A stretch of 64,000 nucleotides of DNA from a virus: positions 1-64,000 of IMG/VR virus record IMGVR_UViG_3300008267_000018; one strand, 5' to 3'. A program made the position numbers and the translations under genes. The notes beneath the pieces were generated by a model. That model was not told where the DNA came from. It saw only the letters and a program-made list of their open reading frames with translations, and ran no database searches. This document shows positions 1 to 64,000 of the stretch, in pieces (positions within the stretch are counted from its first letter, which is position 1; every line of letters begins with the position of its first letter).

Positions 1-11
1 ACGGTCAATGG

Positions 12-785
12 GTGACAATCAAAGCTGGTTTTATTGATTTTCCAGATCTTTACACCTGCACCTGCTACTTAGTTGATCGTTGGTACAAAGACTACGGCAC
101 ATATAAAGGTGTCAACCGAGCCACAAGTAGGAATAACTGTGCTGATTTATTGGTCGTTGAAGGATACGCAACAGATCCTGCCTATGCGACAAAATTAATC
201 CAGATCATGGACAAGCAGCTTGGTACGCCAAGCAGTAATACCAGTGCTCCAGTAACATCTAAAACACTGTCAGTACCTTACTTCTATCAGTTAGACAACA
301 CATCTGGTACCGGTTACCGCGAATGTTTTTCGTCAAGCTGCGCAATGATTGCTGCTTACTACGGCAAAGTAAAGACTGATGATGAATATAATAAAATTCG
401 CGCAAAGTACGGAGACACGACAAGTAAAGATGCGCAGCTTGCCGCATTGCGCTCCCTAGGACTTCAGGCAACATTTATCACCAATGGTAATTCTTTGCTT
501 TTAGAAAATGAAATCCGTAATGGCAGACCTGTTGCTGTCGGTTGGTTACATCAAGGTAGTGTAAATTATCCCACTGGTGGCGGTCATTGGACTTGCTGCG
601 TAGGTTTTACGCCAGATGCATTCATTCACAATGATCCAAATGGCGAGGCAGATATGGTAAACGGCGGCTATGTCAGTAACTCCGCTTCGCGTGGTAAGGG
701 AGTTAAGTATAGTAAAAAGAATTGGTTGCGTCGCTGGGAATGCGACGGCAAAAATACAGGCTGGGCAATTATCGTATCAAAGTGA
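12..785 (+). CDS. Endolysin-like protein (glucosaminidase/FlgJ-like fragment plus C39-like peptidase); probably 5'-truncated by window edge
   Basis: GYATDPAYATKL glucosaminidase C-terminal motif; YFYQLDN..CFSSSCAM, GGHW and HNDPNG papain-like C39 motifs. Confidence 0.75.
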   Translation: MTIKAGFIDFPDLYTCTCYLVDRWYKDYGTYKGVNRATSRNNCADLLVVEGYATDPAYATKLIQIMDKQLGTPSSNTSAPVTSKTLSVPYFYQLDNTSGTGYRECFSSSCAMIAAYYGKVKTDDEYNKIRAKYGDTTSKDAQLAALRSLGLQATFITNGNSLLLENEIRNGRPVAVGWLHQGSVNYPTGGGHWTCCVGFTPDAFIHNDPNGEADMVNGGYVSNSASRGKGVKYSKKNWLRRWECDGKNTGWAIIVSK

Positions 786-942
786 AACGTAATAAAGATT
801 TAAGAATTCGCGTCAATATGTGCTGGGAAGTTGGCAACGAAAAAAGTGCGTAACCCTCAGTAAAGAAGAGGCTTACGCAACTAGGAAATGGGTAGAAGAC
901 AATGGTGGCGTAGTCTTCTGGACTCAGGTTTTACCTGATTGA
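782..942 (+). pseudogene. Small ORF (about 53 aa) interrupted by a one-base frameshift in an A6 run
   Basis: GTGA overlap with endolysin stop; MKRNKDLRIRVNMCWEVGNEK, then -1 frame KCVTLSKEEAYATRKWVEDNGGVVFWTQVLPD*. Confidence 0.4.
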
Positions 943-1691
943 TCAGCGTTGCTGTTTAAATATGTAATTGCGTTTTGCAGATTAGAAATATCATCAAAAA
1001 ATAAACCTAAGCCTGTGTTGCAACGAGAACAAAGCAGCCCTCTTACTTTACCTGTTTCATGATCATGATCAACACATAAAATTCCGACGCCTTTTCCTAC
1101 GCCGGGTGCGTGAGCTTCTGGTATTTTGCAAATCTGACACCTATGGTTTTGTTTTGTCAATAAATAACAATAGTCGTCAGGTGTTAAATTGTATTTTTTA
1201 AGATTAGCTTTTCGAATTCTATTTTTATACTTAGTTTGATTTTTAAAACCGCAGCATTTTTTGCACCAAGAGCCTACTTTTCCAATTTTTCTTCCTTTTG
1301 GTTCCGGTGAAAAATTTTCAAATGGTTGCGGAAGGTTGCAGCTACCACAAATTTTAATACTGTCTTGCGCTAATTCATATTGTGTTTTATATCTTATTGC
1401 ATTAACTTGTGCTTTTGCGCATTTGCGACAACCTTTTCCCGCAAGATGATTTGAAGCTAGCTGCGTAAATTCACCATGTTTTGAGCAAATAAGCGTAACA
1501 GGATTTTGTTGTCTAGTAAAAGTCGATAGTACCAAGGAGTAATCGTAGGTGCTACCGTGAATTTTTTTAGCTTTTTCAATAAAATACTTTGCTCTTTCCT
1601 CTTGACTTGCGCCACGAGGAGGGCTTTGTTTATACTTAGACATGGCCACACCTACTTTGTGGTAATCAAAACAGTGATGTTGCTGCATCAC
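924..1691 (-). CDS. Endonuclease VII-family homing endonuclease with N-terminal Zn-finger repeat
   Basis: CQIC..LCVDHDHETGKVRGLLCSRCNTGLG; N-terminal HG..YDYS..CSKHGEF. Confidence 0.85.
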   Translation of the reverse strand: MMQQHHCFDYHKVGVAMSKYKQSPPRGASQEERAKYFIEKAKKIHGSTYDYSLVLSTFTRQQNPVTLICSKHGEFTQLASNHLAGKGCRKCAKAQVNAIRYKTQYELAQDSIKICGSCNLPQPFENFSPEPKGRKIGKVGSWCKKCCGFKNQTKYKNRIRKANLKKYNLTPDDYCYLLTKQNHRCQICKIPEAHAPGVGKGVGILCVDHDHETGKVRGLLCSRCNTGLGLFFDDISNLQNAITYLNSNADQSGKT

Positions 1692-1709
1692 TGTTTTTTA
1701 TTTTAACAA

Positions 1710-1874
1710 TTAACGATCTTTAGCGCGACCAATTACTAAGCCTCCAATTTCAATTAACTTATACAGTTTGCGTGCAAACCTGTCATCACGAGGATTCGGG
1801 GTCAATGCACAAATAGCTGAACATGCTGCGTGAATGGCAAGAGCCACTTCGAAGTACTGGTTAAGATGTCCCAT
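1710..1874 (-). CDS. 54-aa hydrophobic protein, holin-like candidate (not in ORF track)
   Basis: Manual translation MGHLNQYFEVALAIHAACSAICALTPNPRDDRFARKLYKLIEIGGLVIGRAKDR; TPxPxDD after a hydrophobic helix, near endolysin. Confidence 0.5.
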   Translation of the reverse strand: MGHLNQYFEVALAIHAACSAICALTPNPRDDRFARKLYKLIEIGGLVIGRAKDR

Positions 1875-1901
1875 GGTTGTATCCAGTTTTTATTATTCTA
1901 T

Positions 1902-2324
1902 CTATAGTTTTCTCATAAGCATAAAACTGCGTTGTCCTGGATCATAATTCCAAACAAAATCTTCATGTTTTGAAAACCATCTGTGGTACATACGTGCTTG
2001 TTTCTCAGGTTTTACAGAGGCACAACGAAGACAAATCACGTCATCAATATCAATTTCTTCGAGCCATTCTTTTACTTTCCTGAGTCCCAAGGCCAATGTC
2101 CTAGGTCCTTCTTTACCTGTCATAGATAAATTCAACTGACGAACGCGTTTGTTCTTGCGTAGTTTTGCCCAGTCGTTGAGTTGCCTGCGGCTTTTGCTGA
2201 TTGCTAAGGTCGCAAGCCACACGTATCCGTTCTTGATATCGAGCCATGGCATCAGTCTCATCTGAAGCCAATAGCCATTTGCTATAGCTTTCGTAAATAT
2301 CTTCGGTTTTCTTTTGGGAATCAT
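1902..2324 (-). CDS. Hypothetical protein
   Basis: 140-aa ORF tightly packed in the operon. Confidence 0.6.
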   Translation of the reverse strand: MIPKRKPKIFTKAIANGYWLQMRLMPWLDIKNGYVWLATLAISKSRRQLNDWAKLRKNKRVRQLNLSMTGKEGPRTLALGLRKVKEWLEEIDIDDVICLRCASVKPEKQARMYHRWFSKHEDFVWNYDPGQRSFMLMRKL

Positions 2325-2327
2325 TCA

Positions 2328-2468
2328 TTAGTCCTCATAAATACGACACTCTCTAGCCCAGGGATTCTGCTCGCAGTATAGCTCAAAATTAGTTTTAGTC
2401 TTTGCAGGAATACGTTTAGGTTTAAGTTTAACTAACTTGGTTTTTAGCCAAGAATAAAAATTTGTCAT
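2328..2468 (-). CDS. cp12: CP12-like microprotein, C-terminal loop only (46 aa; not in ORF track)
   Basis: Manual translation ends FELYCEQNPWARECRIYED*, the CP12 YC-x8-C-x2-Y(E/D)D signature; ATGA overlap with upstream stop. Confidence 0.75.
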   Translation of the reverse strand: MTNFYSWLKTKLVKLKPKRIPAKTKTNFELYCEQNPWARECRIYED

Positions 2469-3202
2469 GGTTGAGTGGCCAGAGGAACTAATATTTCAGG
2501 GAAGGGAATCCCCTGCTGGTGCTCGCGTTGCCAGGCTTCATTCCAATCAGAAAGAGAATGAGCATGTAAATCGTTTTCTACGTAGCCCTCAATTGTGTCA
2601 ACCTCAATATAATCTTCGTTTTCATATAAGATATGAGCGTAATCCTCTAGCAACAGCTCAAATGTTGTTGTTGGAAACTCAACAACAAAAGCTACTTCAT
2701 AATCTACTGGCTCATTCCGAGTGGTTGAAATGCAAAGCATGTAGACACCTTGTTGCAACGGATAGTATTGTTGATTGCCTTTATTTAATTCGCCTGGGAT
2801 AGAGTTGTTGTACAGATTTGACTGTTGTCCCATGACATGAGCATTGAACGGAGTGGTTGTGTTGCCATCCACTTGTACCTTGATACTATCAGCATCAAAA
2901 ATTGCTCGACCCTCTATGGGATTTAGGTTTAAATCATAGACTGATAATTCAATATAGTTGGGCCTAGGCGGCCCTTTTTTTATGATCACCCAGGCAGGAG
3001 AAGCCAATCCAAGACTAAACCAATGGTTATACGTACCACCACCGTACCCACCATTAGAGTTTGCTCTTGTATCAGCTCTTCCCACAACCTGGTTGACAGG
3101 CCCCAGACTTCCTTTAAGGGAACGTACTGACAACTGATTAAACGTTCCCAAAAACAAAGGATTGTCTTGCGTCCTAAAACGTTGTGGTTGAGAAGAACGC
3201 AT
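2465..3202 (-). CDS. Hypothetical protein (beta-rich, possibly virion-associated)
   Basis: 245-aa ORF with TAAAATA element upstream. Confidence 0.6.
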   Translation of the reverse strand: MRSSQPQRFRTQDNPLFLGTFNQLSVRSLKGSLGPVNQVVGRADTRANSNGGYGGGTYNHWFSLGLASPAWVIIKKGPPRPNYIELSVYDLNLNPIEGRAIFDADSIKVQVDGNTTTPFNAHVMGQQSNLYNNSIPGELNKGNQQYYPLQQGVYMLCISTTRNEPVDYEVAFVVEFPTTTFELLLEDYAHILYENEDYIEVDTIEGYVENDLHAHSLSDWNEAWQREHQQGIPFPEILVPLATQP

Positions 3203-3230
3203 CAGCCAAATTAAAGCTATTAATTATATT

Positions 3231-4463
3231 TTACTGCTTGTTTTTTGTTTTCTTTTTATTTTTAGGCGCATCTGCCTTGATCCCAAGTGTTGATTGAAAT
3301 ACGTCATTAAACTGAGAAGCAACCGTATCCCATGCAAAACAAGGATCTGTTACGCGTTTGTAGCATGCTTGTGCAACTTTCTCAAGGCGAGGACGGTTTT
3401 CGTAAAGCTCGGCAAGCAGCTCTGCCAGATGATTATCGTCTGGGCATGGCATGATGCGACCAAAATTAGTATCCACATCTGCATGCAGCGAACGAATAAG
3501 TTCGCCGTGTCCATCAAAGATCTCTTTGCAAGAGGTATGATCCGGAACAATTTGAGCAACACCACAAGCCGCATGTTCAAAATTGACCAGGCCCCAACCT
3601 TCCCCTTTGCACGTATTAACGCCTACATCTGCGACGTTATAAATAGTGTTTAAAAGTTCTACAGAAACAGACGGCGGATGTGCGCCTGGTGTCGTCATAA
3701 TAATTCGATTGTTAGGATCTAGTCCTTGACGACTCATTTCACGTGCAAAAAGCGGCATGATATCCCAGCCTTGATCTTTTAGTCCCATGTGCAAATACAG
3801 CTTTGCATTGGGACGACCAATTGCAAATTTTGCAAATCCGCTAATAGTGATATCAAGACGTTTGCGAAATTGATTTCGATTACCATTGAAGACAATAAAG
3901 TCTTCAGCATTTAAGCCGAGTTCTTTTCGGCATTCGAGTTTATCCTTGGGATAAAACTGACCTGACGTTACGCCATGAGGAATAACGTGGATTTCTTTTT
4001 GAGCCCCCGCTCGAATTGTTTCATAAGCGCCAAAGTTTGTGTAGCAGATAGCTGCATCCCACTCGTTGAGGGTATCCATTAATCCGCCATACCACTCATA
4101 AGAATCCATTGGATAGTACCCAATGAATTTAAAATTTAAACTTGAGCGCAAATCTGCGATACGCCTCCATTGCTCATTAATAATCCAAACATCATTGATG
4201 GTAAAAACAACATCAGGCTTTACCCGTTCAACAATTTCGCGGATACGATCTTCGCCAAAGGGTGCGTGCTGGAATCGGTTAGACGCCGGATATAGCCGAT
4301 ACACTTCTTGTAAAGGAGTGTAGTCCCCGTGCCAGTTGCATCCCAGAACATGGATTTCATATTTATTTTTTAAACGCTCAAGCACATTCTCCGTTACACG
4401 GGCAAAACCCGTAGTCGCCACAATATCACCAATCCACAAAAGTTTAGGCTTTGCTGTTGCCAT
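3231..4463 (-). CDS. Glycosyltransferase family 4 (GT-B)
   Basis: TGFARV N-terminus; NRNQFRKR; EGWGLVNFEHAACG (ExxxxxxxE) motif. Confidence 0.9.
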   Translation of the reverse strand: MATAKPKLLWIGDIVATTGFARVTENVLERLKNKYEIHVLGCNWHGDYTPLQEVYRLYPASNRFQHAPFGEDRIREIVERVKPDVVFTINDVWIINEQWRRIADLRSSLNFKFIGYYPMDSYEWYGGLMDTLNEWDAAICYTNFGAYETIRAGAQKEIHVIPHGVTSGQFYPKDKLECRKELGLNAEDFIVFNGNRNQFRKRLDITISGFAKFAIGRPNAKLYLHMGLKDQGWDIMPLFAREMSRQGLDPNNRIIMTTPGAHPPSVSVELLNTIYNVADVGVNTCKGEGWGLVNFEHAACGVAQIVPDHTSCKEIFDGHGELIRSLHADVDTNFGRIMPCPDDNHLAELLAELYENRPRLEKVAQACYKRVTDPCFAWDTVASQFNDVFQSTLGIKADAPKNKKKTKNKQ

Positions 4464-4514
4464 TTTGACTTACTTAACTAAAACCACTATACATGTTTAG
4501 GAAACCGGTTGCAG

Positions 4515-5198
4515 TTAGTTTTCAGCTTCGTGAATGTCTCCAGCCTCTGGCACGTAAAGAGGGTTGGTAATCGCAAGCTTATAACTTTGCTTTAGTACAG
4601 GATCAATTGTTTTTTCTTGAAGGGCTCGACGATTAAAGAGCATCAGGCGTTCAGCGTTAAACTTGGTTTCAAAAGGAGAGATTATCTGCGGTGGCATATT
4701 TCTATTCCAACTGGACACTAGATGCAGTGGGTTGCAACAAGCTTTGTTACCGCAAAGCCTAGTGACGGGAAAAGATCCAACATCTCCCCAAGCGCACTGA
4801 TACACGGCTTTGTGGATATTTAAGTTTTCAGATTTTTGTTTGCTGTAACCAGAACGATAAGAAGGTAAGCAGATGCGTTTTGGTGCTTTGTTGTCTACAC
4901 CGATAACTGGCCAGCATTCCTGGAGAGCATTGACCGTAATTCCGTTCCAAAGGCGAGCGTACTTGGCTTTGTAGTCAGCATGGAGGTAGCTGACATCAAA
5001 CCCACAGACGTTGCTCAAGATCTTGCGAACGCATTCGTAGCACCAGTGGTGGGATGAGTCTCGGATGAGATGACCGTGAGCACAGGGGTAACCCCGGTAG
5101 TAACTGTGAGACTCAAGAATCTCATCGCTGAGATTGTGAATGTCATGCAGGTAACGAAACTCAGGGATCTCAGTGGGATTCGCAATGAGACGGGCCAT
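4515..5198 (-). CDS. His-Cys/HNH-like zinc-binding endonuclease-domain protein
   Basis: ECW, HKAVY..CGNKACCNPLHL motif. Confidence 0.6.
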   Translation of the reverse strand: MARLIANPTEIPEFRYLHDIHNLSDEILESHSYYRGYPCAHGHLIRDSSHHWCYECVRKILSNVCGFDVSYLHADYKAKYARLWNGITVNALQECWPVIGVDNKAPKRICLPSYRSGYSKQKSENLNIHKAVYQCAWGDVGSFPVTRLCGNKACCNPLHLVSSWNRNMPPQIISPFETKFNAERLMLFNRRALQEKTIDPVLKQSYKLAITNPLYVPEAGDIHEAEN

Positions 5199-5200
5199 GG

Positions 5201-5572
5201 TCAGAAGAGTTCAGATTTGGGGCAGTAGTTGTAGACAGCTGGTCCTGACTTGGGTTTCTTTTGATACGCAGTAGACAAGACCAGCTCCAGGCGGTTGTCT
5301 TTCCCTGGGTTTGCCTCCCCATGGATCACGTCACCACCAGTGGGTTCCTTGCCCGTCTGCAGGTACCAAACGAGTCTGTGGGCAAGGTACCGCTCTCCGT
5401 TGACACAGACCTTGTAGAAGCCTGTGGCCTGGTCGTAGGTACCAGCAGGGTCACCAACCTTTCTGTTCCTATGTGCCAGGCACCATTCCAGTCCAGAAGG
5501 AGTCTTGGAGGAGAGCTTGAGACGGCGCTTGAGCCACCAAAGCTCCGGAAAGGGCTTGTAGTTGCGTGCCAT
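5201..5572 (-). CDS. HNH endonuclease-like protein (degenerate)
   Basis: GDPAG..YLAHRLVWYLQTG..H....DNR. Confidence 0.6.
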   Translation of the reverse strand: MARNYKPFPELWWLKRRLKLSSKTPSGLEWCLAHRNRKVGDPAGTYDQATGFYKVCVNGERYLAHRLVWYLQTGKEPTGGDVIHGEANPGKDNRLELVLSTAYQKKPKSGPAVYNYCPKSELF

Positions 5573-5593
5573 GTGCAGACTTTGGGCCTTTTT

Positions 5594-5695
5594 CAGACAA
5601 TACCCCCTACTTTAATCTTTATCTAGGTTAAATCACAAAGATCCTTGGTTTTGTGATTTGCCTTAAGAGGGTTTGAAAGTGGGGGGTATTGTCTG
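5594..5695. repeat. About 100-bp imperfect inverted repeat, candidate origin element
   Basis: cagacaataccccctacttt / aaagtggggggtattgtctg (19 of 20 complementary) with inner aaatcacaaa / tttgtgattt. Confidence 0.8.
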
Positions 5696-5841
5696 TTTTT
5701 CCCTGCAATCTCTGCACCGACACCTGGGTCTCACCATAAGACACCAATGACACCAAGGGATCTCACGCACGCAAAAACGTGACTAGTACATTCATACCCT
5801 GCAGAGTTACTGCGTCTCAATTCAGTCTCAAGTTGAGACGA

Positions 5842-6195
5842 CTAAGCCTCTGGTGCGATAGACCGTTTGAGTTCCCGTTCGTTATAGGTTTCCGACTTGA
5901 GTTTCACACGCAAAAACTCAGCCGCCTTATGGGTGTTGGTGGTATCGCCACAGGTGTAGAGGTCGATTGCTGCATAGCCAATCTCTGGCCATGTATGGAT
6001 TGACGCATGCGATTCCGCTAGCAGCGCCAATAACGTCACACCTTGGGGCTTAAATTTTTCGCCAATAATCCTAAGGATTGTCGCGTTAGACATTCGGAGT
6101 GCTGTCTCTAACAGCTCCTGTAGCTGGGCATAGTCATCCAGGATCTCCGCGTCACATTCGTAGAGATCCAGGATTAAGTGGCGACCATCAGACAT
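5842..6195 (-). CDS. speD: S-adenosylmethionine decarboxylase proenzyme
   Basis: GRHLILDLY..LLAESHASIHTWPE..AAIDLYTCG; E-S self-cleavage site. Confidence 0.95.
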   Translation of the reverse strand: MSDGRHLILDLYECDAEILDDYAQLQELLETALRMSNATILRIIGEKFKPQGVTLLALLAESHASIHTWPEIGYAAIDLYTCGDTTNTHKAAEFLRVKLKSETYNERELKRSIAPEA

Positions 6196-8836
6196 CTTCT
6201 AGTTCAAGCTCATCCTCCATTGTCGCATTGGTATTCGCCTTTAGGTCTACCCCGTAAAACTCCTTGTATTTTTCTTTGTCGGATGACACCTCAACAATGG
6301 AAGGCCAACCTTCATATTTTGAGCTGGATTCCCGCACTGCCACATTGATTACACGCATGCCCCTGGTATTGCGCTTGCAATAGACATTGATTCCCAACTG
6401 GTGGGTGCAGATGTCAATAAAGAGGGGCTCAAAGCGACAGCGCGACATGATGCCAACGTTGCAGTTACGGCAAAACTCTGCATAGCTGGCATACAACCAC
6501 TTATCTTTGTTGGCGTACACATGGGAAGAACCCACGGGTGCATTCCTGGTAAAGCCAACAGCAGTACTGACATTCACATCAAACACAACCTTGTGCTCCA
6601 TCCAGTCCAAGATTGGATTAGACCGCAGGGTTTGCATCTTGCTGAACTTCTTGAAGAACGGTACCTTGTTCGCCGTATCCATCAAGTAGTCACGCATGTC
6701 ACTCTCATTCATATCCAGCAGCCAGTTCACCAACCCTGGCAGCAAGTGAGCAAACTCTCCCTGGGGTTCCCCCTTGGAATTGAACTTAATCAATTCTTTT
6801 TGTTCATTAGGCCCGCCCTGGAAGGGGCGGTCGAAAGGAATGGTGAGCCGACGACGTGACAAACCAGACGTATAGTCAGTTGTTTGAATTGCTTCGTTAG
6901 CAGTAACCATGACAACACCCTTGAACTGGAAGGGTTCTTGATTCTCATTCTGATACTTACGCTCAGAACGAATCCAGTCATTACCGGTGATTGCCTTCAG
7001 CCTTGATACGGAGCCACCCCAACGGTCTGCATCCTGGAACAGCAACAGTTTTTTACCCATATAGCTTGCAGCTTCAAAACGATTCTTCTCCAGATTCTCA
7101 AAGTCCGTTGAATAAACGTTCTTGCGTCCAACCAATGCCACTGCCAAGTTTGCATAGGTCGACTTACCAGATTTACCTGGGCCTACAATCTCAACAAACT
7201 TCTGGATCTCATAGCGACCAAGGAGTGTTGCCCGCAGCCATGCCCGCAGTACTTGCGTACGCTCCCAACTGTCGTGCTGTGTATGCTTCAGCCATTTAAC
7301 AATGTCTTCACATGTAGCAGAAGGGTCATACTCATAGGGCATCTGCTGCGTCAAATACAAATCCCTGGTAAAAGGCAGCAGTTCTCTTGTGTCAATATCG
7401 AGTACACCATTCAAGAACAGTAGGTAACTACCGTCTTCATACCAATCCTTGAAATAAAGCGTAGATTGCAGGTGCTCATACATGTCACCCATCATCTTAG
7501 AGTTGAACCCCGTCTTGACCAGATCAGGCATCGACTTCAACTTGGCACGGATATCGCCATACATTTCAATCTTGCTCAGCGGTGACCAAAGGCCAGGACC
7601 TTCGTGCTGATACATGAAAAATTGCCCATGCACCAAGCTATACAGCAGATTGCCCTGGTACATTTGCAGGAGCATATCCGCAATCACATCAGACGATGCG
7701 TTTTGTACTTGTTGGTCTTTCCCTTTCTTTTCCGTTTTTTCAGTTGCCAGTTGATGCTGCTGCCTCGGTTTCCGAGTCCGCTTCTTACCTACAGCAGGAG
7801 CATTTTCTTCAAGTAGTGCCATTACTTCCAGGTCCGGTTCAATTGATTCCAACAGAGTGGACACATGTTCAAGTGTCGCATCATCAACATTCATTGCCTT
7901 GTAGTCCTGAGAAGGTTTCCAGCCCTGCTCACGAGCCACATGAATCAGAGAGCCAAGGCCACGGCCACCCCCTTTGCTAAAAGAACGCCACCGTTTTTGG
8001 CACTCACCCTCCCGATATTTTTCCGATTGCTTTGACCATTCATCCCATTCATCCAGCAACGACTCATCCAATGAATGTAACGTCTGGCCAACTGTGATCC
8101 AGATGTCGTAATCATCTGCAGCTTCCGGAGGCATCCCCCACGTTGCCTCCACAGCCAGTTGCATATCGCGTTCCAGATCAACCCTGGATTGCACCACAAA
8201 ACCAGGACCAACCATCCGAGTTGTTTCCTGGGCCGGGACCCCCTGTTTAACATTTTTATTAATAATTTCAGTCAGCAACCAGTCAGGGAAATCAGGCAGG
8301 TTATCCACCCACTCAAACCCTTGATCCGGCGCCGTAAAATACCCTTCCGTTTCAGGGTGCAAACCCATCAACACGCCCTGGTGCTTACACCAAAGGATCT
8401 CAAGCTTCTCTTTATTTCCCTCAGCGTGCCAGGTGTACTTGTTACGGATAAAATGCTTCTGTTTATCGCGTGGTAACTTGTACAGCTTGCGTTCACGCCC
8501 TGGCTTACCGCTTTGAATCGTTAGCGTTTTTGGTAAAGCTTCATCGAACTCCAGAGAGGAGACAGAAGTGATGAGGTCGTAAACAGTTGGGCCGTCAACG
8601 TCAACCCATACGAAGCCATAAGGATTGTTATAGGCGGGGCCACCAAGAAGGCCAATCGCTTTGCAAGTTCCATTTAAAATTTCTTCTTCAATTTCACGCA
8701 CACTGAATGGCTTGTTCTGCCAGCCAGTCGTATATGGGTCTTTGTTTGCGCCTAGGGGGGTGAGCGGCCAGTCGATGGGAATGTATTCGAGCTTGATTTC
8801 GCCCGGTTTGAGGGCCTGCTGGTTCTTGCTGGTCAT
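6188..8836 (-). CDS. Primase-polymerase / PriCT-2 / D5-type SF3 helicase
   Basis: N-terminal prim-pol VDVDG; DYDIWITVG..WDEWS..W.SF (PriCT-2); Walker A GPGKSGKST; LFLNGVLD. Confidence 0.9.
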   Translation of the reverse strand: MTSKNQQALKPGEIKLEYIPIDWPLTPLGANKDPYTTGWQNKPFSVREIEEEILNGTCKAIGLLGGPAYNNPYGFVWVDVDGPTVYDLITSVSSLEFDEALPKTLTIQSGKPGRERKLYKLPRDKQKHFIRNKYTWHAEGNKEKLEILWCKHQGVLMGLHPETEGYFTAPDQGFEWVDNLPDFPDWLLTEIINKNVKQGVPAQETTRMVGPGFVVQSRVDLERDMQLAVEATWGMPPEAADDYDIWITVGQTLHSLDESLLDEWDEWSKQSEKYREGECQKRWRSFSKGGGRGLGSLIHVAREQGWKPSQDYKAMNVDDATLEHVSTLLESIEPDLEVMALLEENAPAVGKKRTRKPRQQHQLATEKTEKKGKDQQVQNASSDVIADMLLQMYQGNLLYSLVHGQFFMYQHEGPGLWSPLSKIEMYGDIRAKLKSMPDLVKTGFNSKMMGDMYEHLQSTLYFKDWYEDGSYLLFLNGVLDIDTRELLPFTRDLYLTQQMPYEYDPSATCEDIVKWLKHTQHDSWERTQVLRAWLRATLLGRYEIQKFVEIVGPGKSGKSTYANLAVALVGRKNVYSTDFENLEKNRFEAASYMGKKLLLFQDADRWGGSVSRLKAITGNDWIRSERKYQNENQEPFQFKGVVMVTANEAIQTTDYTSGLSRRRLTIPFDRPFQGGPNEQKELIKFNSKGEPQGEFAHLLPGLVNWLLDMNESDMRDYLMDTANKVPFFKKFSKMQTLRSNPILDWMEHKVVFDVNVSTAVGFTRNAPVGSSHVYANKDKWLYASYAEFCRNCNVGIMSRCRFEPLFIDICTHQLGINVYCKRNTRGMRVINVAVRESSSKYEGWPSIVEVSSDKEKYKEFYGVDLKANTNATMEDELELEDV

Positions 8837-9018
8837 GCTCGCTTCTGTTCCTTGAGTTCTACTTTAAAGTCTCGCGTGGGGTAGTACGTTTCTTTTGTCA
8901 CAACAAATGCATGAAGATGCATGGTGGTGGGCAGACAAAAACAGTCCCCGTCCGCCGCATTATCCATGAGGCTACGGAGCGTATTTATCCACTCACCAAT
9001 GGCCACGTGAATGTCCAT
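8833..9018 (-). CDS. Hypothetical protein
   Basis: 61 aa; ATGA overlap with primase start. Confidence 0.55.
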   Translation of the reverse strand: MDIHVAIGEWINTLRSLMDNAADGDCFCLPTTMHLHAFVVTKETYYPTRDFKVELKEQKRA

Positions 9019-9087
9019 TGGGTTGGAGATGAGACTTTTATTATCCTACGGGCACCAATCCAGACTGCCCTCAAATAATTCTATAGA

Positions 9088-9270
9088 TTACTTGGACTCA
9101 CCAGACACAGACTGGGATTTTTCAATTTCATCATCCCATTCTTTCATGATTTGATTGTAAGAATCCACCGGATCCCTGCCAGTCTCAATGCAAGACGAGG
9201 TTGCGACGGACCATGCAATACGCTTGCGTCTTTCCAAGGGATCATCAGTATTCCAGGGCATCACCACCAA
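9088..9270 (-). CDS. Hypothetical protein
   Basis: TAGAATAAA element and AAAGG upstream. Confidence 0.5.
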   Translation of the reverse strand: MVVMPWNTDDPLERRKRIAWSVATSSCIETGRDPVDSYNQIMKEWDDEIEKSQSVSGESK

Positions 9271-9413
9271 CCTTTCTTTTTATTCTAGATAATTTACTGG
9301 GGTTAAAATAAACAAATAAATAAATAAATAAGTCATGGCTAGCAAAAAGAACTCTTCAAAACCTGCGGCAAAAACTTTAAAGCTGCTATAATTAAAAAAA
9401 TAATATAAATATT

Positions 9414-9593
9414 ATGCCCGCTCCAAAGAAAAAAACACCTGCATCCAAAGCCAAAGCGGATGCGTCTAAAGCAAAAGCAGATGCCGCCGCCGCCGCCGCT
9501 GCAGCTACAAGAGCCGGAGCAGCGGTTACAAGAGCTGGAGCAGCGGTTACACGTGTCAATGCAGGACAAATTGCTGGTAAGTATGCTAGGTAA
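9414..9593 (+). CDS. 59-aa Lys/Ala-rich basic protein (not in ORF track)
   Basis: MPAPKKKTPASKAKADASKAKADAAAAAAAATRAGAAVTRAGAAVTR...; TATAAT upstream. Confidence 0.55.
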   Translation: MPAPKKKTPASKAKADASKAKADAAAAAAAATRAGAAVTRAGAAVTRVNAGQIAGKYAR

Positions 9594-9596
9594 TAT

Positions 9597-10487
9597 TTAA
9601 ATTAAATCAGGATCATATACATTACAACGTTCAATCTGGCTGTAGTACTCTTCAACGACCTGCAGCCAGTCTCCCCTCAGAGAGTCCAAGAACTTTCGGG
9701 AAATCTTAAAGACTTGTGTACGGACAGGAGTTGACACCAGGATGGCTGCTTGCTGGACCCGCATCCCAAGAGTTTGCTCAATACCAAGGTCATAAGCTGC
9801 CAACTGCTTGCAGGTTTTTTTGAATTTCATGTGACCACCCAAGAGATCACGCCATTCGACCGACCCTTTCTCCAGGTCTTTAGGCCACTTGCGACTATAC
9901 GGTTTGACACTGGTTTTTAAGTCGGCAAGCGTCAGTTTGTTTCCTACGACACCAATGATGTCAGGCGAGCCAACCCAAGCTCGCCCTTCATCGTCATGTG
10001 CCCATACTCTACCGATACCATCGTCTGATAATGTGAATTGATGTTTGTCGAGCAGAGGAGTTTCTGCCCATAACACCTCGTCAAACTGATCAAGAATCCC
10101 TGGCATACCCGACCAAAATTCCTGGTAGTCAGCAGGAATTTCAGGGTTCTTATCCCCTTTCAGGTAGCACTCCATGCCATAGTGGATAGCAGTGCCGCGC
10201 TCTGCAGCAGCTTCCTTTACGCCTGGATTGTTTTTACTCCACATCTCCAGCTTCCGTTTGTTAGCTTCGGAGGCTGTCTCTGAAATAATTGTAGTTACAC
10301 TGGGCGCCGGCCCTGTTACAAACGGGGTATGGTAATGTCGCTTTCCGTTAATTGTAATACGGGCGGGGCGGCTGTTCAGCTCCCGCATCAACTCTGGTTG
10401 CTCTTGATATTTCAGCGACCATGGATCGCTTGATTCCAGTTTAGCAACCATTAACGGTTTGTGTATATTGTTTATAACATAGCGCAT
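9597..10487 (-). CDS. PD-(D/E)XK exonuclease (Cas4/MGME1-like)
   Basis: PSVTTI, RGTAIH, GSPDII..LADLKTS, QLAAY. Confidence 0.85.
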   Translation of the reverse strand: MRYVINNIHKPLMVAKLESSDPWSLKYQEQPELMRELNSRPARITINGKRHYHTPFVTGPAPSVTTIISETASEANKRKLEMWSKNNPGVKEAAAERGTAIHYGMECYLKGDKNPEIPADYQEFWSGMPGILDQFDEVLWAETPLLDKHQFTLSDDGIGRVWAHDDEGRAWVGSPDIIGVVGNKLTLADLKTSVKPYSRKWPKDLEKGSVEWRDLLGGHMKFKKTCKQLAAYDLGIEQTLGMRVQQAAILVSTPVRTQVFKISRKFLDSLRGDWLQVVEEYYSQIERCNVYDPDLI

Positions 10488-10498
10488 TTGTCAATCAA

Positions 10499-10894
10499 AT
10501 GACACTTGATTCTTTTGAGTATCCGTGCGCGCAATGTGGTATGTGCTGCAAACAAGTAGGAAAAGTCCTGGAAAACCGTGCGGCAGTACTTCCCTTACTA
10601 CAAGACACGCCCCTTGGTCAATACCTAGTTGACTTTCCGTATCAAGCAGCGGAAGACGGATCGTGTGAGATGCTTGAAAACAACGTCTGCCTGGTGTATG
10701 ACAATCGACCCACCATTTGCAATATCAAGAATTTTGTTGAAAACCTACCCTCTGAACAAAAAGTTTTGCATTATTTAAACAACGTAGACGCTTGCAATGC
10801 CATGATGGATGCAGCCGATGTCGACCCAAGCTTGCGTATTGACAAGCAACAAGTGGAATCAGAACTACACTCTTTACTTACCGAGTCCGCATGA
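10499..10894 (+). CDS. YkgJ/FliB-like Cys-cluster (Fe-S or Zn) protein
   Basis: CAQCGMCC..CEML..CLVYDNRPTIC. Confidence 0.85.
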   Translation: MTLDSFEYPCAQCGMCCKQVGKVLENRAAVLPLLQDTPLGQYLVDFPYQAAEDGSCEMLENNVCLVYDNRPTICNIKNFVENLPSEQKVLHYLNNVDACNAMMDAADVDPSLRIDKQQVESELHSLLTESA

Positions 10895-10982
10895 AAGGCT
10901 TTGAAATCTCCATCGGCACAGTCCTTGGTGCAATCTTGGTACTGACTATCATTGATATCTACATCATCTTTGGCTCTCACTG

Positions 10983-11132
10983 ATGACCAGTAACCTCACC
11001 CGGTTTTACCTAGAAGAAGAGTTTGAGTACGTTACCAAGACTCCGGTCATCGATGTAGAAACTACGGAGGCCGATGAAATTGAGCAAAAACTCAAAGATC
11101 AAGATATCATTTATACACGCGTTGACTTGTAA
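10983..11132 (+). CDS. 49-aa acidic hypothetical protein (preceded by a 30-aa hydrophobic ORF at 10891-10983)
   Basis: Manual translation; TGATG and TAATG translational coupling at both ends. Confidence 0.5.
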   Translation: MTSNLTRFYLEEEFEYVTKTPVIDVETTEADEIEQKLKDQDIIYTRVDL

Positions 11133-11875
11133 TGTCCGAAGCACCACCCATCGAAATGATCGGCACCATGGTCCTCAACGGGGCCGATGATTTGTGGAAG
11201 CATTTTTCAAGTATTGACCATCCGCTCAAGCGATACGTTATTGTTGATAACTCAATGGGCAAGTACCCCGCAGTGCGAGGTACTATTGAACAAATTAAAC
11301 AAGACAAACCTGAGCATATTGACGAAGTTGTAATACTTCAAAACAATTTGAACGTTGGCTTTTCCGGTAGTGTCAATCAAATTGTTCGCCAGAATACCGA
11401 TTGCCCCTATTGGTGCATCTTTTCGGTTGATTGGCACCCATGCCCAGGTGAATTAGCCAAACTTGCCAAGCGCTTTACGCAACCTTTTAATCAATTTTTA
11501 TGCGACGAAACAATGAGCGGATATTCCGCTATGGTATTTAAGGCCCAGCTTGTTCAACGGGTTGGCCTCATGGATGAAAACTTTTTCCCCGCATACTTCG
11601 AAGACAATGATCATCGGTATCGCATGGAACTTAATGGGCTCTCATGGGATTACTTTCCGTTGGCCTTTGAACACAAAGTCAGCAGCACCCTGCATAGCGA
11701 CAAGAAATTTGAAAACCGAAACAATGTCACATACCACAACAACGCAATGTACTACCTCAAAAAATGGGGAGGATTACCTGGAAACGAACAGTATGAATCC
11801 CCTTTCAACAGCGAAGCCCCAGCCTCCTACTGGAGCTATGATCCAAAACGAAGCGAGAAACAACGATGGATCTGA
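11132..11875 (+). CDS. Glycosyltransferase family 2-like
   Basis: VIVDNS, NVGFSGSVN, GLMDENFFPAYFEDND. Confidence 0.85.
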   Translation: MSEAPPIEMIGTMVLNGADDLWKHFSSIDHPLKRYVIVDNSMGKYPAVRGTIEQIKQDKPEHIDEVVILQNNLNVGFSGSVNQIVRQNTDCPYWCIFSVDWHPCPGELAKLAKRFTQPFNQFLCDETMSGYSAMVFKAQLVQRVGLMDENFFPAYFEDNDHRYRMELNGLSWDYFPLAFEHKVSSTLHSDKKFENRNNVTYHNNAMYYLKKWGGLPGNEQYESPFNSEAPASYWSYDPKRSEKQRWI

Positions 11876-12711
11876 GTCTTTACGGCGGGACGGGCATTAT
11901 TGGTACTTATTTCAAAGGTTTATACGACTGCAGTAGTATCCCACGCGACCAGATTGAACCCCTGGGAGACGAGGTACTGTACTTAATTAGTACAACAGAC
12001 AACACTACGTTCAAAGAAAACCCGTTCGTTGATGTAGACACCAATCTTGTGCAGCTTTTGCATAGGTTGGAAGCCTGTCGTCGCACTGGGATTAAGACAT
12101 TCAACTTTGTAAGTAGTTGGTTTGTCTATGGCTCTGGCCACAACTGTCCCAATGAAGAAGTCATTTGTGATCCAAAAGGCTTTTATTCAGTCACCAAGTA
12201 TGCCGCAGAAAAACTGTGCCGCACATACTGCACTGCTCATGGGATTAACTACCGCATCCTGCGTCTAGGCAATGTCTATGGCCATGATGGTTACGGTGAT
12301 TACAGGCGCCATGCTTTGCATTACCTTATTAGACAACTGAAATGGGACCGGGATATTAACGTTTACATCAATCTGTCTCGTGATTACATCCACATTCTTG
12401 ATGCTTGTCGGGCCATTTATTTGGTCTGCAAGCAAGGCGCTCTTAACTCCACGTACAACATTGGCACAGGCATTGCAACACGCCTAGGTGATTGCCTGGA
12501 CCAGGCTAAAGACTTACTTAAATCCAAAGGGTGCGTCCTTCGTTCTAATGTTCCTTGTGATTATGACCAAGCAATTAGATTTTCTTTGGACTGTGGGCGT
12601 CTTTTTAGGTTAGGATTTGAACCACAGATTGCCATCCAACAAGGCATCACAGATCTATGTCTAAATCGAAAGTTCTGTACTCCGGACCGTACTTTGATGG
12701 AGCAGAAGTAG
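11866..12711 (+). CDS. NAD-dependent epimerase/dehydratase (extended SDR)
   Basis: GGTGIIG; SSWFVYG; YSVTK (YxxxK); RLGNVYG. Confidence 0.9.
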   Translation: MDLSLYGGTGIIGTYFKGLYDCSSIPRDQIEPLGDEVLYLISTTDNTTFKENPFVDVDTNLVQLLHRLEACRRTGIKTFNFVSSWFVYGSGHNCPNEEVICDPKGFYSVTKYAAEKLCRTYCTAHGINYRILRLGNVYGHDGYGDYRRHALHYLIRQLKWDRDINVYINLSRDYIHILDACRAIYLVCKQGALNSTYNIGTGIATRLGDCLDQAKDLLKSKGCVLRSNVPCDYDQAIRFSLDCGRLFRLGFEPQIAIQQGITDLCLNRKFCTPDRTLMEQK

Positions 12712-13913
12712 AAGCTGCTATCAAGACACTTGAGAAAGGTGTCTGGTACCCAGCCGGCAAAGAGGTTGAAAAGTTTGAGCGTCAATTCTCCAAACGTTTC
12801 AACTTCAAAGAATCTTTAATGGTCAACAGCGGTAGCTCCGCTAACCTTGTCATGGTTGCTGCCCTCAAGGCATACTATGAATGGCCTGATGATGCTGAGA
12901 TTATTGTCAGTGTTGTCGGCTTCCCCACTACCGTCAATCCCATTATTCAAAATGGTCTGACCCCCAAGTTTGTTGACATCACCTGGAGTGATCTAAACTG
13001 GGACCTTGATGAGGTTGAAGATGCAATCACAGACAAAACGGTGGCTGTATTTAGTAGTCCTGTTCTGGGCAACAGCTATGACATGGATCGTTTGGTCGAT
13101 ATTTGTGAACGCCGTCAAATCAAACTCATTGCTGACAACTGTGATTCGTTAGGTTCTAGGTGGAATGACCTGTACCTAACAGAGTATGCAGTAGCTGCAT
13201 CCTGTTCTTTTTATCCTGCGCACCACATCACCACTCTTGAAGGTGGCATGGTATCTTCTAACAACCCAGAGATTATCCGTTTAGCTCGCCAGTTTGCCTG
13301 GTGGGGGCGCGACTGTTATTGCGTTGGCGCCTGCAACATGCTTGCCAATGGTAGTTGCAACAAGCGGTTTGATAAGTGGCTTGAGGATTACGATTGCGTA
13401 GTCGACCACAAGTATGTGTTCAGTCAGATTGGCTACAACCTAAAGCCGTTGGATCTGCAAGGTGCAGTTGGTCAAGTTCAATTACGCAAGTTTGATGAGA
13501 TCCACGACTTGCGTCGTGATAACTATTCTTTTATTAAAGAATGTTTTGCAGAATTTCCTTCTGAAGTTCGTGTAGTTGACGAGAAGCCACAAGCTGAAAC
13601 GTCATGGTTTGGTGTGCCAATTGTGTGTGACAATCCTAAAGTGAAGCATGCACTTCAGCAGCATCTTGAAAAGAATGGTATTCAAACGCGTAATTATTTT
13701 GCTGGCAATCTACTATTGCATCCAGCTTACAAGCATCTTGGCAATCCCAAAGATTATCCAAATGCATACGAGGTACTGAAACGCGTATTTTTCCTTGGTA
13801 CTTCCCCTACCTTGATTGATAGCGACTTAGATTACATTAAGAAAGTCCTTCAAGATTTTAAAGCCACATCACCTGTTGCTGTTGATGGATACTCTTTTTG
13901 TTTTAACTTGTGA
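12657..13913 (+). CDS. rfbH: CDP-4-keto-6-deoxyglucose 3-dehydrase (RfbH/DdhC, DegT family)
   Basis: VNSGSSANL; SFYPAHHIT (His in place of PLP-binding Lys); WGRDCYC; TRNYFAGN. Confidence 0.85.
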   Translation: MSKSKVLYSGPYFDGAEVEAAIKTLEKGVWYPAGKEVEKFERQFSKRFNFKESLMVNSGSSANLVMVAALKAYYEWPDDAEIIVSVVGFPTTVNPIIQNGLTPKFVDITWSDLNWDLDEVEDAITDKTVAVFSSPVLGNSYDMDRLVDICERRQIKLIADNCDSLGSRWNDLYLTEYAVAASCSFYPAHHITTLEGGMVSSNNPEIIRLARQFAWWGRDCYCVGACNMLANGSCNKRFDKWLEDYDCVVDHKYVFSQIGYNLKPLDLQGAVGQVQLRKFDEIHDLRRDNYSFIKECFAEFPSEVRVVDEKPQAETSWFGVPIVCDNPKVKHALQQHLEKNGIQTRNYFAGNLLLHPAYKHLGNPKDYPNAYEVLKRVFFLGTSPTLIDSDLDYIKKVLQDFKATSPVAVDGYSFCFNL

Positions 13914-13959
13914 AGCAATGCTGCCTACCTTTATACTTAAAGCACCTAGTGAATCTCAA

Positions 13960-14166
13960 ATGGCCCTGTCCAATCAAGTTAAACAATCCGTCAATGAAGC
14001 AGCCGGTAATTTGCGCGAAGCACTAGCCTTTGCTGCACGCACAGAACACCCTATTGTCATCAGTAGTCTGACAGAGATTCTTATGCGTTTAGATTCTCTG
14101 GAGCAAATGGAAGAGTTTATGGATAAGTTTGGTAAATCCAAAGAAATCCCAAGCTCTCTTGGCTAA
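13960..14166 (+). CDS. Hypothetical protein
   Basis: MALSNQVK..; TATACT upstream. Confidence 0.6.
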   Translation: MALSNQVKQSVNEAAGNLREALAFAARTEHPIVISSLTEILMRLDSLEQMEEFMDKFGKSKEIPSSLG

Positions 14167-14306
14167 CTACTCAGAAGAAGATCGACTTGCCGATTACTTT
14201 TGGAAGCTGGAAAGTGTAATACCCCAGCCTCCAAGTAATTGGGCTGTCAATGTAAAACCGTGTAAGTGGCTTAAACTAATAGAAGAAAGAAATAATAAAG
14301 CCTCTA

Positions 14307-14591
14307 ATGGCACAGGATGATAGCAAGTACTCCAAGCCGGAGTTACGTGAAGGTATTAAAGATCGTGTGATGGCTGGCTCCAAGGGTGGCAAGCCAGGCC
14401 AATGGAGTGCACGCAAGGCCCAACTTGTTGCCCAGCAATACGAGAAAGCAGGTGGTGGCTACAAGGGCGGCAAAAGTGAAAAGCAAAAGTCCCTAGAGAA
14501 ATGGGGCAAAGAAAAGTGGCAGACCAAAGACGAGTACGAAAAGCGCAGTAAGGCTAAAGCTGCCGCCAAGAGGTATAAAGATGGCGAGTGA
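14307..14591 (+). CDS. Basic protein, DUF5872-like N-terminal half
   Basis: GSKGGKPGQWSARKAQL..YEKAGGGY. Confidence 0.7.
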   Translation: MAQDDSKYSKPELREGIKDRVMAGSKGGKPGQWSARKAQLVAQQYEKAGGGYKGGKSEKQKSLEKWGKEKWQTKDEYEKRSKAKAAAKRYKDGE

Positions 14592-14790
14592 TAAAGCAAT
14601 TCAATCCGGTTACACCAAGCGTTACTTACCAGAGAAAGCGTGGGCCTCATTGTCTAAAGAAGAACGTGAGGAGACGGATCGCAAGAAACGCGCTGGTAGT
14701 AGAGAAGGAAAACAATTTGTATCCAACACAGAATCAGCAAAGAAAGCTGGTAAAGCAGCACGTGCATCCAAACGTTACAAAGATAAATAA
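14581..14790 (+). CDS. Basic protein, DUF5872-like C-terminal half
   Basis: RYLPEKAW..KKRAGSREGKQFVSN. Confidence 0.65.
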   Translation: MASDKAIQSGYTKRYLPEKAWASLSKEEREETDRKKRAGSREGKQFVSNTESAKKAGKAARASKRYKDK

Positions 14791-14823
14791 CTCACCTATA
14801 CTTAATAAAGATTCCTGATCATC

Positions 14824-15018
14824 ATGGAAAAGAAAAAAGCCATTCCCCCCAAGAAAGCTGTGCCTCCTGCCAAGGGTAAGGCTGCACCTCCGGCAAAAGG
14901 CAAACCTGCTCCTCCCGTCAAAGGTAAAGCTGGTGTATCTGATAAGCAAGCTGAAGCTCGTGATCGTTTCAAGGAAATGATTGCTAAGAAAAAAGAAGCT
15001 GCTGCTAAAAAGAAATAA
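14824..15018 (+). CDS. Lys/Pro/Ala-rich basic repeat protein (histone H1-like composition)
   Basis: Repeats PPAKGK / PPVKGK. Confidence 0.65.
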   Translation: MEKKKAIPPKKAVPPAKGKAAPPAKGKPAPPVKGKAGVSDKQAEARDRFKEMIAKKKEAAAKKK

Positions 15019-15040
15019 GGTATCGCGCTATACTTTCAGT

Positions 15041-15122
15041 GCTCAATATCCACGTCTCGTCCCGTAGGTATTGGCGGTAAGTAGTTAGTTCTAGATCTCG
15101 GCTTGAGCAACCGAGATTTTTT
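15041..15122 (+). ncRNA. Candidate small RNA of about 80 nt
   Basis: TATACT at 15029-15034; 5' hairpin caatatc/ggtattg; 3' intrinsic terminator atctcgg/ccgagat plus T-run. Confidence 0.55.
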
Positions 15123-15130
15123 GTTATACT
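15122..15130 (+). promoter_or_regulatory. Extended -10 promoter (TGnTATACT) for the large RNA
   Basis: tgttatact directly after the terminator, about 6 nt before the structured region. Confidence 0.55.
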
Positions 15131-15134
15131 ACTA

Positions 15135-15522
15135 AGTGATAGAGGCCAGGTCCCTGTACGCGTTAGGCACATAGCCTAGAAGGCGACACACCTGGTCCAT
15201 CACACCACCCCTATTGCTTTGTCGGTAGGGTGCAACGCATGGACCGGAAATTTCCAGTCGCCGCGTTTGCGTTAAGTCCTGCGCATGCAGGCCAGGGGTG
15301 ATCAACCCTGCCAGTTAAATCCACTGGTGAGCCGGGGACCTATTAGGCAAGCTCAATGGATTTTGTATGTAAAGCCCTGAAGCGAGCCAGGTTTTGCGAC
15401 CTGGCAACATACAGCAACACCCCTCATGCCTAGCTTGATAACGAGGACGGCTTTACACCGGGCGCACGGGCTTGCAGGCATCCTCACTCAGTTATTAATG
15501 ACGCACAAACCGAGGGGTCACT
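15135..15522 (+). ncRNA. Large, highly structured candidate ncRNA (about 385 nt)
   Basis: No ORF of 60 aa or more; more than 10 helices of 5-9 bp including nested multiloops and possible pseudoknots. Confidence 0.7.
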
Positions 15523-15593
15523 CAACCGGTAGTCCAGTGGCAGGACACCCCGACAAGGGAGTTAGATAGTTGGTTCGATTCCAACGCGGTTGA
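15523..15593 (+). ncRNA. tRNA-like element 1 (shrunken anticodon arm)
   Basis: Acceptor caaccg/cggttg; D arm gtcc-agtggca-ggac; T arm gttgg-ttcgatt-ccaac; only ccc-cgacaa-ggg at the anticodon position. Confidence 0.7.
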
Positions 15594-15595
15594 TT

Positions 15596-15670
15596 CACCT
15601 GGTCCGAGACAATTGGATAGTACGGCTGCTGCGCTGCAGGGCGATGTAGGTTCGAATCCTACCCAGGTGC
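15596..15670 (+). ncRNA. tRNA-like element 2 (non-canonical D and anticodon arms)
   Basis: Acceptor cacctgg/ccaggtg; T arm gtagg-ttcgaat-cctac; ctgc-tgcgct-gcag with 6-nt loop. Confidence 0.65.
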
Positions 15671-15699
15671 TTTAGAGTGAGCAAACTCAAGCAAGTCAA

Positions 15700-16332
15700 A
15701 TGAGTTACCTCAATCACAACCTACCTACGTTCACGTGTTACATCCGAAACGAATTCCTATACAACCACAAGCAAGGCCAGGGTGATGTGACGTTGTGCGA
15801 TGTCCACTCAGTGGCTTCCCTGGAGAAACACGTCCCTTTATTTGAAGTCTTTTTAGAGAATGGTGTCAACTGGACAAGGCGTCCAATTCACGCTCTCTGC
15901 TGGAAGCCAGACGCCCCTAAGCCTGAGCTTAATGAATGCATGTGGTGGGATTGTTTCTCTCCGTATATTGATGTGCAAGTCCGGTCACGCCTCTCAAACT
16001 TACGTGCCCAGCTAATTACTTTTAAAGGGGAGAAGAAAGGTGGAGTCTATATGTTCACCCTTGACTGGTCATGGGAATCTAAATCAACTCTTAATACAAA
16101 CTTTAGTGAAACACCTGAGCATAAGTGTGCGCACTTCTTCCGGATGGATGATGGCAACTTCTATGCGTATCCCAATAACCGAGTCATCTGGTACGACGAT
16201 GCCTGGCTTAAGAACCGCATTGAAAAAAATCCTGGTTACGAGATTGACTTGACTGAGTACAGCGTGGAGAATTCACGGATGATTGAAACGTCCGATCACT
16301 TTATATACGAGACAACAGTCACAAGCAACTAG
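15700..16332 (+). CDS. Conserved phage hypothetical protein directly downstream of the RNA locus
   Basis: 210-aa Trp/Cys/His-rich ORF; WWDCFS, EHKCAH, GNFYAYPNNR. Confidence 0.75.
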   Translation: MSYLNHNLPTFTCYIRNEFLYNHKQGQGDVTLCDVHSVASLEKHVPLFEVFLENGVNWTRRPIHALCWKPDAPKPELNECMWWDCFSPYIDVQVRSRLSNLRAQLITFKGEKKGGVYMFTLDWSWESKSTLNTNFSETPEHKCAHFFRMDDGNFYAYPNNRVIWYDDAWLKNRIEKNPGYEIDLTEYSVENSRMIETSDHFIYETTVTSN

Positions 16333-16363
16333 TAATTTACTGTTATATTTACTGCAGTAATGT

Positions 16364-16621
16364 TTGGCTTTGGTGCCAACCTCCAAAGAAAAGCTCCAGC
16401 GCAATAGACAAAAGTTTCTTGAATACAAGAAGACTTTGAATTGCCAGCACTGTGGGTTGGATGATCATCGTGTCCTTGAGTTCCACCATGTTGGTGACAA
16501 GGACCATAACATATCAAATATGGTCAACCACGGATACGGCTGGCGCCGCATCGAAGAAGAAATAAATAAATGTATTCCACTATGCTGCAACTGCCATAGA
16601 CTTGAGCACTGGACCAGCTAG
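16364..16621 (+). CDS. Small HNH-like zinc-binding protein
   Basis: CQHCG..LEFHH..EINKCIPLCCNCHRLEH. Confidence 0.75.
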   Translation: MALVPTSKEKLQRNRQKFLEYKKTLNCQHCGLDDHRVLEFHHVGDKDHNISNMVNHGYGWRRIEEEINKCIPLCCNCHRLEHWTS

Positions 16622-16655
16622 ATGCAGTATACTATTCATAATTAAAATTTTAATT

Positions 16656-17105
16656 ATGAAAAAATGCAGTCAATGTGCTTTACTAAAACCTTTAAATGAT
16701 TTTTATAATGAGCCAAGAGTCAAGGACGGCAAACAAGCAAAATGCAAAACTTGCCACAAAAAAATTACTGAAAAATATCGCAAAAATAATCCAGAGATTT
16801 ATAGAAAAGCTAGTTTAAAAAACTGGCATTCTTTAGATATTGAAGAAAGACAAGCAAGATGGATTAAACGATATGGCATTACCACCAAAGATTACAAACA
16901 GTTACTTGAAAAACAAAATGGTGTTTGTCAGATTTGCACAAAAAGCTGCTCTTCTCGACAGTTTTTATCTGTAGATCATTGTCATAAAACAGGAAAAGTT
17001 AGAGGGCTGCTTTGCGTTAAATGTAATACAGCCCTAGGAATGTTAGATGATAACGTTGAGTATTTTACTGCCGCAATTAATTACCTTAAGAATTCCGAAG
17101 AGTAG
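16656..17105 (+). CDS. Endonuclease VII-family homing endonuclease
   Basis: CQIC..LSVDHCHKTGKVRGLLCVKCNTALG; AT-rich. Confidence 0.85.
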   Translation: MKKCSQCALLKPLNDFYNEPRVKDGKQAKCKTCHKKITEKYRKNNPEIYRKASLKNWHSLDIEERQARWIKRYGITTKDYKQLLEKQNGVCQICTKSCSSRQFLSVDHCHKTGKVRGLLCVKCNTALGMLDDNVEYFTAAINYLKNSEE

Positions 17106-17646
17106 CTTTAATTTTCCAGGCTGCTTTAAATGCCTGACCTACAAGATCCGCCATATAATTTTGAACATCAATTGCACCTACCTTGGCGGCAACAGGCTCC
17201 AGCTTTTTGGCTTTCATGCCAAGCTCTTCAAGGTTTTTGTAATACACGCCAAGCATGTCAGTGCTTTTGTAGGAAGTCACAACTTGCATAGGAGGAGCTG
17301 CATCTTTAAGCCCACTACCACACATAGGGAGTAAATAATCCATGCTGCGAACAAACTCAGCAAGGGTATCAAACTGTTCAAGGTGCGCTTCATATTGTTC
17401 TTTTAAAAATTCATGTAAGCCAAGAAAATTTGAACCCTCAATATTGAGGTGAATAAGATGTGACTGTGTCTCCAGCTCCTTGAGGTAGGCACACAGAGAG
17501 ATGCATTGCTGGATGAATGCACCTACATCACCACCAGCCTTGGACTTAGCGGGAGCTTTAGGTTTGTCCTGGGGCTGAGGAGCTGATTGAGGCTGAGGAG
17601 TTTCAGCTACTTGGTACTGCTGAGGGGTAGGGGTATACATAGTCAC
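17086..17646 (-). CDS. Dps/ferritin-like protein
   Basis: HLIHLNIEGSNFLGLHEFLKEQYE..D.LAE ferroxidase-type motif. Confidence 0.8.
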   Translation of the reverse strand: MTMYTPTPQQYQVAETPQPQSAPQPQDKPKAPAKSKAGGDVGAFIQQCISLCAYLKELETQSHLIHLNIEGSNFLGLHEFLKEQYEAHLEQFDTLAEFVRSMDYLLPMCGSGLKDAAPPMQVVTSYKSTDMLGVYYKNLEELGMKAKKLEPVAAKVGAIDVQNYMADLVGQAFKAAWKIKATLRNS

Positions 17647-17681
17647 ATGGCAATAGTACTAGTTTATCAGTCATTAATGCC

Positions 17682-19001
17682 TCAGCGGCTTACTTCTTCC
17701 CAGTCCATGGATGCAAGTACATCAGAACCAGCTTGTGCACTACTGCATGCCAAAGTTAATTCAATAGCCGTACCAGTGAGACCATTGCGTTCCAGCTGGA
17801 AAGCAAACAATGCTTCTTTCAAGATATCAATAACGGTTGAGCCTTGGTTAGAACCCGTGGCAAAACCACTGGCCAGGATACGTCCTGTACCAATGGTGAA
17901 GTCCGTGCCAGTGATGTTGTATTCAACCGAAGAGTTTGCCCCAGTGTTATCCCAGGAACCAGCCGTGGTAGTGCCGCCAACAATTACTTTCCAGTTGTAG
18001 TTTGAGTTGTTGGTAATACCCATGATTGACAACGCAGTCAAGATGACAATTGCATCAAGACGCGTTGATTTAAGACGAATAGAGATAACTGGGTACTCAG
18101 TAGAGATAACTGTTAGATCACGCGGGGATGCAACTGGAGTTCCAATAGCAGACTGAGCACCACGCAATTCATAACCACCTTCCGACAATACGGTTGAACA
18201 AACCTGCTTTAATGTACTGCTGCTTGCCGTGGTATCTAAATTAGTAATTTCATAACGCAACGGCAAAGATGCCGTTGTTATATAGGTGGATGTAATTAAG
18301 TTGGCATGGTGGAATGAATGACAGTGAACAAACGCACCATTGATTATAAACCCTGCACGTACAGTGCCAAGGCCAAGCCATTCAATATCAAACCAAAGGA
18401 TTTGTGCTTTGCTGATATCAAGTGTAAAACCTGACTGACCAGTACCATCCAGCTTGTCAATGTTCCAATTGGCTTGAGCTACTCGCGTCTCATTAACACT
18501 TCCACTTACAGAACTACGTTCAACAAAGGTTGGCTCTGTAGTTCCACTGACTTCCAGGTACATACCATTAGCCGTACCATAGTAACCAACGCGTTGCCGT
18601 AGATTTCCCTTTGCAGTATTCATTACAAAGGTCGACATAACCAACAGGGATTTCCCTGGTTGATATGAGCAAACCTTGTTGGTTTCTCTAATGACTTCTG
18701 CGCCGGATGCTGTAGTTACGTTTAGATCAACAAGTCCTTGGTTTTCATTAAATGCATAGGTACCACCAGTACCTGTAGAAGTGGACCATAGACCATTGTC
18801 GTTATAACGATGACTTGAGTCAAATAAAGTTAGAGGCGCTGATACACGTGTGCGACCAAATGCATCACCCGCCATACCCCCTGGCTGCACATAAAAACTA
18901 GATCCACTTGCAGTGGTTACTTCTAATGGATGCCCACTGCAAGTTTGTACTTTTTCTACGTGATATAAATTATCATTTTGTGGATCCCTATAGAGTGGCA
19001 T
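17682..19001 (-). CDS. Putative virion structural protein (lectin-like beta domain)
   Basis: DAFGRTRVS..YQPGKS..IEWLGLG..LPLRYEI; Thr/Ser/Gly-rich. Confidence 0.6.
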   Translation of the reverse strand: MPLYRDPQNDNLYHVEKVQTCSGHPLEVTTASGSSFYVQPGGMAGDAFGRTRVSAPLTLFDSSHRYNDNGLWSTSTGTGGTYAFNENQGLVDLNVTTASGAEVIRETNKVCSYQPGKSLLVMSTFVMNTAKGNLRQRVGYYGTANGMYLEVSGTTEPTFVERSSVSGSVNETRVAQANWNIDKLDGTGQSGFTLDISKAQILWFDIEWLGLGTVRAGFIINGAFVHCHSFHHANLITSTYITTASLPLRYEITNLDTTASSSTLKQVCSTVLSEGGYELRGAQSAIGTPVASPRDLTVISTEYPVISIRLKSTRLDAIVILTALSIMGITNNSNYNWKVIVGGTTTAGSWDNTGANSSVEYNITGTDFTIGTGRILASGFATGSNQGSTVIDILKEALFAFQLERNGLTGTAIELTLACSSAQAGSDVLASMDWEEVSR

Positions 19002-19026
19002 TGACTTAATGCATATTTTTTTTATT

Positions 19027-19236
19027 TTACTTCCCAGTATTCCATGTATCTCTTAGGTGACCATAGTCTCTTGGCTCAGTAACAGGCACCTGCGTGTCAT
19101 TACAAACATCACAGGTTCCGTTGTGCCAAGTTGAACAGTGGTTAAGGGGACCCACGTACTCCTCTGCCTGGTACCAGTTACCATGTTGCACGCCACACCG
19201 ATAACAAACCCAGGCCGGGTATTTACTTCGTGCCAT
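19027..19236 (-). CDS. Small zinc-finger protein
   Basis: CYRCG..TWHNGTCDVC..TEPRDYG. Confidence 0.6.
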   Translation of the reverse strand: MARSKYPAWVCYRCGVQHGNWYQAEEYVGPLNHCSTWHNGTCDVCNDTQVPVTEPRDYGHLRDTWNTGK

Positions 19237-19594
19237 AGTTATTTCCTTGAACCAGTGAAGCAAATTCTTGAGCTTGATCATATTCTTTCTTAACAATACT
19301 TAGGTTATGGTTTGCAGCTGCAATCAGAGCTTCGTACAGATCTTTCCCTGATAATTCATTTGCAAACTCTGCAATAGTATCCAGGAAGTACTCTTCTGCT
19401 TTTTGTTTGTTTTTAACAATTTGCTCTTGGTCAAGTACATCTGACATTAAAGTTGCCACCTTGGTTGTGTTGTGAAGATTTTCCCGTGATTGCTTTGAAA
19501 TCAAAGGAGTATCCATCTCTGCAATAATACGATTTTGTTTGTACCATTCCTGCCATTTTTTGATGGCATCCATGGGTTCGTGTGGGTGATCCAT
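19223..19594 (-). CDS. Hypothetical protein
   Basis: 123-aa ORF in operon. Confidence 0.55.
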   Translation of the reverse strand: MDHPHEPMDAIKKWQEWYKQNRIIAEMDTPLISKQSRENLHNTTKVATLMSDVLDQEQIVKNKQKAEEYFLDTIAEFANELSGKDLYEALIAAANHNLSIVKKEYDQAQEFASLVQGNNYGTK

Positions 19595-19602
19595 AAGTAA
19601 AT

Positions 19603-19631
19603 AAAAAACGCCCCATGAGGATGGGACGTTT
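19603..19631 (-). terminator. Intrinsic terminator
   Basis: Minus strand aaacgtcccat-cctc-atggggcgtttttt. Confidence 0.6.
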
Positions 19632-19645
19632 CATCATAGGTACAA

Positions 19646-19942
19646 TTACGAAACTACTACTGTTTCTTCCGAACCATTTTGGGTTTCTTCTAGAAACTTT
19701 TCAATCGCCGCAATGCGTTCGAAGTACAAGTCTCGGCAGGTGGGGCCAGCCTCTGTCATGCAGAAGCGTTCCCATAGACCTGTATACACATGATCGGTTG
19801 GTTGATAAACCTGATAGATGTGCTCCAGGAAATCAGCCTTCTGCTGCTCCTTGGCAACATCCCAAGACTGAAGCTGTTCTTTCAGCCAAGGAGTATCAAA
19901 GGCACCAGTCGTATTTAATTTTTTAAGAAGCTCTTTATTCAT
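19646..19942 (-). CDS. Hypothetical protein
   Basis: MNKELL.. start overlapping the upstream stop. Confidence 0.55.
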   Translation of the reverse strand: MNKELLKKLNTTGAFDTPWLKEQLQSWDVAKEQQKADFLEHIYQVYQPTDHVYTGLWERFCMTEAGPTCRDLYFERIAAIEKFLEETQNGSEETVVVS

Positions 19943-20132
19943 TGGAATCAACTGCTGTGATGGAGGTAAAGACACCCTTGATGCTAGGGCTTGCTTCAAA
20001 CAAAAGGTCGTCTACTTCATCTTGTAATGCAATTGCAATATCTTGCGGGGTTCGACCAGTGAAGCTGTCATATTCAACTTCAATGTCAACCGCAAAGGAT
20101 ACGGTTAGCTTAGGCACAGCAGTGAGAACCAT
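19935..20132 (-). CDS. Hypothetical protein
   Basis: 65-aa ORF in operon. Confidence 0.55.
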   Translation of the reverse strand: MVLTAVPKLTVSFAVDIEVEYDSFTGRTPQDIAIALQDEVDDLLFEASPSIKGVFTSITAVDSNE

Positions 20133-20157
20133 TTCTGGAATGGAGGACCCAACTACT

Positions 20158-20415
20158 TTACAGTAATCTTTCTAAAGAGTGCACTTGATTACGTTGATAG
20201 TAACCAAGACGTTCCTGAATAATTTGTGTGTAATTGATAGCGGCATCTACCATCTCAGTAGGATCCATAGATGCAGCTAAGTTTTCATTTGCTAACATTG
20301 CAGCCGTTAGTACGGTAACCTGCCACTCTAGCTTGGTCCCAATCAATGCAGGAATAGGTGTCCCATCCTGAGTAAAACCTGCCAGCAATTCAACTAGCTT
20401 GTTTGCATCAGTCAT
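20158..20415 (-). CDS. Hypothetical protein
   Basis: 85-aa ORF. Confidence 0.55.
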   Translation of the reverse strand: MTDANKLVELLAGFTQDGTPIPALIGTKLEWQVTVLTAAMLANENLAASMDPTEMVDAAINYTQIIQERLGYYQRNQVHSLERLL

Positions 20416-20451
20416 GGAACACCCGTAGTAGTTATCTAATTGTATGGCAGT

Positions 20452-20745
20452 TTATTTTTCTGCCTTGACCATGTGGTACCAATAGGCACGGGCAGCATTC
20501 TGATGGAAGCGCTTACCAAACAAAAGCTTAAGGCGCTTCTGCTCTAGCTCATCAACTTCCGTCATGTTGTACGGAAGAACTTCTTCGCCATCATTAAGGC
20601 TAGAAATTTCAAGCGTGTTGATTTCCAGCTGCAGATTAAAGTCATCTACTGCGTGGTTGTGACAACTCATCTTGATGTGAGCATCTTCCAAATCAGAAGG
20701 AGCTTCAATCTTTTGGTAGAAGGTCTCCGGGATATTCGGATGCAT
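20452..20745 (-). CDS. Hypothetical protein
   Basis: Likely start MHPNIPET, overlapping the upstream gene by 41 nt. Confidence 0.5.
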   Translation of the reverse strand: MHPNIPETFYQKIEAPSDLEDAHIKMSCHNHAVDDFNLQLEINTLEISSLNDGEEVLPYNMTEVDELEQKRLKLLFGKRFHQNAARAYWYHMVKAEK

Positions 20746-21406
20746 CCAGCTCCACCCTTGGCTCGGAGTAGATGCGGCTTGTGCGTACCGCGTATTCTTG
20801 AGTGACTTTGACTCCGCTTGGGAGGGACTGACCGGCTTCGTACGCATTGCGGATGGCATCGAGATTTGGGAGTACTTCGTGTTTAGTTTTGGGTTCAGTC
20901 CTTTCAGCAAGGACTTCCCCTGTCATTGAACGTACCACAACATGCTTGGTCGTGGTGGTTTCTTGCTCAATGCAATACAGCTGTCGTTCTTCTGAGTTCC
21001 AAAACTCTGGATCGGACGTGATCTCAACGGTGAGATCCCTCTTCTTGGTTAGCGTAAACTGATAGTTCCTGCCCTGAATCTTATTAGATTCTTGTGGCAG
21101 GGAACGCCTGAGCCAACTGATCAAACCCTTGAGGGATCGCAGTTGGGATTCATGATGACGTTTGGCCTGGGCAATGAGTTCCCCTTCTTTCTTGATGCGC
21201 TCAAGAGCATCCTCATGGGCCGCCATAGCGTAATAGATACGGTCGACCTTCTCTGAACGGAGAGAGGCACAGGCCTCCAGCTCAGCTTGCGCCAGTTCCT
21301 GGGACTCAGGAGTGAGGAGAGGAAGACTACGTTCCAGGGCACCATAGTGCTCGTAGAGTTTGAGAATGTTTAGATCCTTGAGTTTAACCTGTGTGATTTG
21401 AGTCAT
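20705..21406 (-). CDS. Siphovirus Gp157-like protein
   Basis: Coiled coil EKVDRI..E.ELIAQAKR..LKGLI; C-terminal IRNAYEAG..PSGV. Confidence 0.65.
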   Translation of the reverse strand: MTQITQVKLKDLNILKLYEHYGALERSLPLLTPESQELAQAELEACASLRSEKVDRIYYAMAAHEDALERIKKEGELIAQAKRHHESQLRSLKGLISWLRRSLPQESNKIQGRNYQFTLTKKRDLTVEITSDPEFWNSEERQLYCIEQETTTTKHVVVRSMTGEVLAERTEPKTKHEVLPNLDAIRNAYEAGQSLPSGVKVTQEYAVRTSRIYSEPRVELDASEYPGDLLPKD

Positions 21407-21610
21407 GGCTGTTCAATTGAATCAGAGTTGACTGTTTAGTTTTTGCATGCGTTTTGTATAACGCTTTGCTTCACGTTCACGCATGCGTCTGTATTCTCGT
21501 GTTGACATTTGAACTGGCTTGTAATTTCCAGCATCACCACCAATAGCTTTTGTTTGTTGTTCTAAAAAACGATCAAGGCTAACCCGAGGATCAAGATCAA
21601 AGGACATTGC

Positions 21611-21724
21611 TTAATTAAAACAAGATTGAACTTTATTTAGTGCATAGGCCAGCAATGCTGCGGCTGCTGTCCAAAGAATATCTTTCATTACCGGAAGTAC
21701 GGCAGCAAACAAGGATTCAAACAT
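21611..21724 (-). CDS. 37-aa hydrophobic peptide
   Basis: MFESLFAAVLPVMKDILWTAAAALLAYALNKVQSCFN; preceded by a pseudoknot leader. Confidence 0.5.
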   Translation of the reverse strand: MFESLFAAVLPVMKDILWTAAAALLAYALNKVQSCFN

Positions 21725-21743
21725 GAGTTGAGTGTATGGTTGG

Positions 21744-21771
21744 CGGTCAGTTTTACGTCATGACCAGGACG
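21744..21771 (-). promoter_or_regulatory. 5'-UTR pseudoknot, copy 1
   Basis: CGUC-CUGGUCAU-GACG-UAAAAC-UGACCG. Confidence 0.8.
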
Positions 21772-21776
21772 TTAGA

Positions 21777-22112
21777 TCACTCTGGTTTAGTCAGCAGTTC
21801 TTTGATAGCTTGGATTTCATCCATCAAGTCCTGGCGACTATATAACGTGAGTGAATCATAGGAACGCTCCACGATTTTTTCAGGGGCTTCAGTCTTCTGG
21901 ATAATGCGAGCCTCATCATTGACATCGTACGTAACAGTCTCGTACATTCTCCAGATCACATCATGGGGCCAACCATTGAGGTCTACGTTTTCCTCAAGTG
22001 ATGCACGAATGAGTGCATGCATTGTCTTGAAAAGAAACGTAGCCTTATCCTCAAAGATCTCAAGGTAACGATCTTCGTCAAGGCCGTAAGTGTCAATCGA
22101 CATAGCAGTCAA
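21777..22112 (-). CDS. Hypothetical protein
   Basis: 111-aa ORF in operon. Confidence 0.55.
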   Translation of the reverse strand: MTAMSIDTYGLDEDRYLEIFEDKATFLFKTMHALIRASLEENVDLNGWPHDVIWRMYETVTYDVNDEARIIQKTEAPEKIVERSYDSLTLYSRQDLMDEIQAIKELLTKPE

Positions 22113-22284
22113 GTGCGTTGGTTAATGCTTCAATGATAAAGGATTTTTGTCCTTTTTCACCAAGGTTTGTCCAGTATTCAAGATCTGGATCAGCATCATC
22201 CCACTCAATGCGGATGATGCAACCACCATCTTCTTCGTCAATCACAGTCACTTGCAACTTGTTTACCCAATTCGTGTTCAACAT
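22093..22284 (-). CDS. Hypothetical protein
   Basis: 63-aa ORF in operon. Confidence 0.45.
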   Translation of the reverse strand: MLNTNWVNKLQVTVIDEEDGGCIIRIEWDDADPDLEYWTNLGEKGQKSFIIEALTNALDCYVD

Positions 22285-22423
22285 GAGCTTTTAATACCTC
22301 TTCGACATAGTCTTCTTGGTGCATCCTAAGTTCTGCGCCAAGTTTTACAAGACCCCAGTGGGTATCTTGATCTAGTTCAAGATCGTAACGGATTGTTGTT
22401 TTGGTGTGTAAGTTGTGCTTCAT
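22238..22423 (-). CDS. Small protein, possibly ribbon-helix-helix
   Basis: IRYDLELDQDTHWGL..G...RM....YVEEVL pattern. Confidence 0.45.
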   Translation of the reverse strand: MKHNLHTKTTIRYDLELDQDTHWGLVKLGAELRMHQEDYVEEVLKAHVEHELGKQVASDCD

Positions 22424-23355
22424 TTCTTTTTGATTGCGGATTGCAGTTGTGACAATGCAGTACCAGGAAATGGTACATAGCCTGCCTCCATCATATTGAA
22501 AAACAAATCCCAGGCATGCCCTTGGTTGAATACCTCCGTTGGTTTGTACGTACGCCAGTGAGTCAATGGAGCCTGAGCACCAGACTTGGTATGCAGAAGT
22601 ACAAACTTACCATCACTGATGTGATCCTGAGGAGGTGCATACCACCATGCCACACACTTATCAGGTGTACCACTGGGCAATGCATTACGCACCTCAGTCC
22701 GCTTGCACAGCAGCTCACGGTATTTATGGAACCAAGTCAGGTGGATGCACCAGGGCTTGAATCCTTCGATCTCTTGTCGGAACAAATCCAAGTTGTTGAG
22801 CTGACGTTGAAAGGACCCGCATGAACAGAAAGGTTCAGGGACTTTGGACTCAGCTTGGTCCTCCACCAAGTCAGCGTCCATATCAATGGGCCGATTTGGA
22901 GCCCGCAACCCGTCCGGCGCAACCAAATGCCCCAGGTCCGTTTGGTCATTCTGGAGAAGAGCGATGACTTTATTGGGGTCAGATAAATGAATGAACTTGT
23001 CTGCCCAGTGTTGTTGGAGCTTGGCATTGGAAGTCAGGTGTCCGAGTGCGTGTGAGTAGTTCCAGCCCTTAAACATAACGTAAGCATTGTTATGCCATAC
23101 ACTAGGGCCACGGTAATTAGGACCAAGGTAAGAAAAGAAGTCTTTGAGTCGGTGAGTATACTGCTGGAACGCTGTCTTGATCAACGTCCGTTCATAAGCC
23201 TGCTCACTACCATCACAACGCACCACAACACAATTGTCATCTCGCAGATAAATGCCAGAGATTTCGGTGTCATCAAAGTCTGCATACGCACGACGAATGT
23301 TGGACCGTGAATAGATGAGGGCTTGAGCTGAGTTGAGTTCGGTTTGGAGTTGCAT
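22420..23355 (-). CDS. SWIM zinc-finger domain protein
   Basis: CSCGSF...WCIH (CxC-xn-CxH). Confidence 0.65.
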   Translation of the reverse strand: MQLQTELNSAQALIYSRSNIRRAYADFDDTEISGIYLRDDNCVVVRCDGSEQAYERTLIKTAFQQYTHRLKDFFSYLGPNYRGPSVWHNNAYVMFKGWNYSHALGHLTSNAKLQQHWADKFIHLSDPNKVIALLQNDQTDLGHLVAPDGLRAPNRPIDMDADLVEDQAESKVPEPFCSCGSFQRQLNNLDLFRQEIEGFKPWCIHLTWFHKYRELLCKRTEVRNALPSGTPDKCVAWWYAPPQDHISDGKFVLLHTKSGAQAPLTHWRTYKPTEVFNQGHAWDLFFNMMEAGYVPFPGTALSQLQSAIKKK

Positions 23356-23369
23356 GAGTCTGAGTTGAG

Positions 23370-23573
23370 TTAGATGAAGAGATCAGCGTCCTGGTCCCTG
23401 TCGTGAAGTGTATCACGATACTTGGTCCGCTTGTAGGCCAAGCGCGCCATCCGATACGTTCCGTAAAGAACGCCAGCCCAGCATACAGGACTACCAATGG
23501 CCAAGGCAACCACTCCTGCTATGGCAGCAGTTGCGGCACCATCTTTGATTGCAGCTTTTTCTTCAGGTTTCAT
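23370..23573 (-). CDS. Small membrane protein
   Basis: Hydrophobic Gly/Ala segment. Confidence 0.5.
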   Translation of the reverse strand: MKPEEKAAIKDGAATAAIAGVVALAIGSPVCWAGVLYGTYRMARLAYKRTKYRDTLHDRDQDADLFI

Positions 23574-23652
23574 TTGTGATTGTTAATACATTTTGAAGTT
23601 TTGATCTAGGGTTTACTATAGATGTAACCTATGGATGCCAACTGAATAAGCC

Positions 23653-23904
23653 ATGGAAGAAATCAAATACGTACCATTAACTAAATTTCAAATTGAACCA
23701 ACGCTTGATGATAAGTTTTGGCTAGAAAAAATCAAACGATCAATTGAAGATTGCAATTCAGTAAGTACCTTAAAAGAAATGGCGACCTTGCTTGCGCAGA
23801 TCGCCACTCAACGTCAAGGTGTGATTAGGGGATTAGTACAAGACATGTTTATTTTTAACGGCATTGCAATCAATCAAGATGACATTGCCAACCCTCCGAC
23901 TTAG
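23653..23904 (+). CDS. Hypothetical protein
   Basis: 83-aa ORF, the only plus-strand gene in this block. Confidence 0.55.
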   Translation: MEEIKYVPLTKFQIEPTLDDKFWLEKIKRSIEDCNSVSTLKEMATLLAQIATQRQGVIRGLVQDMFIFNGIAINQDDIANPPT

Positions 23905-24319
23905 CTTCTGCAATTAAACGAAAAACGGTTCTTTTGTTGTAACCAACATGTTTTGCAATCACATGGACAGCAGTACCTTCTTGTTTCATTTTTAAAATTG
24001 TTTTTCTTGTTTCAAAAGTACATTTTTTTGGATGGGTTCCATGGCGCTTTTTATTGTTCATATCATTTAAATTATCTAATTGTGTTCCAAGTTTTAAATG
24101 AAGTGGATTGCAACACAATCGTACATCGCATACATGCATAACAACTTTCCCTTTAGGAATAGGACCATAAAAATGCGAGTAAGTCCACCTATGGGCTAGT
24201 CTACTCACAGGGTTTGTAGGCATTTGGCCATAGCCTGCACCCATAGTAGAGCCAAGAAAAGGCCAGCATGAAGCTGGCCCGCCCTCAGAATCAATGAGAC
24301 TGAGAAAATAATAACTCAC
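23870..24319 (-). CDS. HNH homing endonuclease with C-terminal HTH
   Basis: CWPF..AHRWTY..VMHVCDVRLCCNPLHL..GT..DN. Confidence 0.85.
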   Translation of the reverse strand: MSYYFLSLIDSEGGPASCWPFLGSTMGAGYGQMPTNPVSRLAHRWTYSHFYGPIPKGKVVMHVCDVRLCCNPLHLKLGTQLDNLNDMNNKKRHGTHPKKCTFETRKTILKMKQEGTAVHVIAKHVGYNKRTVFRLIAEAKSEGWQCHLD

Positions 24320-25332
24320 AAGCTATTGTCCTCCCCAGTTAAAAGGTCACGAGAAGGTAATGCCTTGACTTCTACTTCATTCAATGTACGAGACACTGGA
24401 AGAACCTGCACGCCTTCTTTCATTCCATATGCTCCATTAAGTTTTTGAGCATCTTGTTTAGCATGGATGTTAATGTAATCACTGAACAGTTCCTGGAACT
24501 TCCAAGTAGATTCACGATCTTCATCAGGAATCGACATGCGATTCAAAGATTCGACCGCCTCTTCTTGGTTGCTGTAACCAGGAATGTCAAAAGATTCAAT
24601 TGCACAGATCTCAACGTTGTTGGCTCCGCGCATCTCATTGGCAAGTACTGGAGCAAATACGGTAGTTGCATAGAACTTTTCATTAAAGCTCAGCGGTACT
24701 TCAGCATCCAGTGCTTTGCTCAAGCACTTGGACATTTCCTTTTCGTACAGCTTGACCTTGTCGCTAACGTCAGTACCATTCAATCCCTTTAGTGTAAGCA
24801 CCATCGGAATCTTGTGGGCACGCTTGTTGTCCTGCGTAAGGATATACACCAGGTACTTTGTACGTACACTGTACTTACGCTTGTACATCTCACCTTTGCT
24901 GTTGGCAAGATCAGATGCAATCTTGTCAGCCTCAAACAATTCCTTGGTACTGGGATCATCAAACGTACCAATCGTCTGCCTCATCCCCGTGGTTTCCTCA
25001 ACCATGAGGGGAGAACGTAGAAGGATTTGAATACGAGGCTCAACAAAATTGAGTCCTTCTTCCACTGAAGTGTTGGGAGCCATGCCGAAAGTTTGCTTGT
25101 AGTTCCAGATAACTGAACCTTTAGCAAACTGATCTTCAGTGGCACTCCATCCGCAAGTGTCCAGATCTGAGTTCCGCACGAACCAACCTCTAGTCTTGGA
25201 CTTGTTGAGGGGCTGGATAGTAACGAGGTTCTGGTACCCCGAAACAAATTCTTTGGATTGAAAAAGTTTGAAAGAATCGAGGCCACGTGTAGCAAGCGCA
25301 GAAGTTTTCTTCGTAGTCATGGAAGCAGTCAT
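24316..25332 (-). CDS. Hypothetical protein, possibly ssDNA-binding or annealing (DUF5895-like by recall)
   Basis: 338 aa; PRIQILLRSPL..NKRAHKIPMVLTLKG; next to SSB. Confidence 0.5.
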   Translation of the reverse strand: MTASMTTKKTSALATRGLDSFKLFQSKEFVSGYQNLVTIQPLNKSKTRGWFVRNSDLDTCGWSATEDQFAKGSVIWNYKQTFGMAPNTSVEEGLNFVEPRIQILLRSPLMVEETTGMRQTIGTFDDPSTKELFEADKIASDLANSKGEMYKRKYSVRTKYLVYILTQDNKRAHKIPMVLTLKGLNGTDVSDKVKLYEKEMSKCLSKALDAEVPLSFNEKFYATTVFAPVLANEMRGANNVEICAIESFDIPGYSNQEEAVESLNRMSIPDEDRESTWKFQELFSDYINIHAKQDAQKLNGAYGMKEGVQVLPVSRTLNEVEVKALPSRDLLTGEDNSL

Positions 25333-25353
25333 GATGTGTTCAGGGTTTGGGCG

Positions 25354-25381
25354 TGGACGCTTTTAACGCCATCCCGAGGCG
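25354..25381 (-). promoter_or_regulatory. 5'-UTR pseudoknot, copy 2
   Basis: CGCC-UCGGGAU-GGCG-UUAAAA-GCGUCCA. Confidence 0.65.
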
Positions 25382-25612
25382 GTGATCTATGCTAGATCCT
25401 TGCAGGCATCTGCGTCATAAAGAGCGCGTGCTTTTGACAAAGCTTCACGTTCATCAATGGTTTCCTGGAACGCAGAGTAGATACTGTCTTCGTGGTAACC
25501 ACAACCCTTCATAAACATTACGAAGTGCTCAAGGATCTCATCAGTAGTAACACCATCGCTTTGGAATACGATGGTGTAATCTTCTTCTTCCAAAGTAAAC
25601 TTCATCCGTTGA

Positions 25613-25837
25613 TCAGCTTTTGACATTGGTTTTCTCATTGTTAGATTCAAGCTGAAGCTTGCGTGCTTCAGTAAAAATTTCTGCAATTAAATAAGAAGAC
25701 CTGGCGAGTGTTGCAACTGTTTGCGCAAACTCTTCTCCGCTTTGTTCTTTGTCTTGGAAAAAAGTGTTTATGTTTTCCATGAAAAACTCATAAGCCATTG
25801 CATCAAGAAGGCTTAGGTTGGTAATTTCAAGTGACAT
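25613..25837 (-). CDS. Hypothetical protein (a second small ORF follows, ending at 25387)
   Basis: ORFs packed in operon. Confidence 0.5.
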   Translation of the reverse strand: MSLEITNLSLLDAMAYEFFMENINTFFQDKEQSGEEFAQTVATLARSSYLIAEIFTEARKLQLESNNEKTNVKS

Positions 25838-25842
25838 GGTAA

Positions 25843-26658
25843 TCAGAAAGGAACTTCTTCGAGGTTGGGAGCAGAACCGTATTGACCAGGGAGTTCAGGT
25901 AGGCCACCTCCCGATGCTTGGTTCCAAGGATCAGTTGATTCTTCTAATGTGCGACCACCCCAAAGAGTAGACACATTCTCCGGCGTGCTTACCGTAGTCT
26001 GTGATTTGATTTCCCTTGGCTGATCATTCACATTTCCTTTGGGTGCAAGGGTCATGTTTACCAATTGAATCTTGGTTTGAACACGCTTTTCATTTGTGGT
26101 TTGATCGGTCCACGCATCAGTAACAAGCCGACCTTTAATGGTAAGACCCACGCCTTTACGCGTAAAGTTCACCAACAGTTCTGCGTTGTTCAACTTATCT
26201 TCATGCGAGTTGATCGCATAAAAGTTAAAGAGATCAGCTTGGTTACGACCAGTGCTAACCGACAACGTTTGGTTGCAGATCATCAAGCCAGTTGATGTGG
26301 TCTTGAATGCACGTGCATCTTCACGGTCAATGTCTTTAACACAGCGACCAGCAAGGATCACATCATTGATGATTGGAAACTCATCATTGACCTGGTGGAT
26401 AATTCCACCATGAAGTGAATGTGTTTTGGATTCAAGATCATAACGAATCTTGGCGCCATAAATAAACACCAAAGATTTTTCTTTCAGCCTGGAGAAACGC
26501 TCAGCAGTTTTGCCATAGACATTGAGTTGAATTGGAGTTGGTGCTTTGTTTCCTACGGGAGGAAGCAGTACCATGCAACGCATGGCAGTAGAGGATGCGC
26601 TGATGTAAACCTCGCGTGGAGTTTCATTCAGCTGAGCACAAACGCAGACGTGATTCAT
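25843..26658 (-). CDS. ssb: Single-stranded DNA-binding protein with tandem OB folds
   Basis: Two SSB-like repeats (INDVILAGR..KGVGLTIKGRLVTDAW); acidic EEVPF C-terminus. Confidence 0.8.
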   Translation of the reverse strand: MNHVCVCAQLNETPREVYISASSTAMRCMVLLPPVGNKAPTPIQLNVYGKTAERFSRLKEKSLVFIYGAKIRYDLESKTHSLHGGIIHQVNDEFPIINDVILAGRCVKDIDREDARAFKTTSTGLMICNQTLSVSTGRNQADLFNFYAINSHEDKLNNAELLVNFTRKGVGLTIKGRLVTDAWTDQTTNEKRVQTKIQLVNMTLAPKGNVNDQPREIKSQTTVSTPENVSTLWGGRTLEESTDPWNQASGGGLPELPGQYGSAPNLEEVPF

Positions 26659-26680
26659 TAACTTGAGAAGTTAGGTGTTA

Positions 26681-26707
26681 AGGCAGTTTAACGTCATACC
26701 TGGGACG
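26681..26707 (-). promoter_or_regulatory. 5'-UTR pseudoknot, copy 3
   Basis: CGUC-CCAGGUAU-GACG-UUAAAC-UGCCU. Confidence 0.75.
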
Positions 26708-26721
26708 AATCAAACAAATAC

Positions 26722-28587
26722 TCAGTGAGTCTCAGCCCAACTGTACCCAATCCTAGAGTCGCCTTCAATCTTGCAACGAAAATTAAAGAAGTCTCCAGCA
26801 GCTGGGAAAGCAATCATAGCCTGCTCCCTGATTTGATTTGTGTACACAGGATTACAAACAAGTTGAATCTCATCATGGACCATCAAGACTTGCTCCCAAT
26901 CCTTGCCGTGCACCAAGCCAAGGTTCTGTTCAATGTTGTTGTGAATGGTTACAACAACTTGCTTCATGATGATTGCACCAGCTGATTGCAATAAAACATT
27001 CAATCCTTTAAACGCAGAACGGCAATGCAACGTACGTTTATCTAATCCATATAAATAGTTGCGTGTTGAAATGTTGTTTTCAATCTCACGCTTTAATCTT
27101 TTCAATGCTGGCACGCCATCCATGAATGAATTGATTGCAGTACTTCCTAGTTTGCGCAGAACAAATTCATCTTTTTCATTCGGATCAATAATCGTACCAG
27201 CCTTGACTGATCCACATCCATACAACATTCCATACAGCAAACGCTTACTGATGTCCCTGGTCTCTACGCCAAATTGTTTTTGGTTGTAGATATGAATGTC
27301 ACCAGTTGGATCTGTTACAAGTTCTGCATACTCACCGTTATCCCAAATTGCTAAGTACCCGGCAAGGCACCTAAGCTCCAAAGCTTTAGCATCGATCCCA
27401 ATAAGATCCCAACCATCAGGAGCATGGAATAGTGAACGGCATTCTTTTCCATAAGGTGAATAACCTGCTGGCACCTGGCCCATGTTTGGTGATCGGTGTG
27501 CACAACGACCCGTAATGCATCCGTTGGTAATCACGTCACCATGCATCCGTCCGTTCTCATTGTTGACAAGCTTGAGCCAAGCATTGTTACCATCAGCAAT
27601 CTGACCAAGACGTTTCTTGATCAGCATGTATTCAGCTAATGGCTTCGCTTCTGCATACGGAAGTGCTCCGAGTATATCGTCATCAAGAGTTGGATTGCCT
27701 TTCTCAGTAGTTTTCTCTGGAACCCACCCGTATTTTTGTTGTAAGCGATCAACAATTTGCGCACGAGATCCAGGATTAAATTCTTCGTACGTGACTTTAA
27801 TAAACGGCTCGCCCTTGACATACCCACGTTTAGTGTTGTTGACCTTTGGGACAAAGACCGTTTCATGTTTGATGGGCGGGAAGATTTGTTTCAGATGTTT
27901 AACAAGTTCCTCTTCCTTTGCTCGGAGATCATCCACCAAATCAATAGCAGCATCCACATCGAAAGGAATACCCGCTCTAATTTGTCGGTTAATCGCCAAG
28001 GCAAAGTCATGCTCAAGCTTGAGCGCAGCTTGCTGGTAGTTCTGCTTGACGGTATGCTCCCAAAGTTTCTTTGTGACTTGAACGTCCTGGACACAGTAGT
28101 CCAACATCTCCTGGGAATACTCTTTGAAATCTTTGAAGTCAATCTTGTGATCAGCGAGACGCCAACCCCAGGCTTTGAGCGAAGCTGAACCCCGCAAGTT
28201 CTTTGGAACCTGCGGATATTGTTCGATGTCAAGGTCATAGAGAAGTTCTTTGGGCCAGATGAGTCGTGTGCAGATGAGTGTGTCAATGACACGTGCGTTG
28301 TGTTTGAATTCGGGATACAGCTTTTCTAATACTGGTAGGTCATAGAAGATCACGTTGTGGCCAATGAGTACATCAGCGGTTGCCAGATGATCAAGAGCAG
28401 CAGCAATACGATCAGGCCCATAAGTAAAAGTTTGTTGGGCTGTGATGTCATGAATGACAATGCAATGGGTCAGTGTGACCTTGTCATAAAGATTATTAGT
28501 CTCAATGTCAAAGATCAGCCAACGCTCATTTACGGAATCGGGCTTCATCTTGAATTGAGAGTTCTTCGCGAGAAAGGTCTTCGTCAT
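26722..28587 (-). CDS. polA: DNA polymerase family A, T7-like (3'-5' exonuclease plus polymerase)
   Basis: FDIET exo I, GHNVIFYD exo II; DAKALELR motif A; RDISKRLLYGMLYG motif B (Tyr762 type); VHDEIQ motif C. Confidence 0.95.
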   Translation of the reverse strand: MTKTFLAKNSQFKMKPDSVNERWLIFDIETNNLYDKVTLTHCIVIHDITAQQTFTYGPDRIAAALDHLATADVLIGHNVIFYDLPVLEKLYPEFKHNARVIDTLICTRLIWPKELLYDLDIEQYPQVPKNLRGSASLKAWGWRLADHKIDFKDFKEYSQEMLDYCVQDVQVTKKLWEHTVKQNYQQAALKLEHDFALAINRQIRAGIPFDVDAAIDLVDDLRAKEEELVKHLKQIFPPIKHETVFVPKVNNTKRGYVKGEPFIKVTYEEFNPGSRAQIVDRLQQKYGWVPEKTTEKGNPTLDDDILGALPYAEAKPLAEYMLIKKRLGQIADGNNAWLKLVNNENGRMHGDVITNGCITGRCAHRSPNMGQVPAGYSPYGKECRSLFHAPDGWDLIGIDAKALELRCLAGYLAIWDNGEYAELVTDPTGDIHIYNQKQFGVETRDISKRLLYGMLYGCGSVKAGTIIDPNEKDEFVLRKLGSTAINSFMDGVPALKRLKREIENNISTRNYLYGLDKRTLHCRSAFKGLNVLLQSAGAIIMKQVVVTIHNNIEQNLGLVHGKDWEQVLMVHDEIQLVCNPVYTNQIREQAMIAFPAAGDFFNFRCKIEGDSRIGYSWAETH

Positions 28588-28759
28588 TCTTGTTAATCCA
28601 CGTCAAGACTTGCTGTGCACCCGCACGATACGGATGAGAGAAGATCTTGTTAAGAGCTACGTCAGAGTCTAACGGAATTAATTCAAATGAATTGGATTGG
28701 TTGCACGCAGTTATTGCGTGAGGTAATCCATCTTTCCATGTAGCAATGACGTAGCTCAT
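28526..28759 (-). CDS. Hypothetical protein
   Basis: 77-aa ORF overlapping the polA start region. Confidence 0.5.
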   Translation of the reverse strand: MSYVIATWKDGLPHAITACNQSNSFELIPLDSDVALNKIFSHPYRAGAQQVLTWINKNDEDLSREELSIQDEARFRK

Positions 28760-28815
28760 CGGAATAAAACAAGAACGGTCAGATGTTAACCGATCTATTT
28801 AATTATGCAAGTATC

Positions 28816-29583
28816 TTAAGATTCTTTTTTGAATGTCTTGCCATAGCCAACGAAGCCACCATCCTTCTTGCGTTGTGTAACAGCTTGCATAGCCTCAGAT
28901 CCAGCACGCTGGCTACCGTGCACCAAAAGTGCAAATGGTTTGTCACCAAGGCAATGGCTGTCGTCATGATCAATCTCAAGACCCAGCTCTGCCGCTTGCT
29001 CTTCCGTATATACAACGTAAGCAACCCGCTGGAACACATCGCTGTACTTGGGGATCAAGTAGTCGAGTGTCCCACCGGAAGATGCAGTGAGATAGAAGTT
29101 GGATGGGATTTGATCACGCAGGTTATACCACATACCAAGAGACTTGGTATAAGCATAGAACGTTTGCTTAGGTCGCTGGGCAGCAGCCATCAGCCAAGCA
29201 CGCATGTAGTTCTCAGTCCAGAAGTCACCAGACTCATGGACACGTACCAGTTTTTTTGGTGCTTGTAATGTGAGCGATAGGTCGATCAGGTCACGAAGCA
29301 ACATAGCCTGGTTCCCATTGGAGTGGATGACCTCACGAATGAGATCCCAGTTGTGCCATCGTGCCGCACGAACGTTGGGCCGCACCTCTGCCATGGCAGC
29401 AAAGCAACGGAACTCATCTGCTTCTGTGCCCGTGTACTGGGGCAGATCGGTAATGAGTCCGGTGACACGGTCAGCAAATGTCTTACAGACACCAGCGTGT
29501 GGGCATGAGTGACCAGCAGGCAGCGAGAAGATCAAACGATTCTTGAGCTTGCCGTTGCCGTTGGAGAATTTAAGGAGTTTCAT
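28816..29583 (-). CDS. GP88-family protein (radical-SAM-like)
   Basis: NGKL..FSLPAGHSCPHAGVC..CFA..VRVHESGDF..FYAYTKS. Confidence 0.75.
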   Translation of the reverse strand: MKLLKFSNGNGKLKNRLIFSLPAGHSCPHAGVCKTFADRVTGLITDLPQYTGTEADEFRCFAAMAEVRPNVRAARWHNWDLIREVIHSNGNQAMLLRDLIDLSLTLQAPKKLVRVHESGDFWTENYMRAWLMAAAQRPKQTFYAYTKSLGMWYNLRDQIPSNFYLTASSGGTLDYLIPKYSDVFQRVAYVVYTEEQAAELGLEIDHDDSHCLGDKPFALLVHGSQRAGSEAMQAVTQRKKDGGFVGYGKTFKKES

Positions 29584-29615
29584 TGGTGTTGAATGTGATT
29601 GATTAGTAGAACTGA

Positions 29616-29643
29616 TGAATGAGTTTAGGGACATCTCAGGTCC
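29616..29643 (-). promoter_or_regulatory. 5'-UTR pseudoknot, copy 4
   Basis: GGAC-CUGAGAU-GUCC-CUAAAC-UCAUUCA. Confidence 0.7.
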
Positions 29644-29716
29644 GTATCCCGTACAGGAATATTACCAGATCCCCTGCGCCGCAAGGGATTTGGTGCTACG
29701 ATTCGGTCGTAGTTTT

Positions 29717-29941
29717 TTAGGAGTCACTAGGCATTCCGTCGCCGGTGGACGGCGGGCAGGTCAGTACGCGAGAGTGCTCACCATCCACCACCTCAATCAC
29801 ACCAGACATCAAGTCATCTGGTACAAAGTTCAAGGCATTGCGGATGTAGAGCATTGAGTCCGTGTACTCACGTCCATCCAATCCACCTAAAGCAATAGCT
29901 TCCCAGTGTTCAATAGCTAGTTCTTTAATTGAGTATTCCAT
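29717..29941 (-). CDS. Hypothetical protein
   Basis: Abuts the upstream stop codon. Confidence 0.5.
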   Translation of the reverse strand: MEYSIKELAIEHWEAIALGGLDGREYTDSMLYIRNALNFVPDDLMSGVIEVVDGEHSRVLTCPPSTGDGMPSDS

Positions 29942-30193
29942 TTAAATACAAGAACTCTTTTCATCTTGTTCCAGTTCTTTTATTAAGTCTTCAACGACAT
30001 GAGAGGGAATGCAGTGTGGTGTTTCCACCCAGTCCTCACCGTAATAAGTTGTCTCTTCGGAATTCATGAGTTGCTTCAAAGCTGCGGCAACAGCATAGCG
30101 ATGCCAATACGCTCTATCTTGTTGATGACTATCCCAAAAAACCTGCATGATTTTTCTTGTCAATTTTTGAATAGCAGTAAATTTTTTGGTCAT
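29942..30193 (-). CDS. Hypothetical protein
   Basis: ATGA overlap with thyX. Confidence 0.55.
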   Translation of the reverse strand: MTKKFTAIQKLTRKIMQVFWDSHQQDRAYWHRYAVAAALKQLMNSEETTYYGEDWVETPHCIPSHVVEDLIKELEQDEKSSCI

Positions 30194-30867
30194 TCGAATA
30201 CAGCCTCGCCAATGATGGGGAATTGTTCACAGAAGATCTCTTTGATCTCCTCTGCAATTTGCCGATGCTCGAGCTGAGTGCTTACATCACAACGCAGTTG
30301 TAGGTAATGGATCCATGAACGGAGTGATCCATTCATGTACATCTTTGTCTTAGTTGCAATAGGAAGTACAGCACGTGCACATTCCTTGGCAACACCGCTG
30401 CTAACCATCTCGCGATACAGATGTTCTGCATCTTCAAACAAATGGCCAATGCGTCGATAGTATCCAGCAATTACATCAGGAGACAAATCGTCAATACTAT
30501 TCTGACGATTCTTGATGTCCTGCCTACGCAGATGTGGGATAACAGATGAGCCCAGTTCACCTACGTCCGCATACCGCTGGCTAAATTCCTGGAAAGAGAA
30601 TGAACGATGCCTTAGTATTTGCGCTGAGATACCACGAGTTGTTTCGATTTCAACACAAAGGTTAGCCATCTCGTATGGTGACCAGTGCTTGTGCTTAATC
30701 AGATAACGCAACAGGCGTGGTGCTGTATCCATGTTGTCTTGATTTTTTGGAGCGCTTACGCGTGCCATCTTGACAATCATTTCTTCTGCGTTGGGCGTAG
30801 CCCAAACAAGCTTGACGTTCATACCGGAGGCGGGGTTAGCGTTCCCAATCATAGTTGTAACGGACAT
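30190..30867 (-). CDS. thyX: Flavin-dependent thymidylate synthase
   Basis: HWSPYE; RHRSFSFQEFSQRY ThyX motif; GVAKECAR. Confidence 0.95.
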   Translation of the reverse strand: MSVTTMIGNANPASGMNVKLVWATPNAEEMIVKMARVSAPKNQDNMDTAPRLLRYLIKHKHWSPYEMANLCVEIETTRGISAQILRHRSFSFQEFSQRYADVGELGSSVIPHLRRQDIKNRQNSIDDLSPDVIAGYYRRIGHLFEDAEHLYREMVSSGVAKECARAVLPIATKTKMYMNGSLRSWIHYLQLRCDVSTQLEHRQIAEEIKEIFCEQFPIIGEAVFE

Positions 30868-31084
30868 CGTTTTCGCCTTTAACAGCTTGTTCGATTAACC
30901 AATTAGACACATCATGAATTGTTTCGTTACGAAGCCTGCGATTGCAATCAACTTCAATGAGTTCAGTTGGAATACGCTCGGCAATCATACGCATAAACTT
31001 TGCATATTTTTCTCCTGGATTTGAATGCCAAGATTCATCAAGGTGTTTCATTTGAATCCATAAAGGAAGTGTGTTGTTTGCCAT
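30836..31084 (-). CDS. Hypothetical protein
   Basis: 82-aa ORF. Confidence 0.5.
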   Translation of the reverse strand: MANNTLPLWIQMKHLDESWHSNPGEKYAKFMRMIAERIPTELIEVDCNRRLRNETIHDVSNWLIEQAVKGENDVRYNYDWER

Positions 31085-31117
31085 GGTGTTATGTTGATAG
31101 CCTTTCTAATTCTGACA

Positions 31118-31393
31118 TTAGACATTGGGTTCATCTGGTAGTTCGTTGATTAATGCATAGTCACCAATGATTGCAAGCGCTGCTTTGTTGTAAGCACGTG
31201 CTGCGTCAATCTCATTTTCATAATTGCCAAGATAGTAGCGCTTCCCTTTGTAGGTCAACGTTGCTCGGTACATACCCTTGTTGCCTCGGCTTACACCACG
31301 GTATTTGCTGTAAGCAGTAGCAGGTCTTGGCCTGGATGCCTGAGAAAGATAGAAGTCTTTATCAGTCATTTTCCTGGTGAGATAGCTAACCAT
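31118..31393 (-). CDS. Stand-alone AP2-domain DNA-binding protein
   Basis: SKYRGVS..YLGNYENEIDAARAYNKAA. Confidence 0.8.
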   Translation of the reverse strand: MVSYLTRKMTDKDFYLSQASRPRPATAYSKYRGVSRGNKGMYRATLTYKGKRYYLGNYENEIDAARAYNKAALAIIGDYALINELPDEPNV

Positions 31394-33065
31394 TGGCTTG
31401 CTCCAGTTCGTTGGCAAGTTTCCACAAGTAATCTTGAGATGCAGAATCATAAAGCTGATCCGCAGCAGCACGAAGGACGGCAGCGATGTCGTTATTCCTG
31501 TACCAAGTCTTGCGGCCAGCAGCATCCAACACCGCTTGAGCGGCAGGGGAAAGGTCAGTCATTGATGCCCTCCAGTTCGTCGGCGATGGTGAGGATGTTT
31601 TTCTCAGTAATACCAAAATACTTAAGTTCTTGTACCACAGCCCGCAGAACGGCGGCAGTACAGCGATAATCTTTGGCCATAGGGCCATCTAACCAGCCAC
31701 AGTTATTCATGTAAGCATCCAGCACTGCATCAGCGGCTGGGGAAAGTTCAGTCATTAATGTTCTCCAGTTCGTTGGCAATATCTAAAATGTCTTGCCGAA
31801 TATCATCTGCTCCTTTAATACGTGATGCTAATGCATAGAGAGTAGCAATAACAATTTGACGGGAATACGAATCAGGTTCTACTTCCCATTCAGCAACAGC
31901 GTCAAAGATTGCTTGACTAGCAGGGGAAAGGTTAGTCATCAAGTTGCTCCAGTGCTAAACGAATGGTGTCCACCTCAGCTTCACTCCAAAAATCTTTTGG
32001 ATATTTCAGCGTTTCTAGTGCCTGTTCCTTCAAGCTCGGCGGCTTGGGGCGCATTGCTTCTTTTAAGGATTCACCCATTGGAGTAATCCTTAGATGCGGT
32101 TCATTCAAGGTATTGTAATCTAGCCACTCTGCATCTTTTGCAAGTTGTTGGTCTGCGCCCCACTGAGCAGCACGTGCAGCAATATGAAGCTCGTAAAGCC
32201 AATCACGTTCGTCATAACACTTTTCAGAAGCCCACTGCTCTATGAGCTCGCGAGGTGGGGTAATAGAGTTAGTCATCGTTCGGCCTCCTGAACTCACCTA
32301 CATACGATTCGTCAGTCATTGGGCATAGCCTCCAGCTCGGCGGCGATGACGAGAAGTTGGGCGCGGATCTCGTCCATAGCGTCCCAACGCACAAAAGGTG
32401 TGCCGATTAGTGGAGGAGCAGTCTCTGGCACCACTTGATCCGCAGCAGCTTGCAGGGCGGCGGCAGCAATCCAGCGGGATTCGTTTAGGCAGTCATCTGC
32501 CCCCCAGGAGCTGGCACCGTTGGCGGCATCCAGCACAGCTTCAGCGGCGGGGGAGAGGTCAGTCATGGGCAGGCGATCGCTCACCGGGATGGGCTGCGGC
32601 CCCTCCGGCTCGGGCTGGTCCAGGGCGGCGCGGGCGCGTTCCAGCAAGGCGTGATGGACTTCATCCACCGCATAGGTATTGAACGCGGCGTGAAGCTCAG
32701 CGCACAGCTCTCGGTAGTCAGTCATGGAGTTGCTCTAGTGCGCGGCGGATGGTCTGGGCGGCGTTGTTGTTGATGTGCCCACCTTCCCAAGCGTTCTCAA
32801 GCATTTCAAGCGCCTGCTCCTTCAAGCTCGGCGGATTGGGGCGGCGGGCGGCGCGGATGTAGCGAGCAAAGTCATAAGCATCCTCACCAGCGTCAATTTC
32901 AACCAGCCTTAGGCACGCCTCCAGCTCCTGGTCGGCGCCCCATTGGGCGGCGTGGTGGGCAATAAACAACTCGTATGCCCAGTTCTCGTCGTTGCTTTGA
33001 ACAGGGCTAGCAGCTGACCACTGCTGCACCAGCTCCGGCGGTGGGGTGATGGGGTGGTTAGTCAT
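31386..33065 (-). repeat. Array of six paralogous small CDS (31386-31562, 31555-31755, 31748-31939, 31932-32276, 32312-32725, 32718-33065)
   Basis: Shared modules MTxLSPAxxAxxDA..AxELE and ITPPxEL..W..AAQWGADQ..RPxPPSLKEQAL..IRxALEQLxD. Confidence 0.8.
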
Positions 33066-33067
33066 TG

Positions 33068-33370
33068 TTATTCTCCAAGTAATGCGCAGGTTTGATCCAT
33101 GAGTTGAGGGAATACTTCAATAGGACAAATGCGACATTGCGCATGTTCCGTTGGTGTCTTGAGATGATCCCATTGAATCATCAATACTTTCATGGTGCGT
33201 TTACCAGTTAAGAACTTGGTGCGCACTTCAACCACAGTGCCGTACCGCTGGCTGCGGTACTGAGCAATGCGTGCTTTAACTTCTTGACGCACAGCAATCA
33301 AGCCATGAGTCTTGGGACGTTCGGCAACTCGGTCACCGACTTTGTAAATGAACTGAGCTTTGGTTGACAT
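33068..33370 (-). CDS. Hypothetical protein (SH3/KOW-like barrel)
   Basis: YKVGDRV..GTVVEV..IQWD. Confidence 0.5.
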   Translation of the reverse strand: MSTKAQFIYKVGDRVAERPKTHGLIAVRQEVKARIAQYRSQRYGTVVEVRTKFLTGKRTMKVLMIQWDHLKTPTEHAQCRICPIEVFPQLMDQTCALLGE

Positions 33371-33708
33371 TAGATGTGAGTCCAAACTTTGCGATTGACA
33401 ATACGTGAGACATGCCCACGATTGATGCCGTAGATAACAGAGATAGCAAAATTAGTTTTGCCCTCTTGTTTTAACTTGCGAATGTCCAAGATGTTTTGCT
33501 CAGTCAATACTGAGAATCCATTCTTAGATCCTTGCGTATCAGCAAGCTTACCGCCTTTCTTAGGACCACGCCTATAGTTTTCATACCGTTCAATGGTACG
33601 AAACTTATGGTCGCAATCCAAACAACGGATGTAGCGTTTGGTTAATGTTTCGTAATGATCAGTACACGTAACTCGTGTGTTAGTCGATTGACACTGATGG
33701 CACTTCAT
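33370..33708 (-). CDS. Zn-ribbon (NrdR N-terminal-like) plus HTH protein
   Basis: CHQCQ..TRVT..RYIRCLDCDHKFRTIE; LTEQNILDIR..VSRIV..WTHI. Confidence 0.7.
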   Translation of the reverse strand: MKCHQCQSTNTRVTCTDHYETLTKRYIRCLDCDHKFRTIERYENYRRGPKKGGKLADTQGSKNGFSVLTEQNILDIRKLKQEGKTNFAISVIYGINRGHVSRIVNRKVWTHI

Positions 33709-34021
33709 TTGTTTTGTTGGGTTGAAGTTGATCTAGATTAAGAGCATCAAGCATGTCAACCGTTACATGCGGACTAACAAGCTTGAAGCAATCAACAATT
33801 AAATCATGTTTACGTTCTAATGGTTTGTAATAATCAAACAAAATTTCTTCTGCTCGATCAAAGTTGTCATACTGTCCAGTCAATCGTTCAAGGACATCAC
33901 TGGTCATGCAGTCAACAATTGCAGGCACAAGTGTTTCGCATACAGGACCCCATGCCCAGTCTGGGATGTGATCAACAATCTGATCAATGAGATCTAGATC
34001 AATAGGAGTTGAGCTTGTCAT
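33680..34021 (-). CDS. Hypothetical protein
   Basis: Likely start MTSSTP. Confidence 0.5.
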   Translation of the reverse strand: MTSSTPIDLDLIDQIVDHIPDWAWGPVCETLVPAIVDCMTSDVLERLTGQYDNFDRAEEILFDYYKPLERKHDLIVDCFKLVSPHVTVDMLDALNLDQLQPNKTNEVPSVSID

Positions 34022-34069
34022 AGAGAAAGACCCCCGCTTGCGCAGGGGTCCGAACATTCCGCAAGTAGT

Positions 34070-34432
34070 TTACGCTGGCTGGGCCTGCGTGTCCACCACC
34101 TGATCCAACATTCCATTTTCCTTAAGGCGATCAAGCATGCCGCACATGATGTTGGCATGAGCATGAGTCTGCTCCATGAATGCACGTGCACGCTCTGCTG
34201 ACATGACATGGATGCCACCATCAGGAGCTACGTACTTCCAGCTGCCATCAGGCTGTGGATCCCCCTGGAGCGCAAGCCGTTCAGAGTTGTGGACGTACTT
34301 GATCTCTAGGTTGTGATAGTCATGGAGACCGTCCTGAGCTGTCCAGGTAGCGCCAATGTTGTAGCGCTGGTCAGCATCTGAGTATGCGTGGAACTCAGGG
34401 ATGATGTGCTTGAAGCAGGCAAAGATGTTCAT
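34070..34432 (-). CDS. Hypothetical protein
   Basis: Likely start MNIFAC after a CUCAACUCA leader. Confidence 0.6.
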   Translation of the reverse strand: MNIFACFKHIIPEFHAYSDADQRYNIGATWTAQDGLHDYHNLEIKYVHNSERLALQGDPQPDGSWKYVAPDGGIHVMSAERARAFMEQTHAHANIMCGMLDRLKENGMLDQVVDTQAQPA

Positions 34433-34455
34433 TGTGTTTGAGTTGAGTAGATAGG

Positions 34456-34531
34456 TGGTACCCGAGGTGAGATTCGAACTCACGCTTGAGGACTTTTAAG
34501 GTCCTTGCCTCTTCCGCTGGGCTACTCGGGC
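34456..34531 (-). tRNA. tRNA-Leu(UAA), short variable loop, encoded CCA
   Basis: GCCCGAG/CTCGGGT acceptor; AGGAC-CTTAAAA-GTCCT anticodon arm; GTGAG-TTCGAAT-CTCAC T arm; A-CCA. Confidence 0.9.
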
Positions 34532-34788
34532 TCACTTGGACTTACATCAATAGATGTTGAATGCCAAGTGTGATCTTGTGGCAATACTTCCATACCGTAC
34601 TGCCAGCTGTCATAGTCATCCTCATTACGAGGATCTTGTTCATCAATCAATACATAGTCAGGTGTGCCATGAGTATGTATGTACTCACCAAGGTTGGCAA
34701 GTGCCATTGCTAGCAGCTGTTGTTCTTCAAGAGTAATGTCACGGTGTTCAAACTCTTGATCAGTGTGCTTGCTAAACGGTTCAGTCAT
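34522..34788 (-). CDS. Acidic hypothetical protein; its stop lies inside the tRNA 5' end
   Basis: 88-aa ORF. Confidence 0.5.
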   Translation of the reverse strand: MTEPFSKHTDQEFEHRDITLEEQQLLAMALANLGEYIHTHGTPDYVLIDEQDPRNEDDYDSWQYGMEVLPQDHTWHSTSIDVSPSEPE

Positions 34789-34839
34789 GGATGAATGCCA
34801 GCCCTAGTATCGAGGCTAAGGCTGGCAAGCCTGTGCGGG

Positions 34840-36585
34840 CTACGCAGACTTTAGCTCATCATTGCGGGAATGCAACGCCTTGCCAAAGGCTTTTGTGTAT
34901 GCATCCTTCTGCTCGTCTGTCAACCGTTGGTTTGACATGCCAACGATCTGACTGACGGTCATCATGCCCATGTCAACTTTAAGTTGAACAGTGAACTGAG
35001 GTTTGCCATCCACCATACAGAGCACAATAAAATGCTTCTTCTTGCGTACACCATCAGCATAGTCTTTGGCATTGCCGACGCAATTGCGTACGGCTTGGCC
35101 CCATGCTGACAGTTGGTGTGTGTCATGAGGCTGGAAAAATGACCAACGCTCATCATTCACTTGTACCTTGACAGGTACAGGGAATAGATCTTGAGGTAAG
35201 CCAACGTTGGGATGCTTGATCTTCCATGCTTCTGCTTGCACATGGTCATGGAACTCAGTGAGACGCCAACGCTTTGGTGCTGTAATAACAATGTTGTTAC
35301 ACAGTACATCATCTAGCATAGACAGAGTATCATTCCAGTCACTGAAGTAGAACGTAACAACGCCTGTCTCAACAGGTGTGTAGTAGCTAAAACGATGCTG
35401 TTCACTTGCTGAAGTAAACTGCAAAGCATAGTGCTGCTTAAGCATGTTAAAGAAACTAGCTGGTTGCATATTGGTACGCAACCAAGTAACAGTTCTTTCA
35501 GGAAGGTAGCGATCAAGTCGCACACCCAATAGTTCTGTCACATGTGTTTGATAGTAATCAATAGGGCAGTCCGGCCAGATTCTGTTGATATAGTCAATAG
35601 ATTGAACCAGTTTCTCGATACGCTTCCAAGGCTGTGTTAGCTTACAAAACAGATTATTGTCTGGATCATTGAACATTGCAATAGCTTCATCACATTGTGA
35701 TTGAATCCATTTACGGAAGAATGGTTTACCAACAATGTGAATGATGCGACTAATAACACTGAAGTGTTGGCCATGAACTGAGTTGTTGCTTGGATATGTA
35801 TCAGCCAATGTATAAACAAGATCAGCAGATGGCACTAGATCAAGCATTGTTTGAACAGGATTATCAAACTGTTGCCAATACTTTGTGTAGCCTTTCAACT
35901 GAAGAATGTTGGTCCAGTTGTTAGTAGTGATACGATCAAAGAATCCACGTGAGTCATGCCATTTAGGAATGGTTGCAGATAACGTAGCTTCGAATGCATT
36001 AATGGTTTCTCTAATCCATTGGCCTTTGCCATATGAAATATAAAAACCGTTCCACCACTTTGTTGTTTGTCCGTTAACAATATCTTCCTTGGTTACGTTC
36101 TGACGTACGACACAGAATTCACTGCGTCCGTACTTAACGTATTCAACGGTACGCTTACTGTTGTTATCAATAAGAGTATGAGGGATGGATTTAAGTACAG
36201 AATCTAGATTCTTGTATGCATATGCATAGCCATACACATAGTCATCTTCTTGTCCTTTAGGTGGCAGCCATGCTGCATACCACACCTTCTCGTAGTGATA
36301 GATGATGGTATGCGTAATGGTGCGTGCCGTAGGTGTAGCAACATCTACCACCTTGGTAAACCGATGATGACGTTGCTCTACGCCTCTGGAGTTGATGCTA
36401 GTTACTGCATCTTCTAAAGCTTCTGGTCTAATGACATCAGCAGGGATCAGATCAAACACAGCACCAAGTGGAAACTTGGGCTTAGCCTTGACAGCTTTAG
36501 GATTCTGCTCCCGTGCCAGTTGCTTAAGCTTGGGATCGTAGGCCAGTAGTTCTGTTTGGAGATTGGAAGGAAGACGGAATTCCAT
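34840..36585 (-). CDS. PcfJ-domain protein
   Basis: C-terminal HD..L..WGQAVRNCVG..Y..QI.GMSN; start MEFRLP. Confidence 0.75.
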   Translation of the reverse strand: MEFRLPSNLQTELLAYDPKLKQLAREQNPKAVKAKPKFPLGAVFDLIPADVIRPEALEDAVTSINSRGVEQRHHRFTKVVDVATPTARTITHTIIYHYEKVWYAAWLPPKGQEDDYVYGYAYAYKNLDSVLKSIPHTLIDNNSKRTVEYVKYGRSEFCVVRQNVTKEDIVNGQTTKWWNGFYISYGKGQWIRETINAFEATLSATIPKWHDSRGFFDRITTNNWTNILQLKGYTKYWQQFDNPVQTMLDLVPSADLVYTLADTYPSNNSVHGQHFSVISRIIHIVGKPFFRKWIQSQCDEAIAMFNDPDNNLFCKLTQPWKRIEKLVQSIDYINRIWPDCPIDYYQTHVTELLGVRLDRYLPERTVTWLRTNMQPASFFNMLKQHYALQFTSASEQHRFSYYTPVETGVVTFYFSDWNDTLSMLDDVLCNNIVITAPKRWRLTEFHDHVQAEAWKIKHPNVGLPQDLFPVPVKVQVNDERWSFFQPHDTHQLSAWGQAVRNCVGNAKDYADGVRKKKHFIVLCMVDGKPQFTVQLKVDMGMMTVSQIVGMSNQRLTDEQKDAYTKAFGKALHSRNDELKSA

Positions 36586-36612
36586 GGTGAGTTCGTAGTA
36601 AGTTCGTAGTAG

Positions 36613-36640
36613 TGGACAGTTTAACGTCATGTCCAGGACG
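36613..36640 (-). promoter_or_regulatory. 5'-UTR pseudoknot, copy 5
   Basis: CGUC-CUGGACAU-GACG-UUAAAC-UGUCCA (perfect 6-bp P2). Confidence 0.85.
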
Positions 36641-36645
36641 TAGGG

Positions 36646-36894
36646 TTAGTCGTTATCTATTGGAAGGAGTTCCCAGTCAGGGTCGAGCTTAGCAAGATAA
36701 TCGCAGAAGCCATCTTCGTCAAGAGGGATTTGTTCTCCCTCATCCAGTTCAAAGCTAGTTCTGCATAGTGCAGGAGCGTACTCCTCAGGGTCAAGGTAAG
36801 TTGACCGATAGATGAGACGCATCTCGTCCACAATTGCTGTAACTGTGACTTCATATCCATTGATGGTTGTGTCTTCAATAGCAAGGACTTGCAT
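36646..36894 (-). CDS. Acidic hypothetical protein
   Basis: 82 aa; DPEEYAPALC. Confidence 0.6.
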   Translation of the reverse strand: MQVLAIEDTTINGYEVTVTAIVDEMRLIYRSTYLDPEEYAPALCRTSFELDEGEQIPLDEDGFCDYLAKLDPDWELLPIDND

Positions 36895-36897
36895 GAG

Positions 36898-37095
36898 TTA
36901 CACCTGTGTGAGTTGTTTGGCCTGGGCAAACTGACCTTCAGGCCCATACTTCTGGACAAGGTCAGGGAATGCATCAAGCAAACGCTGCCGATTCTTTGGA
37001 TCAGCAAAGCGTAGTGCTTGTGCAATTGAGGATACAAATGATCCGCCATAGCTGTCCATGCGGGCAATCATGGCGTGTAGCTCAGTGCTGTTCAT
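36898..37095 (-). CDS. Hypothetical protein
   Basis: YGGSFVSSIAQA..ADPKN..L..AFPD. Confidence 0.65.
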   Translation of the reverse strand: MNSTELHAMIARMDSYGGSFVSSIAQALRFADPKNRQRLLDAFPDLVQKYGPEGQFAQAKQLTQV

Positions 37096-37115
37096 GAGTT
37101 TAGGTTGAGTTGGAA

Positions 37116-37143
37116 TGGATGAGTTTAAGGACATCCCAGGTCC
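37116..37143 (-). promoter_or_regulatory. 5'-UTR pseudoknot, copy 6
   Basis: GGAC-CUGGGAU-GUCC-UUAAAC-UCAUCCA. Confidence 0.7.
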
Positions 37144-37148
37144 TTGGA

Positions 37149-37346
37149 TCAGAACAACTTGATGTTGCGTTTACTCAAGCCTGTGCCAGGCAATGAGATA
37201 GATCCACGTACACCAGATTCTCTGGCGTTAAGTGTTACCTGGAATGGTCCAAGTTGAATCGACTTAGTAAACGATTTGATTCCATGTTCAGTGACATTGA
37301 ATCCAGCAATTGTCTTGTCAAAGTTAATGGGTGACTTGTCAGTCAT
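37149..37346 (-). CDS. DUF4236-like small protein
   Basis: KSIQLGPFQVTL..SISLPGTGLS. Confidence 0.55.
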   Translation of the reverse strand: MTDKSPINFDKTIAGFNVTEHGIKSFTKSIQLGPFQVTLNARESGVRGSISLPGTGLSKRNIKLF

Positions 37347-37683
37347 CGAGTTGCTCCAGTGCTTTACGAATGATGTCGTAAGTGACATCATCAATCTTGT
37401 CTCTGTTGTATACATCGCCAAGTTCAATTAACGCTTGCTCCTTTAAGCTTGGCGGCCTGGGGCGGCGGGCGGCGCGGAGTGATGGGATGAGAGCGCAGTG
37501 AGTTACTAGGTTTTGGCAGCGCAGCCACTCACAACACGCCTCTAGCTCCTGATCGGCGCCCCAGCGGGCGGCTTGGGTGGCGATGAAATCTACAAGTCCA
37601 TCATGTTTGACCTTGGCATCAATCCAAGAATCGTGCCACTGCTCCACCAGTTCCGGCGGTGGGGTAATTGGATGGTCAGTCAT
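37339..37683 (-). CDS. Dispersed paralog of the ITPPPEL/WGADQ family
   Basis: MTDHPITPPPELVEQW..AARWGADQELEAC..PPSLKEQAL. Confidence 0.7.
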   Translation of the reverse strand: MTDHPITPPPELVEQWHDSWIDAKVKHDGLVDFIATQAARWGADQELEACCEWLRCQNLVTHCALIPSLRAARRPRPPSLKEQALIELGDVYNRDKIDDVTYDIIRKALEQLDD

Positions 37684-37975
37684 CGTAGGAATCCTCGTGA
37701 CAAAGAATGAATTTTAATTCGAAATACTCCGAATCGCTATTGTCTTTGGAATGGTACTTGGCTTCGAATCCACCAGATCCAACACATGTTTCCTTGATGG
37801 ATTCATTTAATAAATGACGTGCCCTTGCTTTAAGTCTTTGCAATGTTGGCAATGAGTATCCATTGCCTGCCGTTGTTTGCCATTGCCAGTCAAGTGCTGT
37901 CATGGCAATCAATACTTTTTCAAAGTTGAATTTGTCAATGATCTCATCGATCATTTCCTTCTGATCAGGAGTCAT
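37676..37975 (-). CDS. Hypothetical protein
   Basis: FNFEKV..M.ALDWQW..GSGGF. Confidence 0.6.
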   Translation of the reverse strand: MTPDQKEMIDEIIDKFNFEKVLIAMTALDWQWQTTAGNGYSLPTLQRLKARARHLLNESIKETCVGSGGFEAKYHSKDNSDSEYFELKFILCHEDSYDD

Positions 37976-38175
37976 TTGAGGTTGTCAGGTAGTAGTGCTT
38001 GGGTGTCTTCATCATCCATGTTTGTCATGATGAACTTTTGTCCATCGGGGGCAACAAAGCCCCCGATAAAACCAATGCCATGTTTATCTGCTGATTCTTT
38101 CATCTTGGCTACAAGCTGCATAGCTTGGAGTCGTTGAAGATCAATAGAGTCTGGGATGCGCAGGCTGTCAGACAT
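37972..38175 (-). CDS. Hypothetical protein
   Basis: 67 aa; ATGA coupling. Confidence 0.6.
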   Translation of the reverse strand: MSDSLRIPDSIDLQRLQAMQLVAKMKESADKHGIGFIGGFVAPDGQKFIMTNMDDEDTQALLPDNLK

Positions 38176-38280
38176 TTGATTAGTACGTGAGGTGAGTTGA
38201 GTGTGGTCACGGCAAGTCTACCAGGGTAGTCAAGCCATGACCAATGGTCTTAATGTTTCCTTAACCTTGCGGTAGGGCTG

Positions 38281-38751
38281 TTAGCTATGAAGTTCTTGGT
38301 GCTGACGCCATGCAGCTGTGTGCATTTCATCAGCAGTCAGTGGTGACTCACTGCCATAGCCAAGCTCTTCATCTGATGGTTCATAGTCAAGTTCATTGTC
38401 AAGCATGGGGATAATCTCATCATCCAGCATGGCAAGCATGGAGGGTGTGAGATGTTGATCCATTTCGTGACGTTTGCTCTCACGTTGAGAGATAGCTTTC
38501 AGTTCTTCGAGAATGTTGGCAAGCTTGTGGTACTCGTTAAGGTTGGTCTTGTGAGTAGTCATGGGTTGATTATTGGAAGATTGAGTAGTGATCTGGAACT
38601 TAATCAGTTCAGTTAGTCCAACAAGCCTGGTGATTACCAGGTCTTTGTTGTCATGAACTGTTGCATCATCTTTGAGTACTTCAGTTAATGCAAACAATGC
38701 ATCATGGATGAAAGTGATGTCTACTTCTGTGAAGGAGTACTGTTTAGTCAT
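38281..38751 (-). CDS. Hypothetical protein (possible second in-frame start MTTHK)
   Basis: CAACCC-ATG precedes both Met codons. Confidence 0.5.
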   Translation of the reverse strand: MTKQYSFTEVDITFIHDALFALTEVLKDDATVHDNKDLVITRLVGLTELIKFQITTQSSNNQPMTTHKTNLNEYHKLANILEELKAISQRESKRHEMDQHLTPSMLAMLDDEIIPMLDNELDYEPSDEELGYGSESPLTADEMHTAAWRQHQELHS

Positions 38752-38840
38752 GGGTTGGTAAGTGAATGAATGGTGTGTAGTACAGAGGCATCTCTTATAG
38801 ATTAAGGTGCACCTCTGGTACTTCTGTCGGGGGGTCTGGG

Positions 38841-39142
38841 GGGTAGGCCAGTAGTTATCTGGCAATACCCTTGATGAGTTTAAAAACAGTTGTGAGGCGT
38901 ACCTAGTTCTTTGATCAATCGCTCAAAGGAACAATTGACTCTTGTGCCGTTAACGACTGCATAGATGTTATCGCTGCCATAAGTTGTACGCAGTTCAGTT
39001 ATCTTATCTTCTGGTATAGCTAGAAGATGAGGTCTGCCATCTGAAGTAACTTGAGTGGTTTTGAAAACAAAAATTCTTTGTGGCATTGTGTTAATTACGT
39101 TGAGCTTAAATGGGTAGGCCAGTAGTTATCTGGCAATACCCT
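38841..39142. repeat. 31-bp direct repeats (38841-38871, 39112-39142) flanking ORF 38880-39086
   Basis: gggtaggccagtagttatctggcaataccct twice, identical. Confidence 0.9.
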
Positions 39143-39227
39143 GGTACTTACTGTTCGCTATTCGCAAATAGCGAATGTCAGCATAACGTTAGTGTTATGT
39201 GCCGTAGGTTAGATCAAGCCGAGAATC

Positions 39228-39770
39228 CTAAGCCAGGAGTTTACAACTGATTTCAGGCAATACATTTAATACTGAAAAATCTTTGTAAACATCTTTAACA
39301 AAGCAATTGTATTCATAGGCTAAACGAGCAGGGCATATGTGATGAGCAAGATGTTTAGACTTACCGTTTAGAGTAACGGTAGACCTAAATAAACCTCTTG
39401 TCTTGTGCCATGAAACCCCCTTGTAACCCGTAGTGTTACTAGATCTAAGTTTCATGTTTGCTGCGTTTTGAGATCTACTTGATAAACGTAGATTTTCAAT
39501 ACAGTTATTAGAACTATCTTGATCTATATGATCAACTTCATATTGACCAGGATCTGTACCTGTGGCCAGATAATAAACAATCCTGGCGCACTTATAGTTC
39601 TTTCCATTGATTTGAATTATAGATCGCTTGGATTTAAAATCATAGGCACCTGCCTGTTCACCAGGTTTGCATCGATTATTAAAGCTGTATTTAACAGCAA
39701 GACCAGTAGGAAAACTGGGGCAAAGTTCATAACGCTTTGCCACCAAATCGTAGTCAGGCATGTTGTGCAT
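39228..39770 (-). CDS. HNH-AP2 homing endonuclease
   Basis: VDHIDQDSSNNCIENLR..QN..N..SNTTGYKGV; AT-rich. Confidence 0.85.
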   Translation of the reverse strand: MHNMPDYDLVAKRYELCPSFPTGLAVKYSFNNRCKPGEQAGAYDFKSKRSIIQINGKNYKCARIVYYLATGTDPGQYEVDHIDQDSSNNCIENLRLSSRSQNAANMKLRSSNTTGYKGVSWHKTRGLFRSTVTLNGKSKHLAHHICPARLAYEYNCFVKDVYKDFSVLNVLPEISCKLLA

Positions 39771-39772
39771 AA

Positions 39773-40132
39773 TTAAATCAATCCAAGAATTGATAACCAA
39801 GAATCTACGTGGTCTGGTTCGACTTCGTCACTGCAGGGAGTGAGGCAGGTGCTGTCGAACGTGTACTCCTCGATCTCTTCGTTGGTTGGGATGTCGTACC
39901 ATCCTTCGAGATCTTCCTTGTCCTGGGCTGAGTAGTTACCACCGGCTGGGATCCAGTAGCACCTGAGGATTCCACGCTTGGTTCTGTAGACATTACCAGT
40001 GCAGGCGATGGCGCCTTTGGGTGCGTCCTGAAAGTCTGTCTCTGCTTGGAACTGCTGGTTACCTTCGTCTTCGTCGAAGGCTTCGTAGCCGAGTGCGTCT
40101 GCGATGAGCAGTTGTTCAGGTTGAAGAGACAT
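39773..40132 (-). CDS. Acidic hypothetical protein (target of the HNH insertion)
   Basis: 119 aa ending VEPDHVDSWLSILGLI. Confidence 0.65.
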   Translation of the reverse strand: MSLQPEQLLIADALGYEAFDEDEGNQQFQAETDFQDAPKGAIACTGNVYRTKRGILRCYWIPAGGNYSAQDKEDLEGWYDIPTNEEIEEYTFDSTCLTPCSDEVEPDHVDSWLSILGLI

Positions 40133-40286
40133 GAGATGAGATCTCCGATGAGTGTGATTGAGATTGAGATGAGTGTGATCAGGACAATGGCGATGTCGTC
40201 AACAATGTCGACCTGCTGTTGATTAGCAGTTGATGTCGGCACAGTTGACGAGTTGTCCTTAGTACGTTGAGTTGATTTGGTCATGG

Positions 40287-40430
40287 TTAATCACCGTGGT
40301 AAGTGGATGGGTAGTCAGTGGTATCCCAATCAGATTGATTGGATTCACGCATGGCTTGCTCCTGCTCATAGGCAATGTCTGCCATAGCATCAAGCAAGTC
40401 TGCGTTGTAGTTCTGATCAAGTTGAGTCAT
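40287..40430 (-). CDS. 47-aa acidic peptide
   Basis: MTQLDQNYNADLLDAMADIAYEQEQ..; preceded by a pseudoknot leader. Confidence 0.5.
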   Translation of the reverse strand: MTQLDQNYNADLLDAMADIAYEQEQAMRESNQSDWDTTDYPSTYHGD

Positions 40431-40452
40431 GGTCTGAGTTGAGATGGAACGG

Positions 40453-40480
40453 TGAGCAGTTTAAGGACATGCTCAGGTCC
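40453..40480 (-). promoter_or_regulatory. 5'-UTR pseudoknot, copy 7
   Basis: GGAC-CUGAGCAU-GUCC-UUAAAC-UGCUCA (perfect 6-bp P2). Confidence 0.85.
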
Positions 40481-40498
40481 ATACGTAGTACTGATGTA

Positions 40499-40873
40499 CT
40501 ACCTCATGAGTCTGTTCTTGAAGTTGGGGATATATACATTGTCTTGGCACGGTTCCTTATAGGACCTGTACGTGACAATTGCATAGATGGCCGCTGGTGT
40601 CATGTCGTATGCCCTGGCAATAAACCCAATTGATTCATTGTATTTAGCACGGGCACGAATGTCATTGACCTGGGCATCACTAAGGAAGCCACGGTAGCGT
40701 CCACGTTTGATTGGGTCTTCCTTGAGGGGAGGACGTTGCCTCACTCTACGGATGACCTTAGTCATTGATATGGGACTGCAGTTGACAATGCTAGCGATCA
40801 GATCGTAGCGATAACCTTTGCAACGCAGATCCCAAATCTGGTCTTCTTTCAGGATAGAAATGCGTGATTTCAT
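40499..40873 (-). CDS. Tandem HTH DNA-binding protein
   Basis: Two repeats L.EDQI.DLR..IA and LSDAQVNDIR..IARAY. Confidence 0.65.
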   Translation of the reverse strand: MKSRISILKEDQIWDLRCKGYRYDLIASIVNCSPISMTKVIRRVRQRPPLKEDPIKRGRYRGFLSDAQVNDIRARAKYNESIGFIARAYDMTPAAIYAIVTYRSYKEPCQDNVYIPNFKNRLMR

Positions 40874-40895
40874 TGGATTTGAGTTGAGTTGTTGG

Positions 40896-40923
40896 TGAGT
40901 AGTTTAAGGACATGCTCAGGTCC
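40896..40923 (-). promoter_or_regulatory. 5'-UTR pseudoknot, copy 8
   Basis: GGAC-CUGAGCAU-GUCC-UUAAAC-UACUCA. Confidence 0.8.
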
Positions 40924-41034
40924 ATCTAATACTTGGAATCTTAATAACCGTTGTTTATCAAAGATCTTAATAACTAAACAGCCATTACTTTGGTGCTGGC
41001 TGTTCGGGTGGGGGTCTGGGGGTAAACCTAGTGC

Positions 41035-41376
41035 TTATCTTATGTATAGGTATGAACCTGCATAATCACAGTTGTGTAGGCAGGTTTCAAATGATTGATC
41101 ATCCAGTAGTTGGTACCGTGCATGTTCCGCTGGTGCTTTCCATGATGCAGGCTTATAGATAGTCCCTGTCTGTCTTGCGACAAATGCATGGACTGATCTG
41201 CCTTCATACCTGGTACCAGGACTAGAGACATGGATGATCTTGTAGTACTTAACCCCTCGCTTAACTTCGAAAGCTACGGGGCTACTGTGCTGTTTGTAGA
41301 ACTTATCTTGGAGAGTCTCGCAGAGTTGTTGGATGCGATCCTCGATAAGCTTGGTGTTAGCGCTTAGTGTTGTCAT
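41035..41376 (-). CDS. Conserved phage hypothetical protein
   Basis: G.KYYKI..SVHAFV..TG.IYKPASWKAPA..ARY. Confidence 0.7.
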   Translation of the reverse strand: MTTLSANTKLIEDRIQQLCETLQDKFYKQHSSPVAFEVKRGVKYYKIIHVSSPGTRYEGRSVHAFVARQTGTIYKPASWKAPAEHARYQLLDDQSFETCLHNCDYAGSYLYIR

Positions 41377-41554
41377 GTTGTTGAGTAGGAGTTGGGTTGG
41401 TGATATCAATGCCGACTACAGCAGTTGCTGTGAAGCCAGCAATGATAAGTGATAGGGCTGCCACACAGATCTTACTAAGGCGAGTCTCATGAGACGCATA
41501 GTAAGAATCAAGGTGGACAAATTGCCCTGGTGCTAGACGAACGATGTGCTTCAT
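41357..41554 (-). CDS. Small membrane protein
   Basis: Single hydrophobic helix. Confidence 0.5.
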   Translation of the reverse strand: MKHIVRLAPGQFVHLDSYYASHETRLSKICVAALSLIIAGFTATAVVGIDITNPTPTQQHDNTKR

Positions 41555-41560
41555 TGGTTT

Positions 41561-41821
41561 TCAGTTGACTGCAAGGATGTACTTAACGCATACGTAGCTT
41601 GGCACTACGTAGTAGCTAGGAATCTCGTTGAGATAGTACCATTCACCCTTGTAGTCAAGAGATATGCAAGAGTTTTCGGTAACAAGCTGTAGTGCTTTGG
41701 CGCCTGTGGTGCACCAAACCATGTATACATTCTTGTCAAACAGCAGATAGTAATCATGCTCTTTGATGTCAAACTCTTTGAGTGCAGATTGAATTTGAAT
41801 GTGGTCAAGTGTGATTGGCAT
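41561..41821 (-). CDS. Hypothetical protein
   Basis: 86 aa; structured leader upstream. Confidence 0.5.
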   Translation of the reverse strand: MPITLDHIQIQSALKEFDIKEHDYYLLFDKNVYMVWCTTGAKALQLVTENSCISLDYKGEWYYLNEIPSYYVVPSYVCVKYILAVN

Positions 41822-41845
41822 AGAGATTCAACTGGGTTGAGTGTG

Positions 41846-41891
41846 TGCAGACGCTGAGGTCTGCAGTAAAGGCCCGAAGGCCCTTAGTGCA
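41846..41891 (-). promoter_or_regulatory. UNCG two-hairpin leader element, copy A
   Basis: UGCA-CU-AAGGGCC-UUCG-GGCCUUU-AC-UGCA plus a GCAGAC/GUCUGC hairpin. Confidence 0.6.
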
Positions 41892-41895
41892 AACG

Positions 41896-42093
41896 TCAAA
41901 GGTAACGCTTATCCAGGCAATAGTATGCATCGCCTATAAAGCTACGCATGTATACCAGTTGATGCCCTGCTTTCGCTGGGCAATGTTTGACGTAATAATT
42001 GTTGAGTAACTTCTGTGCTCCTACGGATAAGAGCATACCTGCTCCTACGCCCATAACCATGGCCAGCACAGGTGTTGCGAGTGAGTCTTTCAT
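41896..42093 (-). CDS. Small membrane protein
   Basis: N-terminal hydrophobic helix. Confidence 0.5.
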   Translation of the reverse strand: MKDSLATPVLAMVMGVGAGMLLSVGAQKLLNNYYVKHCPAKAGHQLVYMRSFIGDAYYCLDKRYL

Positions 42094-42132
42094 GTCAGTT
42101 GAGCTGAGGTTGATTGAGTGTGTTGAGAAGGA

Positions 42133-42405
42133 TCACATGCGTTGAAGCTTGCGCTCTAGTTCCATGTCAATGGAGTAATGATAGTAGTCTTCCATCTCCA
42201 TGAGCATCTCCTTCATACTTGTTGGTACGCCACCGCCAAGTGTACGTACGTCACGGTCTAGCCACTCTTGCCATTCGGCATCGGTGTCTGGGTCAAATGT
42301 ATTCCACAGCTTCTCAAAGTGAAGCTGGGTTGATTCGCCGCCATACCATGTGACGCGGTACTGTTGTTCGGCGGATGGTTTGTAGACCAGCTCAGGTGTT
42401 GTCAT
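42133..42405 (-). CDS. Hypothetical protein
   Basis: 90 aa. Confidence 0.55.
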   Translation of the reverse strand: MTTPELVYKPSAEQQYRVTWYGGESTQLHFEKLWNTFDPDTDAEWQEWLDRDVRTLGGGVPTSMKEMLMEMEDYYHYSIDMELERKLQRM

Positions 42406-42430
42406 TGTTGAGTTGAAGTAGCGTTGATGA

Positions 42431-42475
42431 CAGGATGTTGAGTCCTGCAGTAAAGGCCCGTAGACCCTTAGTGCA
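42431..42475 (-). promoter_or_regulatory. UNCG two-hairpin leader element, copy B
   Basis: UGCA-CU-AAGGGUC-UACG-GGCCUUU-AC-UGCA plus a CAGGA/UCCUG hairpin. Confidence 0.6.
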
Positions 42476-42728
42476 GAAGTCAGAGTTCAGGTTTAGGAGT
42501 AATGACGAATGCCACATCGTTAGGCATCAGTAGTGCTGCTGCCCTGATGCGGTATTCATTCAGCTTGGTGCTGACATACTCCTTAGATTTGTCACTCTCC
42601 AGCATTGCTGCTGTCGAGATGAGTGCATTGGCTAGTCCTTTGCGGATACCCATGTTGTGTTGTGTAGATGCCACTGAGTGTGGCAATTCCTGACCAGGGG
42701 ATTTGATCCCCCGGCATCACGCTTGTGA

Positions 42729-42920
42729 TCAGGCAAGCCAATTCTGGTAGATCCAGATACGGCACTCATCGTAATCAAGGTTGACGTTGGGGTCTTTGCA
42801 CATGGCAGAAGCCTGAGCCTCTACCCATGTGCAAACGTGGCAATCAACCATGACAGGCAGCTCGATGCCACATACTGTTGCAACGTAATCGCCCTGTTGA
42901 TTAAGTGAGATACAGTTCAT
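42729..42920 (-). CDS. Cys-rich hypothetical protein
   Basis: 63 aa; pseudoknot leader upstream. Confidence 0.5.
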   Translation of the reverse strand: MNCISLNQQGDYVATVCGIELPVMVDCHVCTWVEAQASAMCKDPNVNLDYDECRIWIYQNWLA

Positions 42921-42950
42921 GATGTTGAGGTGAGTTGATGTGGGTTTGAT

Positions 42951-42975
42951 GCTACGTTTAACGTCCAGCTTGACG
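42951..42975 (-). promoter_or_regulatory. 5'-UTR pseudoknot, copy 9 (divergent)
   Basis: CGUC-AAGCUG-GACG-UUAAAC-GUAGC. Confidence 0.55.
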
Positions 42976-43173
42976 TGTAATCCCGAGCTATTACATCGGA
43001 ATTAACTAGTATTATCAGGTAGCTATAGGATCACTGTCCTATTTGAACGCTGTGATAGCAAGGGGTTTGACCCTAAATAGCGCCCGAAATGTGTTGATTT
43101 GGTAACAAATAACAGGTATTGAGGGCTATATGAACCCCTGGTTGCCCAGGGGAATAGGTAACCGTCTACGAAG

Positions 43174-43482
43174 TCAGGCCTTCACCTTCGCGCGGAACAC
43201 ATACTTGTCCGCCTGCTTGGTGCAGTAGACAATATACGTGCGTGCTTCGTGATAACCTTCGCCGCAATAGGCTCCGTCTCGTTCTGCTTCCCAACATGCC
43301 TCGGCTTCTTCAAACCTCAGCCATGTTGATAGCGATACAATAACGTCTTGCGGCTTCACTCCATACCTACGGAGTTGCTGCTCTGTCATTGTTACACTCT
43401 TGCCATACCACAGGTGGCTGGCTACCATCTGGCAACGGTCGTCAAACTCGACAACCTTCTGCTCTTCCTTCGTCAGTTGCAT
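43174..43482 (-). CDS. Hypothetical protein
   Basis: 102 aa. Confidence 0.55.
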   Translation of the reverse strand: MQLTKEEQKVVEFDDRCQMVASHLWYGKSVTMTEQQLRRYGVKPQDVIVSLSTWLRFEEAEACWEAERDGAYCGEGYHEARTYIVYCTKQADKYVFRAKVKA

Positions 43483-43736
43483 TAGATTAGATGCGATTGG
43501 ACTCTGCGTTGTACGGATGCGCAGCCCCCGCTATTCCCCTCCTACATACCTAAACTTCTCAAGGGTATGCACCCTTTCTTTTTTTCTTTCCGGTATTTGT
43601 TTCGGAGGGGTTGTTGGAGAAGGCTCAGGAAAATCATTTACCTTTTTGGCCCTATAAGGGGCCATTTCGAAGTAAAAAAATTAAGTAATATTCAATCTTT
43701 GTGATGTTTTTACCTAGTTAGCCCAAGTTTTTACAC

Positions 43737-43762
43737 AAAAAAGCCGAGGTGTTATCCTCGGC
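43737..43762 (-). terminator. Intrinsic terminator
   Basis: Minus strand gccgagg-ataaca-cctcggc followed by a T-run. Confidence 0.7.
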
Positions 43763-43787
43763 GTATCAACTTATGTTTTCGTTATCT

Positions 43788-43994
43788 TTAGAAAGTATCC
43801 CTTGCGGCTTCTGCAGCACTTACAGCTTTAGCATATTGCTGCCAATCGGGCTTTTGACGGGCTAATTCACCCCTGGAACCCTGAATAAACGTACGTACTT
43901 CAATTGGATTAGCTCCTTCGCCAGCCATCTCTTCCGCTTTGGCCTTAATTGCCTTTAAAGCAACAATTCGTTGAGCCCTATCGTTTGCGTCCAT
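43788..43994 (-). CDS. Hypothetical protein
   Basis: 68 aa, followed by terminator. Confidence 0.55.
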   Translation of the reverse strand: MDANDRAQRIVALKAIKAKAEEMAGEGANPIEVRTFIQGSRGELARQKPDWQQYAKAVSAAEAARDTF

Positions 43995-44123
43995 TGTAAA
44001 AAATTAGTTTTTACCCCAATTGGGCGTTAAACTTTTTTGATTCCCTTAGTCTATAACATCTACTTTCTGCATAACACCACGTAAAATACAAATATCAAGA
44101 ATTTAGTAAGCAAATAGTTTCTA

Positions 44124-47105
44124 ATGGCGTTAGCACCGGCCGATTTTTACGCATACAGCCGTGCCACTGGGACTCCATACCCAGAAGATCCGCAGGAAAG
44201 GGCTGAAATGGCCCCTGCTGTAGCCGAATTCCGCCGTAATCAACTCAAAGCACCTCAACAGGAGTCAAATCTACTTGCCACCATTGGTGCCGCAGCCCTG
44301 GGCCTTGGTGCATTAGCTGGTGGTGCGTATGGTGCCAGGCGTTTGTTCAAAGCTCCCCAAGGAGTGCGGGAAGCGGGGCGCAAAATCACTGATCTTCCCA
44401 GTGCCGAAGCTGTTTTACAGAGGGCTGCTGAGCCCTACAAACTCGCAGATACCACCCCACCTCCCTCTAAAACTGCAATTCCCCAAGCTACGGTTGATTT
44501 AACAACTATCCAGGAAACTCAAAAGCCTGCTGTTGTCAAACAACAGGTAGAAGCAAACGACACTGGAGCAGATCAACTGACTGGCCGTGTTGATCAACAG
44601 ATGCAACGTGATACAGACTTTGTCAAATTTAGTCGTCAAGCAGATGTTGTTGCGGAACGCAATGCACGCTTGCGTACGGCTGCAGATCAAATCTGGGGAT
44701 TTGAAGAAGAGCTTGAAGAAGCTGGTAAACGCTACCAAGCCTATCGCGCTGGTCAATCACAGTTCCGTCCGTCCGTTGCAGACTTAACTGGGTCGTTGAA
44801 CATAAAGGGTAAGGATGTTGTATTTAGCAATCAACTTGAAAGAACACAGGCTGCCCTTGGCTTGACACCTAAAGCTGCTAATGCTCAGATCAGGGATCGC
44901 ATTATGGCCATAGCATCTGCTTCTGAGGAAGAAGCTGCACGTTTAATGGATCCAAACGTACCAGTTTCTGAATTGCGTACATTAATGGGTACGACCAAAC
45001 GACTCAACCCAACAATGGAGGTACGCGGCCAGGGACAGATGGGTCCTACAGACTATGAAAACTTCCAAACCAAACGTCTTGCTGAACTTGCAGGCGAAGA
45101 AGTTGCCCAGAAATTCCTGGAGGAACGTCTAGGTACTGGTGCGACATTGACCGGCATGCGTGAAGTGAATAATCCGGAATATACGGACATCATGTTTAAT
45201 GAGTTTATTCCTCATTGGGATGAGCTTGCTGAACAAGGCGCTTTAAAGCCACGCAATACCACTGTCACTGCAGAAGACGTTGAGCGTTATGGGTTGCCTC
45301 CAGAACGGATGCATTCCAATATGTCTTTCTTTGAACGCAAAAATCTGGAACAACAAATTGATCCTGATTATGACAAAGGCGGCACTGGGCTTTATCTAAG
45401 TGAGTTTGCAGATGCCATTGGCTTATCCAAAATTCCCCAAACAATTATCGAGGGGCAACTTGGTAAACCTTTAACCGAAACACTTGGATCAAAAGAACAA
45501 TCCAACAAAGGCACTACTTTTATCCCTGGTCGAGTACAAGAAGCCGAGGGGAACGTAGAGGGCTCCTTGCGCCAATTACGTGAAATTGACGAAGCAATTC
45601 CTGTGCGTGCAACCAGGGCAGGCGAAGAAAGTACCGGTGTATTTGCCACCAGTGATCCCGAGCGTCCTTTCCGTCTTGTTGGCGAAGGTCGCCGGGAACG
45701 CAACAAAATTACCAGCGAAGATATTAATGCACAATCAACTCGCTTACGTGGTGGTTATGAAATGCCGGAAGCTACGCCCTTCTTCCAGACAGGCGGTAAC
45801 GTCGAAGTAAAACTTGACGACAAGGGTTTCATGACTCCTGTTGTAGTCAATGAAAGGGGCGGCAGAACTTTAATTACAAACTTAAATCAAGCAACAAACA
45901 CACTCGGTGTCGCAGGTACGCACAAACCAGGCGAAGAAATTCTGCGCATTCAACCTTACATGATGCAGCGCACTGTAGAAGAAGGTGGGCAGCAATTGAC
46001 TATCAAACAGCCCCTTTATGGAACTCTTCAGCAACGTACCGCTACAGGCCTAAAACCTGCCGCTGTAAGCAAAGCTGAAGTCCAAGGGATTGCCTCTGGC
46101 GCAGCTGAAAAATGGAATGGATCCGTCAATAACCGTGTTGATTGGCTTGCGCAAAATGAACCAGGGTATCTAGAGGAGAAAGGGTACGTCTTAGCTCAAC
46201 AGCAAATCCCTGGAACCCAACGCGTTAAAAATGTTGTTGTAGCGTCCCCCTTGAAGGCAGATCCAAATCTTGGCGAACCTTATCACTACACAGGTTTTAT
46301 TGCAGAACAGGTGCATACCAACCTAAAACAAAAAGGACTTGACTTACCGGTATTGCAAGATCCTTCTGCTAAACATCAATTTATTACTGACGTTACAAAT
46401 GTAACGACAGAGCGTGCGGTGTATGGCAAAAACAAAGCCAAAGAGTCTATCTTGATTCCTGGTCGCGTTGCTCAAAAAGGATTAAGTGGTATTGATCCAA
46501 TGCAATTTGAAGATGCAGGAGAGAGTGCAGGGGGTGTTGCTTTCTACACTCCTCGCGTTGATACCATCTCACAAAGAAAAACAGGTGATCAACCAGAGGC
46601 TCGAATTCTTCCTGCCGCTCTTGAATCTGGTGTTGGCCGAACTCAAGAAGAAGTACAAAACACGTTGATGATGCAAGCGGCTAATCGCAAAGAAATGCTG
46701 GAAGCAGCGCGTCTTACTCCTGGCGGCCGAATTAACCGTGAAGCCCTGGGCAGCGAGAGCGACATTCTCAATAAGTATGGCGTTTCTTCAGCTAAGTTAA
46801 TGCAAGAAGCAAATGCTCAAATGTCTCGTTCTCAGCAGTTTGTTAATCAATTACCTCAAGCGCAACGCGCTTTGGCTGAGCAACAACAAAATGCCGTTGC
46901 AGCGCAAGAAACCGCAGATGCAGTAGCCCGGCATATTGGTAACTATATTTCTGCGGCTACTCAACGGATTGACGACCCCCTCTCCTGGAAAGGCGATGTT
47001 AAACTCAAAGGAGTAGGGCAAAACGCATTACGTCCTTATACCAAACCTTCAGAGGGAATGGTTCAGGCTTTAATTAATATGTCTCGTAGTCGAGGTCAAT
47101 TATGA
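44124..47105 (+). CDS. Large putative internal virion (ejection) protein
   Basis: 993 aa, Cys-free, Gln/Glu/Ala-rich, early glycine-zipper segment; first gene of the late arm. Confidence 0.55.
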   Translation: MALAPADFYAYSRATGTPYPEDPQERAEMAPAVAEFRRNQLKAPQQESNLLATIGAAALGLGALAGGAYGARRLFKAPQGVREAGRKITDLPSAEAVLQRAAEPYKLADTTPPPSKTAIPQATVDLTTIQETQKPAVVKQQVEANDTGADQLTGRVDQQMQRDTDFVKFSRQADVVAERNARLRTAADQIWGFEEELEEAGKRYQAYRAGQSQFRPSVADLTGSLNIKGKDVVFSNQLERTQAALGLTPKAANAQIRDRIMAIASASEEEAARLMDPNVPVSELRTLMGTTKRLNPTMEVRGQGQMGPTDYENFQTKRLAELAGEEVAQKFLEERLGTGATLTGMREVNNPEYTDIMFNEFIPHWDELAEQGALKPRNTTVTAEDVERYGLPPERMHSNMSFFERKNLEQQIDPDYDKGGTGLYLSEFADAIGLSKIPQTIIEGQLGKPLTETLGSKEQSNKGTTFIPGRVQEAEGNVEGSLRQLREIDEAIPVRATRAGEESTGVFATSDPERPFRLVGEGRRERNKITSEDINAQSTRLRGGYEMPEATPFFQTGGNVEVKLDDKGFMTPVVVNERGGRTLITNLNQATNTLGVAGTHKPGEEILRIQPYMMQRTVEEGGQQLTIKQPLYGTLQQRTATGLKPAAVSKAEVQGIASGAAEKWNGSVNNRVDWLAQNEPGYLEEKGYVLAQQQIPGTQRVKNVVVASPLKADPNLGEPYHYTGFIAEQVHTNLKQKGLDLPVLQDPSAKHQFITDVTNVTTERAVYGKNKAKESILIPGRVAQKGLSGIDPMQFEDAGESAGGVAFYTPRVDTISQRKTGDQPEARILPAALESGVGRTQEEVQNTLMMQAANRKEMLEAARLTPGGRINREALGSESDILNKYGVSSAKLMQEANAQMSRSQQFVNQLPQAQRALAEQQQNAVAAQETADAVARHIGNYISAATQRIDDPLSWKGDVKLKGVGQNALRPYTKPSEGMVQALINMSRSRGQL

Positions 47106-47326
47106 CAAAAGAAAAAAAGAAAGATAAAAAGTGGATTCAAGGCGCTGATATCAAGGAAGGCGCCTTTACTGCCAAAGCTAAACGTAAAGGTATTACCTCT
47201 GCTCAGCTCCAAGAGAACGTATTATCTGATCCAGACAAGTACGATGACAAAACCGTCAAGCAAGCGCGGTTGCGTCAAACCTTGGTAGGATTACATAAGA
47301 AGAAAAAAGAAAAAACCGAAGATTGA
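47102..47326 (+). CDS. Small basic protein
   Basis: KWIQGADIKEGAFTAKAKRKG..KQARLRQTL. Confidence 0.65.
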   Translation: MTKEKKKDKKWIQGADIKEGAFTAKAKRKGITSAQLQENVLSDPDKYDDKTVKQARLRQTLVGLHKKKKEKTED

Positions 47327-47871
47327 TGGCTAGAGATTCACGCCTGGAACTAGATCGTTATATTGATTACGCTAAGGATCCGTTTACAAAAAAACGGCAG
47401 CTTAACTTTGACGAGCTATTTCAATCCCCATCAAGCGAAGGCCAATATCCCTGGAACCCCTCTCGCTTTACACAAAGCGATTTACTGCGCAAAATGATGA
47501 CGCGCAAACTTCAACTCAACCCTGGGCTGAACTTTGTTGGTAGTAGCGCAGAAGAGTACGAAGTCTTTGCCAATATCGGCAGGTTTAAACGTGTTGATGA
47601 CTATGATTTCCAAAACGGCAGGGCATTAACACCTCAGCGTCCAGAAGACCAACCCGGCTTTAACGACCTTTGGATGAGCGTTTATCAACTCAGCCCTACC
47701 ATTCCTGGAGAGAAGAAAGCAAAAAATCCAATGCCACGTGCTTCTAACCCAGATCCCAAAGGGCTGCTAATGCAAGCAGCAGAAAGCCGCGTAGATAATG
47801 AAGTCAGTGGAAATACTTCTGTTGCAGAATTACTAAGTAAATCCAAAACACCCGGTGAAGAAAAAGCCTAG
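47323..47871 (+). CDS. Hypothetical protein
   Basis: 182 aa. Confidence 0.6.
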   Translation: MMARDSRLELDRYIDYAKDPFTKKRQLNFDELFQSPSSEGQYPWNPSRFTQSDLLRKMMTRKLQLNPGLNFVGSSAEEYEVFANIGRFKRVDDYDFQNGRALTPQRPEDQPGFNDLWMSVYQLSPTIPGEKKAKNPMPRASNPDPKGLLMQAAESRVDNEVSGNTSVAELLSKSKTPGEEKA

Positions 47872-47912
47872 AAATAGGTTGAGTACAATAAAGAAAAGAA
47901 TTTAACAATACA

Positions 47913-48497
47913 GTGAGATTAGCCGGCGTTGCTAAAGGATTAACCAGGGCAGATCTCAAGTCTGTTGCTGGTAGCGTTGGTACCGGCAGTGCACTTGCTG
48001 GTGGTTTTGGTTTAATGGCAGGTGGGCCGGCCTTAGGTGCCGCATCTGCTGTAGCTGATTTTGCCTTAGCGTATCCCTTAACTCTGGCAGCAAGGGCTGC
48101 AAGGCCTGGTAAAACCCGCACCGTAATTAACGAAGCCGGAAAGCAAGTTACCGAACATGTACCTTCAAGGTTGGAGGGAGCGGCCAACTTAATTGGCTCT
48201 GTTGTTTCTCCGTTAGTTGCCGACGTAGCCATGGGTGGTGGTATGGCACGGCAAGTAGAACCTACGGCCACGTCACAAGATCAAACGATCATGCATCAAA
48301 TGATGCAACGTGCCGCCGTAAATGATATGCAACTTCCGCAAGAAGTGGCGCCTTACACTCAGTTTCAAACCGCCGGCTTACCTAATCGCAATCAATTTCT
48401 CAATGACTACATCTACCCACCCGTAGCGGGTACAGAAGTTGAGCTTCCTGATGTTGTGAAACGTGCATTACAACGCACTGGATTGGAGCTGGGCTAA
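47913..48497 (+). CDS. Putative virion protein with Gly/Ala hydrophobic segments
   Basis: 194 aa. Confidence 0.55.
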   Translation: MRLAGVAKGLTRADLKSVAGSVGTGSALAGGFGLMAGGPALGAASAVADFALAYPLTLAARAARPGKTRTVINEAGKQVTEHVPSRLEGAANLIGSVVSPLVADVAMGGGMARQVEPTATSQDQTIMHQMMQRAAVNDMQLPQEVAPYTQFQTAGLPNRNQFLNDYIYPPVAGTEVELPDVVKRALQRTGLELG

Positions 48498-49432
48498 TGG
48501 GCGCACTACAAGGCCTCCGCAATATTGGCAGTGATATTTCAACAGGTATTAAAACTGTTGAGCAACTGCAGAGGAAATTTGACAAAGATACATTGTCCGC
48601 AGTGCCAGGCGTTAATCGTCTAGCGAGCGCCCCTTCTTTTAATCAGGCACTTGCCGCAGAAGGTATTACTGCACGTCAAACGCCTGTCCAATTTGCTGGT
48701 GCTTATGCAGCACGTGTTGCCACTGATCTAACCAATGACGGCACACGGATGCTGTTTTGGCGGTACAACCATCCCAATGCAATTGCCGATGCCATTGGTG
48801 GTGCAGCCATTGGTAAGAAAGCTGCACAAGAGATGGGTCCTCTTAAGACAGGTCTTATCAACCTCGCCGCCCTTGGCCCAGGTATTGCAGTTGCTGGCGC
48901 ATATGATCTGACCAATGTTGGTGAGATGTTTAGGCCAAAGGGTTTTGCTCAGACCTATTCACCAGAAGGTACGGATGATCGTCGTCAAACTGAACAACCT
49001 TTACAAGAGGGATTTGAGCGCTTGTTCCTGGGACGTACTGGGCAACCACTTAAGTACGAGACTGCAAAACAAGAGATTCCAGACTTGACACCTGAACGTT
49101 ATGGTAACTTCATGCGTTCTTATTACCAAGATCGTGGTTTCCTTGGCATTGCCAAAGCAACTACCGAGAACTTGCAGGGTGATCCAGAACTTCGTATTCT
49201 GAACTATCCCATTACAATTCCTTCCGCTCTTGGTGTTCTTGGTGGTGCTGGCGCCGCAGGCGTAGCTGCACGTTCTACACAAGGTCCTGGGCGCTTCCGT
49301 AAGTCAGCTGTTGCAGGTCTTGCCGGTTCTCTTGGTGGTATTCTTACCGGCAATGTTGTCAACGAAGTCATTGCCGCTGGTAATCGCCCAAGGCTGCCTA
49401 CAACTACTGAATACGAAAGTATGCAGTACTGA
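48497..49432 (+). CDS. Putative virion protein with glycine-zipper segments
   Basis: 311 aa; TAATG coupling. Confidence 0.6.
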   Translation: MGALQGLRNIGSDISTGIKTVEQLQRKFDKDTLSAVPGVNRLASAPSFNQALAAEGITARQTPVQFAGAYAARVATDLTNDGTRMLFWRYNHPNAIADAIGGAAIGKKAAQEMGPLKTGLINLAALGPGIAVAGAYDLTNVGEMFRPKGFAQTYSPEGTDDRRQTEQPLQEGFERLFLGRTGQPLKYETAKQEIPDLTPERYGNFMRSYYQDRGFLGIAKATTENLQGDPELRILNYPITIPSALGVLGGAGAAGVAARSTQGPGRFRKSAVAGLAGSLGGILTGNVVNEVIAAGNRPRLPTTTEYESMQY

Positions 49433-49464
49433 TAGAATCTATTTTATAAGAAACATTTTTAATA

Positions 49465-50316
49465 ATGGCCGTATATTCAGACCCCTGGTCGTCGCCTGTA
49501 CAGGCTCCTTATAGTACGTTAAATTACAATATTGGGACTACGCCTACCCCTCAATCTTTTGCGGCACAGGCGCGTGAACAAATTAAAGAAAAAATGCAGA
49601 GCGGCAGGCAAGCTGTTCAAGGAGCTGTTCAACAAGGTGGTGAACTTCTTCAAGGGCTGGCTAATCGTCCCGGCCTTGGGCGTGCAGCATTCCTTGGTGG
49701 AATGGTTCCAGGTGCAATGACCGCTGCATCGGAAGCTGCTTCAGGGCGTGCGCTAGGTGCAGGCGTAGCTCTTGGTGCAGGAGCACTTACTGCAGGATTA
49801 GGCACCGCTCTATTGAAAGCTCCTAACCCACTTGCAAAACTTGCCGGTGGTGCATTGATGCTTGGCGGCACGGTCATTCCTGGCATGGCTGCTACTGGTG
49901 CAGAAGCTGTTCGCCAAGAAGTAACTGGTCGTCCAACAGAAGGTAAAGAAGGTGACTTCCAAACTGAAGTTGCCCGCCGTCGTCAACTTGCAGGTGTAGA
50001 CCTTGAGTTAGGTCGCAACGAATTAGGAATGCGCACTGATAACATCGTTGACCTTACTCAACGTTTAAATGCTGTAGATATTGAACAACAAAAAGCTCAA
50101 TATCCCATTCTTGCCAAGATGAAGAACGATGAGCTAACTCGTTCTCAAGCAATGCTCAACTCCCAGAACAATGCTTACATGCAGCAGATGGTTCTTGGGA
50201 CGGCCAGCAACCTTGTCCTGGATGCTCAGCGGGAGCGTGGCGCACTTGCACGTCAATACATCGCTTCTAGCCCCTACAACGTCGTACTAGCGGCTCCTAA
50301 CGTTTCGATTGGTTGA
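49465..50316 (+). CDS. Putative pilot/ejection protein
   Basis: Glycine-zipper region followed by a Gln-rich coiled coil. Confidence 0.55.
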   Translation: MAVYSDPWSSPVQAPYSTLNYNIGTTPTPQSFAAQAREQIKEKMQSGRQAVQGAVQQGGELLQGLANRPGLGRAAFLGGMVPGAMTAASEAASGRALGAGVALGAGALTAGLGTALLKAPNPLAKLAGGALMLGGTVIPGMAATGAEAVRQEVTGRPTEGKEGDFQTEVARRRQLAGVDLELGRNELGMRTDNIVDLTQRLNAVDIEQQKAQYPILAKMKNDELTRSQAMLNSQNNAYMQQMVLGTASNLVLDAQRERGALARQYIASSPYNVVLAAPNVSIG

Positions 50317-50318
50317 TC

Positions 50319-50783
50319 ATGGCATACTCCTTTGATCCCAAAGCACCTTTCTTAGGTGGTATTGCAGGACTTAATTCCCCTGGCTCTAGTGGCACACCTG
50401 ATTCTGCTTTTGGTGGAATGTTAAATGTAGCTCCGTTAACTCCTGGTTTTACTGGTGCTCAAGCGGGAGCTAGCTTACCAGAAGGCGTGGATCCTAATCT
50501 GGGTTTCTTGATGAATTGGCAACAACAACAACAAGAACAAACAAGGAGAGAAAGTAAGCAAGATTTGGCAGAGATAATGGCACAACGAGAAAAAGAATTT
50601 GAAAAAGCAGCAACATACAAAACGCTTTCTCAAATTCCAAATACAATTGCGTCCATTGGTCAAGGTCTTGCTGCAACTTTGTATAACCCAGCAAGTGTTG
50701 AGATTGCGTCCAGAACTCCTGGATTACTAGCTGGCGTTTATGGACAAGCCATTGGTAGTGCCCGTCAAAAATATATCAGCTAG
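50319..50783 (+). CDS. Hypothetical late protein
   Basis: Poly-Q coiled coil. Confidence 0.55.
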   Translation: MAYSFDPKAPFLGGIAGLNSPGSSGTPDSAFGGMLNVAPLTPGFTGAQAGASLPEGVDPNLGFLMNWQQQQQEQTRRESKQDLAEIMAQREKEFEKAATYKTLSQIPNTIASIGQGLAATLYNPASVEIASRTPGLLAGVYGQAIGSARQKYIS

Positions 50784-50885
50784 GTATAATAAAGCTAATG
50801 ACGTATTCATTGCCGCCAACATTAACACAAAGGCCGTTTGATACCGCGTCTTCTTTTTCTACCAATCACCAAGCCAGCAGGTGCC

Positions 50886-51266
50886 ATGGATCCCGGAACA
50901 GCTACTTTAATTGGAGGTGGTATCTCCGCTCTTGGCAGCGGGGCAAGTGCTATTGGCGGTAAAAATGCAGGGAACCAAGCACGGGCTGCTGCTCGTGAGC
51001 AAGCTGCAGCAGTACAAGCCGCAGGACGTGAAGTTCCTCTTGTAAATTTTGGTCTTGATGTAGCCGGTAAAAAATTCGATACTTTATTTGGTGGTCCAGC
51101 GGACCGTTTTAATCTTGCTCAAGATACTGCACTGCAAGGAGCCTTAGCAACTGATCCAGGCTCTTATGGCTCCATCGAAGCACGTAGACAACAACTGCTT
51201 CGAAATCAAGAGTTATTTGGTGCACGCACCCCTGGTTATGGAGCCGCCTTTAGCAGGTTTGTGTAA
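50886..51266 (+). CDS. Putative pilot/ejection-type protein
   Basis: MDPGTATLIGGGISALGSGASAIGG..QARAAAREQA, typical of DNA-transfer protein N-termini; start uncertain. Confidence 0.55.
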   Translation: MDPGTATLIGGGISALGSGASAIGGKNAGNQARAAAREQAAAVQAAGREVPLVNFGLDVAGKKFDTLFGGPADRFNLAQDTALQGALATDPGSYGSIEARRQQLLRNQELFGARTPGYGAAFSRFV

Positions 51267-51295
51267 ACTAAAATAAGTTCAACGCAGTAAGTAAA

Positions 51296-51961
51296 ATGCC
51301 AAAAAATAAAGAAAATAGCGATATCTATAGCGGCATTTTTGGCGCAGATAAATCTTCTATGCCAAGTCCGACTGGCGAACAATTTGAGAATTTAACAAAT
51401 GCATTAAGAGCATCTTCAGCTGGCTTAGGCGGCGGTGGGAGTGGTTCAATGCTCGGCGTGCGGGAGGCCCAAAAAAGTCTTGGTGATCTCTCAAGGGTTT
51501 ATCGTAAGTTTGGTAAAAACATAGGAGATTTTGAATCATATTTAAGTAGTGCAGTTCAGCGGGGAACACTAGCTCCTGAATTAGCCGAACAATCTTATTT
51601 AAACGCTGCAATGTTTTCTAATGCCAAGAAACCATTAGAAGGAGCAGAAAGGCTTGGGACAATGGAGCAAGGTTTTGTTGATCCCAAAAAATATGAAAGG
51701 TATCAACCTTTTATGCAGCTAAATGCTCAACAACTTTTGGGGCGTAATTTGAGTGCCAACGAAATGAATGCATATACAGAAGCTTTCCGTGGAATGGGAA
51801 TCTACAAACCTGCAGATGTTTCTGCTGCTTTTGGTAATATGCTTATGACTACTCCGGAAGCCAGGAGTCGTGAAGTCGTAGTAGATAAAGACTTGTTTAA
51901 AGACAAAACAAAAACTACAGACGAGCTTCTTGCCATGAAACAATCGTTCTTAAATTCTTAA
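51296..51961 (+). CDS. Hypothetical late protein
   Basis: 221 aa. Confidence 0.6.
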   Translation: MPKNKENSDIYSGIFGADKSSMPSPTGEQFENLTNALRASSAGLGGGGSGSMLGVREAQKSLGDLSRVYRKFGKNIGDFESYLSSAVQRGTLAPELAEQSYLNAAMFSNAKKPLEGAERLGTMEQGFVDPKKYERYQPFMQLNAQQLLGRNLSANEMNAYTEAFRGMGIYKPADVSAAFGNMLMTTPEARSREVVVDKDLFKDKTKTTDELLAMKQSFLNS

Positions 51962-51985
51962 TTTATAATATAAAAAAAGATAGTC

Positions 51986-52696
51986 ATGCCGCAATCTAGA
52001 CAGGAAAAAGAAAGGGCTCAAAAACTTCTCGAAAGTTTTGGTGCCAATATCAGTAAAAACGAATTAAAACGATTTGAAGATAAAGGATTTTCTGTCAATA
52101 AAGCTCAGAATTATGCCCAAAATCAAGGAGGTGTGCGTCTCGGTGATAATGCGCGTGACTATGTTAAGGCCGGGGGAGCGTCTAGTGCACAAACAACAGT
52201 GACACCTGACCCTGATCTTGATCCAATTGTAACTAACGATTTTGTTGATTTTCAGGGACGCACAATGTCCCGCGATCAATTTAATGTTGAATCTGAAGCA
52301 TATATTAGAAATTTGCAAGGCGGTATTGATAAAGAGCTGGAAATTTTACGAGGTTCAAGTAATGAAAATATTGCAGGGATTCAAGCTGGGGCTCAAACAT
52401 TTGGTTACGCTGCAGATGAACGGGCACGCAAATATGTAGCAGATCGTGCAGGAATAACTGCAGAAAACGTTGAAAATATCCGCGCTAAAAACAATCTTGA
52501 TCTTCAATCAATTGTTAATGCCGGTTTAAAAGATGTTGCAAATATTCAAGGAGAAACTTCACGAGATGTAGAAAAAACTCGTGGTGAGTTTGGCTTGAAA
52601 CAGGAAGAAACTCGTCAAGCGGGTGGGCGCGATATTGCACGTATTGCAGGAAGGGCTGGTATCTACCAAGGTTTAATGGGAGCTTTTAATTTCTAA
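51986..52696 (+). CDS. Putative coiled-coil ejection protein
   Basis: 11-residue-periodicity repeats (ENIAGIQ / ENVENIR / DVANIQ / DIARIA). Confidence 0.55.
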   Translation: MPQSRQEKERAQKLLESFGANISKNELKRFEDKGFSVNKAQNYAQNQGGVRLGDNARDYVKAGGASSAQTTVTPDPDLDPIVTNDFVDFQGRTMSRDQFNVESEAYIRNLQGGIDKELEILRGSSNENIAGIQAGAQTFGYAADERARKYVADRAGITAENVENIRAKNNLDLQSIVNAGLKDVANIQGETSRDVEKTRGEFGLKQEETRQAGGRDIARIAGRAGIYQGLMGAFNF

Positions 52697-52751
52697 TTGT
52701 TATAATTAAAAAATAGCTTTTGCTATACTTTAAGAAACACTGTAGGTAAAC

Positions 52752-53006
52752 ATGGCCTATTCCGATACTATTGCTGGTATCAATGCCGCCCTTGCACGCG
52801 GCGAAATTGATGCCGCAACTGCAACCGCTCTCAAGAAGCAAGCTGCCGAAGGTGAGTATGGTACTAAATCTTTTGACATCGGTGAATTCGAAGGCCTCCT
52901 GGGCCGCCTGGAAGGTTCCAAGATGCGTCAGAAGCGCCAAGAGAGTGTTGAGGGCCGCCGTGGCACCATGACACAAGGTCTTGCTAGCATGATGAGCAAC
53001 TTCTGA
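52752..53006 (+). CDS. Hypothetical late protein
   Basis: 84 aa; AGGT RBS; biased codon usage. Confidence 0.65.
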   Translation: MAYSDTIAGINAALARGEIDAATATALKKQAAEGEYGTKSFDIGEFEGLLGRLEGSKMRQKRQESVEGRRGTMTQGLASMMSNF

Positions 53007-53008
53007 TA

Positions 53009-53179
53009 ATGCAAACTTCTGCCGATCCCAAGGCTCAGCCTACCGAGGGTGCAGATTTAAATCTGTACAAAAAGGCGGCAGAAGTTGCTTATCAATTTGC
53101 CAAGAAACGTTCTGAAAAAGAACCTGAAACAACCGAAGATACTTTCGGCGCAAACGATACAAAAGAACCAAGGCAGTAG
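53009..53179 (+). CDS. 56-aa hypothetical protein (not in ORF track)
   Basis: MQTSADPKAQPTEGADLNLYKKAAEVAYQFAKK.. fills the intergenic gap exactly. Confidence 0.55.
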   Translation: MQTSADPKAQPTEGADLNLYKKAAEVAYQFAKKRSEKEPETTEDTFGANDTKEPRQ

Positions 53180-53184
53180 CTTAA

Positions 53185-53466
53185 ATGAACAGTTTTATTA
53201 ACACTGGTTCGGATTACGCCGATGATCCGTATTCTCTTCTATTTGATGAAGAGAAAGCCAAGAAAGCTGCTGCTGCTGCTAAGATCTTCCAAGATGTCTC
53301 CGTTGGTTCTTCCAAGGAGAAAATGAAGGAACAAGGAGCACAAGAACGTGAAACCATCACGCGAGGAGCAACAGAGCAGCGTCAGTCCGCTGAACAAGCC
53401 CAGGAGTTCGGCGAGAGGGACGAAGCACGCGATTACTCCCAGGCCCAGCGAGCTTATCGATATTGA
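53185..53466 (+). CDS. Hypothetical late protein
   Basis: 93 aa. Confidence 0.6.
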   Translation: MNSFINTGSDYADDPYSLLFDEEKAKKAAAAAKIFQDVSVGSSKEKMKEQGAQERETITRGATEQRQSAEQAQEFGERDEARDYSQAQRAYRY

Positions 53467-53953
53467 GGTTTTTAAAACCTGGATCGATAATCTGGACAGT
53501 GCATCCGAAGAGGCTTACCTTTCTTTCTGCAAGGATAACAATTCTGTTATTGAATGCTTCCTCTATGCCAGATTCCTTGGCTATGAAGGGAGCATTGTTG
53601 CGTGTGACCTATGGGTAAACAGCGAGTTTGAAAAGCCTGATCATAGAAAAGTTCTTCTCAATGAAATTGAGGAGATGCAGGAAGATATTCGAAAGTTACG
53701 ACAAGCTGTTGAGGATGATATCGTCAAGCGAGATGCGGGTGTCGCCAGGATCGCCAGCATGCAAAAAGAGCTTCGTGGAACTATTGCTCAATTAGATCTC
53801 TTCACCTCTTCTAGGGATCGCAAGGGCTTACTGATGGCTGGCGCTGATCGCGCTATTCGTGAGTTAGTATTTATCTTCAAAGATGATCCTATTGAAATCC
53901 CCTTGCACGAAGCATCGATGAGCGTATGGGCTCGCATGCAACTCGAAGAGTAG
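53348..53953 (+). CDS. Putative terminase small subunit
   Basis: Helical 201-aa ORF just upstream of TerL; positional inference. Confidence 0.45.
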   Translation: MKPSREEQQSSVSPLNKPRSSARGTKHAITPRPSELIDIEVFKTWIDNLDSASEEAYLSFCKDNNSVIECFLYARFLGYEGSIVACDLWVNSEFEKPDHRKVLLNEIEEMQEDIRKLRQAVEDDIVKRDAGVARIASMQKELRGTIAQLDLFTSSRDRKGLLMAGADRAIRELVFIFKDDPIEIPLHEASMSVWARMQLEE

Positions 53954-53983
53954 TACTCTTAAAATAAACAAAAGACCAAAACA

Positions 53984-54283
53984 ATGTCTGCTTCTACAGA
54001 TATCCCTGATCTTGCTGGGCGTATGCCAAGCATCGTTCGCAACCTTCAACGGGAACGCATGGGTCTTGGCCCTACCCAGAACGTTGCTGGCGCTAGTGAT
54101 ATCGCTAGTACAGCTAAAGCAATGTTTGGTACTACCCCACCAGATACCGAGGTAAATGGCAAACAAAATGCCCCCGCAGCTCCTGGCACACTTCAAGAAG
54201 ACCGAAGCGAAGAAGGAGGACGGCTCGCAGATGAACGACAAGGAAAAACACAAGGCCGCCTTGGAAAAAGCACGCAAGTTTAA
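53984..54283 (+). CDS. Hypothetical protein
   Basis: TAAAATAAA upstream; overlaps the next ORF. Confidence 0.45.
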   Translation: MSASTDIPDLAGRMPSIVRNLQRERMGLGPTQNVAGASDIASTAKAMFGTTPPDTEVNGKQNAPAAPGTLQEDRSEEGGRLADERQGKTQGRLGKSTQV

Positions 54284-54305
54284 AGAGTCACGTTCTAAGA
54301 AATAA
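54156..54305 (+). CDS. 49-aa basic protein (not in ORF track)
   Basis: GAGG RBS; MANKMPPQLLAHFKKTEAKK..KAALEKARKFKESRSKK. Confidence 0.55.
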   Translation: MANKMPPQLLAHFKKTEAKKEDGSQMNDKEKHKAALEKARKFKESRSKK

Positions 54306-54334
54306 GTTAGTATTAACTTAATTGCAAACATAGA

Positions 54335-55861
54335 GTGCCTTCTTATCTTCACCTTGCTTACAGGCGCAACGCACGTGCTGCCTCCAAGAACTACAAAGTA
54401 AGGGAAAATAAGAACGAGGATTCACTCCAACGTGCAAGGGATGACTTCGGTTATTTCTGTGAGTATGTAGCCGATAAACCTCCAGCGGAACACCACAAAG
54501 AGTGGCACCGTAAGTTCGTAACAGATCAAGATAGTTCCTGTCTAATTAAAATTGCTGGGCCTAACGTTGACCTACTTGCTCCTCGTGGTTCAGCGAAAAG
54601 CACTGTACTTGGCTTGTTAACTGCCTGGGCAATTGGCATCCATACGACAGCTAAGTTACCTCTGCAGATTCTTTACCTTTCTTATACCGTTGATATTGCA
54701 CGCTCTAAGTCTGCAACAATCAAACGAATCATTGAAAGCAAACGATATCAAGAAGTCTTTCCAACAGTACGTCTTCTTAAGAACGTAACCAGTAATGAGT
54801 ATTGGTCTATTGACCATAAGTTTGCCGGCATCGACGTAACCGGTGACGAACAATTTACGCTTTGTGCGGCAGGCTTAAAAGGTTCAGTGACCTCCAAGCG
54901 TTCGCACTTGGTAATGATTGATGACGCCATCAAATCAGCCGCTGATATTGCAAACCCTGACATCAGAAAAATGATGCAGGACAACTGGAACGCGGTGATC
55001 GCACCAACGATGTTTGAAGGAGCACGTGCCATCTGCCTTGGTACCCGCTTCAGGCATGATGACATTCACTCCACTACGTTCAACGAACAAAACAATTGGC
55101 AGCAGATTATTCTGTCAGCAATTTACAATGACCCTAAGACCGGTGAAGAGATGTCTTACTGGCCAGAGATGTGGTCATTGGACTATTTAAAAGAAAAGAA
55201 ACGACAAGCGCCTATTGCTTTTTCGTTCCAGTACATGAATCAAATTATCAGGCAAAACGAACTTTCGTTGGCACCTGAATTGATTGTCAAAGCTGAAATC
55301 TCCACAGAGTTCGATGCCCTTGGTATTGGCGTTGACTTGTCTGCTGGCATCAAGGAAAAGAACGATTACACAGTCATGGTCCTTGGTGGTCGCATTGGCG
55401 ACCGCATTCATATTATCGATTACCGACGTATTCGAGTAATGGGTAATTTGGAAAAACTAGATGCAATGAAGGAGCTTCTCAATGATTGGTCTATTCTTGG
55501 TCGTGATGACAGTGGCAATTATTTCCCTACTTATTCAACTTGCGATATATGGTCCGAAGCTGTTCAATACCAAGCATCGCTAGAAGCAGACTTTAAGCGT
55601 GTTTGTTTAAGTAACGAAGGATTGTATAACTTGATCTGGCACCCCGTCAAAGGATTCCGCGCAGATAAGCTGGCGCGTTTCCGTGGAATTATCGGCATGT
55701 TTGAAGATCGTAAGATTATTTTCAATCGCTACCGTAACTTCACTGCGATGTTTGAAGAACTAACCAACTTTGGTGTCAGTAGTCACGATGACTGTGTTGA
55801 TGCACTTGTCTGGTTGGTAACAGGCCTGGCAAGGAAGGGACAATTGCAGCTTGATTACTGA
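54335..55861 (+). CDS. terL: Terminase large subunit
   Basis: APRGSAKST Walker A; VMIDD Walker B; GTRF; GVDLS..NDYT; HDDCVDAL nuclease motif. Confidence 0.92.
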   Translation: MPSYLHLAYRRNARAASKNYKVRENKNEDSLQRARDDFGYFCEYVADKPPAEHHKEWHRKFVTDQDSSCLIKIAGPNVDLLAPRGSAKSTVLGLLTAWAIGIHTTAKLPLQILYLSYTVDIARSKSATIKRIIESKRYQEVFPTVRLLKNVTSNEYWSIDHKFAGIDVTGDEQFTLCAAGLKGSVTSKRSHLVMIDDAIKSAADIANPDIRKMMQDNWNAVIAPTMFEGARAICLGTRFRHDDIHSTTFNEQNNWQQIILSAIYNDPKTGEEMSYWPEMWSLDYLKEKKRQAPIAFSFQYMNQIIRQNELSLAPELIVKAEISTEFDALGIGVDLSAGIKEKNDYTVMVLGGRIGDRIHIIDYRRIRVMGNLEKLDAMKELLNDWSILGRDDSGNYFPTYSTCDIWSEAVQYQASLEADFKRVCLSNEGLYNLIWHPVKGFRADKLARFRGIIGMFEDRKIIFNRYRNFTAMFEELTNFGVSSHDDCVDALVWLVTGLARKGQLQLDY

Positions 55862-55899
55862 TCCTAAAATAAATAAATAAAATAATTTTTTTTATTTCA

Positions 55900-56193
55900 G
55901 TGGGACCAGAATATCTTGCACTTGGTTTAACCACAGTTATTTCTGCTGTCACAGGCGGTAGCTGGGCAGTAAATAAATTATTAGATAGACAGCAAGAGCG
56001 ATTAAAAAGCGCTTATGATTATATCAATTCTCAAAAACGAAGGATTGATATTTTGGAAGATCAAATCAATCGCATGCCACTGGAGTATGTATTGAAGGTT
56101 GACTTCCTCAGGGAAATAAAAGAAATGCATGATAACTTTAAGCAGATCAACAATAAGCTTGATAAGCTAATGGAAAAGCTTTTGGAAAAATGA
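55900..56193 (+). CDS. Membrane-anchored coiled-coil protein
   Basis: N-terminal hydrophobic segment; YVLKVDF..NKLDKL. Confidence 0.6.
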   Translation: MGPEYLALGLTTVISAVTGGSWAVNKLLDRQQERLKSAYDYINSQKRRIDILEDQINRMPLEYVLKVDFLREIKEMHDNFKQINNKLDKLMEKLLEK

Positions 56194-56372
56194 GTTACAT
56201 CTTGGAGATCCAGGAGGACGAAAACGGAGATCAATACATTACGCTACCCGATGAGGTGGTTGACGAGCTTGGCTGGCAAGAGGGGGATATTCTTAACTGG
56301 GACGTAAAAGGTAATGGTATTATTCTTAACAAAGTCAATGATTGCTCTGGTTACGAAGTAATAGAAGAGTAA
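56190..56372 (+). CDS. AbrB/MazE-like swapped-hairpin protein
   Basis: ITLPDEVVDELGWQEGDILNW. Confidence 0.75.
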   Translation: MSYILEIQEDENGDQYITLPDEVVDELGWQEGDILNWDVKGNGIILNKVNDCSGYEVIEE

Positions 56373-56395
56373 AATAGAAACAAAGAGAGGCTTAG

Positions 56396-56857
56396 ATGTA
56401 TTACGCAGGTGAAAGCAATGTCCCTGGTGCGCCAGGTAACTTAATGGCTCGCGGAATTCCTGTTGGTCAGGACCCACGCCTTCCCATGTCCCAAGCAGAT
56501 TTTCAGCATCACATGGGACTGGAAAAATTAAACCGTATTCTGGGTCCCATTGAGGAACAACGCGGGCTTCAGCGTTTTCAGGAAGTCATGCGTCAAAACA
56601 TGCAAGGAGCATCTATACCTGGAACGGGGGGAACTCCAATGGGTAACGCTGGCCTTTTCATGGGCGCTCAGCTTGGGCAAGCGATACCACAAGGACCCAA
56701 TACTCCATTACCTGCTCCAGGCTGGAACCCTGGAATGATTAAGCCCCCTGGCGACCCTTCTTTCCGACCCAGTCCTCAGTGGGAAAAACCAGGTCCTACT
56801 CCCGGCTCAACAATGCCTTGGCAAGCCGCTGGATTCCAGAACAAAACAATTTCTTGA
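56396..56857 (+). CDS. Pro/Gly/Gln-rich hypothetical protein
   Basis: 153 aa, low complexity. Confidence 0.55.
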   Translation: MYYAGESNVPGAPGNLMARGIPVGQDPRLPMSQADFQHHMGLEKLNRILGPIEEQRGLQRFQEVMRQNMQGASIPGTGGTPMGNAGLFMGAQLGQAIPQGPNTPLPAPGWNPGMIKPPGDPSFRPSPQWEKPGPTPGSTMPWQAAGFQNKTIS

Positions 56858-56892
56858 TTTATTGTTAGTATTAATCAAACAGAGGAGCAATA

Positions 56893-59211
56893 GTGGCTGA
56901 CGCTGTAAGTCGACTTAAGGAAATGGTTAATTCCTATCTTGAGAAAGATGGGAGTGTTGGCGTCGACACGGGCATCATTGCTTCTCACATTGCTCAGATG
57001 AAACTTTTTGGCATTCGCCAAGGAGTTGAATTCTTCCCGTCTCAAGACAACTTTGGTGCACAGCGCAAAGACTTTCTCGACCGTGTACTGAAGTACAACA
57101 AGATGGATATCCGCCTGGATTCCATTTGGGAATACTTCTTGTGTGACGGGAAGGGTCTTTTTTATATCCGTCCTACTAAGGTAAGCTATCGCCTTTACTA
57201 CTTCCGTGCTCACGAATACCGTTCTTATTACAACGTAGACGGTGAGCTGGATGAGGTGGTGATCATCTACAGTTACAAAGTCCGCAAGGGCTTTGGTTTA
57301 AACGACAATATCAACATCAAGAGCATCACTGGTGGTGCAGTAACAGGCGACCAAGGTGCCAAGCGTTACATTAGGCTTTCTATTAAAGCTGATGAAATTG
57401 AAGAAACTCACTCCGAAGGTGAAATGTCATTTGACATGCCTTCCTATGCAGTGCCAGGGAAAACTAAAACGTTTAAAAATACGTTAGGCTTTATCCCTTG
57501 CGTTGAAATCTTCAACAACCCCAAAGGCTTCTCTACCGAAGGGGTCGGAGATTTTGATTCGATGGCCAACCATATCGTCATTCATGATGAAATGGTTCGC
57601 ACGATGCGCAAGAACGTGCAGTTCTTTGGTAACCCAACACTTCTCTCATCACGTCCCAAAACGGACCTGATGGAAGCTGGGGGTGACACCACTATTCAGC
57701 GCCCCTCCATTGCTGCAAACTCTGGTTTCAATAGTCCCAGTGCATTAAGCCGGTCGACGTTTAAGTCTGATCCCATCAGTCGTGGAGTTGACGGTACTAT
57801 CCGCGTGCCACGCGTCATTGCTAACCTGGAACCAAACGACCGTGTTGGCTACATTGTTCCAGATGCCATCACTGGTGACCAAAACGCATTTGCACGGCAG
57901 TACCGAGAAGAGATTCGCACCGCACTTGGTGGCGTTGATGAACTTTCAATTTCTGCTGGCGTAACAGCAACGGAATACAAGTCGCTGTTTGGACGTGTTT
58001 CCGCAACTTCCAAGAAAAAAGCAAATGCCATCTATACGCATGGCATCTGCCGTTGCCTTGAATTGATTGTTTACCAAGAAGAGCAACTATTCAAGAACAC
58101 CCTGGCACAAGCAGCCGGACTTGAGAAACCTGTTGCACCTTCTAAGGGCTCATCCGAAGAAGAAGTTGCCGCATATGAAGAGGCGCTTAAGCAACATAAC
58201 GATAAAGTTAAACAGTTAATGATGGCTTGTGTTCAGGCCCAGCAGATTCCACCTGGAGTCATGGGCTTGATTCCTGACGGGGATGTCACAATGCTTTGGC
58301 GTTGGCTAGGTCCTGTGTACGAAGACTCGACACAAGATATCCTCAACAACTCCATTGTGGTGCGTAACCTGCAAGAATTAGGTGTTGATAGCATTGAAGC
58401 ACTGAAATACCTCTTCCCGTCTAAGACGGATGAGGAACGGGCCGAGATGTTATCTGGGTTCCCGTTCAGGATGGTTAACGAATTGCAGAGTGCTTACTCT
58501 CAGTTTGCCAAGCTAGTGGGGGGAATGATGCAGACGCCCCACCCGCAATCACCGGATCTTCCGATGGCTGCGGATCCAAGATTGGATTTAACCCCGTATC
58601 TGTATCGAACGCTAGAAGCTTTACAAAAGGAGATGAGTTATGCAGGACGCTACCGTCCAATCGATCCCACAGATGAGCCCCGCACAGCCGTCAGTAGCCC
58701 CGAGCAGCTACGTGACAGCAGCAGCTCCGGCACCCAGCAGCTACCAAGCGGCTCCGGTGGCGTACCAAGTGGGGACCGCTTACCCCCAAGCGATTCCTCA
58801 AGCGAATATCAGCTACCAATCCGCCCCTACTCAGTACGCCCCCCAATCCCAACCGGCGGAAGCTCCTCAGGGGAATCCATGGGAATCGGCGTTCAACAAG
58901 GTGGTGAACCTGCTGAGCGCACCAGTTCAATCCCCGTTCCAGGGTCAACAATCAGCTCCGACGACCTATACCCCGGCCAATTACGGACAGCCCAGCAGCC
59001 CAGCTACCTGGAACTCGGCAGCCCCGACCTCATTAACCAACCCGGCCTCATTGCCCAGCTCTTCCCAAACTTCCTCGAGTCCCTCCTTGGCGGACGTAGC
59101 GGATTACCTGGGTCTGAGCCAGGAAAGCCGAGTGGTGATCGACGCGTACGGGGTGGAAGCTCCGGCTCTGCTAAACCAGTACGCCCTTCAACTCGAAGGA
59201 ATGCTCGATAG
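56893..59211 (+). CDS. Portal protein with long low-complexity C-terminal extension
   Basis: Position between TerL and scaffold/MCP; NTLGFIPCVEI..FFGNP resembles SPP1-gp6-type portal motifs. Confidence 0.75.
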   Translation: MADAVSRLKEMVNSYLEKDGSVGVDTGIIASHIAQMKLFGIRQGVEFFPSQDNFGAQRKDFLDRVLKYNKMDIRLDSIWEYFLCDGKGLFYIRPTKVSYRLYYFRAHEYRSYYNVDGELDEVVIIYSYKVRKGFGLNDNINIKSITGGAVTGDQGAKRYIRLSIKADEIEETHSEGEMSFDMPSYAVPGKTKTFKNTLGFIPCVEIFNNPKGFSTEGVGDFDSMANHIVIHDEMVRTMRKNVQFFGNPTLLSSRPKTDLMEAGGDTTIQRPSIAANSGFNSPSALSRSTFKSDPISRGVDGTIRVPRVIANLEPNDRVGYIVPDAITGDQNAFARQYREEIRTALGGVDELSISAGVTATEYKSLFGRVSATSKKKANAIYTHGICRCLELIVYQEEQLFKNTLAQAAGLEKPVAPSKGSSEEEVAAYEEALKQHNDKVKQLMMACVQAQQIPPGVMGLIPDGDVTMLWRWLGPVYEDSTQDILNNSIVVRNLQELGVDSIEALKYLFPSKTDEERAEMLSGFPFRMVNELQSAYSQFAKLVGGMMQTPHPQSPDLPMAADPRLDLTPYLYRTLEALQKEMSYAGRYRPIDPTDEPRTAVSSPEQLRDSSSSGTQQLPSGSGGVPSGDRLPPSDSSSEYQLPIRPYSVRPPIPTGGSSSGESMGIGVQQGGEPAERTSSIPVPGSTISSDDLYPGQLRTAQQPSYLELGSPDLINQPGLIAQLFPNFLESLLGGRSGLPGSEPGKPSGDRRVRGGSSGSAKPVRPSTRRNAR

Positions 59212-59602
59212 TGCCGTAGCCTGGGGCCAACGTGCACAAAATCTGATTGGTGGTTATGCCGATTTTGCGGTTGCTGAGCATACCGAGAATCTGGCTTATA
59301 ACGAAATCCTGACCAACCCTGATGTTCTTAGCGATTACACGCTGAAGTTCTTTGGTCCTGAAGGTCCGTACCCCGTGTACGAAAATGAAGCTCAACTGGA
59401 AACCCGTGGTTATCCCACCGCTCCGGTTCAAGCTAACTACGGTGAGTTCCCTGCTCCTCCTGCTGCTTCTGCTCCTCAGCAACCTGAAAACTTCTGGGGC
59501 AGCTTTAAGCAACAAATGGAAACTAGCCCTGAAAACGCTTGGCGTCTTCTGAACTATGCCCAGCCCAACGTGGTTGCAAACAAACTGTTTGTGATGGAGT
59601 GA
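58640..59602 (+). CDS. Putative capsid scaffolding protein
   Basis: AAGGAG RBS; Pro/Ala/Gln/Ser-rich; upstream of MCP. Confidence 0.65.
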   Translation: MQDATVQSIPQMSPAQPSVAPSSYVTAAAPAPSSYQAAPVAYQVGTAYPQAIPQANISYQSAPTQYAPQSQPAEAPQGNPWESAFNKVVNLLSAPVQSPFQGQQSAPTTYTPANYGQPSSPATWNSAAPTSLTNPASLPSSSQTSSSPSLADVADYLGLSQESRVVIDAYGVEAPALLNQYALQLEGMLDSAVAWGQRAQNLIGGYADFAVAEHTENLAYNEILTNPDVLSDYTLKFFGPEGPYPVYENEAQLETRGYPTAPVQANYGEFPAPPAASAPQQPENFWGSFKQQMETSPENAWRLLNYAQPNVVANKLFVME

Positions 59603-59606
59603 GGCA

Positions 59607-60233
59607 ATGAATATTGCCGGTAAGTTCTCTCCGATGTTATCCAGGGCTAAGCAAGAGCTTACTACTGGCGCATTGAGTCCGGCAAAAACTGCTGCCATGG
59701 CACCATTGGCCTACGGGCTGATTGGTGCTGGCGGTTCAGTTGCCGGTAATTTATCTGACGAAGAAAACGAAGGTGCAGGTCGCATTCTTACCGAAGCTGC
59801 ATTAGCAGGCTTGGGTGGCGCAGCTGCAGGTCGAGCCATTGGTCAGATTGGCAAAGAAAACATTGCTCTTCAAAGAGGCATTGGTAATCTAGAGCGCGAA
59901 GCAACGCCTTATATTTCACGTGCGTTATATGCTGCAGAAGCAGGTGCGCGTGACACGGCAAAAGCTGCAAATCAAAAAGCTATTCCCATGCTGGAGCGTC
60001 TTGGTAAACAGCAGCAACTCCTTAACTTGAGTCGCGCTGAACAAGGTGCCACAATGGCAGCTGCTCCTATCGCGGCTGGTATTGGTGGCTTGGTTGGCGG
60101 TGGCGTTTCTAACGTTGCCGGCTTAATGCTCCCTGGGTTCCAACAGCAACAACAGTACGTGGATCCTGAGCAATACGGCTCAAGTAACACGATGGGTGCA
60201 CGTGCATCCACGACCACAGCCCAGTACATGTAA
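59607..60233 (+). CDS. Hypothetical virion protein with glycine-zipper segments
   Basis: GAGG RBS; 208 aa. Confidence 0.6.
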   Translation: MNIAGKFSPMLSRAKQELTTGALSPAKTAAMAPLAYGLIGAGGSVAGNLSDEENEGAGRILTEAALAGLGGAAAGRAIGQIGKENIALQRGIGNLEREATPYISRALYAAEAGARDTAKAANQKAIPMLERLGKQQQLLNLSRAEQGATMAAAPIAAGIGGLVGGGVSNVAGLMLPGFQQQQQYVDPEQYGSSNTMGARASTTTAQYM

Positions 60234-60334
60234 TTAACTAAATTACGGGCTGCTAAAATTTGTGTTAGATAAGACATATAAATGTCTGAATCTTTCACCC
60301 GATAAATTCCTGCGACACTGGAGGATAAAGTAAA

Positions 60335-61504
60335 GTGTTCATTGATAACGACTTTCCAAAGATTTTGGGCGCCGAACTCTATCGGCCCCATCCTGCTTAC
60401 ATTGCCGAAATGGCAGTGGAGCCTGTGGTTGTCCACGACTTCACTCGTCAGCCCGGTCAAACTGTTCAGTTAGACCGCTACAAGTTCTGGGGTACCCCTG
60501 GTACTAAGGATAGCCGTGAGCGTATTGCCGACCAAACCATCGGTACCGCTAACAGCCGTAACATCACCAAGGAAAAAGTCCTGGTGGTGCTTAAGGAATA
60601 CACCGGTCCTGCGGACCCCGGCGATCCGACCCAGCCTTCGACCTTCAAGATTGCTCGTGAGACCCTGATCACTGCTCAGCGCCTTCTGCTGGATAGTGGC
60701 AACCTCAACATGTTCCACCAGTCCATCGGTAGCCTGACGCTGCTTGATGACTATCGTCGTTGGCGCGACCGCGTCTTCATTGACGAACTTGCCAAAGCTG
60801 AAGCCAATGGTGCCGCTTCCTCTACCCAGGGTGGTTACTACTTCCCCGGCGGCAAAGTTAAGGACGCCTCTGGTCGTGTATCCTACACCCAAGCTCAGTA
60901 CGAAGCCCAAGTGCAGCAGTTCCAGGTGCGTACCGACCTGCTGACCGTTGTTAAGGATCTGCGTAAGCGCAACGTGCCGACCTTCGCTGATGGTCTGTAT
61001 CGTTGTATTTGCGATCCCACTTTCATGATGCACCTGCGTCGTGACCCCGACTTCCGTGAGATCGCTCGTTACTCTGGTAACCCCGGCCAAGGCATGTACA
61101 TGGGCAACCCCATGCTGCCTAACAACGCCAGCTTCTTCCAGGGTCCCCAAGCTGGTCAAGGTTACTTCCTGGCTGGCGAACCTGTCATGCCGACCGGCGT
61201 GCAGTTTGAAGGCGTCAAGTTCTTCGAGTCGACCAACTTCCCGACCAAGAGCATCACTGCCGACCTCAATATCGGTGGTAGCTCTAACTACACTTCTTAC
61301 GAAGTTGCTCAGGGTTACTTCTTCGGTCCTCAAGCTATTGGCGTTGGCATCGGCGGCCCTAATGCCCAGGTGCTTATCAACAATAACGACGACTTCAGCC
61401 GTTTTATCATCTTAATTTGGCAGCTGTATGCTGGCTTCGAGATTCTGAACAAGGACTTCGTGACCACCGCCTTCAGCTTCCTGCAAGACGACGGCACCAT
61501 CTGA
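60335..61504 (+). CDS. Major capsid protein (N4-gp56-like, HK97 fold)
   Basis: GGAGG RBS; strong codon bias; DF..QPGQTVQ..Y; LKEY; G.FEGVKFFES; DFSR...IW. Confidence 0.8.
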   Translation: MFIDNDFPKILGAELYRPHPAYIAEMAVEPVVVHDFTRQPGQTVQLDRYKFWGTPGTKDSRERIADQTIGTANSRNITKEKVLVVLKEYTGPADPGDPTQPSTFKIARETLITAQRLLLDSGNLNMFHQSIGSLTLLDDYRRWRDRVFIDELAKAEANGAASSTQGGYYFPGGKVKDASGRVSYTQAQYEAQVQQFQVRTDLLTVVKDLRKRNVPTFADGLYRCICDPTFMMHLRRDPDFREIARYSGNPGQGMYMGNPMLPNNASFFQGPQAGQGYFLAGEPVMPTGVQFEGVKFFESTNFPTKSITADLNIGGSSNYTSYEVAQGYFFGPQAIGVGIGGPNAQVLINNNDDFSRFIILIWQLYAGFEILNKDFVTTAFSFLQDDGTI

Positions 61505-61535
61505 TAACAATAAATAAATTATCTAGGAGAAATAA

Positions 61536-62333
61536 ATGACCTATTTGTCTTCCAAAAAAATCTACCCAGGCAACTGGGCAGAGCCTCTGAACGGTTGGTA
61601 TAAGAATATCGACAACAGCCAGGATGGAACCAATGATGGTTCCAAGGGCGGCCCCACTTCGGTGCTGGCTACCCCTGGCTATCGTTATTTCCAACAGCGT
61701 GGTTACGTGGCTGTTACCGCCACCTCTGGCACTCCTGTTGCTACGGGTAACGTGATCATTCCTTCGCCTTACCGCCAGGATGACACCCGTACCGACATCA
61801 CCGGCATGGTGATCTCTGGTACCACCGCCCAGCCTGCTTTTGTGTATCGCACTGCCGTCTCCGTTGCCTCTGGCTGGGGCGATGGCCGCGTGGCTTCCGG
61901 TGTGTATGCCGCCACCGGTAACGTGATCTCCTTCGGTCGTGACTCCAGTGGCCCCACCGCCGCTTCTGGCGTTGGTGAAGGTGTGATCCAAGCCAACCTG
62001 ACTTCCAGCACCTCTGGTGACGCAGCTACCAAGATTTACTTCGCTGGTGGCAGCCAAGCTTTTGGTACCGCTCCGTTCATCACTGCTACTGGCGGTGCTG
62101 GCGTTTCCGGCGGTGTGTGCTACTACGCTGCTACCACTGGCACCACTCTGAAAGTGTTTGCTAAAGGTGCTGCTAACGACACCTCTACTTCTGGTGGTTT
62201 CTACATCTCGACCGCTGATGCTGCTGCTGGCCGCACCGGTTACCTGGTTGTGGAAGTTTGCTACATCCAGCCCGATGATGCCCCCGGTTACGAGGACATC
62301 GATGGTTACCTGACTGGCCGCACTGTTAGCTGA
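61536..62333 (+). CDS. Putative capsid decoration/minor capsid protein
   Basis: AGGAG RBS; Gly/Thr/Ala-rich; same codon bias as MCP. Confidence 0.6.
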   Translation: MTYLSSKKIYPGNWAEPLNGWYKNIDNSQDGTNDGSKGGPTSVLATPGYRYFQQRGYVAVTATSGTPVATGNVIIPSPYRQDDTRTDITGMVISGTTAQPAFVYRTAVSVASGWGDGRVASGVYAATGNVISFGRDSSGPTAASGVGEGVIQANLTSSTSGDAATKIYFAGGSQAFGTAPFITATGGAGVSGGVCYYAATTGTTLKVFAKGAANDTSTSGGFYISTADAAAGRTGYLVVEVCYIQPDDAPGYEDIDGYLTGRTVS

Positions 62334-62371
62334 TTAGGTTAATATAAGACCAGAGAGAAAATCTGGTCTTT

Positions 62372-62785
62372 ATGATTCTTCATCAGCATAAAAAAACAGG
62401 CGCTCGCGTCAAGATCGTAAGCGAATGGGATAATGGCGATTGGTTCATGGTCGAAGATCAGGACGGTCGCCTTTACACTGCTTACAAAACTGAACTTATC
62501 CCTGATGAGCAAGCTACCAAAAAGGTGACTGCTCTTCAAGTAAAAGATAAGGCGGCACAGGAAGAGCCACGTACTTTTCCTCCGGACACTCGCTTGAACA
62601 TCAACTCAGCCACCGCCCAAATGATCGCAGATCATATCAAGGGCATTGGACTGAAGACTGCCCGAGAGATCAAAGATCTACAGATGTCCTTATCGGGTGA
62701 GAGATTTAACAGCCTTGAGCAGTTGAAACAAATCAAAAGAGTTGACTGGAGTGCGGTCTTGGCAGCCGATTTAATAAGGGTCTGA
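62372..62785 (+). CDS. Helix-hairpin-helix DNA-binding protein (ComEA/PsbU-like HhH)
   Basis: LNINSATA..IKGIGLKTAREI..FNSLEQL. Confidence 0.8.
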   Translation: MILHQHKKTGARVKIVSEWDNGDWFMVEDQDGRLYTAYKTELIPDEQATKKVTALQVKDKAAQEEPRTFPPDTRLNINSATAQMIADHIKGIGLKTAREIKDLQMSLSGERFNSLEQLKQIKRVDWSAVLAADLIRV

Positions 62786-62799
62786 TTTAAACGCATAAC

Positions 62800-63258
62800 T
62801 CAACCAAGAGGGGTAACACCCCTCTTTTTCATTATGGCGTTGAATTTTTCTTTATTTCTTGTTTTTATGTGATGGCATGTGCCACAGAGAACCTGGCATT
62901 TTTTTATTTCTTTTTCAAGTCTTTTTTTGCTAAACGTACCCCCTCGTCCAATGTTAAATTTTTTATCGTAAAGATGATCAAAATCTAGTCCCTCAGGGTG
63001 TTCGTTATACCCACAGCATGCGCAACCTTCTGTTATTTTTAAATTGTTCATCCAGTTTCTGTTTTCAGAAGACAAACGTTGAGATCTTTTTTTGTCATAG
63101 GCTTTTTTCTTTTCTTGTTGGTCGGGACTCATCCATACCTCTAAAAAAGTTCCGTCTTGTTTAATTTTTTTAAAGTTGTAACCAATAAAAATAAAGCCGT
63201 CTTCCCTGCAGTCGCCGTGTTTAAAAAATGCCCCAGTTTTTGGATTAATTCTTTTCAT
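62800..63258 (-). mobile_element. Free-standing HNH homing endonuclease inserted in antisense orientation
   Basis: CACCG..LDFDH..EIKKCQVLCGTCHHIKT; AT-rich; flanked by a duplicated target-gene 3' end. Confidence 0.8.
62807..62829 (+). terminator. Intrinsic terminator
   Basis: aagagggg-taaca-cccctctt followed by a T-run. Confidence 0.7.
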
Positions 63259-63352
63259 TTTTAAGATAGCAAAATAAAACTATAACACCTGAAACGTTTT
63301 ATTGCCGTACTTGCTGCCGACTTAGTCCGCGTTTAACTTGTCTCCTACTGGC

Positions 63353-63375
63353 CCCTGGGAAACCAGGGGTTTTTT
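63353..63375 (+). terminator. Intrinsic terminator
   Basis: cccctgg-gaaa-ccagggg followed by tttttt. Confidence 0.8.
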
Positions 63376-63402
63376 AGTCTTAAAATTAAAAATAAAAGAA
63401 TA

Positions 63403-64000
63403 ATGGCAGGAATTGCATTCTTAGGAAATATTGGCAGTACCGGAACCTCCACTGGTCCGCATGGTCACGTCTATGTAAAGGACCTTGGCACTGGAAAACA
63501 TATTGATCCGAGCACTATTCGTAGTGCTTTAACTGGGTTGCGTATTGGCGAGCAAAAAATTCCTGCAATTATCAAAAACAAAGAAGGTCAATTAGTTTTA
63601 AACCCGGCTTCCAACGTAGCCGTCACATCTAAATTTGGTCCTCGCACTGCGCCAACTGCTGGAGCATCTTCTTTCCACCAAGGTGAAGATTGGGCTCTTC
63701 CTCAGGGAACTCCTGTTTATATGGAAGGTGCGGGTAAGTTTACCCCCCTTGCCAATCAAGGTGGTTACGGAAACCTGGCAACATTTAAAACAGGAGATAA
63801 CAAATACGAAGTAGGTATCGGACACATGGCAAGCCTTGGCAAGGCTGCAGAATTCGCAAGCAATCAAACGCCAACTGCTAACGCACAAAACACTGGATCC
63901 AATATGGATTCTTTTGTGCAAGCCATGATGTACGGAGCATCCCTGGCACAACCCAAGCAAAAGACTTTGCAGCAGTCTATGTTTGAACAGATGGCAGCTT
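63403..64000 (+). CDS. M23 peptidase, circularly permuted (3'-partial; not in ORF track)
   Basis: IGSTGTSTGPHGH..IDP comes before TSKFGPR..HQGED..GTPV..GGYGN..GHM. Confidence 0.8.
   Translation, partial: MAGIAFLGNIGSTGTSTGPHGHVYVKDLGTGKHIDPSTIRSALTGLRIGEQKIPAIIKNKEGQLVLNPASNVAVTSKFGPRTAPTAGASSFHQGEDWALPQGTPVYMEGAGKFTPLANQGGYGNLATFKTGDNKYEVGIGHMASLGKAAEFASNQTPTANAQNTGSNMDSFVQAMMYGASLAQPKQKTLQQSMFEQMAA

What the first reader, a model, noticed from the sequence alone, without database searches (positions are those of the whole stretch)
15135..15522. About 385-nt densely paired, multi-pseudoknot candidate ncRNA with its own promoter
Seen: an ORF-free stretch after an extended -10 box. Domain 1 is closed by aggtccctg(15148)/cggggacct(15333). 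It contains acgcg/cgcgt, taggc/gccta, gcgac/gtcgc, ctggtccat/atggaccgg, cctgc/gcagg, caggg/ccctg and ccagt/actgg. Possible pseudoknots are aacgca(15234)/tgcgtt(15268) and loop aaatcc(15317)/ggattt(15358). Domain 2 has tgtatgt/acataca, gccaggt/acctggc, cccctc/gagggg and atgcct/aggcat, plus cross-pairings aaagcc(15371)/ggcttt(15449) and caagct(15348)/agcttg(15432). The ends can pair (agtgat/gtcact). Established: large ornate phage RNAs such as GOLLD and ROOL often lie next to tRNAs. I see no RNase P, tmRNA or group I core signature. Inference: possibly an undescribed large structured RNA or ribozyme, perhaps partnered by the 210-aa protein at 15700.
Basis: partly seen in the sequence, partly recalled or inferred. 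Interest (0 to 1): 0.85.

Follow-up and report, generated by a model that had tools for sequence, protein, structure and literature searches.

The report
Modular cyanophage RNA ending in AbiF-antitoxin look-alike
This lake cyanophage makes a roughly 390-base non-coding RNA that is a chain of separately folded, swappable modules, and its always-present last module looks like the small RNA bacteria use to silence their AbiF suicide nuclease, so the phage may use it to disarm that defence.

Summary
The ORF-free, promoter-led stretch 15135-15521 is a real conserved structured RNA. It is not one 385-nt multi-pseudoknot fold. Comparison with S-EIV1 and 24 environmental loci shows five separate modules (A, B, C, D, E) that relatives add, drop and reorder. 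Each of A, B, C and E has compensatory base changes. Only the ~105-nt module E (15417-15521) is always present, always 0-5 nt before a tRNA-like element or, in L011, another closed stem domain. Its domain closure, end pairing and atgcct/aggcat do not.

E shares the base architecture of abiF antitoxin leaders (ACA, 6-bp P1, A, 3-bp NGC/GCN' P2, CAAAY, P1'), with the loop replaced by a 70-nt arm. Rfam's abiF model RF03085 does not score it. A model built only from 12 toxin-linked leaders ranks E first in the window (18.7 bits, E about 0.006) and finds it in 13 of 18 E-bearing sources. The five phage records searched have no Abi_2 toxin gene.

Best reading: an orphan antitoxin-like decoy RNA, trimmed by tRNA-processing enzymes. 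Function and host AbiF are untested. Earlier notes of this scan reached this reading on other genomes. Metatranscriptome contigs cover only this RNA.

The parts
15095..15122 (+). Terminator-like hairpin (7-bp stem, 9-nt loop) and T-run that closes the upstream 64-aa gene unit
   Evidence: Read. The simple scan missed it because its loop limit is 8. A like hairpin plus T-run precedes the island in L002, L005, L006, L009, L010, L011, L038 and L041.
15103..15130 (+). Promoter-like site: TTGAGC, 16 nt, TG-extended TATACT
   Evidence: 9 of 12, TG present. A TGnTAnnnT box stands 5-9 nt before the first module in 13 of 18 loci by regex. L006, L009, L041 and L046 have TATAAT-type boxes by eye.
15135..15203 (+). 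Module A: long hairpin with a 3-nt bulge, a variable helix S1 (CCAGGU/ACCUGG), a conserved CYCUG...CAC junction and a variable insert hairpin (here UAGGC-ACAUA-GCCUA)
   Evidence: MFE z -4.66, 0 of 200 shuffles. S1 pairs in 14 instances with different sequences (CCAGGU/ACCUGG, UCAGGU/ACCUGA, CCAAGC/GCUUGG, GCAAGC/GCUUGC, GUAAGC/GCUUAC, GCAGAC/GUCUGC). One mismatch in L046, an insertion in L040.
15204..15273 (+). Module B: hairpin B1 (15209-15230, conserved 10-nt loop UGCUYUGUYG) and hairpin B2 (15232-15270, 3x3 internal loop, GGAAAUNUCC tip)
   Evidence: B1: 54 of 54 cells paired, 4 of 6 pairs changed on both sides, slid controls 31-59% (9 sequences). B2: 96.7% paired, 3 of 10 pairs changed on both sides, slid 23-50% (12 sequences).
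15274..15363 (+). Module C: four helices plus the pseudoknot AAAUCC(15317-15322)/GGAUUU(15358-15363)
   Evidence: 98.5% of cells paired against 31-48% slid. 6 of 26 pairs changed on both sides, 3 of them in the pseudoknot. Only 5 sequences from 2-3 lineages.
15364..15416 (+). Module D: hairpin with a 15-nt bulge whose UGUAAAGCC is complementary to the E loop GGCUUUACA
   Evidence: MFE z -3.44, 1 of 200. Also present in L038, with only one-sided G-C to G-U changes. 9-nt complement: 2 of 300 and 0 of 300 shuffles.
15417..15521 (+). Module E, the invariant core: rod of helices P1 (15420-15425/15512-15517), P2 (UGC/GCA), H3, H4, H5 with invariant internal loops. Its base has the abiF-antitoxin architecture.
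   Evidence: 18 distinct sequences: 98.2% of cells paired against 41-46% slid, 14 of 25 pairs changed on both sides, 0 of 500 shuffles. RNAalifold finds the same fold. A model of toxin-linked abiF leaders ranks it first in the window, 18.7 bits. A descriptor hits only here. Single copy in the genome.
15522..15594 (+). tRNA-like element T1 (7-bp acceptor, D and T arms, 3-bp stem with a 5-6-nt loop in place of the anticodon arm). Proposed RNase P handle that sets the 3' end of E.
   Evidence: ARAGORN 'tRNA-??? (ca)'. Rfam tRNA-Sec 20.4 bits, below its gathering score of 47. Relatives lie in the tRNA arrays of S-PM2 and S-RIM8.
15597..15671 (+). Second tRNA-like element T2 (7-bp acceptor and T arm, irregular D region, 6-nt loop)
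   Evidence: Read. Conserved in L006, L009, L010, L041 and, in another phage group, L034/L037/L039.

Best explanation
The stretch is the body of a promoter-driven RNA operon of an S-EIV1-like freshwater cyanophage. One transcript starts about 15136 and carries five independently folding modules (A, B, C, D, E), followed by two anticodon-less tRNA look-alikes.

Shown:
- The modules are real folded units.
- They are gained, lost and reordered between phages.
- Module E is the constant one and is the only DNA shared with an unrelated phage group.
- E always ends 0-5 nt before a tRNA-shaped element or, in L011, another closed stem domain.
- RNA-library contigs cover this stretch.

Inferred:
1. Host RNase P cuts at the 5' end of the tRNA-like element. 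This releases the modular RNA with a defined 3' end a few bases after helix P1. That is the same end geometry that a terminator gives to bacterial abiF antitoxin RNAs.
2. The base of E copies the protein-binding architecture of the abiF RNA, which binds and silences the AbiF (Abi_2, HEPN) abortive-infection RNase.
3. The phage has no toxin gene, so E would act in trans as a surplus antitoxin. It would keep the host's AbiF inactive when infection shuts off host transcription.
4. The other modules are accessory. They may be decoys for other host factors or stabilisers.
For: Phage identity: complete 84.6-kb virus with terminal repeats, related to Synechococcus phage S-EIV1.

Modularity. Module maps read:
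- window: A-B-C-D-E-T1-T2
- L010: A-B-E
- L006/L041: A-C-E
- L005: B2-C-E
- L038: D-E
- L011: B1..A-E-F-tRNAPro
- L008: A-B-E-short tRNA

Covariation: E, C, B1, B2, A.

E is the best conserved DNA. It is 83-89% identical to phages with which nothing else in 7 kb aligns except module B or T2.

Expression: metatranscriptome contigs from 4 runs of 3 studies lie only within 15149-15550. The one exception is a low-complexity piece at 14982-15012.

abiF link:
- 11 RF03085 matches from Bacteroidota genomes, 6 of them at or above the gathering score, read aACAwr, P1, A, RGC, loop or P3 hairpin, GCY, CAAAUy, P1', U-run.
- An Abi_2 gene lies just downstream in 3 of 5 genomes checked.
- E reads ACA, P1, A, UGC, 70-nt arm, GCA, CAAACC, P1'. 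P1 and P2 are the helices that covary.
- A descriptor of this architecture hits the 64-kb window once, at 15420-15517. It hits 1 of 200 shuffled windows, 6 of 11 canonical motifs and 14 of 17 other E loci.
- Model R2, built only from 12 toxin-linked leaders, gives E as the best of 28 matches in the window: 18.7 bits and E 0.0058, with the next at 12.6 bits.
- R2 finds E in 8 of 13 further loci (the 7 best matches are all E) and in 4 of 4 more.

No toxin: no Abi_2 in 5 of 5 E-bearing phage records.

Precedents:
- RCd22, an RNA with two abiF motifs, neutralises AbiF in cis and in trans by direct binding (passages of 10.1101/2025.04.15.648962).
- Phage PhiTE escapes ToxIN with an antitoxin-RNA mimic (PMC3475682; listing and start of abstract).
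Against: - Rfam's own abiF model RF03085 finds nothing at E up to 10 in E, the S-EIV1 island, the L008 island, the whole genome or 5 further E-bearing records.
- My model's scores are modest (12-24 bits) and its E-values are rough. It misses E in 5 of 18 sources (L005, L007, L012, L035, L036).
- I wrote the descriptor after seeing both families.
- E lacks the conserved abiF loop (CUCU...), the terminator and the toxin gene.
- The similarity rests on about 25 positions and could be convergent or chance.
- I could not show that the hosts of these phages carry AbiF or E-like leaders. The control Synechococcus elongatus has no Abi_2.
- No processing site is shown. One RNA contig runs across the E/T1 junction to 15550.
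- RNA-library contigs do not exclude DNA carry-over.
Confidence: 0.5

Rival explanations
1. A chain of small stable RNAs of still unknown function that ride in phage tRNA-type operons, like the two unexplained stable RNAs C and D of the T4 tRNA cluster (recalled, not seen in any call here). The likeness of E to abiF leaders would then be chance or convergence.
For: - All evidence for modularity, covariation and tRNA adjacency fits equally well.
- RF03085 does not match.
- Module A also stands alone before a real tRNA in S-RIM8 and in L047.
- A permuted tmRNA and tRNAs sit in the same island in L042.
Against: A model trained only on toxin-linked leaders ranks E first in three separate searches totalling about 207 kb. 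The shared features fall exactly on the two covarying helices and their junctions.
Confidence: 0.3
2. E is a structured 5' leader that serves the odd tRNA-like gene behind it, for example by guiding or gating its processing, folding or modification. On this view E is not an RNA with its own target.
For: E always lies 0-5 nt upstream of an acceptor-stem-like helix. The elements behind it are aberrant: 68-73 nt, reduced D arm, 5-7-nt loops.
Against: - E stays constant while the element behind it changes type: T1; short tRNAs called Ile, Met or Val; a 115-nt form; or module F. So it does not co-vary with its supposed client.
- T1 occurs without E in S-PM2 and S-RIM8.
Confidence: 0.1
3. One reading: one large, ornate, multi-pseudoknot RNA or ribozyme of about 385 nt, in the manner of GOLLD or ROOL.
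For: - Dense pairing, and a real pseudoknot in module C.
- A significant 9-nt D-E complement.
- GOLLD also has a conserved 3' part and a variable 5' part and lies near tRNAs (passages of 10.1101/2024.12.08.627333).
Against: - Modules are absent or reordered in relatives, and the proposed domain closures do not survive.
- S-EIV1 makes do with about 185 nt.
- No Rfam match to GOLLD, ROOL, raiA, HEARO, group I, RNase P or tmRNA at E up to 10.
Confidence: 0.07
4. Not an RNA at all: a short conserved peptide gene or a DNA-level site such as a palindromic protein-binding site.
For: The tips of B2 (GGAAATTTCC) and E (TGCGCA) are DNA palindromes. The reverse strand also folds well.
Against: - Changes are compensatory in stems, including G-U pairs that work on one strand only.
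- The ATG of the 47-aa ORF at 15426 is lost in S-EIV1.
- RNA-library contigs cover the stretch.
Confidence: 0.03

Closest known systems
abiF RNA motif (Rfam RF03085), the antitoxin RNA of AbiF/Abi_2 systems (RCd22 of Clostridioides difficile; the PbAbiF ncRNA is known to me only through the passage)
   Same: - ACA before the stem, 6-7-bp P1 and a single unpaired A.
- A 3-bp P2 of the form NGC/GCN' that covaries.
- A CAAAY 3' junction.
- Some canonical members also carry an extra P3 hairpin in the loop.
   Different: - The conserved CUCU loop is replaced by a 70-nt three-helix arm with invariant internal loops.
- No U-run terminator; a tRNA-like element follows instead.
- No Abi_2 gene in the genome.
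- Not scored by RF03085.
Pseudo-ToxI of phage PhiTE (PMC3475682; search listing and start of abstract only)
   Same: A phage-borne RNA that imitates the RNA antitoxin of an abortive-infection toxin-antitoxin pair. That is how E is proposed to work.
   Different: Different toxin family (ToxN, not AbiF). It is a repeat array rather than a single ornate hairpin, and it arose as an escape mutant, whereas E is a conserved natural gene.
GOLLD and ROOL RNAs of phages (passages of 10.1101/2024.12.08.627333)
   Same: Phage-encoded, near tRNA islands, function unknown. GOLLD also has a conserved 3' region and a variable 5' region.
   Different: - No sequence or model match.
- About half the size or less.
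- Built of shuffled independent modules rather than one fold.
- No evidence of multimer cages.
MALAT1/MEN-beta with mascRNA-type tRNA-like 3' handles (PMC8457004, listing only; family RF01684)
   Same: A tRNA-shaped element directly behind a longer non-coding RNA, proposed to recruit RNase P to make its 3' end. The short tRNA-like element of L008 has RF01684 as its best Rfam match (20.4 bits, E 0.089, below the gathering score).
   Different: Eukaryotic nuclear RNAs. No homology is implied, and cleavage is not shown here.
Stable RNAs C and D (species 1 and 2) of the phage T4 tRNA cluster
   Same: Small structured non-tRNA RNAs co-located with phage tRNA genes and of unknown function.
   Different: I compared no sequence. 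T4 RNAs are not known to be modular or abiF-like.

Membership tests
abiF RNA motif (RF03085) / AbiF antitoxin RNA | Match to the Rfam covariance model at or above its gathering score (37 bits) | tested here: not met
   No match even at E up to 10 in window 15405-15530, S-EIV1 island, L008 island, the whole own genome and 5 further E-bearing virus records.
abiF RNA motif (RF03085) / AbiF antitoxin RNA | Core architecture: P1 of 6-7 bp, unpaired A, 3-bp P2 (NGC/GCN'), CAAAY junction, P1' (read from 11 RF03085 matches and one AbiF-linked viral leader) | tested here: met
   Searches give the template. E has every element, on its covarying helices. The descriptor hits the window once, at E, and 1 of 200 shuffled windows. 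The descriptor was written after seeing both families.
abiF RNA motif (RF03085) / AbiF antitoxin RNA | Recognised by a model built only from leaders that precede or match abiF loci | tested here: met
   R2: E is the top hit in the window (18.7 bits, E 0.0058). It is found at E up to 1 in 13 of 18 E-bearing sources and ranks first in each search. Scores are modest and E-values rough.
abiF RNA motif (RF03085) / AbiF antitoxin RNA | Lies directly upstream of an Abi_2 (PF07751) toxin gene | tested here: not met
   0 of 5 E-bearing phage records have Abi_2. Canonical motifs have it just downstream in 3 of 5 genomes checked. E is therefore an orphan.
abiF RNA motif (RF03085) / AbiF antitoxin RNA | Conserved CUCU-type P2 loop, and a U-run terminator after P1' | tested here: not met
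   E has CUAGCU plus a 70-nt arm in place of the loop. UCACU plus a tRNA-like element follows instead of the U-run.
abiF RNA motif (RF03085) / AbiF antitoxin RNA | Binds and neutralises an AbiF protein | not testable with these tools
   Needs co-expression or binding assays. Host AbiF genes could not be reached.
GOLLD, ROOL, raiA, HEARO, manA, group I intron, RNase P RNA, tmRNA, YrlA (Rfam 15; I did not check that a YrlA family is in the library, its presence there is recalled) | Match to the family's covariance model | tested here: not met
   Window at gathering scores: only one tRNA, elsewhere. 14950-15750 at E up to 10: only tRNA-Sec, Plastid-ycf2 and mir-370 noise. ARAGORN finds no tmRNA. 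No TROVE/Ro gene for a Y-RNA reading.
tRNA-like 3'-end processing handle (mascRNA type) | tRNA-shaped element directly behind the RNA, cut by RNase P | tested here: inconclusive
   Adjacency is met in 17 of 18 lineages. Cleavage cannot be tested here, and one RNA contig spans the junction.

The most novel reading that the evidence does not exclude
The whole transcript is a multi-decoy anti-defence cassette. Each swappable module (A, B1, B2, C, D, E) would be an RNA mimic that captures a different host RNA-binding defence or RNA-turnover protein. E would be the AbiF antitoxin mimic. The tRNA look-alikes would serve as built-in cutting signals. Phages would trade these modules horizontally as hosts change their defences. 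That would make it a natural, modular, RNA-only counter-defence system.
Probability: 0.2. Interest if true: 0.9.

Novelty: new variant of a known kind. Interest (0 to 1): 0.7.

Why it matters
If E does silence AbiF, it would be a natural, conserved, phage-encoded RNA antitoxin mimic in ecologically important lake cyanophages. Until now such mimicry is known mainly from laboratory escape mutants against ToxIN (PMC3475682).

It would also give a function to one member of the puzzling class of structured RNAs that cluster with phage tRNA genes.

It would show how tRNA-shaped elements can act as processing signals in bacteria.

The beads-on-a-string design, with modules exchanged between unrelated phages, is unusual for bacterial and phage RNAs. 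It offers a set of small, covariation-supported folds (A, B1, B2, C, E) for structural and binding studies.

AbiF is discussed as the ancestor of Cas13 (passage), so a natural RNA inhibitor of it has practical interest too.

Tried and rejected
RNase P reading: AAGUCC in module C and GGCUUUA in E could imitate helix P4. I dropped this because module C is absent from most relatives and no RNase P model matched.

tmRNA reading: ARAGORN and Rfam find none in the window. A permuted tmRNA does sit in the island of another phage (L042).

Y-RNA/Ro, CCA-adding enzyme and RtcB partners: none is encoded in the genome.

Docking of accessory modules on E loops: only the D-E complement (and a 7-nt one in L035) beats shuffles. 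L010, L012, L002 and L037 have none of 5 nt or more. It is not a general rule.

Extra pattern scans of IMG/VR found no new E. L015 and L016-L033 were chance matches.

The genome-collection scan found only a chance match in Fibrella. Plasmids: no match.

E is absent from S-PM2 and S-RIM8.

Module A of the second phage group shares GGCCAAGCCUCU with canonical abiF leaders (11 of 12 letters). It pairs differently and R2 does not score it, so I make nothing of it.

Reaching host genomes failed:
- The Dps search gave only phage-sized contigs.
- AbiF relatives in IMG/VR numbered only 2.

RNA runs: parts of the window without cover are not evidence of silence.

Literature:
- No paper on an S-EIV1 RNA, on cyanophage tRNA-like-linked RNAs or on AbiF in picocyanobacteria turned up.
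- 'abiF' does not occur in the main text of PMC5737381; its supplement is closed too.
Full report
**What the window is.** The window is the first 64 kb of a complete 84.6-kb virus record with terminal repeats. Its nearest isolate is Synechococcus phage S-EIV1 from an arctic lake. Several flanking genes align with S-EIV1 at 67-78% DNA identity. Around the finding lie sugar-modifying genes and small unknown ORFs upstream. Downstream are a 210-aa phrog_3704 protein, an HNH gene, an endonuclease VII gene and a Dps gene.

**Relatives and modularity.** A pattern from the 3' part found 10 IMG/VR loci and 14 metagenome loci. With S-EIV1 and after removing duplicates, this gives 18 distinct versions of the 3' core. 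Laid side by side, they show that the RNA is built of units.
- I call the units A (15135-15203), B (B1 and B2, 15204-15273), C (15274-15363), D (15364-15416) and E (15417-15521).
- The window has A-B-C-D-E.
- L010 has A-B-E.
- L006 and L041 have a short A, then C-E.
- L005 has B2-C-E.
- L038 has D-E.
- S-EIV1 has A with a different insert, then E, about 185 nt in all.
- L011 has B1, other hairpins, A, then E.
- L047 has A in front of a real tRNA-Met and B before E.

Each island that starts a transcription unit has a -10-like box a few bases before its first module: 13 of 18 by regex, and four more by eye. The loci fall into two phage groups that share no genes near the island. One group is S-EIV1-like. 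In the other, the island sits between ribonucleotide reductase and a phosphoesterase gene. Between the groups only E, B or T2 align, at 80-89%. The modules therefore move between unrelated phages or are held under very strong constraint.

**Structure of each module.**
- **E** is a rod of five helices.
  - 98.2% of 450 cells pair, against 41-46% when partners are slid.
  - 14 of 25 pairs change on both sides.
  - No shuffle of 500 reaches any of the five measures.
  - RNAalifold, run on its own, gives the same fold plus an invariant GCUU/AGGC helix.
  - The internal loops (UAGCUUG, CGGCUUUACA, GCUUGCAGGCA, AAUGAY, CAAAC) are nearly invariant.
Three of the six pseudoknot pairs change on both sides. 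This rests on only five sequences.
- **B1** pairs in 54 of 54 cells, with four of six pairs changed on both sides.
- **B2** pairs in 96.7% of cells.
- **A**: helix S1 takes six different complementary sequence pairs in 14 instances.
- **D** is known from two lineages only.
- Folded alone, the modules take these shapes.

**The long-range pairings.** The closure of 'domain 1' joins A to C, yet A occurs without C and C without A. The end pairing is lost in five lineages. atgcct/aggcat breaks in half the sequences, while the competing UGC/GCA helix covaries at all three pairs. A systematic look for complements between E loops and upstream modules found only the D-E 9-mer, and a 7-mer in L035, above shuffles. 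Four islands have none. The RNA is thus beads on a string, not a globule.

**Expression.** Six RNA runs hold part of the stretch. I laid four of them, from three studies. All their contigs lie between 15149 and 15550, apart from a low-complexity piece at 14982-15012. Three contigs begin at 15149-15162, shortly after the predicted start. One is a relative in which part of module C is replaced. These are assembled contigs. They show presence in RNA libraries, not ends or strand, and DNA carry-over is not excluded.

**What E resembles.** Earlier notes of this scan on other genomes call the last module a toxin-less, stretched copy of the abiF antitoxin RNA. I tested this in four steps.
1. Rfam's RF03085 fails everywhere I tried.
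2. I fetched 11 RF03085 matches from Bacteroidota genomes, 6 of them at or above the gathering score. They read aACA, P1 (CCYGCC), A, P2 (RGC), a CUCU loop or an added P3 hairpin, GCY, CAAAUy, P1', then a U-run. An Abi_2 gene follows within about 120 nt in 3 of 5 genomes checked. An AbiF-linked leader in an IMG/VR contig has the same plan with a P3 hairpin.
3. E reads ACA, CCCCUC, A, UGC, a 70-nt arm, GCA, CAAACC, GAGGGG. Its P1 and P2 are the covarying helices. P2 shows the same NGC/GCN' pattern as the canonical motifs, with UGC/GCA, AGC/GCU and GGC/GCC.
4. Two tests followed.
   - A descriptor of this plan hits the window once, at 15420-15517. It hits one of 200 shuffled windows. It was written with hindsight.
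   - A covariance model built only from the 12 toxin-linked leaders was run without filters. It puts E first among 28 matches in the window, at 18.7 bits and E about 0.006, with the runner-up at 12.6 bits.
   - In 92 kb of other loci, that model's seven best matches are all E. It finds E in all four further S-EIV1-like loci and nothing in the two T4-like loci.
   - It misses E in five lineages.

None of five E-bearing phage records encodes Abi_2. The preprint on C. difficile reports that RCd22, with two abiF motifs, binds AbiF and neutralises it in cis and in trans.

**The tRNA look-alikes.** E ends 0-5 nt before one of the following:
- T1.
- A 68-71-nt tRNA-like gene that ARAGORN calls Ile, Met or Val.
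- A 115-nt form.
- In L011, another closed stem domain.

The partner varies while E does not. This fits a role as an interchangeable RNase P signal better than a role as E's client. The best Rfam match of one such element is the mascRNA family, well below its threshold. After such a cut, E would end four or five bases past P1, much as a terminated abiF RNA does. This step is inferred.

**What is not shown.**
- That the hosts have AbiF.
- That E binds it.
- Where the RNA ends.
- What A, B, C and D do.

The claim in earlier notes that Cyanobium-type hosts carry similar leaders could not be checked.

**Novelty.** The RNA is absent from Rfam 15, and I found no paper on it. The supplements of PMC10690425 and PMC5737381 are closed and may bear on this. 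I file it as a new variant of a known kind: an orphan, phage-borne, arm-extended, tRNA-terminated relative of the abiF antitoxin RNA, set in a modular RNA cassette.

Noticed in passing
window 15522-15594 and 15597-15671; L003 1504-1577; L004 1496-1568: Two anticodon-less tRNA look-alikes follow the RNA. Close relatives of the first sit inside the tRNA arrays of the T4-like cyanophages S-RIM8 and S-PM2. The second recurs in an unrelated phage group (L034/L037/L039) behind tRNA-Arg.
   Followed up: partly
L003 1655-1710 (S-RIM8): A copy of module A (GAUAGAGG..CCAUC with a covarying helix) lies directly in front of tRNA-Ala in a marine T4-like cyanophage that lacks module E. The 110-120-nt spacers before the tRNA-like element in S-RIM8 and S-PM2 hold other hairpins.
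   Followed up: no
L042 2557-2877 (same phage as L040): A phage contig with an E module also carries a permuted, cyanobacterial-type tmRNA. RF04321 scores 52.7 bits, above its gathering score of 47. RF01851 scores 65.2 bits, below its gathering score of 70. ARAGORN also calls a permuted tmRNA.
   Followed up: no
L036 690-744; L014 414-467: Glutamine-II riboswitch aptamers (44.4 and 43 bits, gathering score 33) lie right after tRNA-Leu in phages of the second group.
   Followed up: no
L008 562-629: The short tRNA-like gene behind E (ARAGORN: tRNA-Ile GAU, 69 nt) has the mascRNA-menRNA family as its best Rfam match (20.4 bits, E 0.089, below the gathering score of 42.5).
   Followed up: no
window 15368-15376 with 15447-15455: The bulge of module D carries UGUAAAGCC, a perfect 9-nt complement of an invariant internal loop of E. 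It is rarer than in shuffles (2 of 300; 0 of 300 in L038) but cannot be tested by covariation.
   Followed up: partly
L008, L047, L013, L035, L011 (module A 5' half): In the second phage group, module A begins GGCCAAGCCUCU. This matches 11 of 12 letters of the P1-A-P2-loop start of canonical abiF leaders, although module A pairs differently and the abiF-leader model does not score it.
   Followed up: partly
window 15270-15328 in RNA run X17: A metatranscriptome contig from another lake study matches modules A, B, D, E and the start of T1 at 90-99%. It has 20 other letters in place of 57 nt of module C, so it is a further module variant seen as RNA.
   Followed up: no
window 15019-15094: The 75 nt between the 64-aa ORF and the terminator hairpin are conserved in L006, L009, L010 and L041. 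They contain a GGUAUUGG motif that is also present in S-EIV1, L005 and L038.
   Followed up: no
window 16364-17105 and 924-1691: HNH and endonuclease VII genes lie about 0.7 kb downstream of the RNA island. A second endonuclease VII gene lies at 924-1691.
   Followed up: no

Follow-up and report, generated by a model that had tools for sequence, protein, structure and literature searches.

Compact H-type pseudoknots between early genes of a cyanophage and their likeness to the viral coremin motif

Results

Nine pseudoknots between early genes

The window analysed here, 64,000 nucleotides of the cyanophage record IMGVR_UViG_3300008267_000018, carries nine intergenic H-type pseudoknots of 25-28 nt on the sense strand between early genes (Table 1). 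Their architecture consists of a stem P1 of 4 bp, a loop L1 made of a single C, a second stem P2 of 4-6 bp, and a loop L3 reading UUAAAC. The initial annotation had listed nine coordinates, each of which marks the 3' end of a minus-strand motif; the motif was seen at every one of them and is intergenic in all cases, with the described P1 variants (CGUC/GACG, GGAC/GUCC and CGCC/GGCG) and complementarity between loop and 3' tail. The genes behind the knots include early and replication ones, as had been proposed (ssb, DUF5895, GP88 and PcfJ). A -10-like GATAAT ends 35 nt upstream of copy 9.

Table 1. Pseudoknot copies in the window; on the minus strand the larger coordinate is the 5' base of P1. 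R1 and R2 are search models.
Copy	Position	Strand	Structure	Model score	Context
1	21744..21771	-	P1 CGUC/GACG; P2 6 bp	R2 49.1 bits, E 1.2e-9	Stop codon 5 nt upstream; ATG of 37-aa ORF at 21724
2 (divergent)	25354..25381	-	P1 CGCC/GGCG; 7-nt loop; P2 4 bp including G.U; L3 UUAAAA	Missed by R1 and R2	Stop codon 5 nt upstream; ATG of 338-aa DUF5895 gene at 25332
3	26681..26707	-		R2 46 bits, E 6.9e-9	Precedes ssb (25843-26658)
4	29616..29643	-	P1 GGAC/GUCC; 7-nt loop; weak bulged P2	R2 20.4 bits, E 0.011	GP88-family gene (28816-29583) downstream
5	36613..36640	-		R2 48.9 bits, E 1.4e-9	Stop codon 5 nt upstream; 581-aa PcfJ-domain gene (34840-36585) downstream
6	37116..37143	-	7-nt loop	R2 25.3 bits, E 7e-4	Stop codon 5 nt upstream; 65-aa ORF (36898-37095) downstream
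7	40453..40480	-		R2 40.7 bits, E 1.4e-7	Precedes 47-aa ORF (40287-40430)
8	40896..40923	-		R2 38.1 bits, E 5.6e-7	Precedes 124-aa ORF (40499-40873)
9 (divergent)	42951..42975	-	6-nt loop without L1 C; P2 4 bp with G.U	R1 E 1.3; R2 fragment only, E 6.3	63-aa ORF (42729-42920) downstream; most upstream copy of the leftward arm

The search with a covariance model, which the initial annotation had suggested as a check, was run with R2, a model built solely from IMG/VR sequences and containing no sequence from this phage's own contig. It recovered seven of the nine copies in 85,612 bases searched on both strands (E 1.2e-9 to 0.011), and no further copy on either strand of the whole 84.6-kb genome. 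Copies 2 and 9 are divergent variants that were identified by inspection, copy 2 also through look-alikes in relatives, which have copies with a 7-nt loop at the equivalent position downstream of ssb. One similar sequence, at 48534 (+), falls within a 311-aa ORF and was taken as a chance match. With a loose scanner the genome gave 27 sites, against 2-12 in 20 shuffles. Nested-only folding energies are ordinary (z -2.37 to +0.34, one of nine below -2), and the support for the knot is therefore comparative rather than thermodynamic.

Covariation of both helices

A model containing P1 only, and not P2, collected 68 distinct sequences from the window, S-EIV1 and PolA loci. In this set 95.0% of cells pair, compared with 81.7% in shuffles, none of 500 of which reached 95.0%, and with 19-41% when the partners are slid; both partners change in five of the six P2 pairs. 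A pattern scan with P2 unconstrained gave 117 distinct sequences, in which 95.1% of cells pair and both-side changes are present in all four P1 pairs and again in five of six P2 pairs, although many copies are orthologous and such cell counts, like the spacing counts below, overstate the number of independent events. Both helices thus covary in homologues, and the initial annotation was right to see an RNA-level H-type pseudoknot with true compensatory changes, a view that it would have given up had P2 covariation been absent. At the orthologous site before ssb, for instance, P2 is AGGUA/UGCCU in copy 3 of the window and AAGCA/UGCUU in S-EIV1, a compensatory difference. Moreover, the 1056 P2 cells hold 96 G.U and 17 A.C combinations, an excess which indicates that the sense strand is the one that folds. 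L1 is one base, C, in 176 of 176 copies, and the L2 junction (0-1 base) is U in 138, C in 22 and A in 15 of the 176; the constant one-base L1 together with a one-base L2 argues for a knot rather than a switch. The A-rich L3 (UUAAAC) can lie in the minor groove of P1. We have high confidence that these elements form a real family of cis-acting RNA pseudoknots.

Position relative to stop and start codons

The end of L3 lies 26-39 nt before the ATG in the nine copies, and the end of P2' therefore about 20-33 nt before it, which agrees with the distance given originally. The layout is stereotyped, with a stop codon followed after 5 nt by the knot and, about 21 nt further on, by the AUG. The gap after the stop codon is exactly 5 nt at four of the nine window sites, which are not orthologous to each other. 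In a wider set of 186 distinct copies parsed from 234 matches, the median distance from the end of L3 to the ATG is 28 nt (25-29 nt in 102 of 174); P1 begins 4-5 nt after the upstream stop in 67 of 178 copies and nearer in only two, most of the listed 4-nt spacings being 5 nt parsed one base early. The gap to the end of the upstream ORF is at least 30 nt in 61 of the 186. Leaders past the knot are strongly G-poor (positions 34-44), and GGAG, GAGG and AGGA occur in none of the nine window spacers. The description of the downstream genes as SD-less is accurate to that extent, but the trait is phage-wide and not specific to the motif: in the relative S-EIV1 an SD core precedes 20 of 128 annotated CDS, about the expectation from composition.

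Distribution in other phages and prophages

The initial annotation had spoken of a phage-wide regulon, but the knot is not private to this phage. Hundreds of unrelated phages have it too. Apart from S-EIV1-like contigs, its carriers are IMG/VR phages without relation to this one and prophages from Bacillota, Patescibacteria, Chloroflexota and mollicutes, and the gene that follows is often a scaffold gene. Among contigs with no protein match to this phage, as judged by tblastn at 1e-5, four carry several copies each (four in L062, four in L097, three in L092 and two in L038), and tandem knots are found in L146 and L162. In genome contigs, mostly from Bacillota, 30 of 32 pattern sites have at least five of the six P2 pairs, and several precede phage scaffold genes. 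A normal SD often follows the knot in the phages and prophages of other phyla. This multi-phylum distribution argues against two mechanisms that had been suggested, namely a site for a phage-specific RNA-binding protein and an enhancer acting only by recruitment of ribosomal protein S1. No family in Rfam 15 matches the knot. The nine copies are members of a large family, so far uncatalogued, of knots in phage leaders and between cistrons.

Discussion

Possible function

Among the four mechanisms originally suggested, a block to 5'-3' decay gains most, because the core formed by P1 and the spacer equals that of coremin, a plant-virus motif that stalls the exoribonuclease Xrn1. We therefore tentatively view the knot as a folded roadblock that may keep RNase J from degrading the next cistron in the 5'-3' direction, a reading that we rate slightly below an even chance. 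The knots would sit in the long leftward polycistronic messages of the phage, which a 5'-3' exoribonuclease (RNase J in cyanobacteria and Bacillota) could enter after upstream cleavage or conversion of the 5' end. The enzyme would stall at the folded knot, a coremin-like mechanical block, and the downstream cistron would survive and be translated, the G-poor leader of about 21 nt being perhaps just long enough for a 30S subunit. A gap of 5 nt after the stop codon may be the smallest that lets a ribosome terminate without having to unwind the knot, which would therefore stay folded in the polycistronic message. We infer the roadblock function, RNase J as the enzyme and this ribosome-geometry meaning of the gap from the features described above. 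A constant distance of about 21 nt to the ATG would equally suit a role in translation initiation.

RNase J (TIGR00649) scores over the cut-off in four of the five non-Bacillota genomes that carry the knot; among the control genomes, those listed with it include Synechococcus elongatus and Bacillus subtilis but not Escherichia coli. Some observations count against a roadblock. One knot-bearing Bacteroidota MAG has no RNase J above the cut-off, nested folding yields only -3 to -7.6 kcal/mol with each helix weak alone, and Xrn1 and RNase J are unrelated enzymes.

The knot, about 21 nt before the AUG, could instead dock on or beside the platform of the 30S subunit, or keep the leader unpaired from upstream, and so raise de novo initiation at internal cistrons. 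The tight spacing between L3 and the ATG and the strongly G-poor leaders fit such a module, as do the hand-counted distances of 12-26 nt from the end of P2' to the ATG in L144, L145, L152 and L164 and the bacterial cases in which the last module often adjoins the ribosome-binding site; a phage that uses no SD must, besides, depend on another mode of initiation. In S-EIV1, however, most of the genes without an SD have C/A-rich leaders of a similar kind with no knot in them, which shows that SD-less initiation can do without it. The distance to the start codon varies in Bacillota from about 12 to more than 100 nt, with a normal SD present, the tight spacing can also represent a lower bound set by genome compaction, and coremin inhibits scanning ribosomes and does not recruit them. 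We consider a role in initiation unlikely. It is more doubtful still that the knot is a barrier or insulator that resists the ribosomal helicase and uncouples the translation of neighbouring genes, keeping terminated or read-through ribosomes out of the next cistron. The sharp 5-nt gap after stop codons would suit a barrier, and coremin, which blocks scanning ribosomes and stimulates -1 frameshifting, does resist ribosomes, but the copies at least 30 nt from an upstream ORF do not fit, bacterial copies often come after terminator-like T runs rather than stop codons, and inspection by eye showed no slippery heptamer ahead of the stop codon at any of the four window sites with the 5-nt gap.

Autoregulation of T4 gene 32 is the model for an operator at which the phage SSB, or a conserved host protein, would repress or activate the downstream genes. 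One copy does precede ssb, a knot followed by an unstructured leader resembles the gene 32 leader, and the loop bases are highly conserved; yet P2, the largest surface, is free to vary, and a phage-specific partner is unlikely for a knot that occurs in phages which infect other phyla and have no detectable protein in common with this one, which leaves an operator improbable in our view. That the knot marks a processing site (RNase P, E, Y or III), or that it is a minimal self-cleaving RNA that cuts polycistronic messages into units, is very improbable: the phage copies have neither catalytic-core sequences nor extra helices past the knot, and no ribozyme family matches even at E up to 10, although the module of hairpin and A-rich spacer is the 5' part of a RAGATH-1 hammerhead 600 nt from the knot in L164, and the element occurs in several phyla and has a pseudoknot and many near-invariant bases, traits taken as a mark of 'sophisticated' RNAs by Weinberg et al. 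2017 (PMC5737381). We give hardly any credence to a small ligand-sensing pseudoknot, the compact sensor of the original list, even though a hairpin with an A-rich tail whose end pairs with the loop is the topology of preQ1-I and SAM-II, and a hairpin next to a knot in Enterococcus gave a weak alignment with the model of SAM-II (13 bits, E 1.4). The window copies match no riboswitch model, L1 and L2 are single bases, the variation of L2 speaks against a binding pocket, and nine copies before unrelated genes, with scaffold genes elsewhere, follow no metabolic logic. Finally, the copy number, gene-wise orientation and intergenic position resemble those of phage promoters, and TAAACT, as a -10 box, fits TAnnnT; but two interleaved covarying helices in which G.U far exceeds A.C, UUAAAAG variants that lose the -10 T and keep the pairing, a core in common with an RNA-virus element, the 5-nt lower bound after stop codons and sigma-70-like sites that are not enriched in the arm (22, against 30.3 expected) make a DNA-level element, be it a promoter or a single-stranded DNA structure, scarcely believable.

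Comparison with known RNAs

Compact H-type knots that have an L1 of 1-2 bases and whose A-rich loop occupies the minor groove of stem 1, comparable to the phage knot, are known from luteoviral -1 frameshift signals of the BWYV type and from the T2/T4 gene 32 leader, where an SSB gene has an unstructured leader with the knot at its 5' end. In contrast to the BWYV knots, the phage copies have no slippery site and lie after a stop codon, not inside an ORF; in contrast to the gene 32 knot, there are nine of them before diverse genes instead of one before a single autoregulated gene. The RAGATH-1 hammerhead (RF03152) in L164 begins with a GUC/GAC hairpin and an A-rich spacer of the same form as the knot, and in our reading of the alignment its hairpin loop can pair with the strand that replaces stem II; RAGATH-1 has the full hammerhead core, whereas the window copies lack it and give no match to its model.

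The Rfam motif GP20-b is weakly related in architecture. It is a candidate cis-regulatory RNA upstream of phage GP20/scaffold genes (RF03003; PMC10690425), on which the main text of Weinberg et al. 2017 (PMC5737381) is silent. Like the phage knots, it occurs in phage 5' leaders before scaffold genes and has hairpins followed by an A-rich stretch whose end is able to pair with a loop. An Enterococcus prophage knot with its second hairpin scores 19.2 bits against GP20-b (E 0.068; gathering score 36.2), the window copies give no match at E up to 10, and a true GP20-b member, L171 (37.5 bits), is missed by R2 at E<=5. Unlike GP20-b, the element of the window has a single module, and its nine copies precede early genes.

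That the motif has no named family, as the initial annotation had it, is true for Rfam, but coremin (xrRNA-C) is a named relative in the literature. Described from beny-, cucumo- and other eukaryotic RNA viruses (Dilweg et al. 2019, PMC6546385), coremin stalls Xrn1, blocks scanning ribosomes and stimulates -1 frameshifting (PMC6546385, PMC10520033, PMC10321173). In the numbering of Dilweg et al. (PMC6546385), its stem has G2-U3 and a C-G loop-closing pair opposite A10-C11, followed by G12; its loop is YGAD or YGNNAD, and its essential spacer is U13U14A15A16A17C18U19A20C21. Xrn1 resistance needs a second hairpin, hp2, directly after the spacer (Dilweg et al., PMC6546385, PMC10520033, PMC10321173). 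Ordinary frameshifter pseudoknots, the BWYV type included, do not stall Xrn1 (Dilweg et al. 2023, PMC10321173); hence exonuclease resistance does not follow automatically from having such a knot. Neither phage nor bacteria are mentioned in the main text of either 2023 paper of Dilweg et al. (PMC10520033, PMC10321173). In small IMG/VR contigs, 48 of 51 sites found with the coremin pattern read GUC-CGAA-GAC-GUUAAACU-AC, followed by a hairpin.

The phage knot differs from coremin in its loop, which has 7-8 nt instead of 4-6 and U or C instead of G as second base, a misfit to YGAD/YGNNAD that counts against a roadblock, as does the absence of hp2 from the phage copies, in which P2' pairs with the loop and G is scarce in the leader. 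It has a canonical covarying knot helix of up to 6 bp, and its hosts are bacteria, with RNase J and not Xrn1; the base matching A20 is G in 149 of 176 copies, a further point against a roadblock. The core of P1 and spacer, GUC...GAC-G-UUAAACU, is nevertheless the coremin core: both have a 4-bp hairpin with G-U-C opposite G-A-C, a closing C-G pair and an outer pair to G, a loop that opens with a pyrimidine and closes with A-D, and the spacer G-UUAAACU, and both occur in intergenic regions and in tandem. The authors of coremin propose for it a BWYV-like H-type knot between the loop and the end of the spacer, with Watson-Crick pairs in a selected variant (PMC10321173), and the A's, C and U essential to coremin show 98-100% conservation across the phage family.

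The nine copies and their downstream genes

The window is the opening 64 kb of a virus record made up of one 84.6-kb contig, and its DNA identity to Synechococcus phage S-EIV1 (KJ410740) is about 72%. The initial annotation had claimed an RNA pseudoknot at nine sites, and the motif is indeed present at 9/9, always on the minus strand, the one that is sense for the leftward early/replication arm. The positions cited there mark the 3′ ends of the motifs, and copies are named here by the 5′ base of P1. Read from 5′ to 3′, each copy opens with the 5′ strand of a 4-bp stem, P1; a single C, a loop segment and one further base, mostly U, lead to the 3′ strand of this stem, and a spacer and a tail follow. 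In the window P1 occurs as CGUC/GACG, GGAC/GUCC or CGCC/GGCG, while the A-rich spacer is UUAAAC, or in some copies UAAAAC or CUAAAC. The tail complements the loop segment and forms a second helix, P2, of 4-6 bp. We refer to this fold as the knot, with the single C as loop L1, the base before the 3′ strand of P1 as the junction (L2) and the spacer as L3.

The location and gene context reported for the copies were borne out as well. All nine are intergenic, with 20-33 nt between the end of the 3′ strand of P2 and the ATG, and the genes said to lie downstream are SSB (PF00436), a 338-aa DUF5895 protein, a GP88-family protein and a PcfJ-domain protein. The remaining five downstream genes are small ORFs without a family, and the window copies are single modules. 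A tenth copy, with a perfect 6-bp loop-tail match, was rejected as a chance look-alike, since it lies inside a 311-aa ORF and no model detects it. The early arm also contains a tRNA-Leu gene. Elsewhere in the window, ARAGORN predicts an odd tRNA-like gene where the initial annotation had placed tRNA-like elements, and the first gene of the rightward arm has no Pfam or PHROG match. Coordinates are collected in the table, in which L numbers designate loci fetched for comparison.

Positions of features in the window and in the fetched loci
Feature	Record	Position	Strand	Detail
DUF5895 protein adjoining a knot	window	24316-25332	-	about 335 aa
DUF932 protein adjoining a knot	L062	6917-7930		about 335 aa
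DUF932 protein adjoining a knot	L092	5094-6098		about 335 aa
DUF932 protein adjoining a knot	L038	2522-3520		about 335 aa
Rejected tenth copy	window	48534-48561	+	inside 311-aa ORF
tRNA-Leu	window	34456-34531	-	anticodon UAA; Rfam 58 bits; ARAGORN
tRNA-like gene	window	15522-15594	+	two-base 'anticodon' (ARAGORN)
First gene of the rightward arm	window	44124-47105	+	993 aa
Two knots back to back	L146	1370-1440	+	
Knot, then one or two hairpin-plus-UUAAA modules	L162	about 7300-7480	-	
Knot and second hairpin, jointly resembling Rfam GP20-b	L140	175-238	+	
Knot	L164	3913-3940		
RAGATH-1 hammerhead ribozyme	L164	4534-4620	+	68.4 bits; 600 nt downstream of the knot

Covariation of the two helices

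A covariance model with P1 as its sole structure (R1) was built from eleven copies with an 8-nt loop, five from the window and six from S-EIV1, and run on S-EIV1, on the window and on 20 loci that the PolA protein had retrieved from IMG/VR. It gave 76 matches at E<=1e-4, every one on the PolA strand, corresponding to 68 distinct rows. In these rows 95.0% of the cells pair, compared with 81.7% in column shuffles (0/500 as high) and 19-41% when the partners are slid, and five of the six P2 pairs changed on both sides, P2 being outside the R1 model. A pattern fixing the P1 and L3 bases alone found at least 115 further IMG/VR stretches; R1, run on 80 of these 115 (L025-L104), yielded 126 matches and 117 distinct rows. 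Here both-sided changes occur at 4/4 P1 pairs and 5/6 P2 pairs, and 95.1% of 1158 cells pair, a value that 0/500 shuffles reach (slid controls, 23-42%); these cell counts take in many orthologous copies and overstate the independent events. The alignment thus contains the two interleaved helices of an H-type pseudoknot, with compensatory change in each.

The loop lengths permit both helices at once, with an L1 of 1 nt over a 6-bp P2 and an L3 of 6 nt over a 4-bp P1. Such lengths suffice for a knot, as in those of T2 gene 32 and BWYV. L1 is C in 176/176 copies and the junction measures 0-1 nt, so that two helices stacked in one knot fit better than alternative hairpins. Single-sequence folding is uninformative, the program being unable to model knots; nested-only energies are unremarkable, and the case for the knot is therefore comparative.

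A further covariance model, R2, was derived from these IMG/VR sequences only and includes P2 as structure. Run without filters on the whole genome, it recovered 7/9 window copies, with E values between 1.2e-9 and 0.011, and no other match worth noting; the remaining two, 25381 and 42975, diverge from the rest and were assigned by inspection. Part of the sequence conservation is imposed by the search pattern and the models. We consider the knot structure and its wide distribution to be solid.

Distribution

Four IMG/VR loci (L062, L092, L097 and L038) have no protein in common with this genome (tblastn 1e-5) and contain two to four knots apiece, in which P1 takes additional forms and remains paired. 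In species-representative bacterial genomes, a more stringent pattern picked out 28 stretches with 32 sites, against an estimated four or so by chance, and at least 5/6 P2 pairs form in 30/32 sites, P2 having been left free in the pattern. The bacterial sites belong mostly to Bacillota (Enterococcus, Ruminococcus, Finegoldia, Peptostreptococcaceae and others); further sites come from a phytoplasma and from one MAG each of Saccharibacteria, Anaerolineales and Bradymonadales. The sole gammaproteobacterial site, with 1/6 pairs, looks like a chance match, and two Selenomonadaceae sites, located in long open frames, may be coding.

Contigs of a Bacilli MAG (L156/L158) and of a Bacteroidota MAG (L150) carry at least four knots each, between small ORFs, as in the cyanophage. 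Several bacterial knots are found upstream of phage scaffold genes, where a normal Shine-Dalgarno (SD) then follows at a variable distance, and the gut-phage locus L027 has PF06810 downstream. Some loci of this scaffold type show extra hairpin-plus-A-rich modules or a tandem second knot (L146, L162). A BLAST comparison of the Enterococcus locus with the phage collection returned only two weak coding matches.

Since knots with nearly identical bases are found in phages that have no proteins in common and whose hosts belong to different phyla, it is probable that the partner of the knot is a machine universal among hosts or that the fold acts alone. A cognate phage protein was considered: the DUF5895 protein adjoins a knot in the window, and DUF932 proteins of similar length adjoin knots in L062, L092 and L038, which lack any protein common to this phage at tblastn 1e-5. 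In the other multi-copy loci, L150, L156 and L158, no ORF near this size (about 330 aa) is present, and the candidate was set aside.

Spacing between cistrons

Spacing was measured on 186 distinct copies parsed from 234 model matches, counts in which many orthologous copies overstate the independent events. Counted from the end of L3, the next ATG lies at a median distance of 28 nt, and at 25-29 nt in 102/174 copies. On the other side, the end of the upstream stop codon lies 4-5 nt from P1 in 67/178 copies and closer in only 2; most of the listed 4-nt gaps arise because the parsing set P1 off by one base, the actual spacing being 5 nt. The gap is exactly 5 nt in four non-orthologous window copies, and recurs in unrelated lineages, namely in 2/3 L092 copies and in L153; the third L092 copy (parsed as 4 nt, P1 read AUGU) may have the same spacing read one base early. 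The bases of this spacer are not conserved. In S-EIV1, a tally of CDS coordinates against copy positions places the knot in 5/6 intercistronic gaps of 54-60 nt in this arm.

When a ribosome has a stop codon in its A site, five bases would be the minimal gap that spares P1 from unwinding, and about 20 bases would be the minimal leader that leaves room for the 30S subunit. From work on the ribosomal mRNA channel and of frameshift-site spacing, we infer that the arrangement 'stop, 5 nt, knot, about 21 nt, AUG' would be the tightest layout keeping the knot folded between two ribosomes. A stop-codon readthrough or frameshift signal was rejected, since the frame from stop to ATG varies (offsets of 55, 57, 63 and 56 nt at the four 5-nt sites) and, with a 4-nt gap, a UAA inside L3 comes in frame.

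The downstream genes had been described as SD-less. This holds for the copies, with no SD core in 9/9 spacers, but it is not specific to the motif, as most S-EIV1 CDS have no core either: GGAG, GAGG or AGGA occurs at -20 to -4 in only 20/128 annotated CDS, close to an estimate of the composition expectation, and early genes that lack a knot show leaders of the same C/A-rich kind. Initiation without an SD therefore characterises the phage and not the motif, and across all its genes the S-EIV1 lineage seems to start translation with no Shine-Dalgarno pairing.

RNA or DNA

Among the 1056 P2 cells of 176 distinct copies, 96 are G.U and 17 are A.C, an asymmetry that neither a structure on the other strand nor a double-stranded recognition site would produce. 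UUAAAAG variants lack the T that completes a -10-like TAAACT and retain their pairing by shifting, and sigma-70-like sites are not enriched in the arm (22 found vs 30.3 expected). A phage or sigma-70 promoter is thus disfavoured by the two covarying helices, the G.U/A.C asymmetry and the lack of promoter-site enrichment. A TAnnnT peak 7 nt upstream of P1 was also discarded as a -10 box, because it represents the conserved last codons, CTA GAC TAA, of the upstream gene at orthologous sites. In related contigs, a recurrent stretch that resembles a hairpin is found 25-35 nt upstream of some knots; its loop contains TTGACAG, and GATAGACTAA comes after it. This may be an early promoter or a further structured element.

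Comparison with catalogued RNA families

The Rfam search suggested with the initial annotation covered the whole window at gathering scores, and both positions 21000-43500 and a 561-nt two-copy stretch at E<=10; no Rfam 15 family falls on the knots. As a control, L178, a genuine site of coremin (xrRNA-C, a motif of eukaryotic RNA viruses), matches no Rfam family, hence Rfam is silent on coremin. Family GP20-b (RF03003) gave no match at E<=10 in 21000-43500 or in the two-copy stretch. An Enterococcus prophage knot together with a second hairpin aligns to it at 19.2 bits, under the gathering score of 36.2. GP20-b consists of two hairpins before a GP20/scaffold gene, whereas each window copy has just one module and is followed by ssb, GP88, PcfJ, DUF5895 or a small ORF; some bacterial and gut-phage knots do have PF06810 scaffold genes downstream. 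A true GP20-b member has similar modules, yet is not found by R2.

Locus L164 contains a RAGATH-1 hammerhead ribozyme downstream of a knot. The 5′ part of this ribozyme is a GUC/GAC hairpin with an A-rich spacer, of the same form as the knot, and the loop of that hairpin is able to base-pair with the strand standing in for stem II. A coremin-like module thus occurs built into a ribozyme too.

The accessible parts of the literature contain no description of the knot in phages, and it may be included in one of two large motif surveys, with 224 motifs (PMC5737381) and 10,006 candidates (PMC10690425). Whatever its mechanism, the knot is a very widespread, highly conserved structured RNA absent from Rfam 15.

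Discussion

Coremin is described as stalling the exoribonuclease Xrn1. Its 5′ hairpin of 3-5 bp has G2-U3 opposite A10-C11, a pyrimidine-purine (C-G) pair closing the loop, followed by G12, and a YGAD loop; the spacer is U13U14A15A16A17C18U19A20C21 (UUAAACUAC), in which A16-A20 are essential; a second hairpin of at least 4 bp (hp2) directly after the spacer is required for Xrn1 resistance, and the loop is suspected to form a BWYV-like knot with the end of the spacer (Dilweg et al. 2019, PMC6546385). According to later papers, loops may reach eight bases, scanning ribosomes are blocked and -1 frameshifting is stimulated, and a variant obtained by selection pairs loop and spacer by Watson-Crick (PMC10520033, PMC10321173). 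The published loop consensus is YGAD (4 nt) or YGNNAD (6 nt), and two 7-nt loops are reported to be Xrn1-resistant, with no consensus given for that length. A term search of the main texts of PMC10520033 and PMC10321173 found no mention of 'phages' or 'bacteria'.

The stem of the knot agrees with that of coremin (C9 and G18 in 174/176 each, G-U-C opposite G-A-C). The spacer shows AAA in 176/176, C in 172/176 and U in 173/176, a conservation partly imposed by pattern and model, and in the place of A20 it has G in 149 and A in 22 of the 176 knots. The loops differ, being of 7-8 nt in the knot (6 nt in copy 42975), with U (157) or C (19) of 176 as second base where coremin has G; the first base is C in 176/176, and the last two are A (175/176) and then U (138), C (22) or A (15). 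The window knots have no counterpart of hp2, as their post-spacer bases pair back to the loop, and the next 11 positions are G-poor (5-15 G out of 176). In IMG/VR, a pattern drawn from the coremin paper found 49 stretches with 51 sites. In 48/51, all on short contigs, the site reads GUC-CGAA-GAC-GUUAAACU-AC, with a hairpin next in the rows read by eye, while the other three resemble chance matches, two of these being on contigs >100 kb; R1, run on 43/49 of these loci, gives a circular result because they were chosen by a pattern holding the shared core. In summary, knot and coremin have in common the stem, the bases at either end of the loop and, in an alignment partly shaped by pattern and model, the spacer as far as AAACU, and the knot departs by its longer loop, a canonical loop-tail helix of up to 6 bp, mostly G at A20 and the lack of hp2. 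By the published definition the knot is not a coremin member, but its core fold looks the same, with a helix in place of the tertiary contact.

We see a little short of an even chance that the knot is a roadblock stalling a 5′-3′ exoribonuclease, which in these hosts would be RNase J. The enzyme would halt at the knot, and the cistron behind it would outlive the upstream part of the message. This reading draws on the coremin core, on the need to stay folded that the spacing implies, on the tandem copies and on the position of knots upstream of highly expressed genes (SSB, scaffold). Knots also occur both within operons and near a likely transcript start, as in L151, with a TGGTATAAT stretch whose end lies 10 nt upstream of P1, and RNase J is over the cut-off in 4/5 non-Bacillota genomes carrying the knot. 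Against it stand the missing second hairpin, which coremin requires, the weakness of each helix alone, the one carrier genome without RNase J above the cut-off, and the fact that ordinary frameshifter knots do not stop Xrn1 (PMC10520033, PMC10321173). A look-up of RNA runs containing window positions 34001-44000 listed none.

The main rival, a role of the knot in translation initiation, would fit the constant distance to the AUG as well; we hold it to be unlikely. Smaller shares go to a ribosome barrier, to a protein operator and to a processing site or ribozyme remnant. A riboswitch also receives a smaller share: preQ1-I, SAM-II/V and similar pseudoknot riboswitches have no model match on the window copies, and the junction base (U 138, C 22, A 15 in 176 copies) is not invariant, unlike a base contacting a riboswitch ligand. 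A DNA element receives a smaller share too, the G.U/A.C asymmetry arguing against it. Somewhat more tentatively than the roadblock itself, we propose that the 28-nt knot may be the first exoribonuclease-resistant RNA (xrRNA) of prokaryotic viruses, built on the coremin core and shielding key cistrons in RNase J-bearing hosts.

If the knot stops RNase J, the xrRNA concept would reach DNA phages from eukaryotic RNA viruses, and long phage messages would possess a general, so far undescribed control of cistron stability, applying to phages of cyanobacteria and Gram-positive bacteria. The knot would then offer synthetic biology a portable 28-nt stabiliser or insulator in these hosts. Should the xrRNA reading be true, the coremin fold would be a cross-kingdom solution, ancient or convergent, common to DNA phages and to eukaryotic RNA viruses, those with the coremin core being plant and fungal RNA viruses. 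With its hundreds of natural variants, the knot family would also help to solve the three-dimensional structure adopted by coremin, whose hypothesised loop-spacer interaction is, in the phage variants, a plain Watson-Crick helix.
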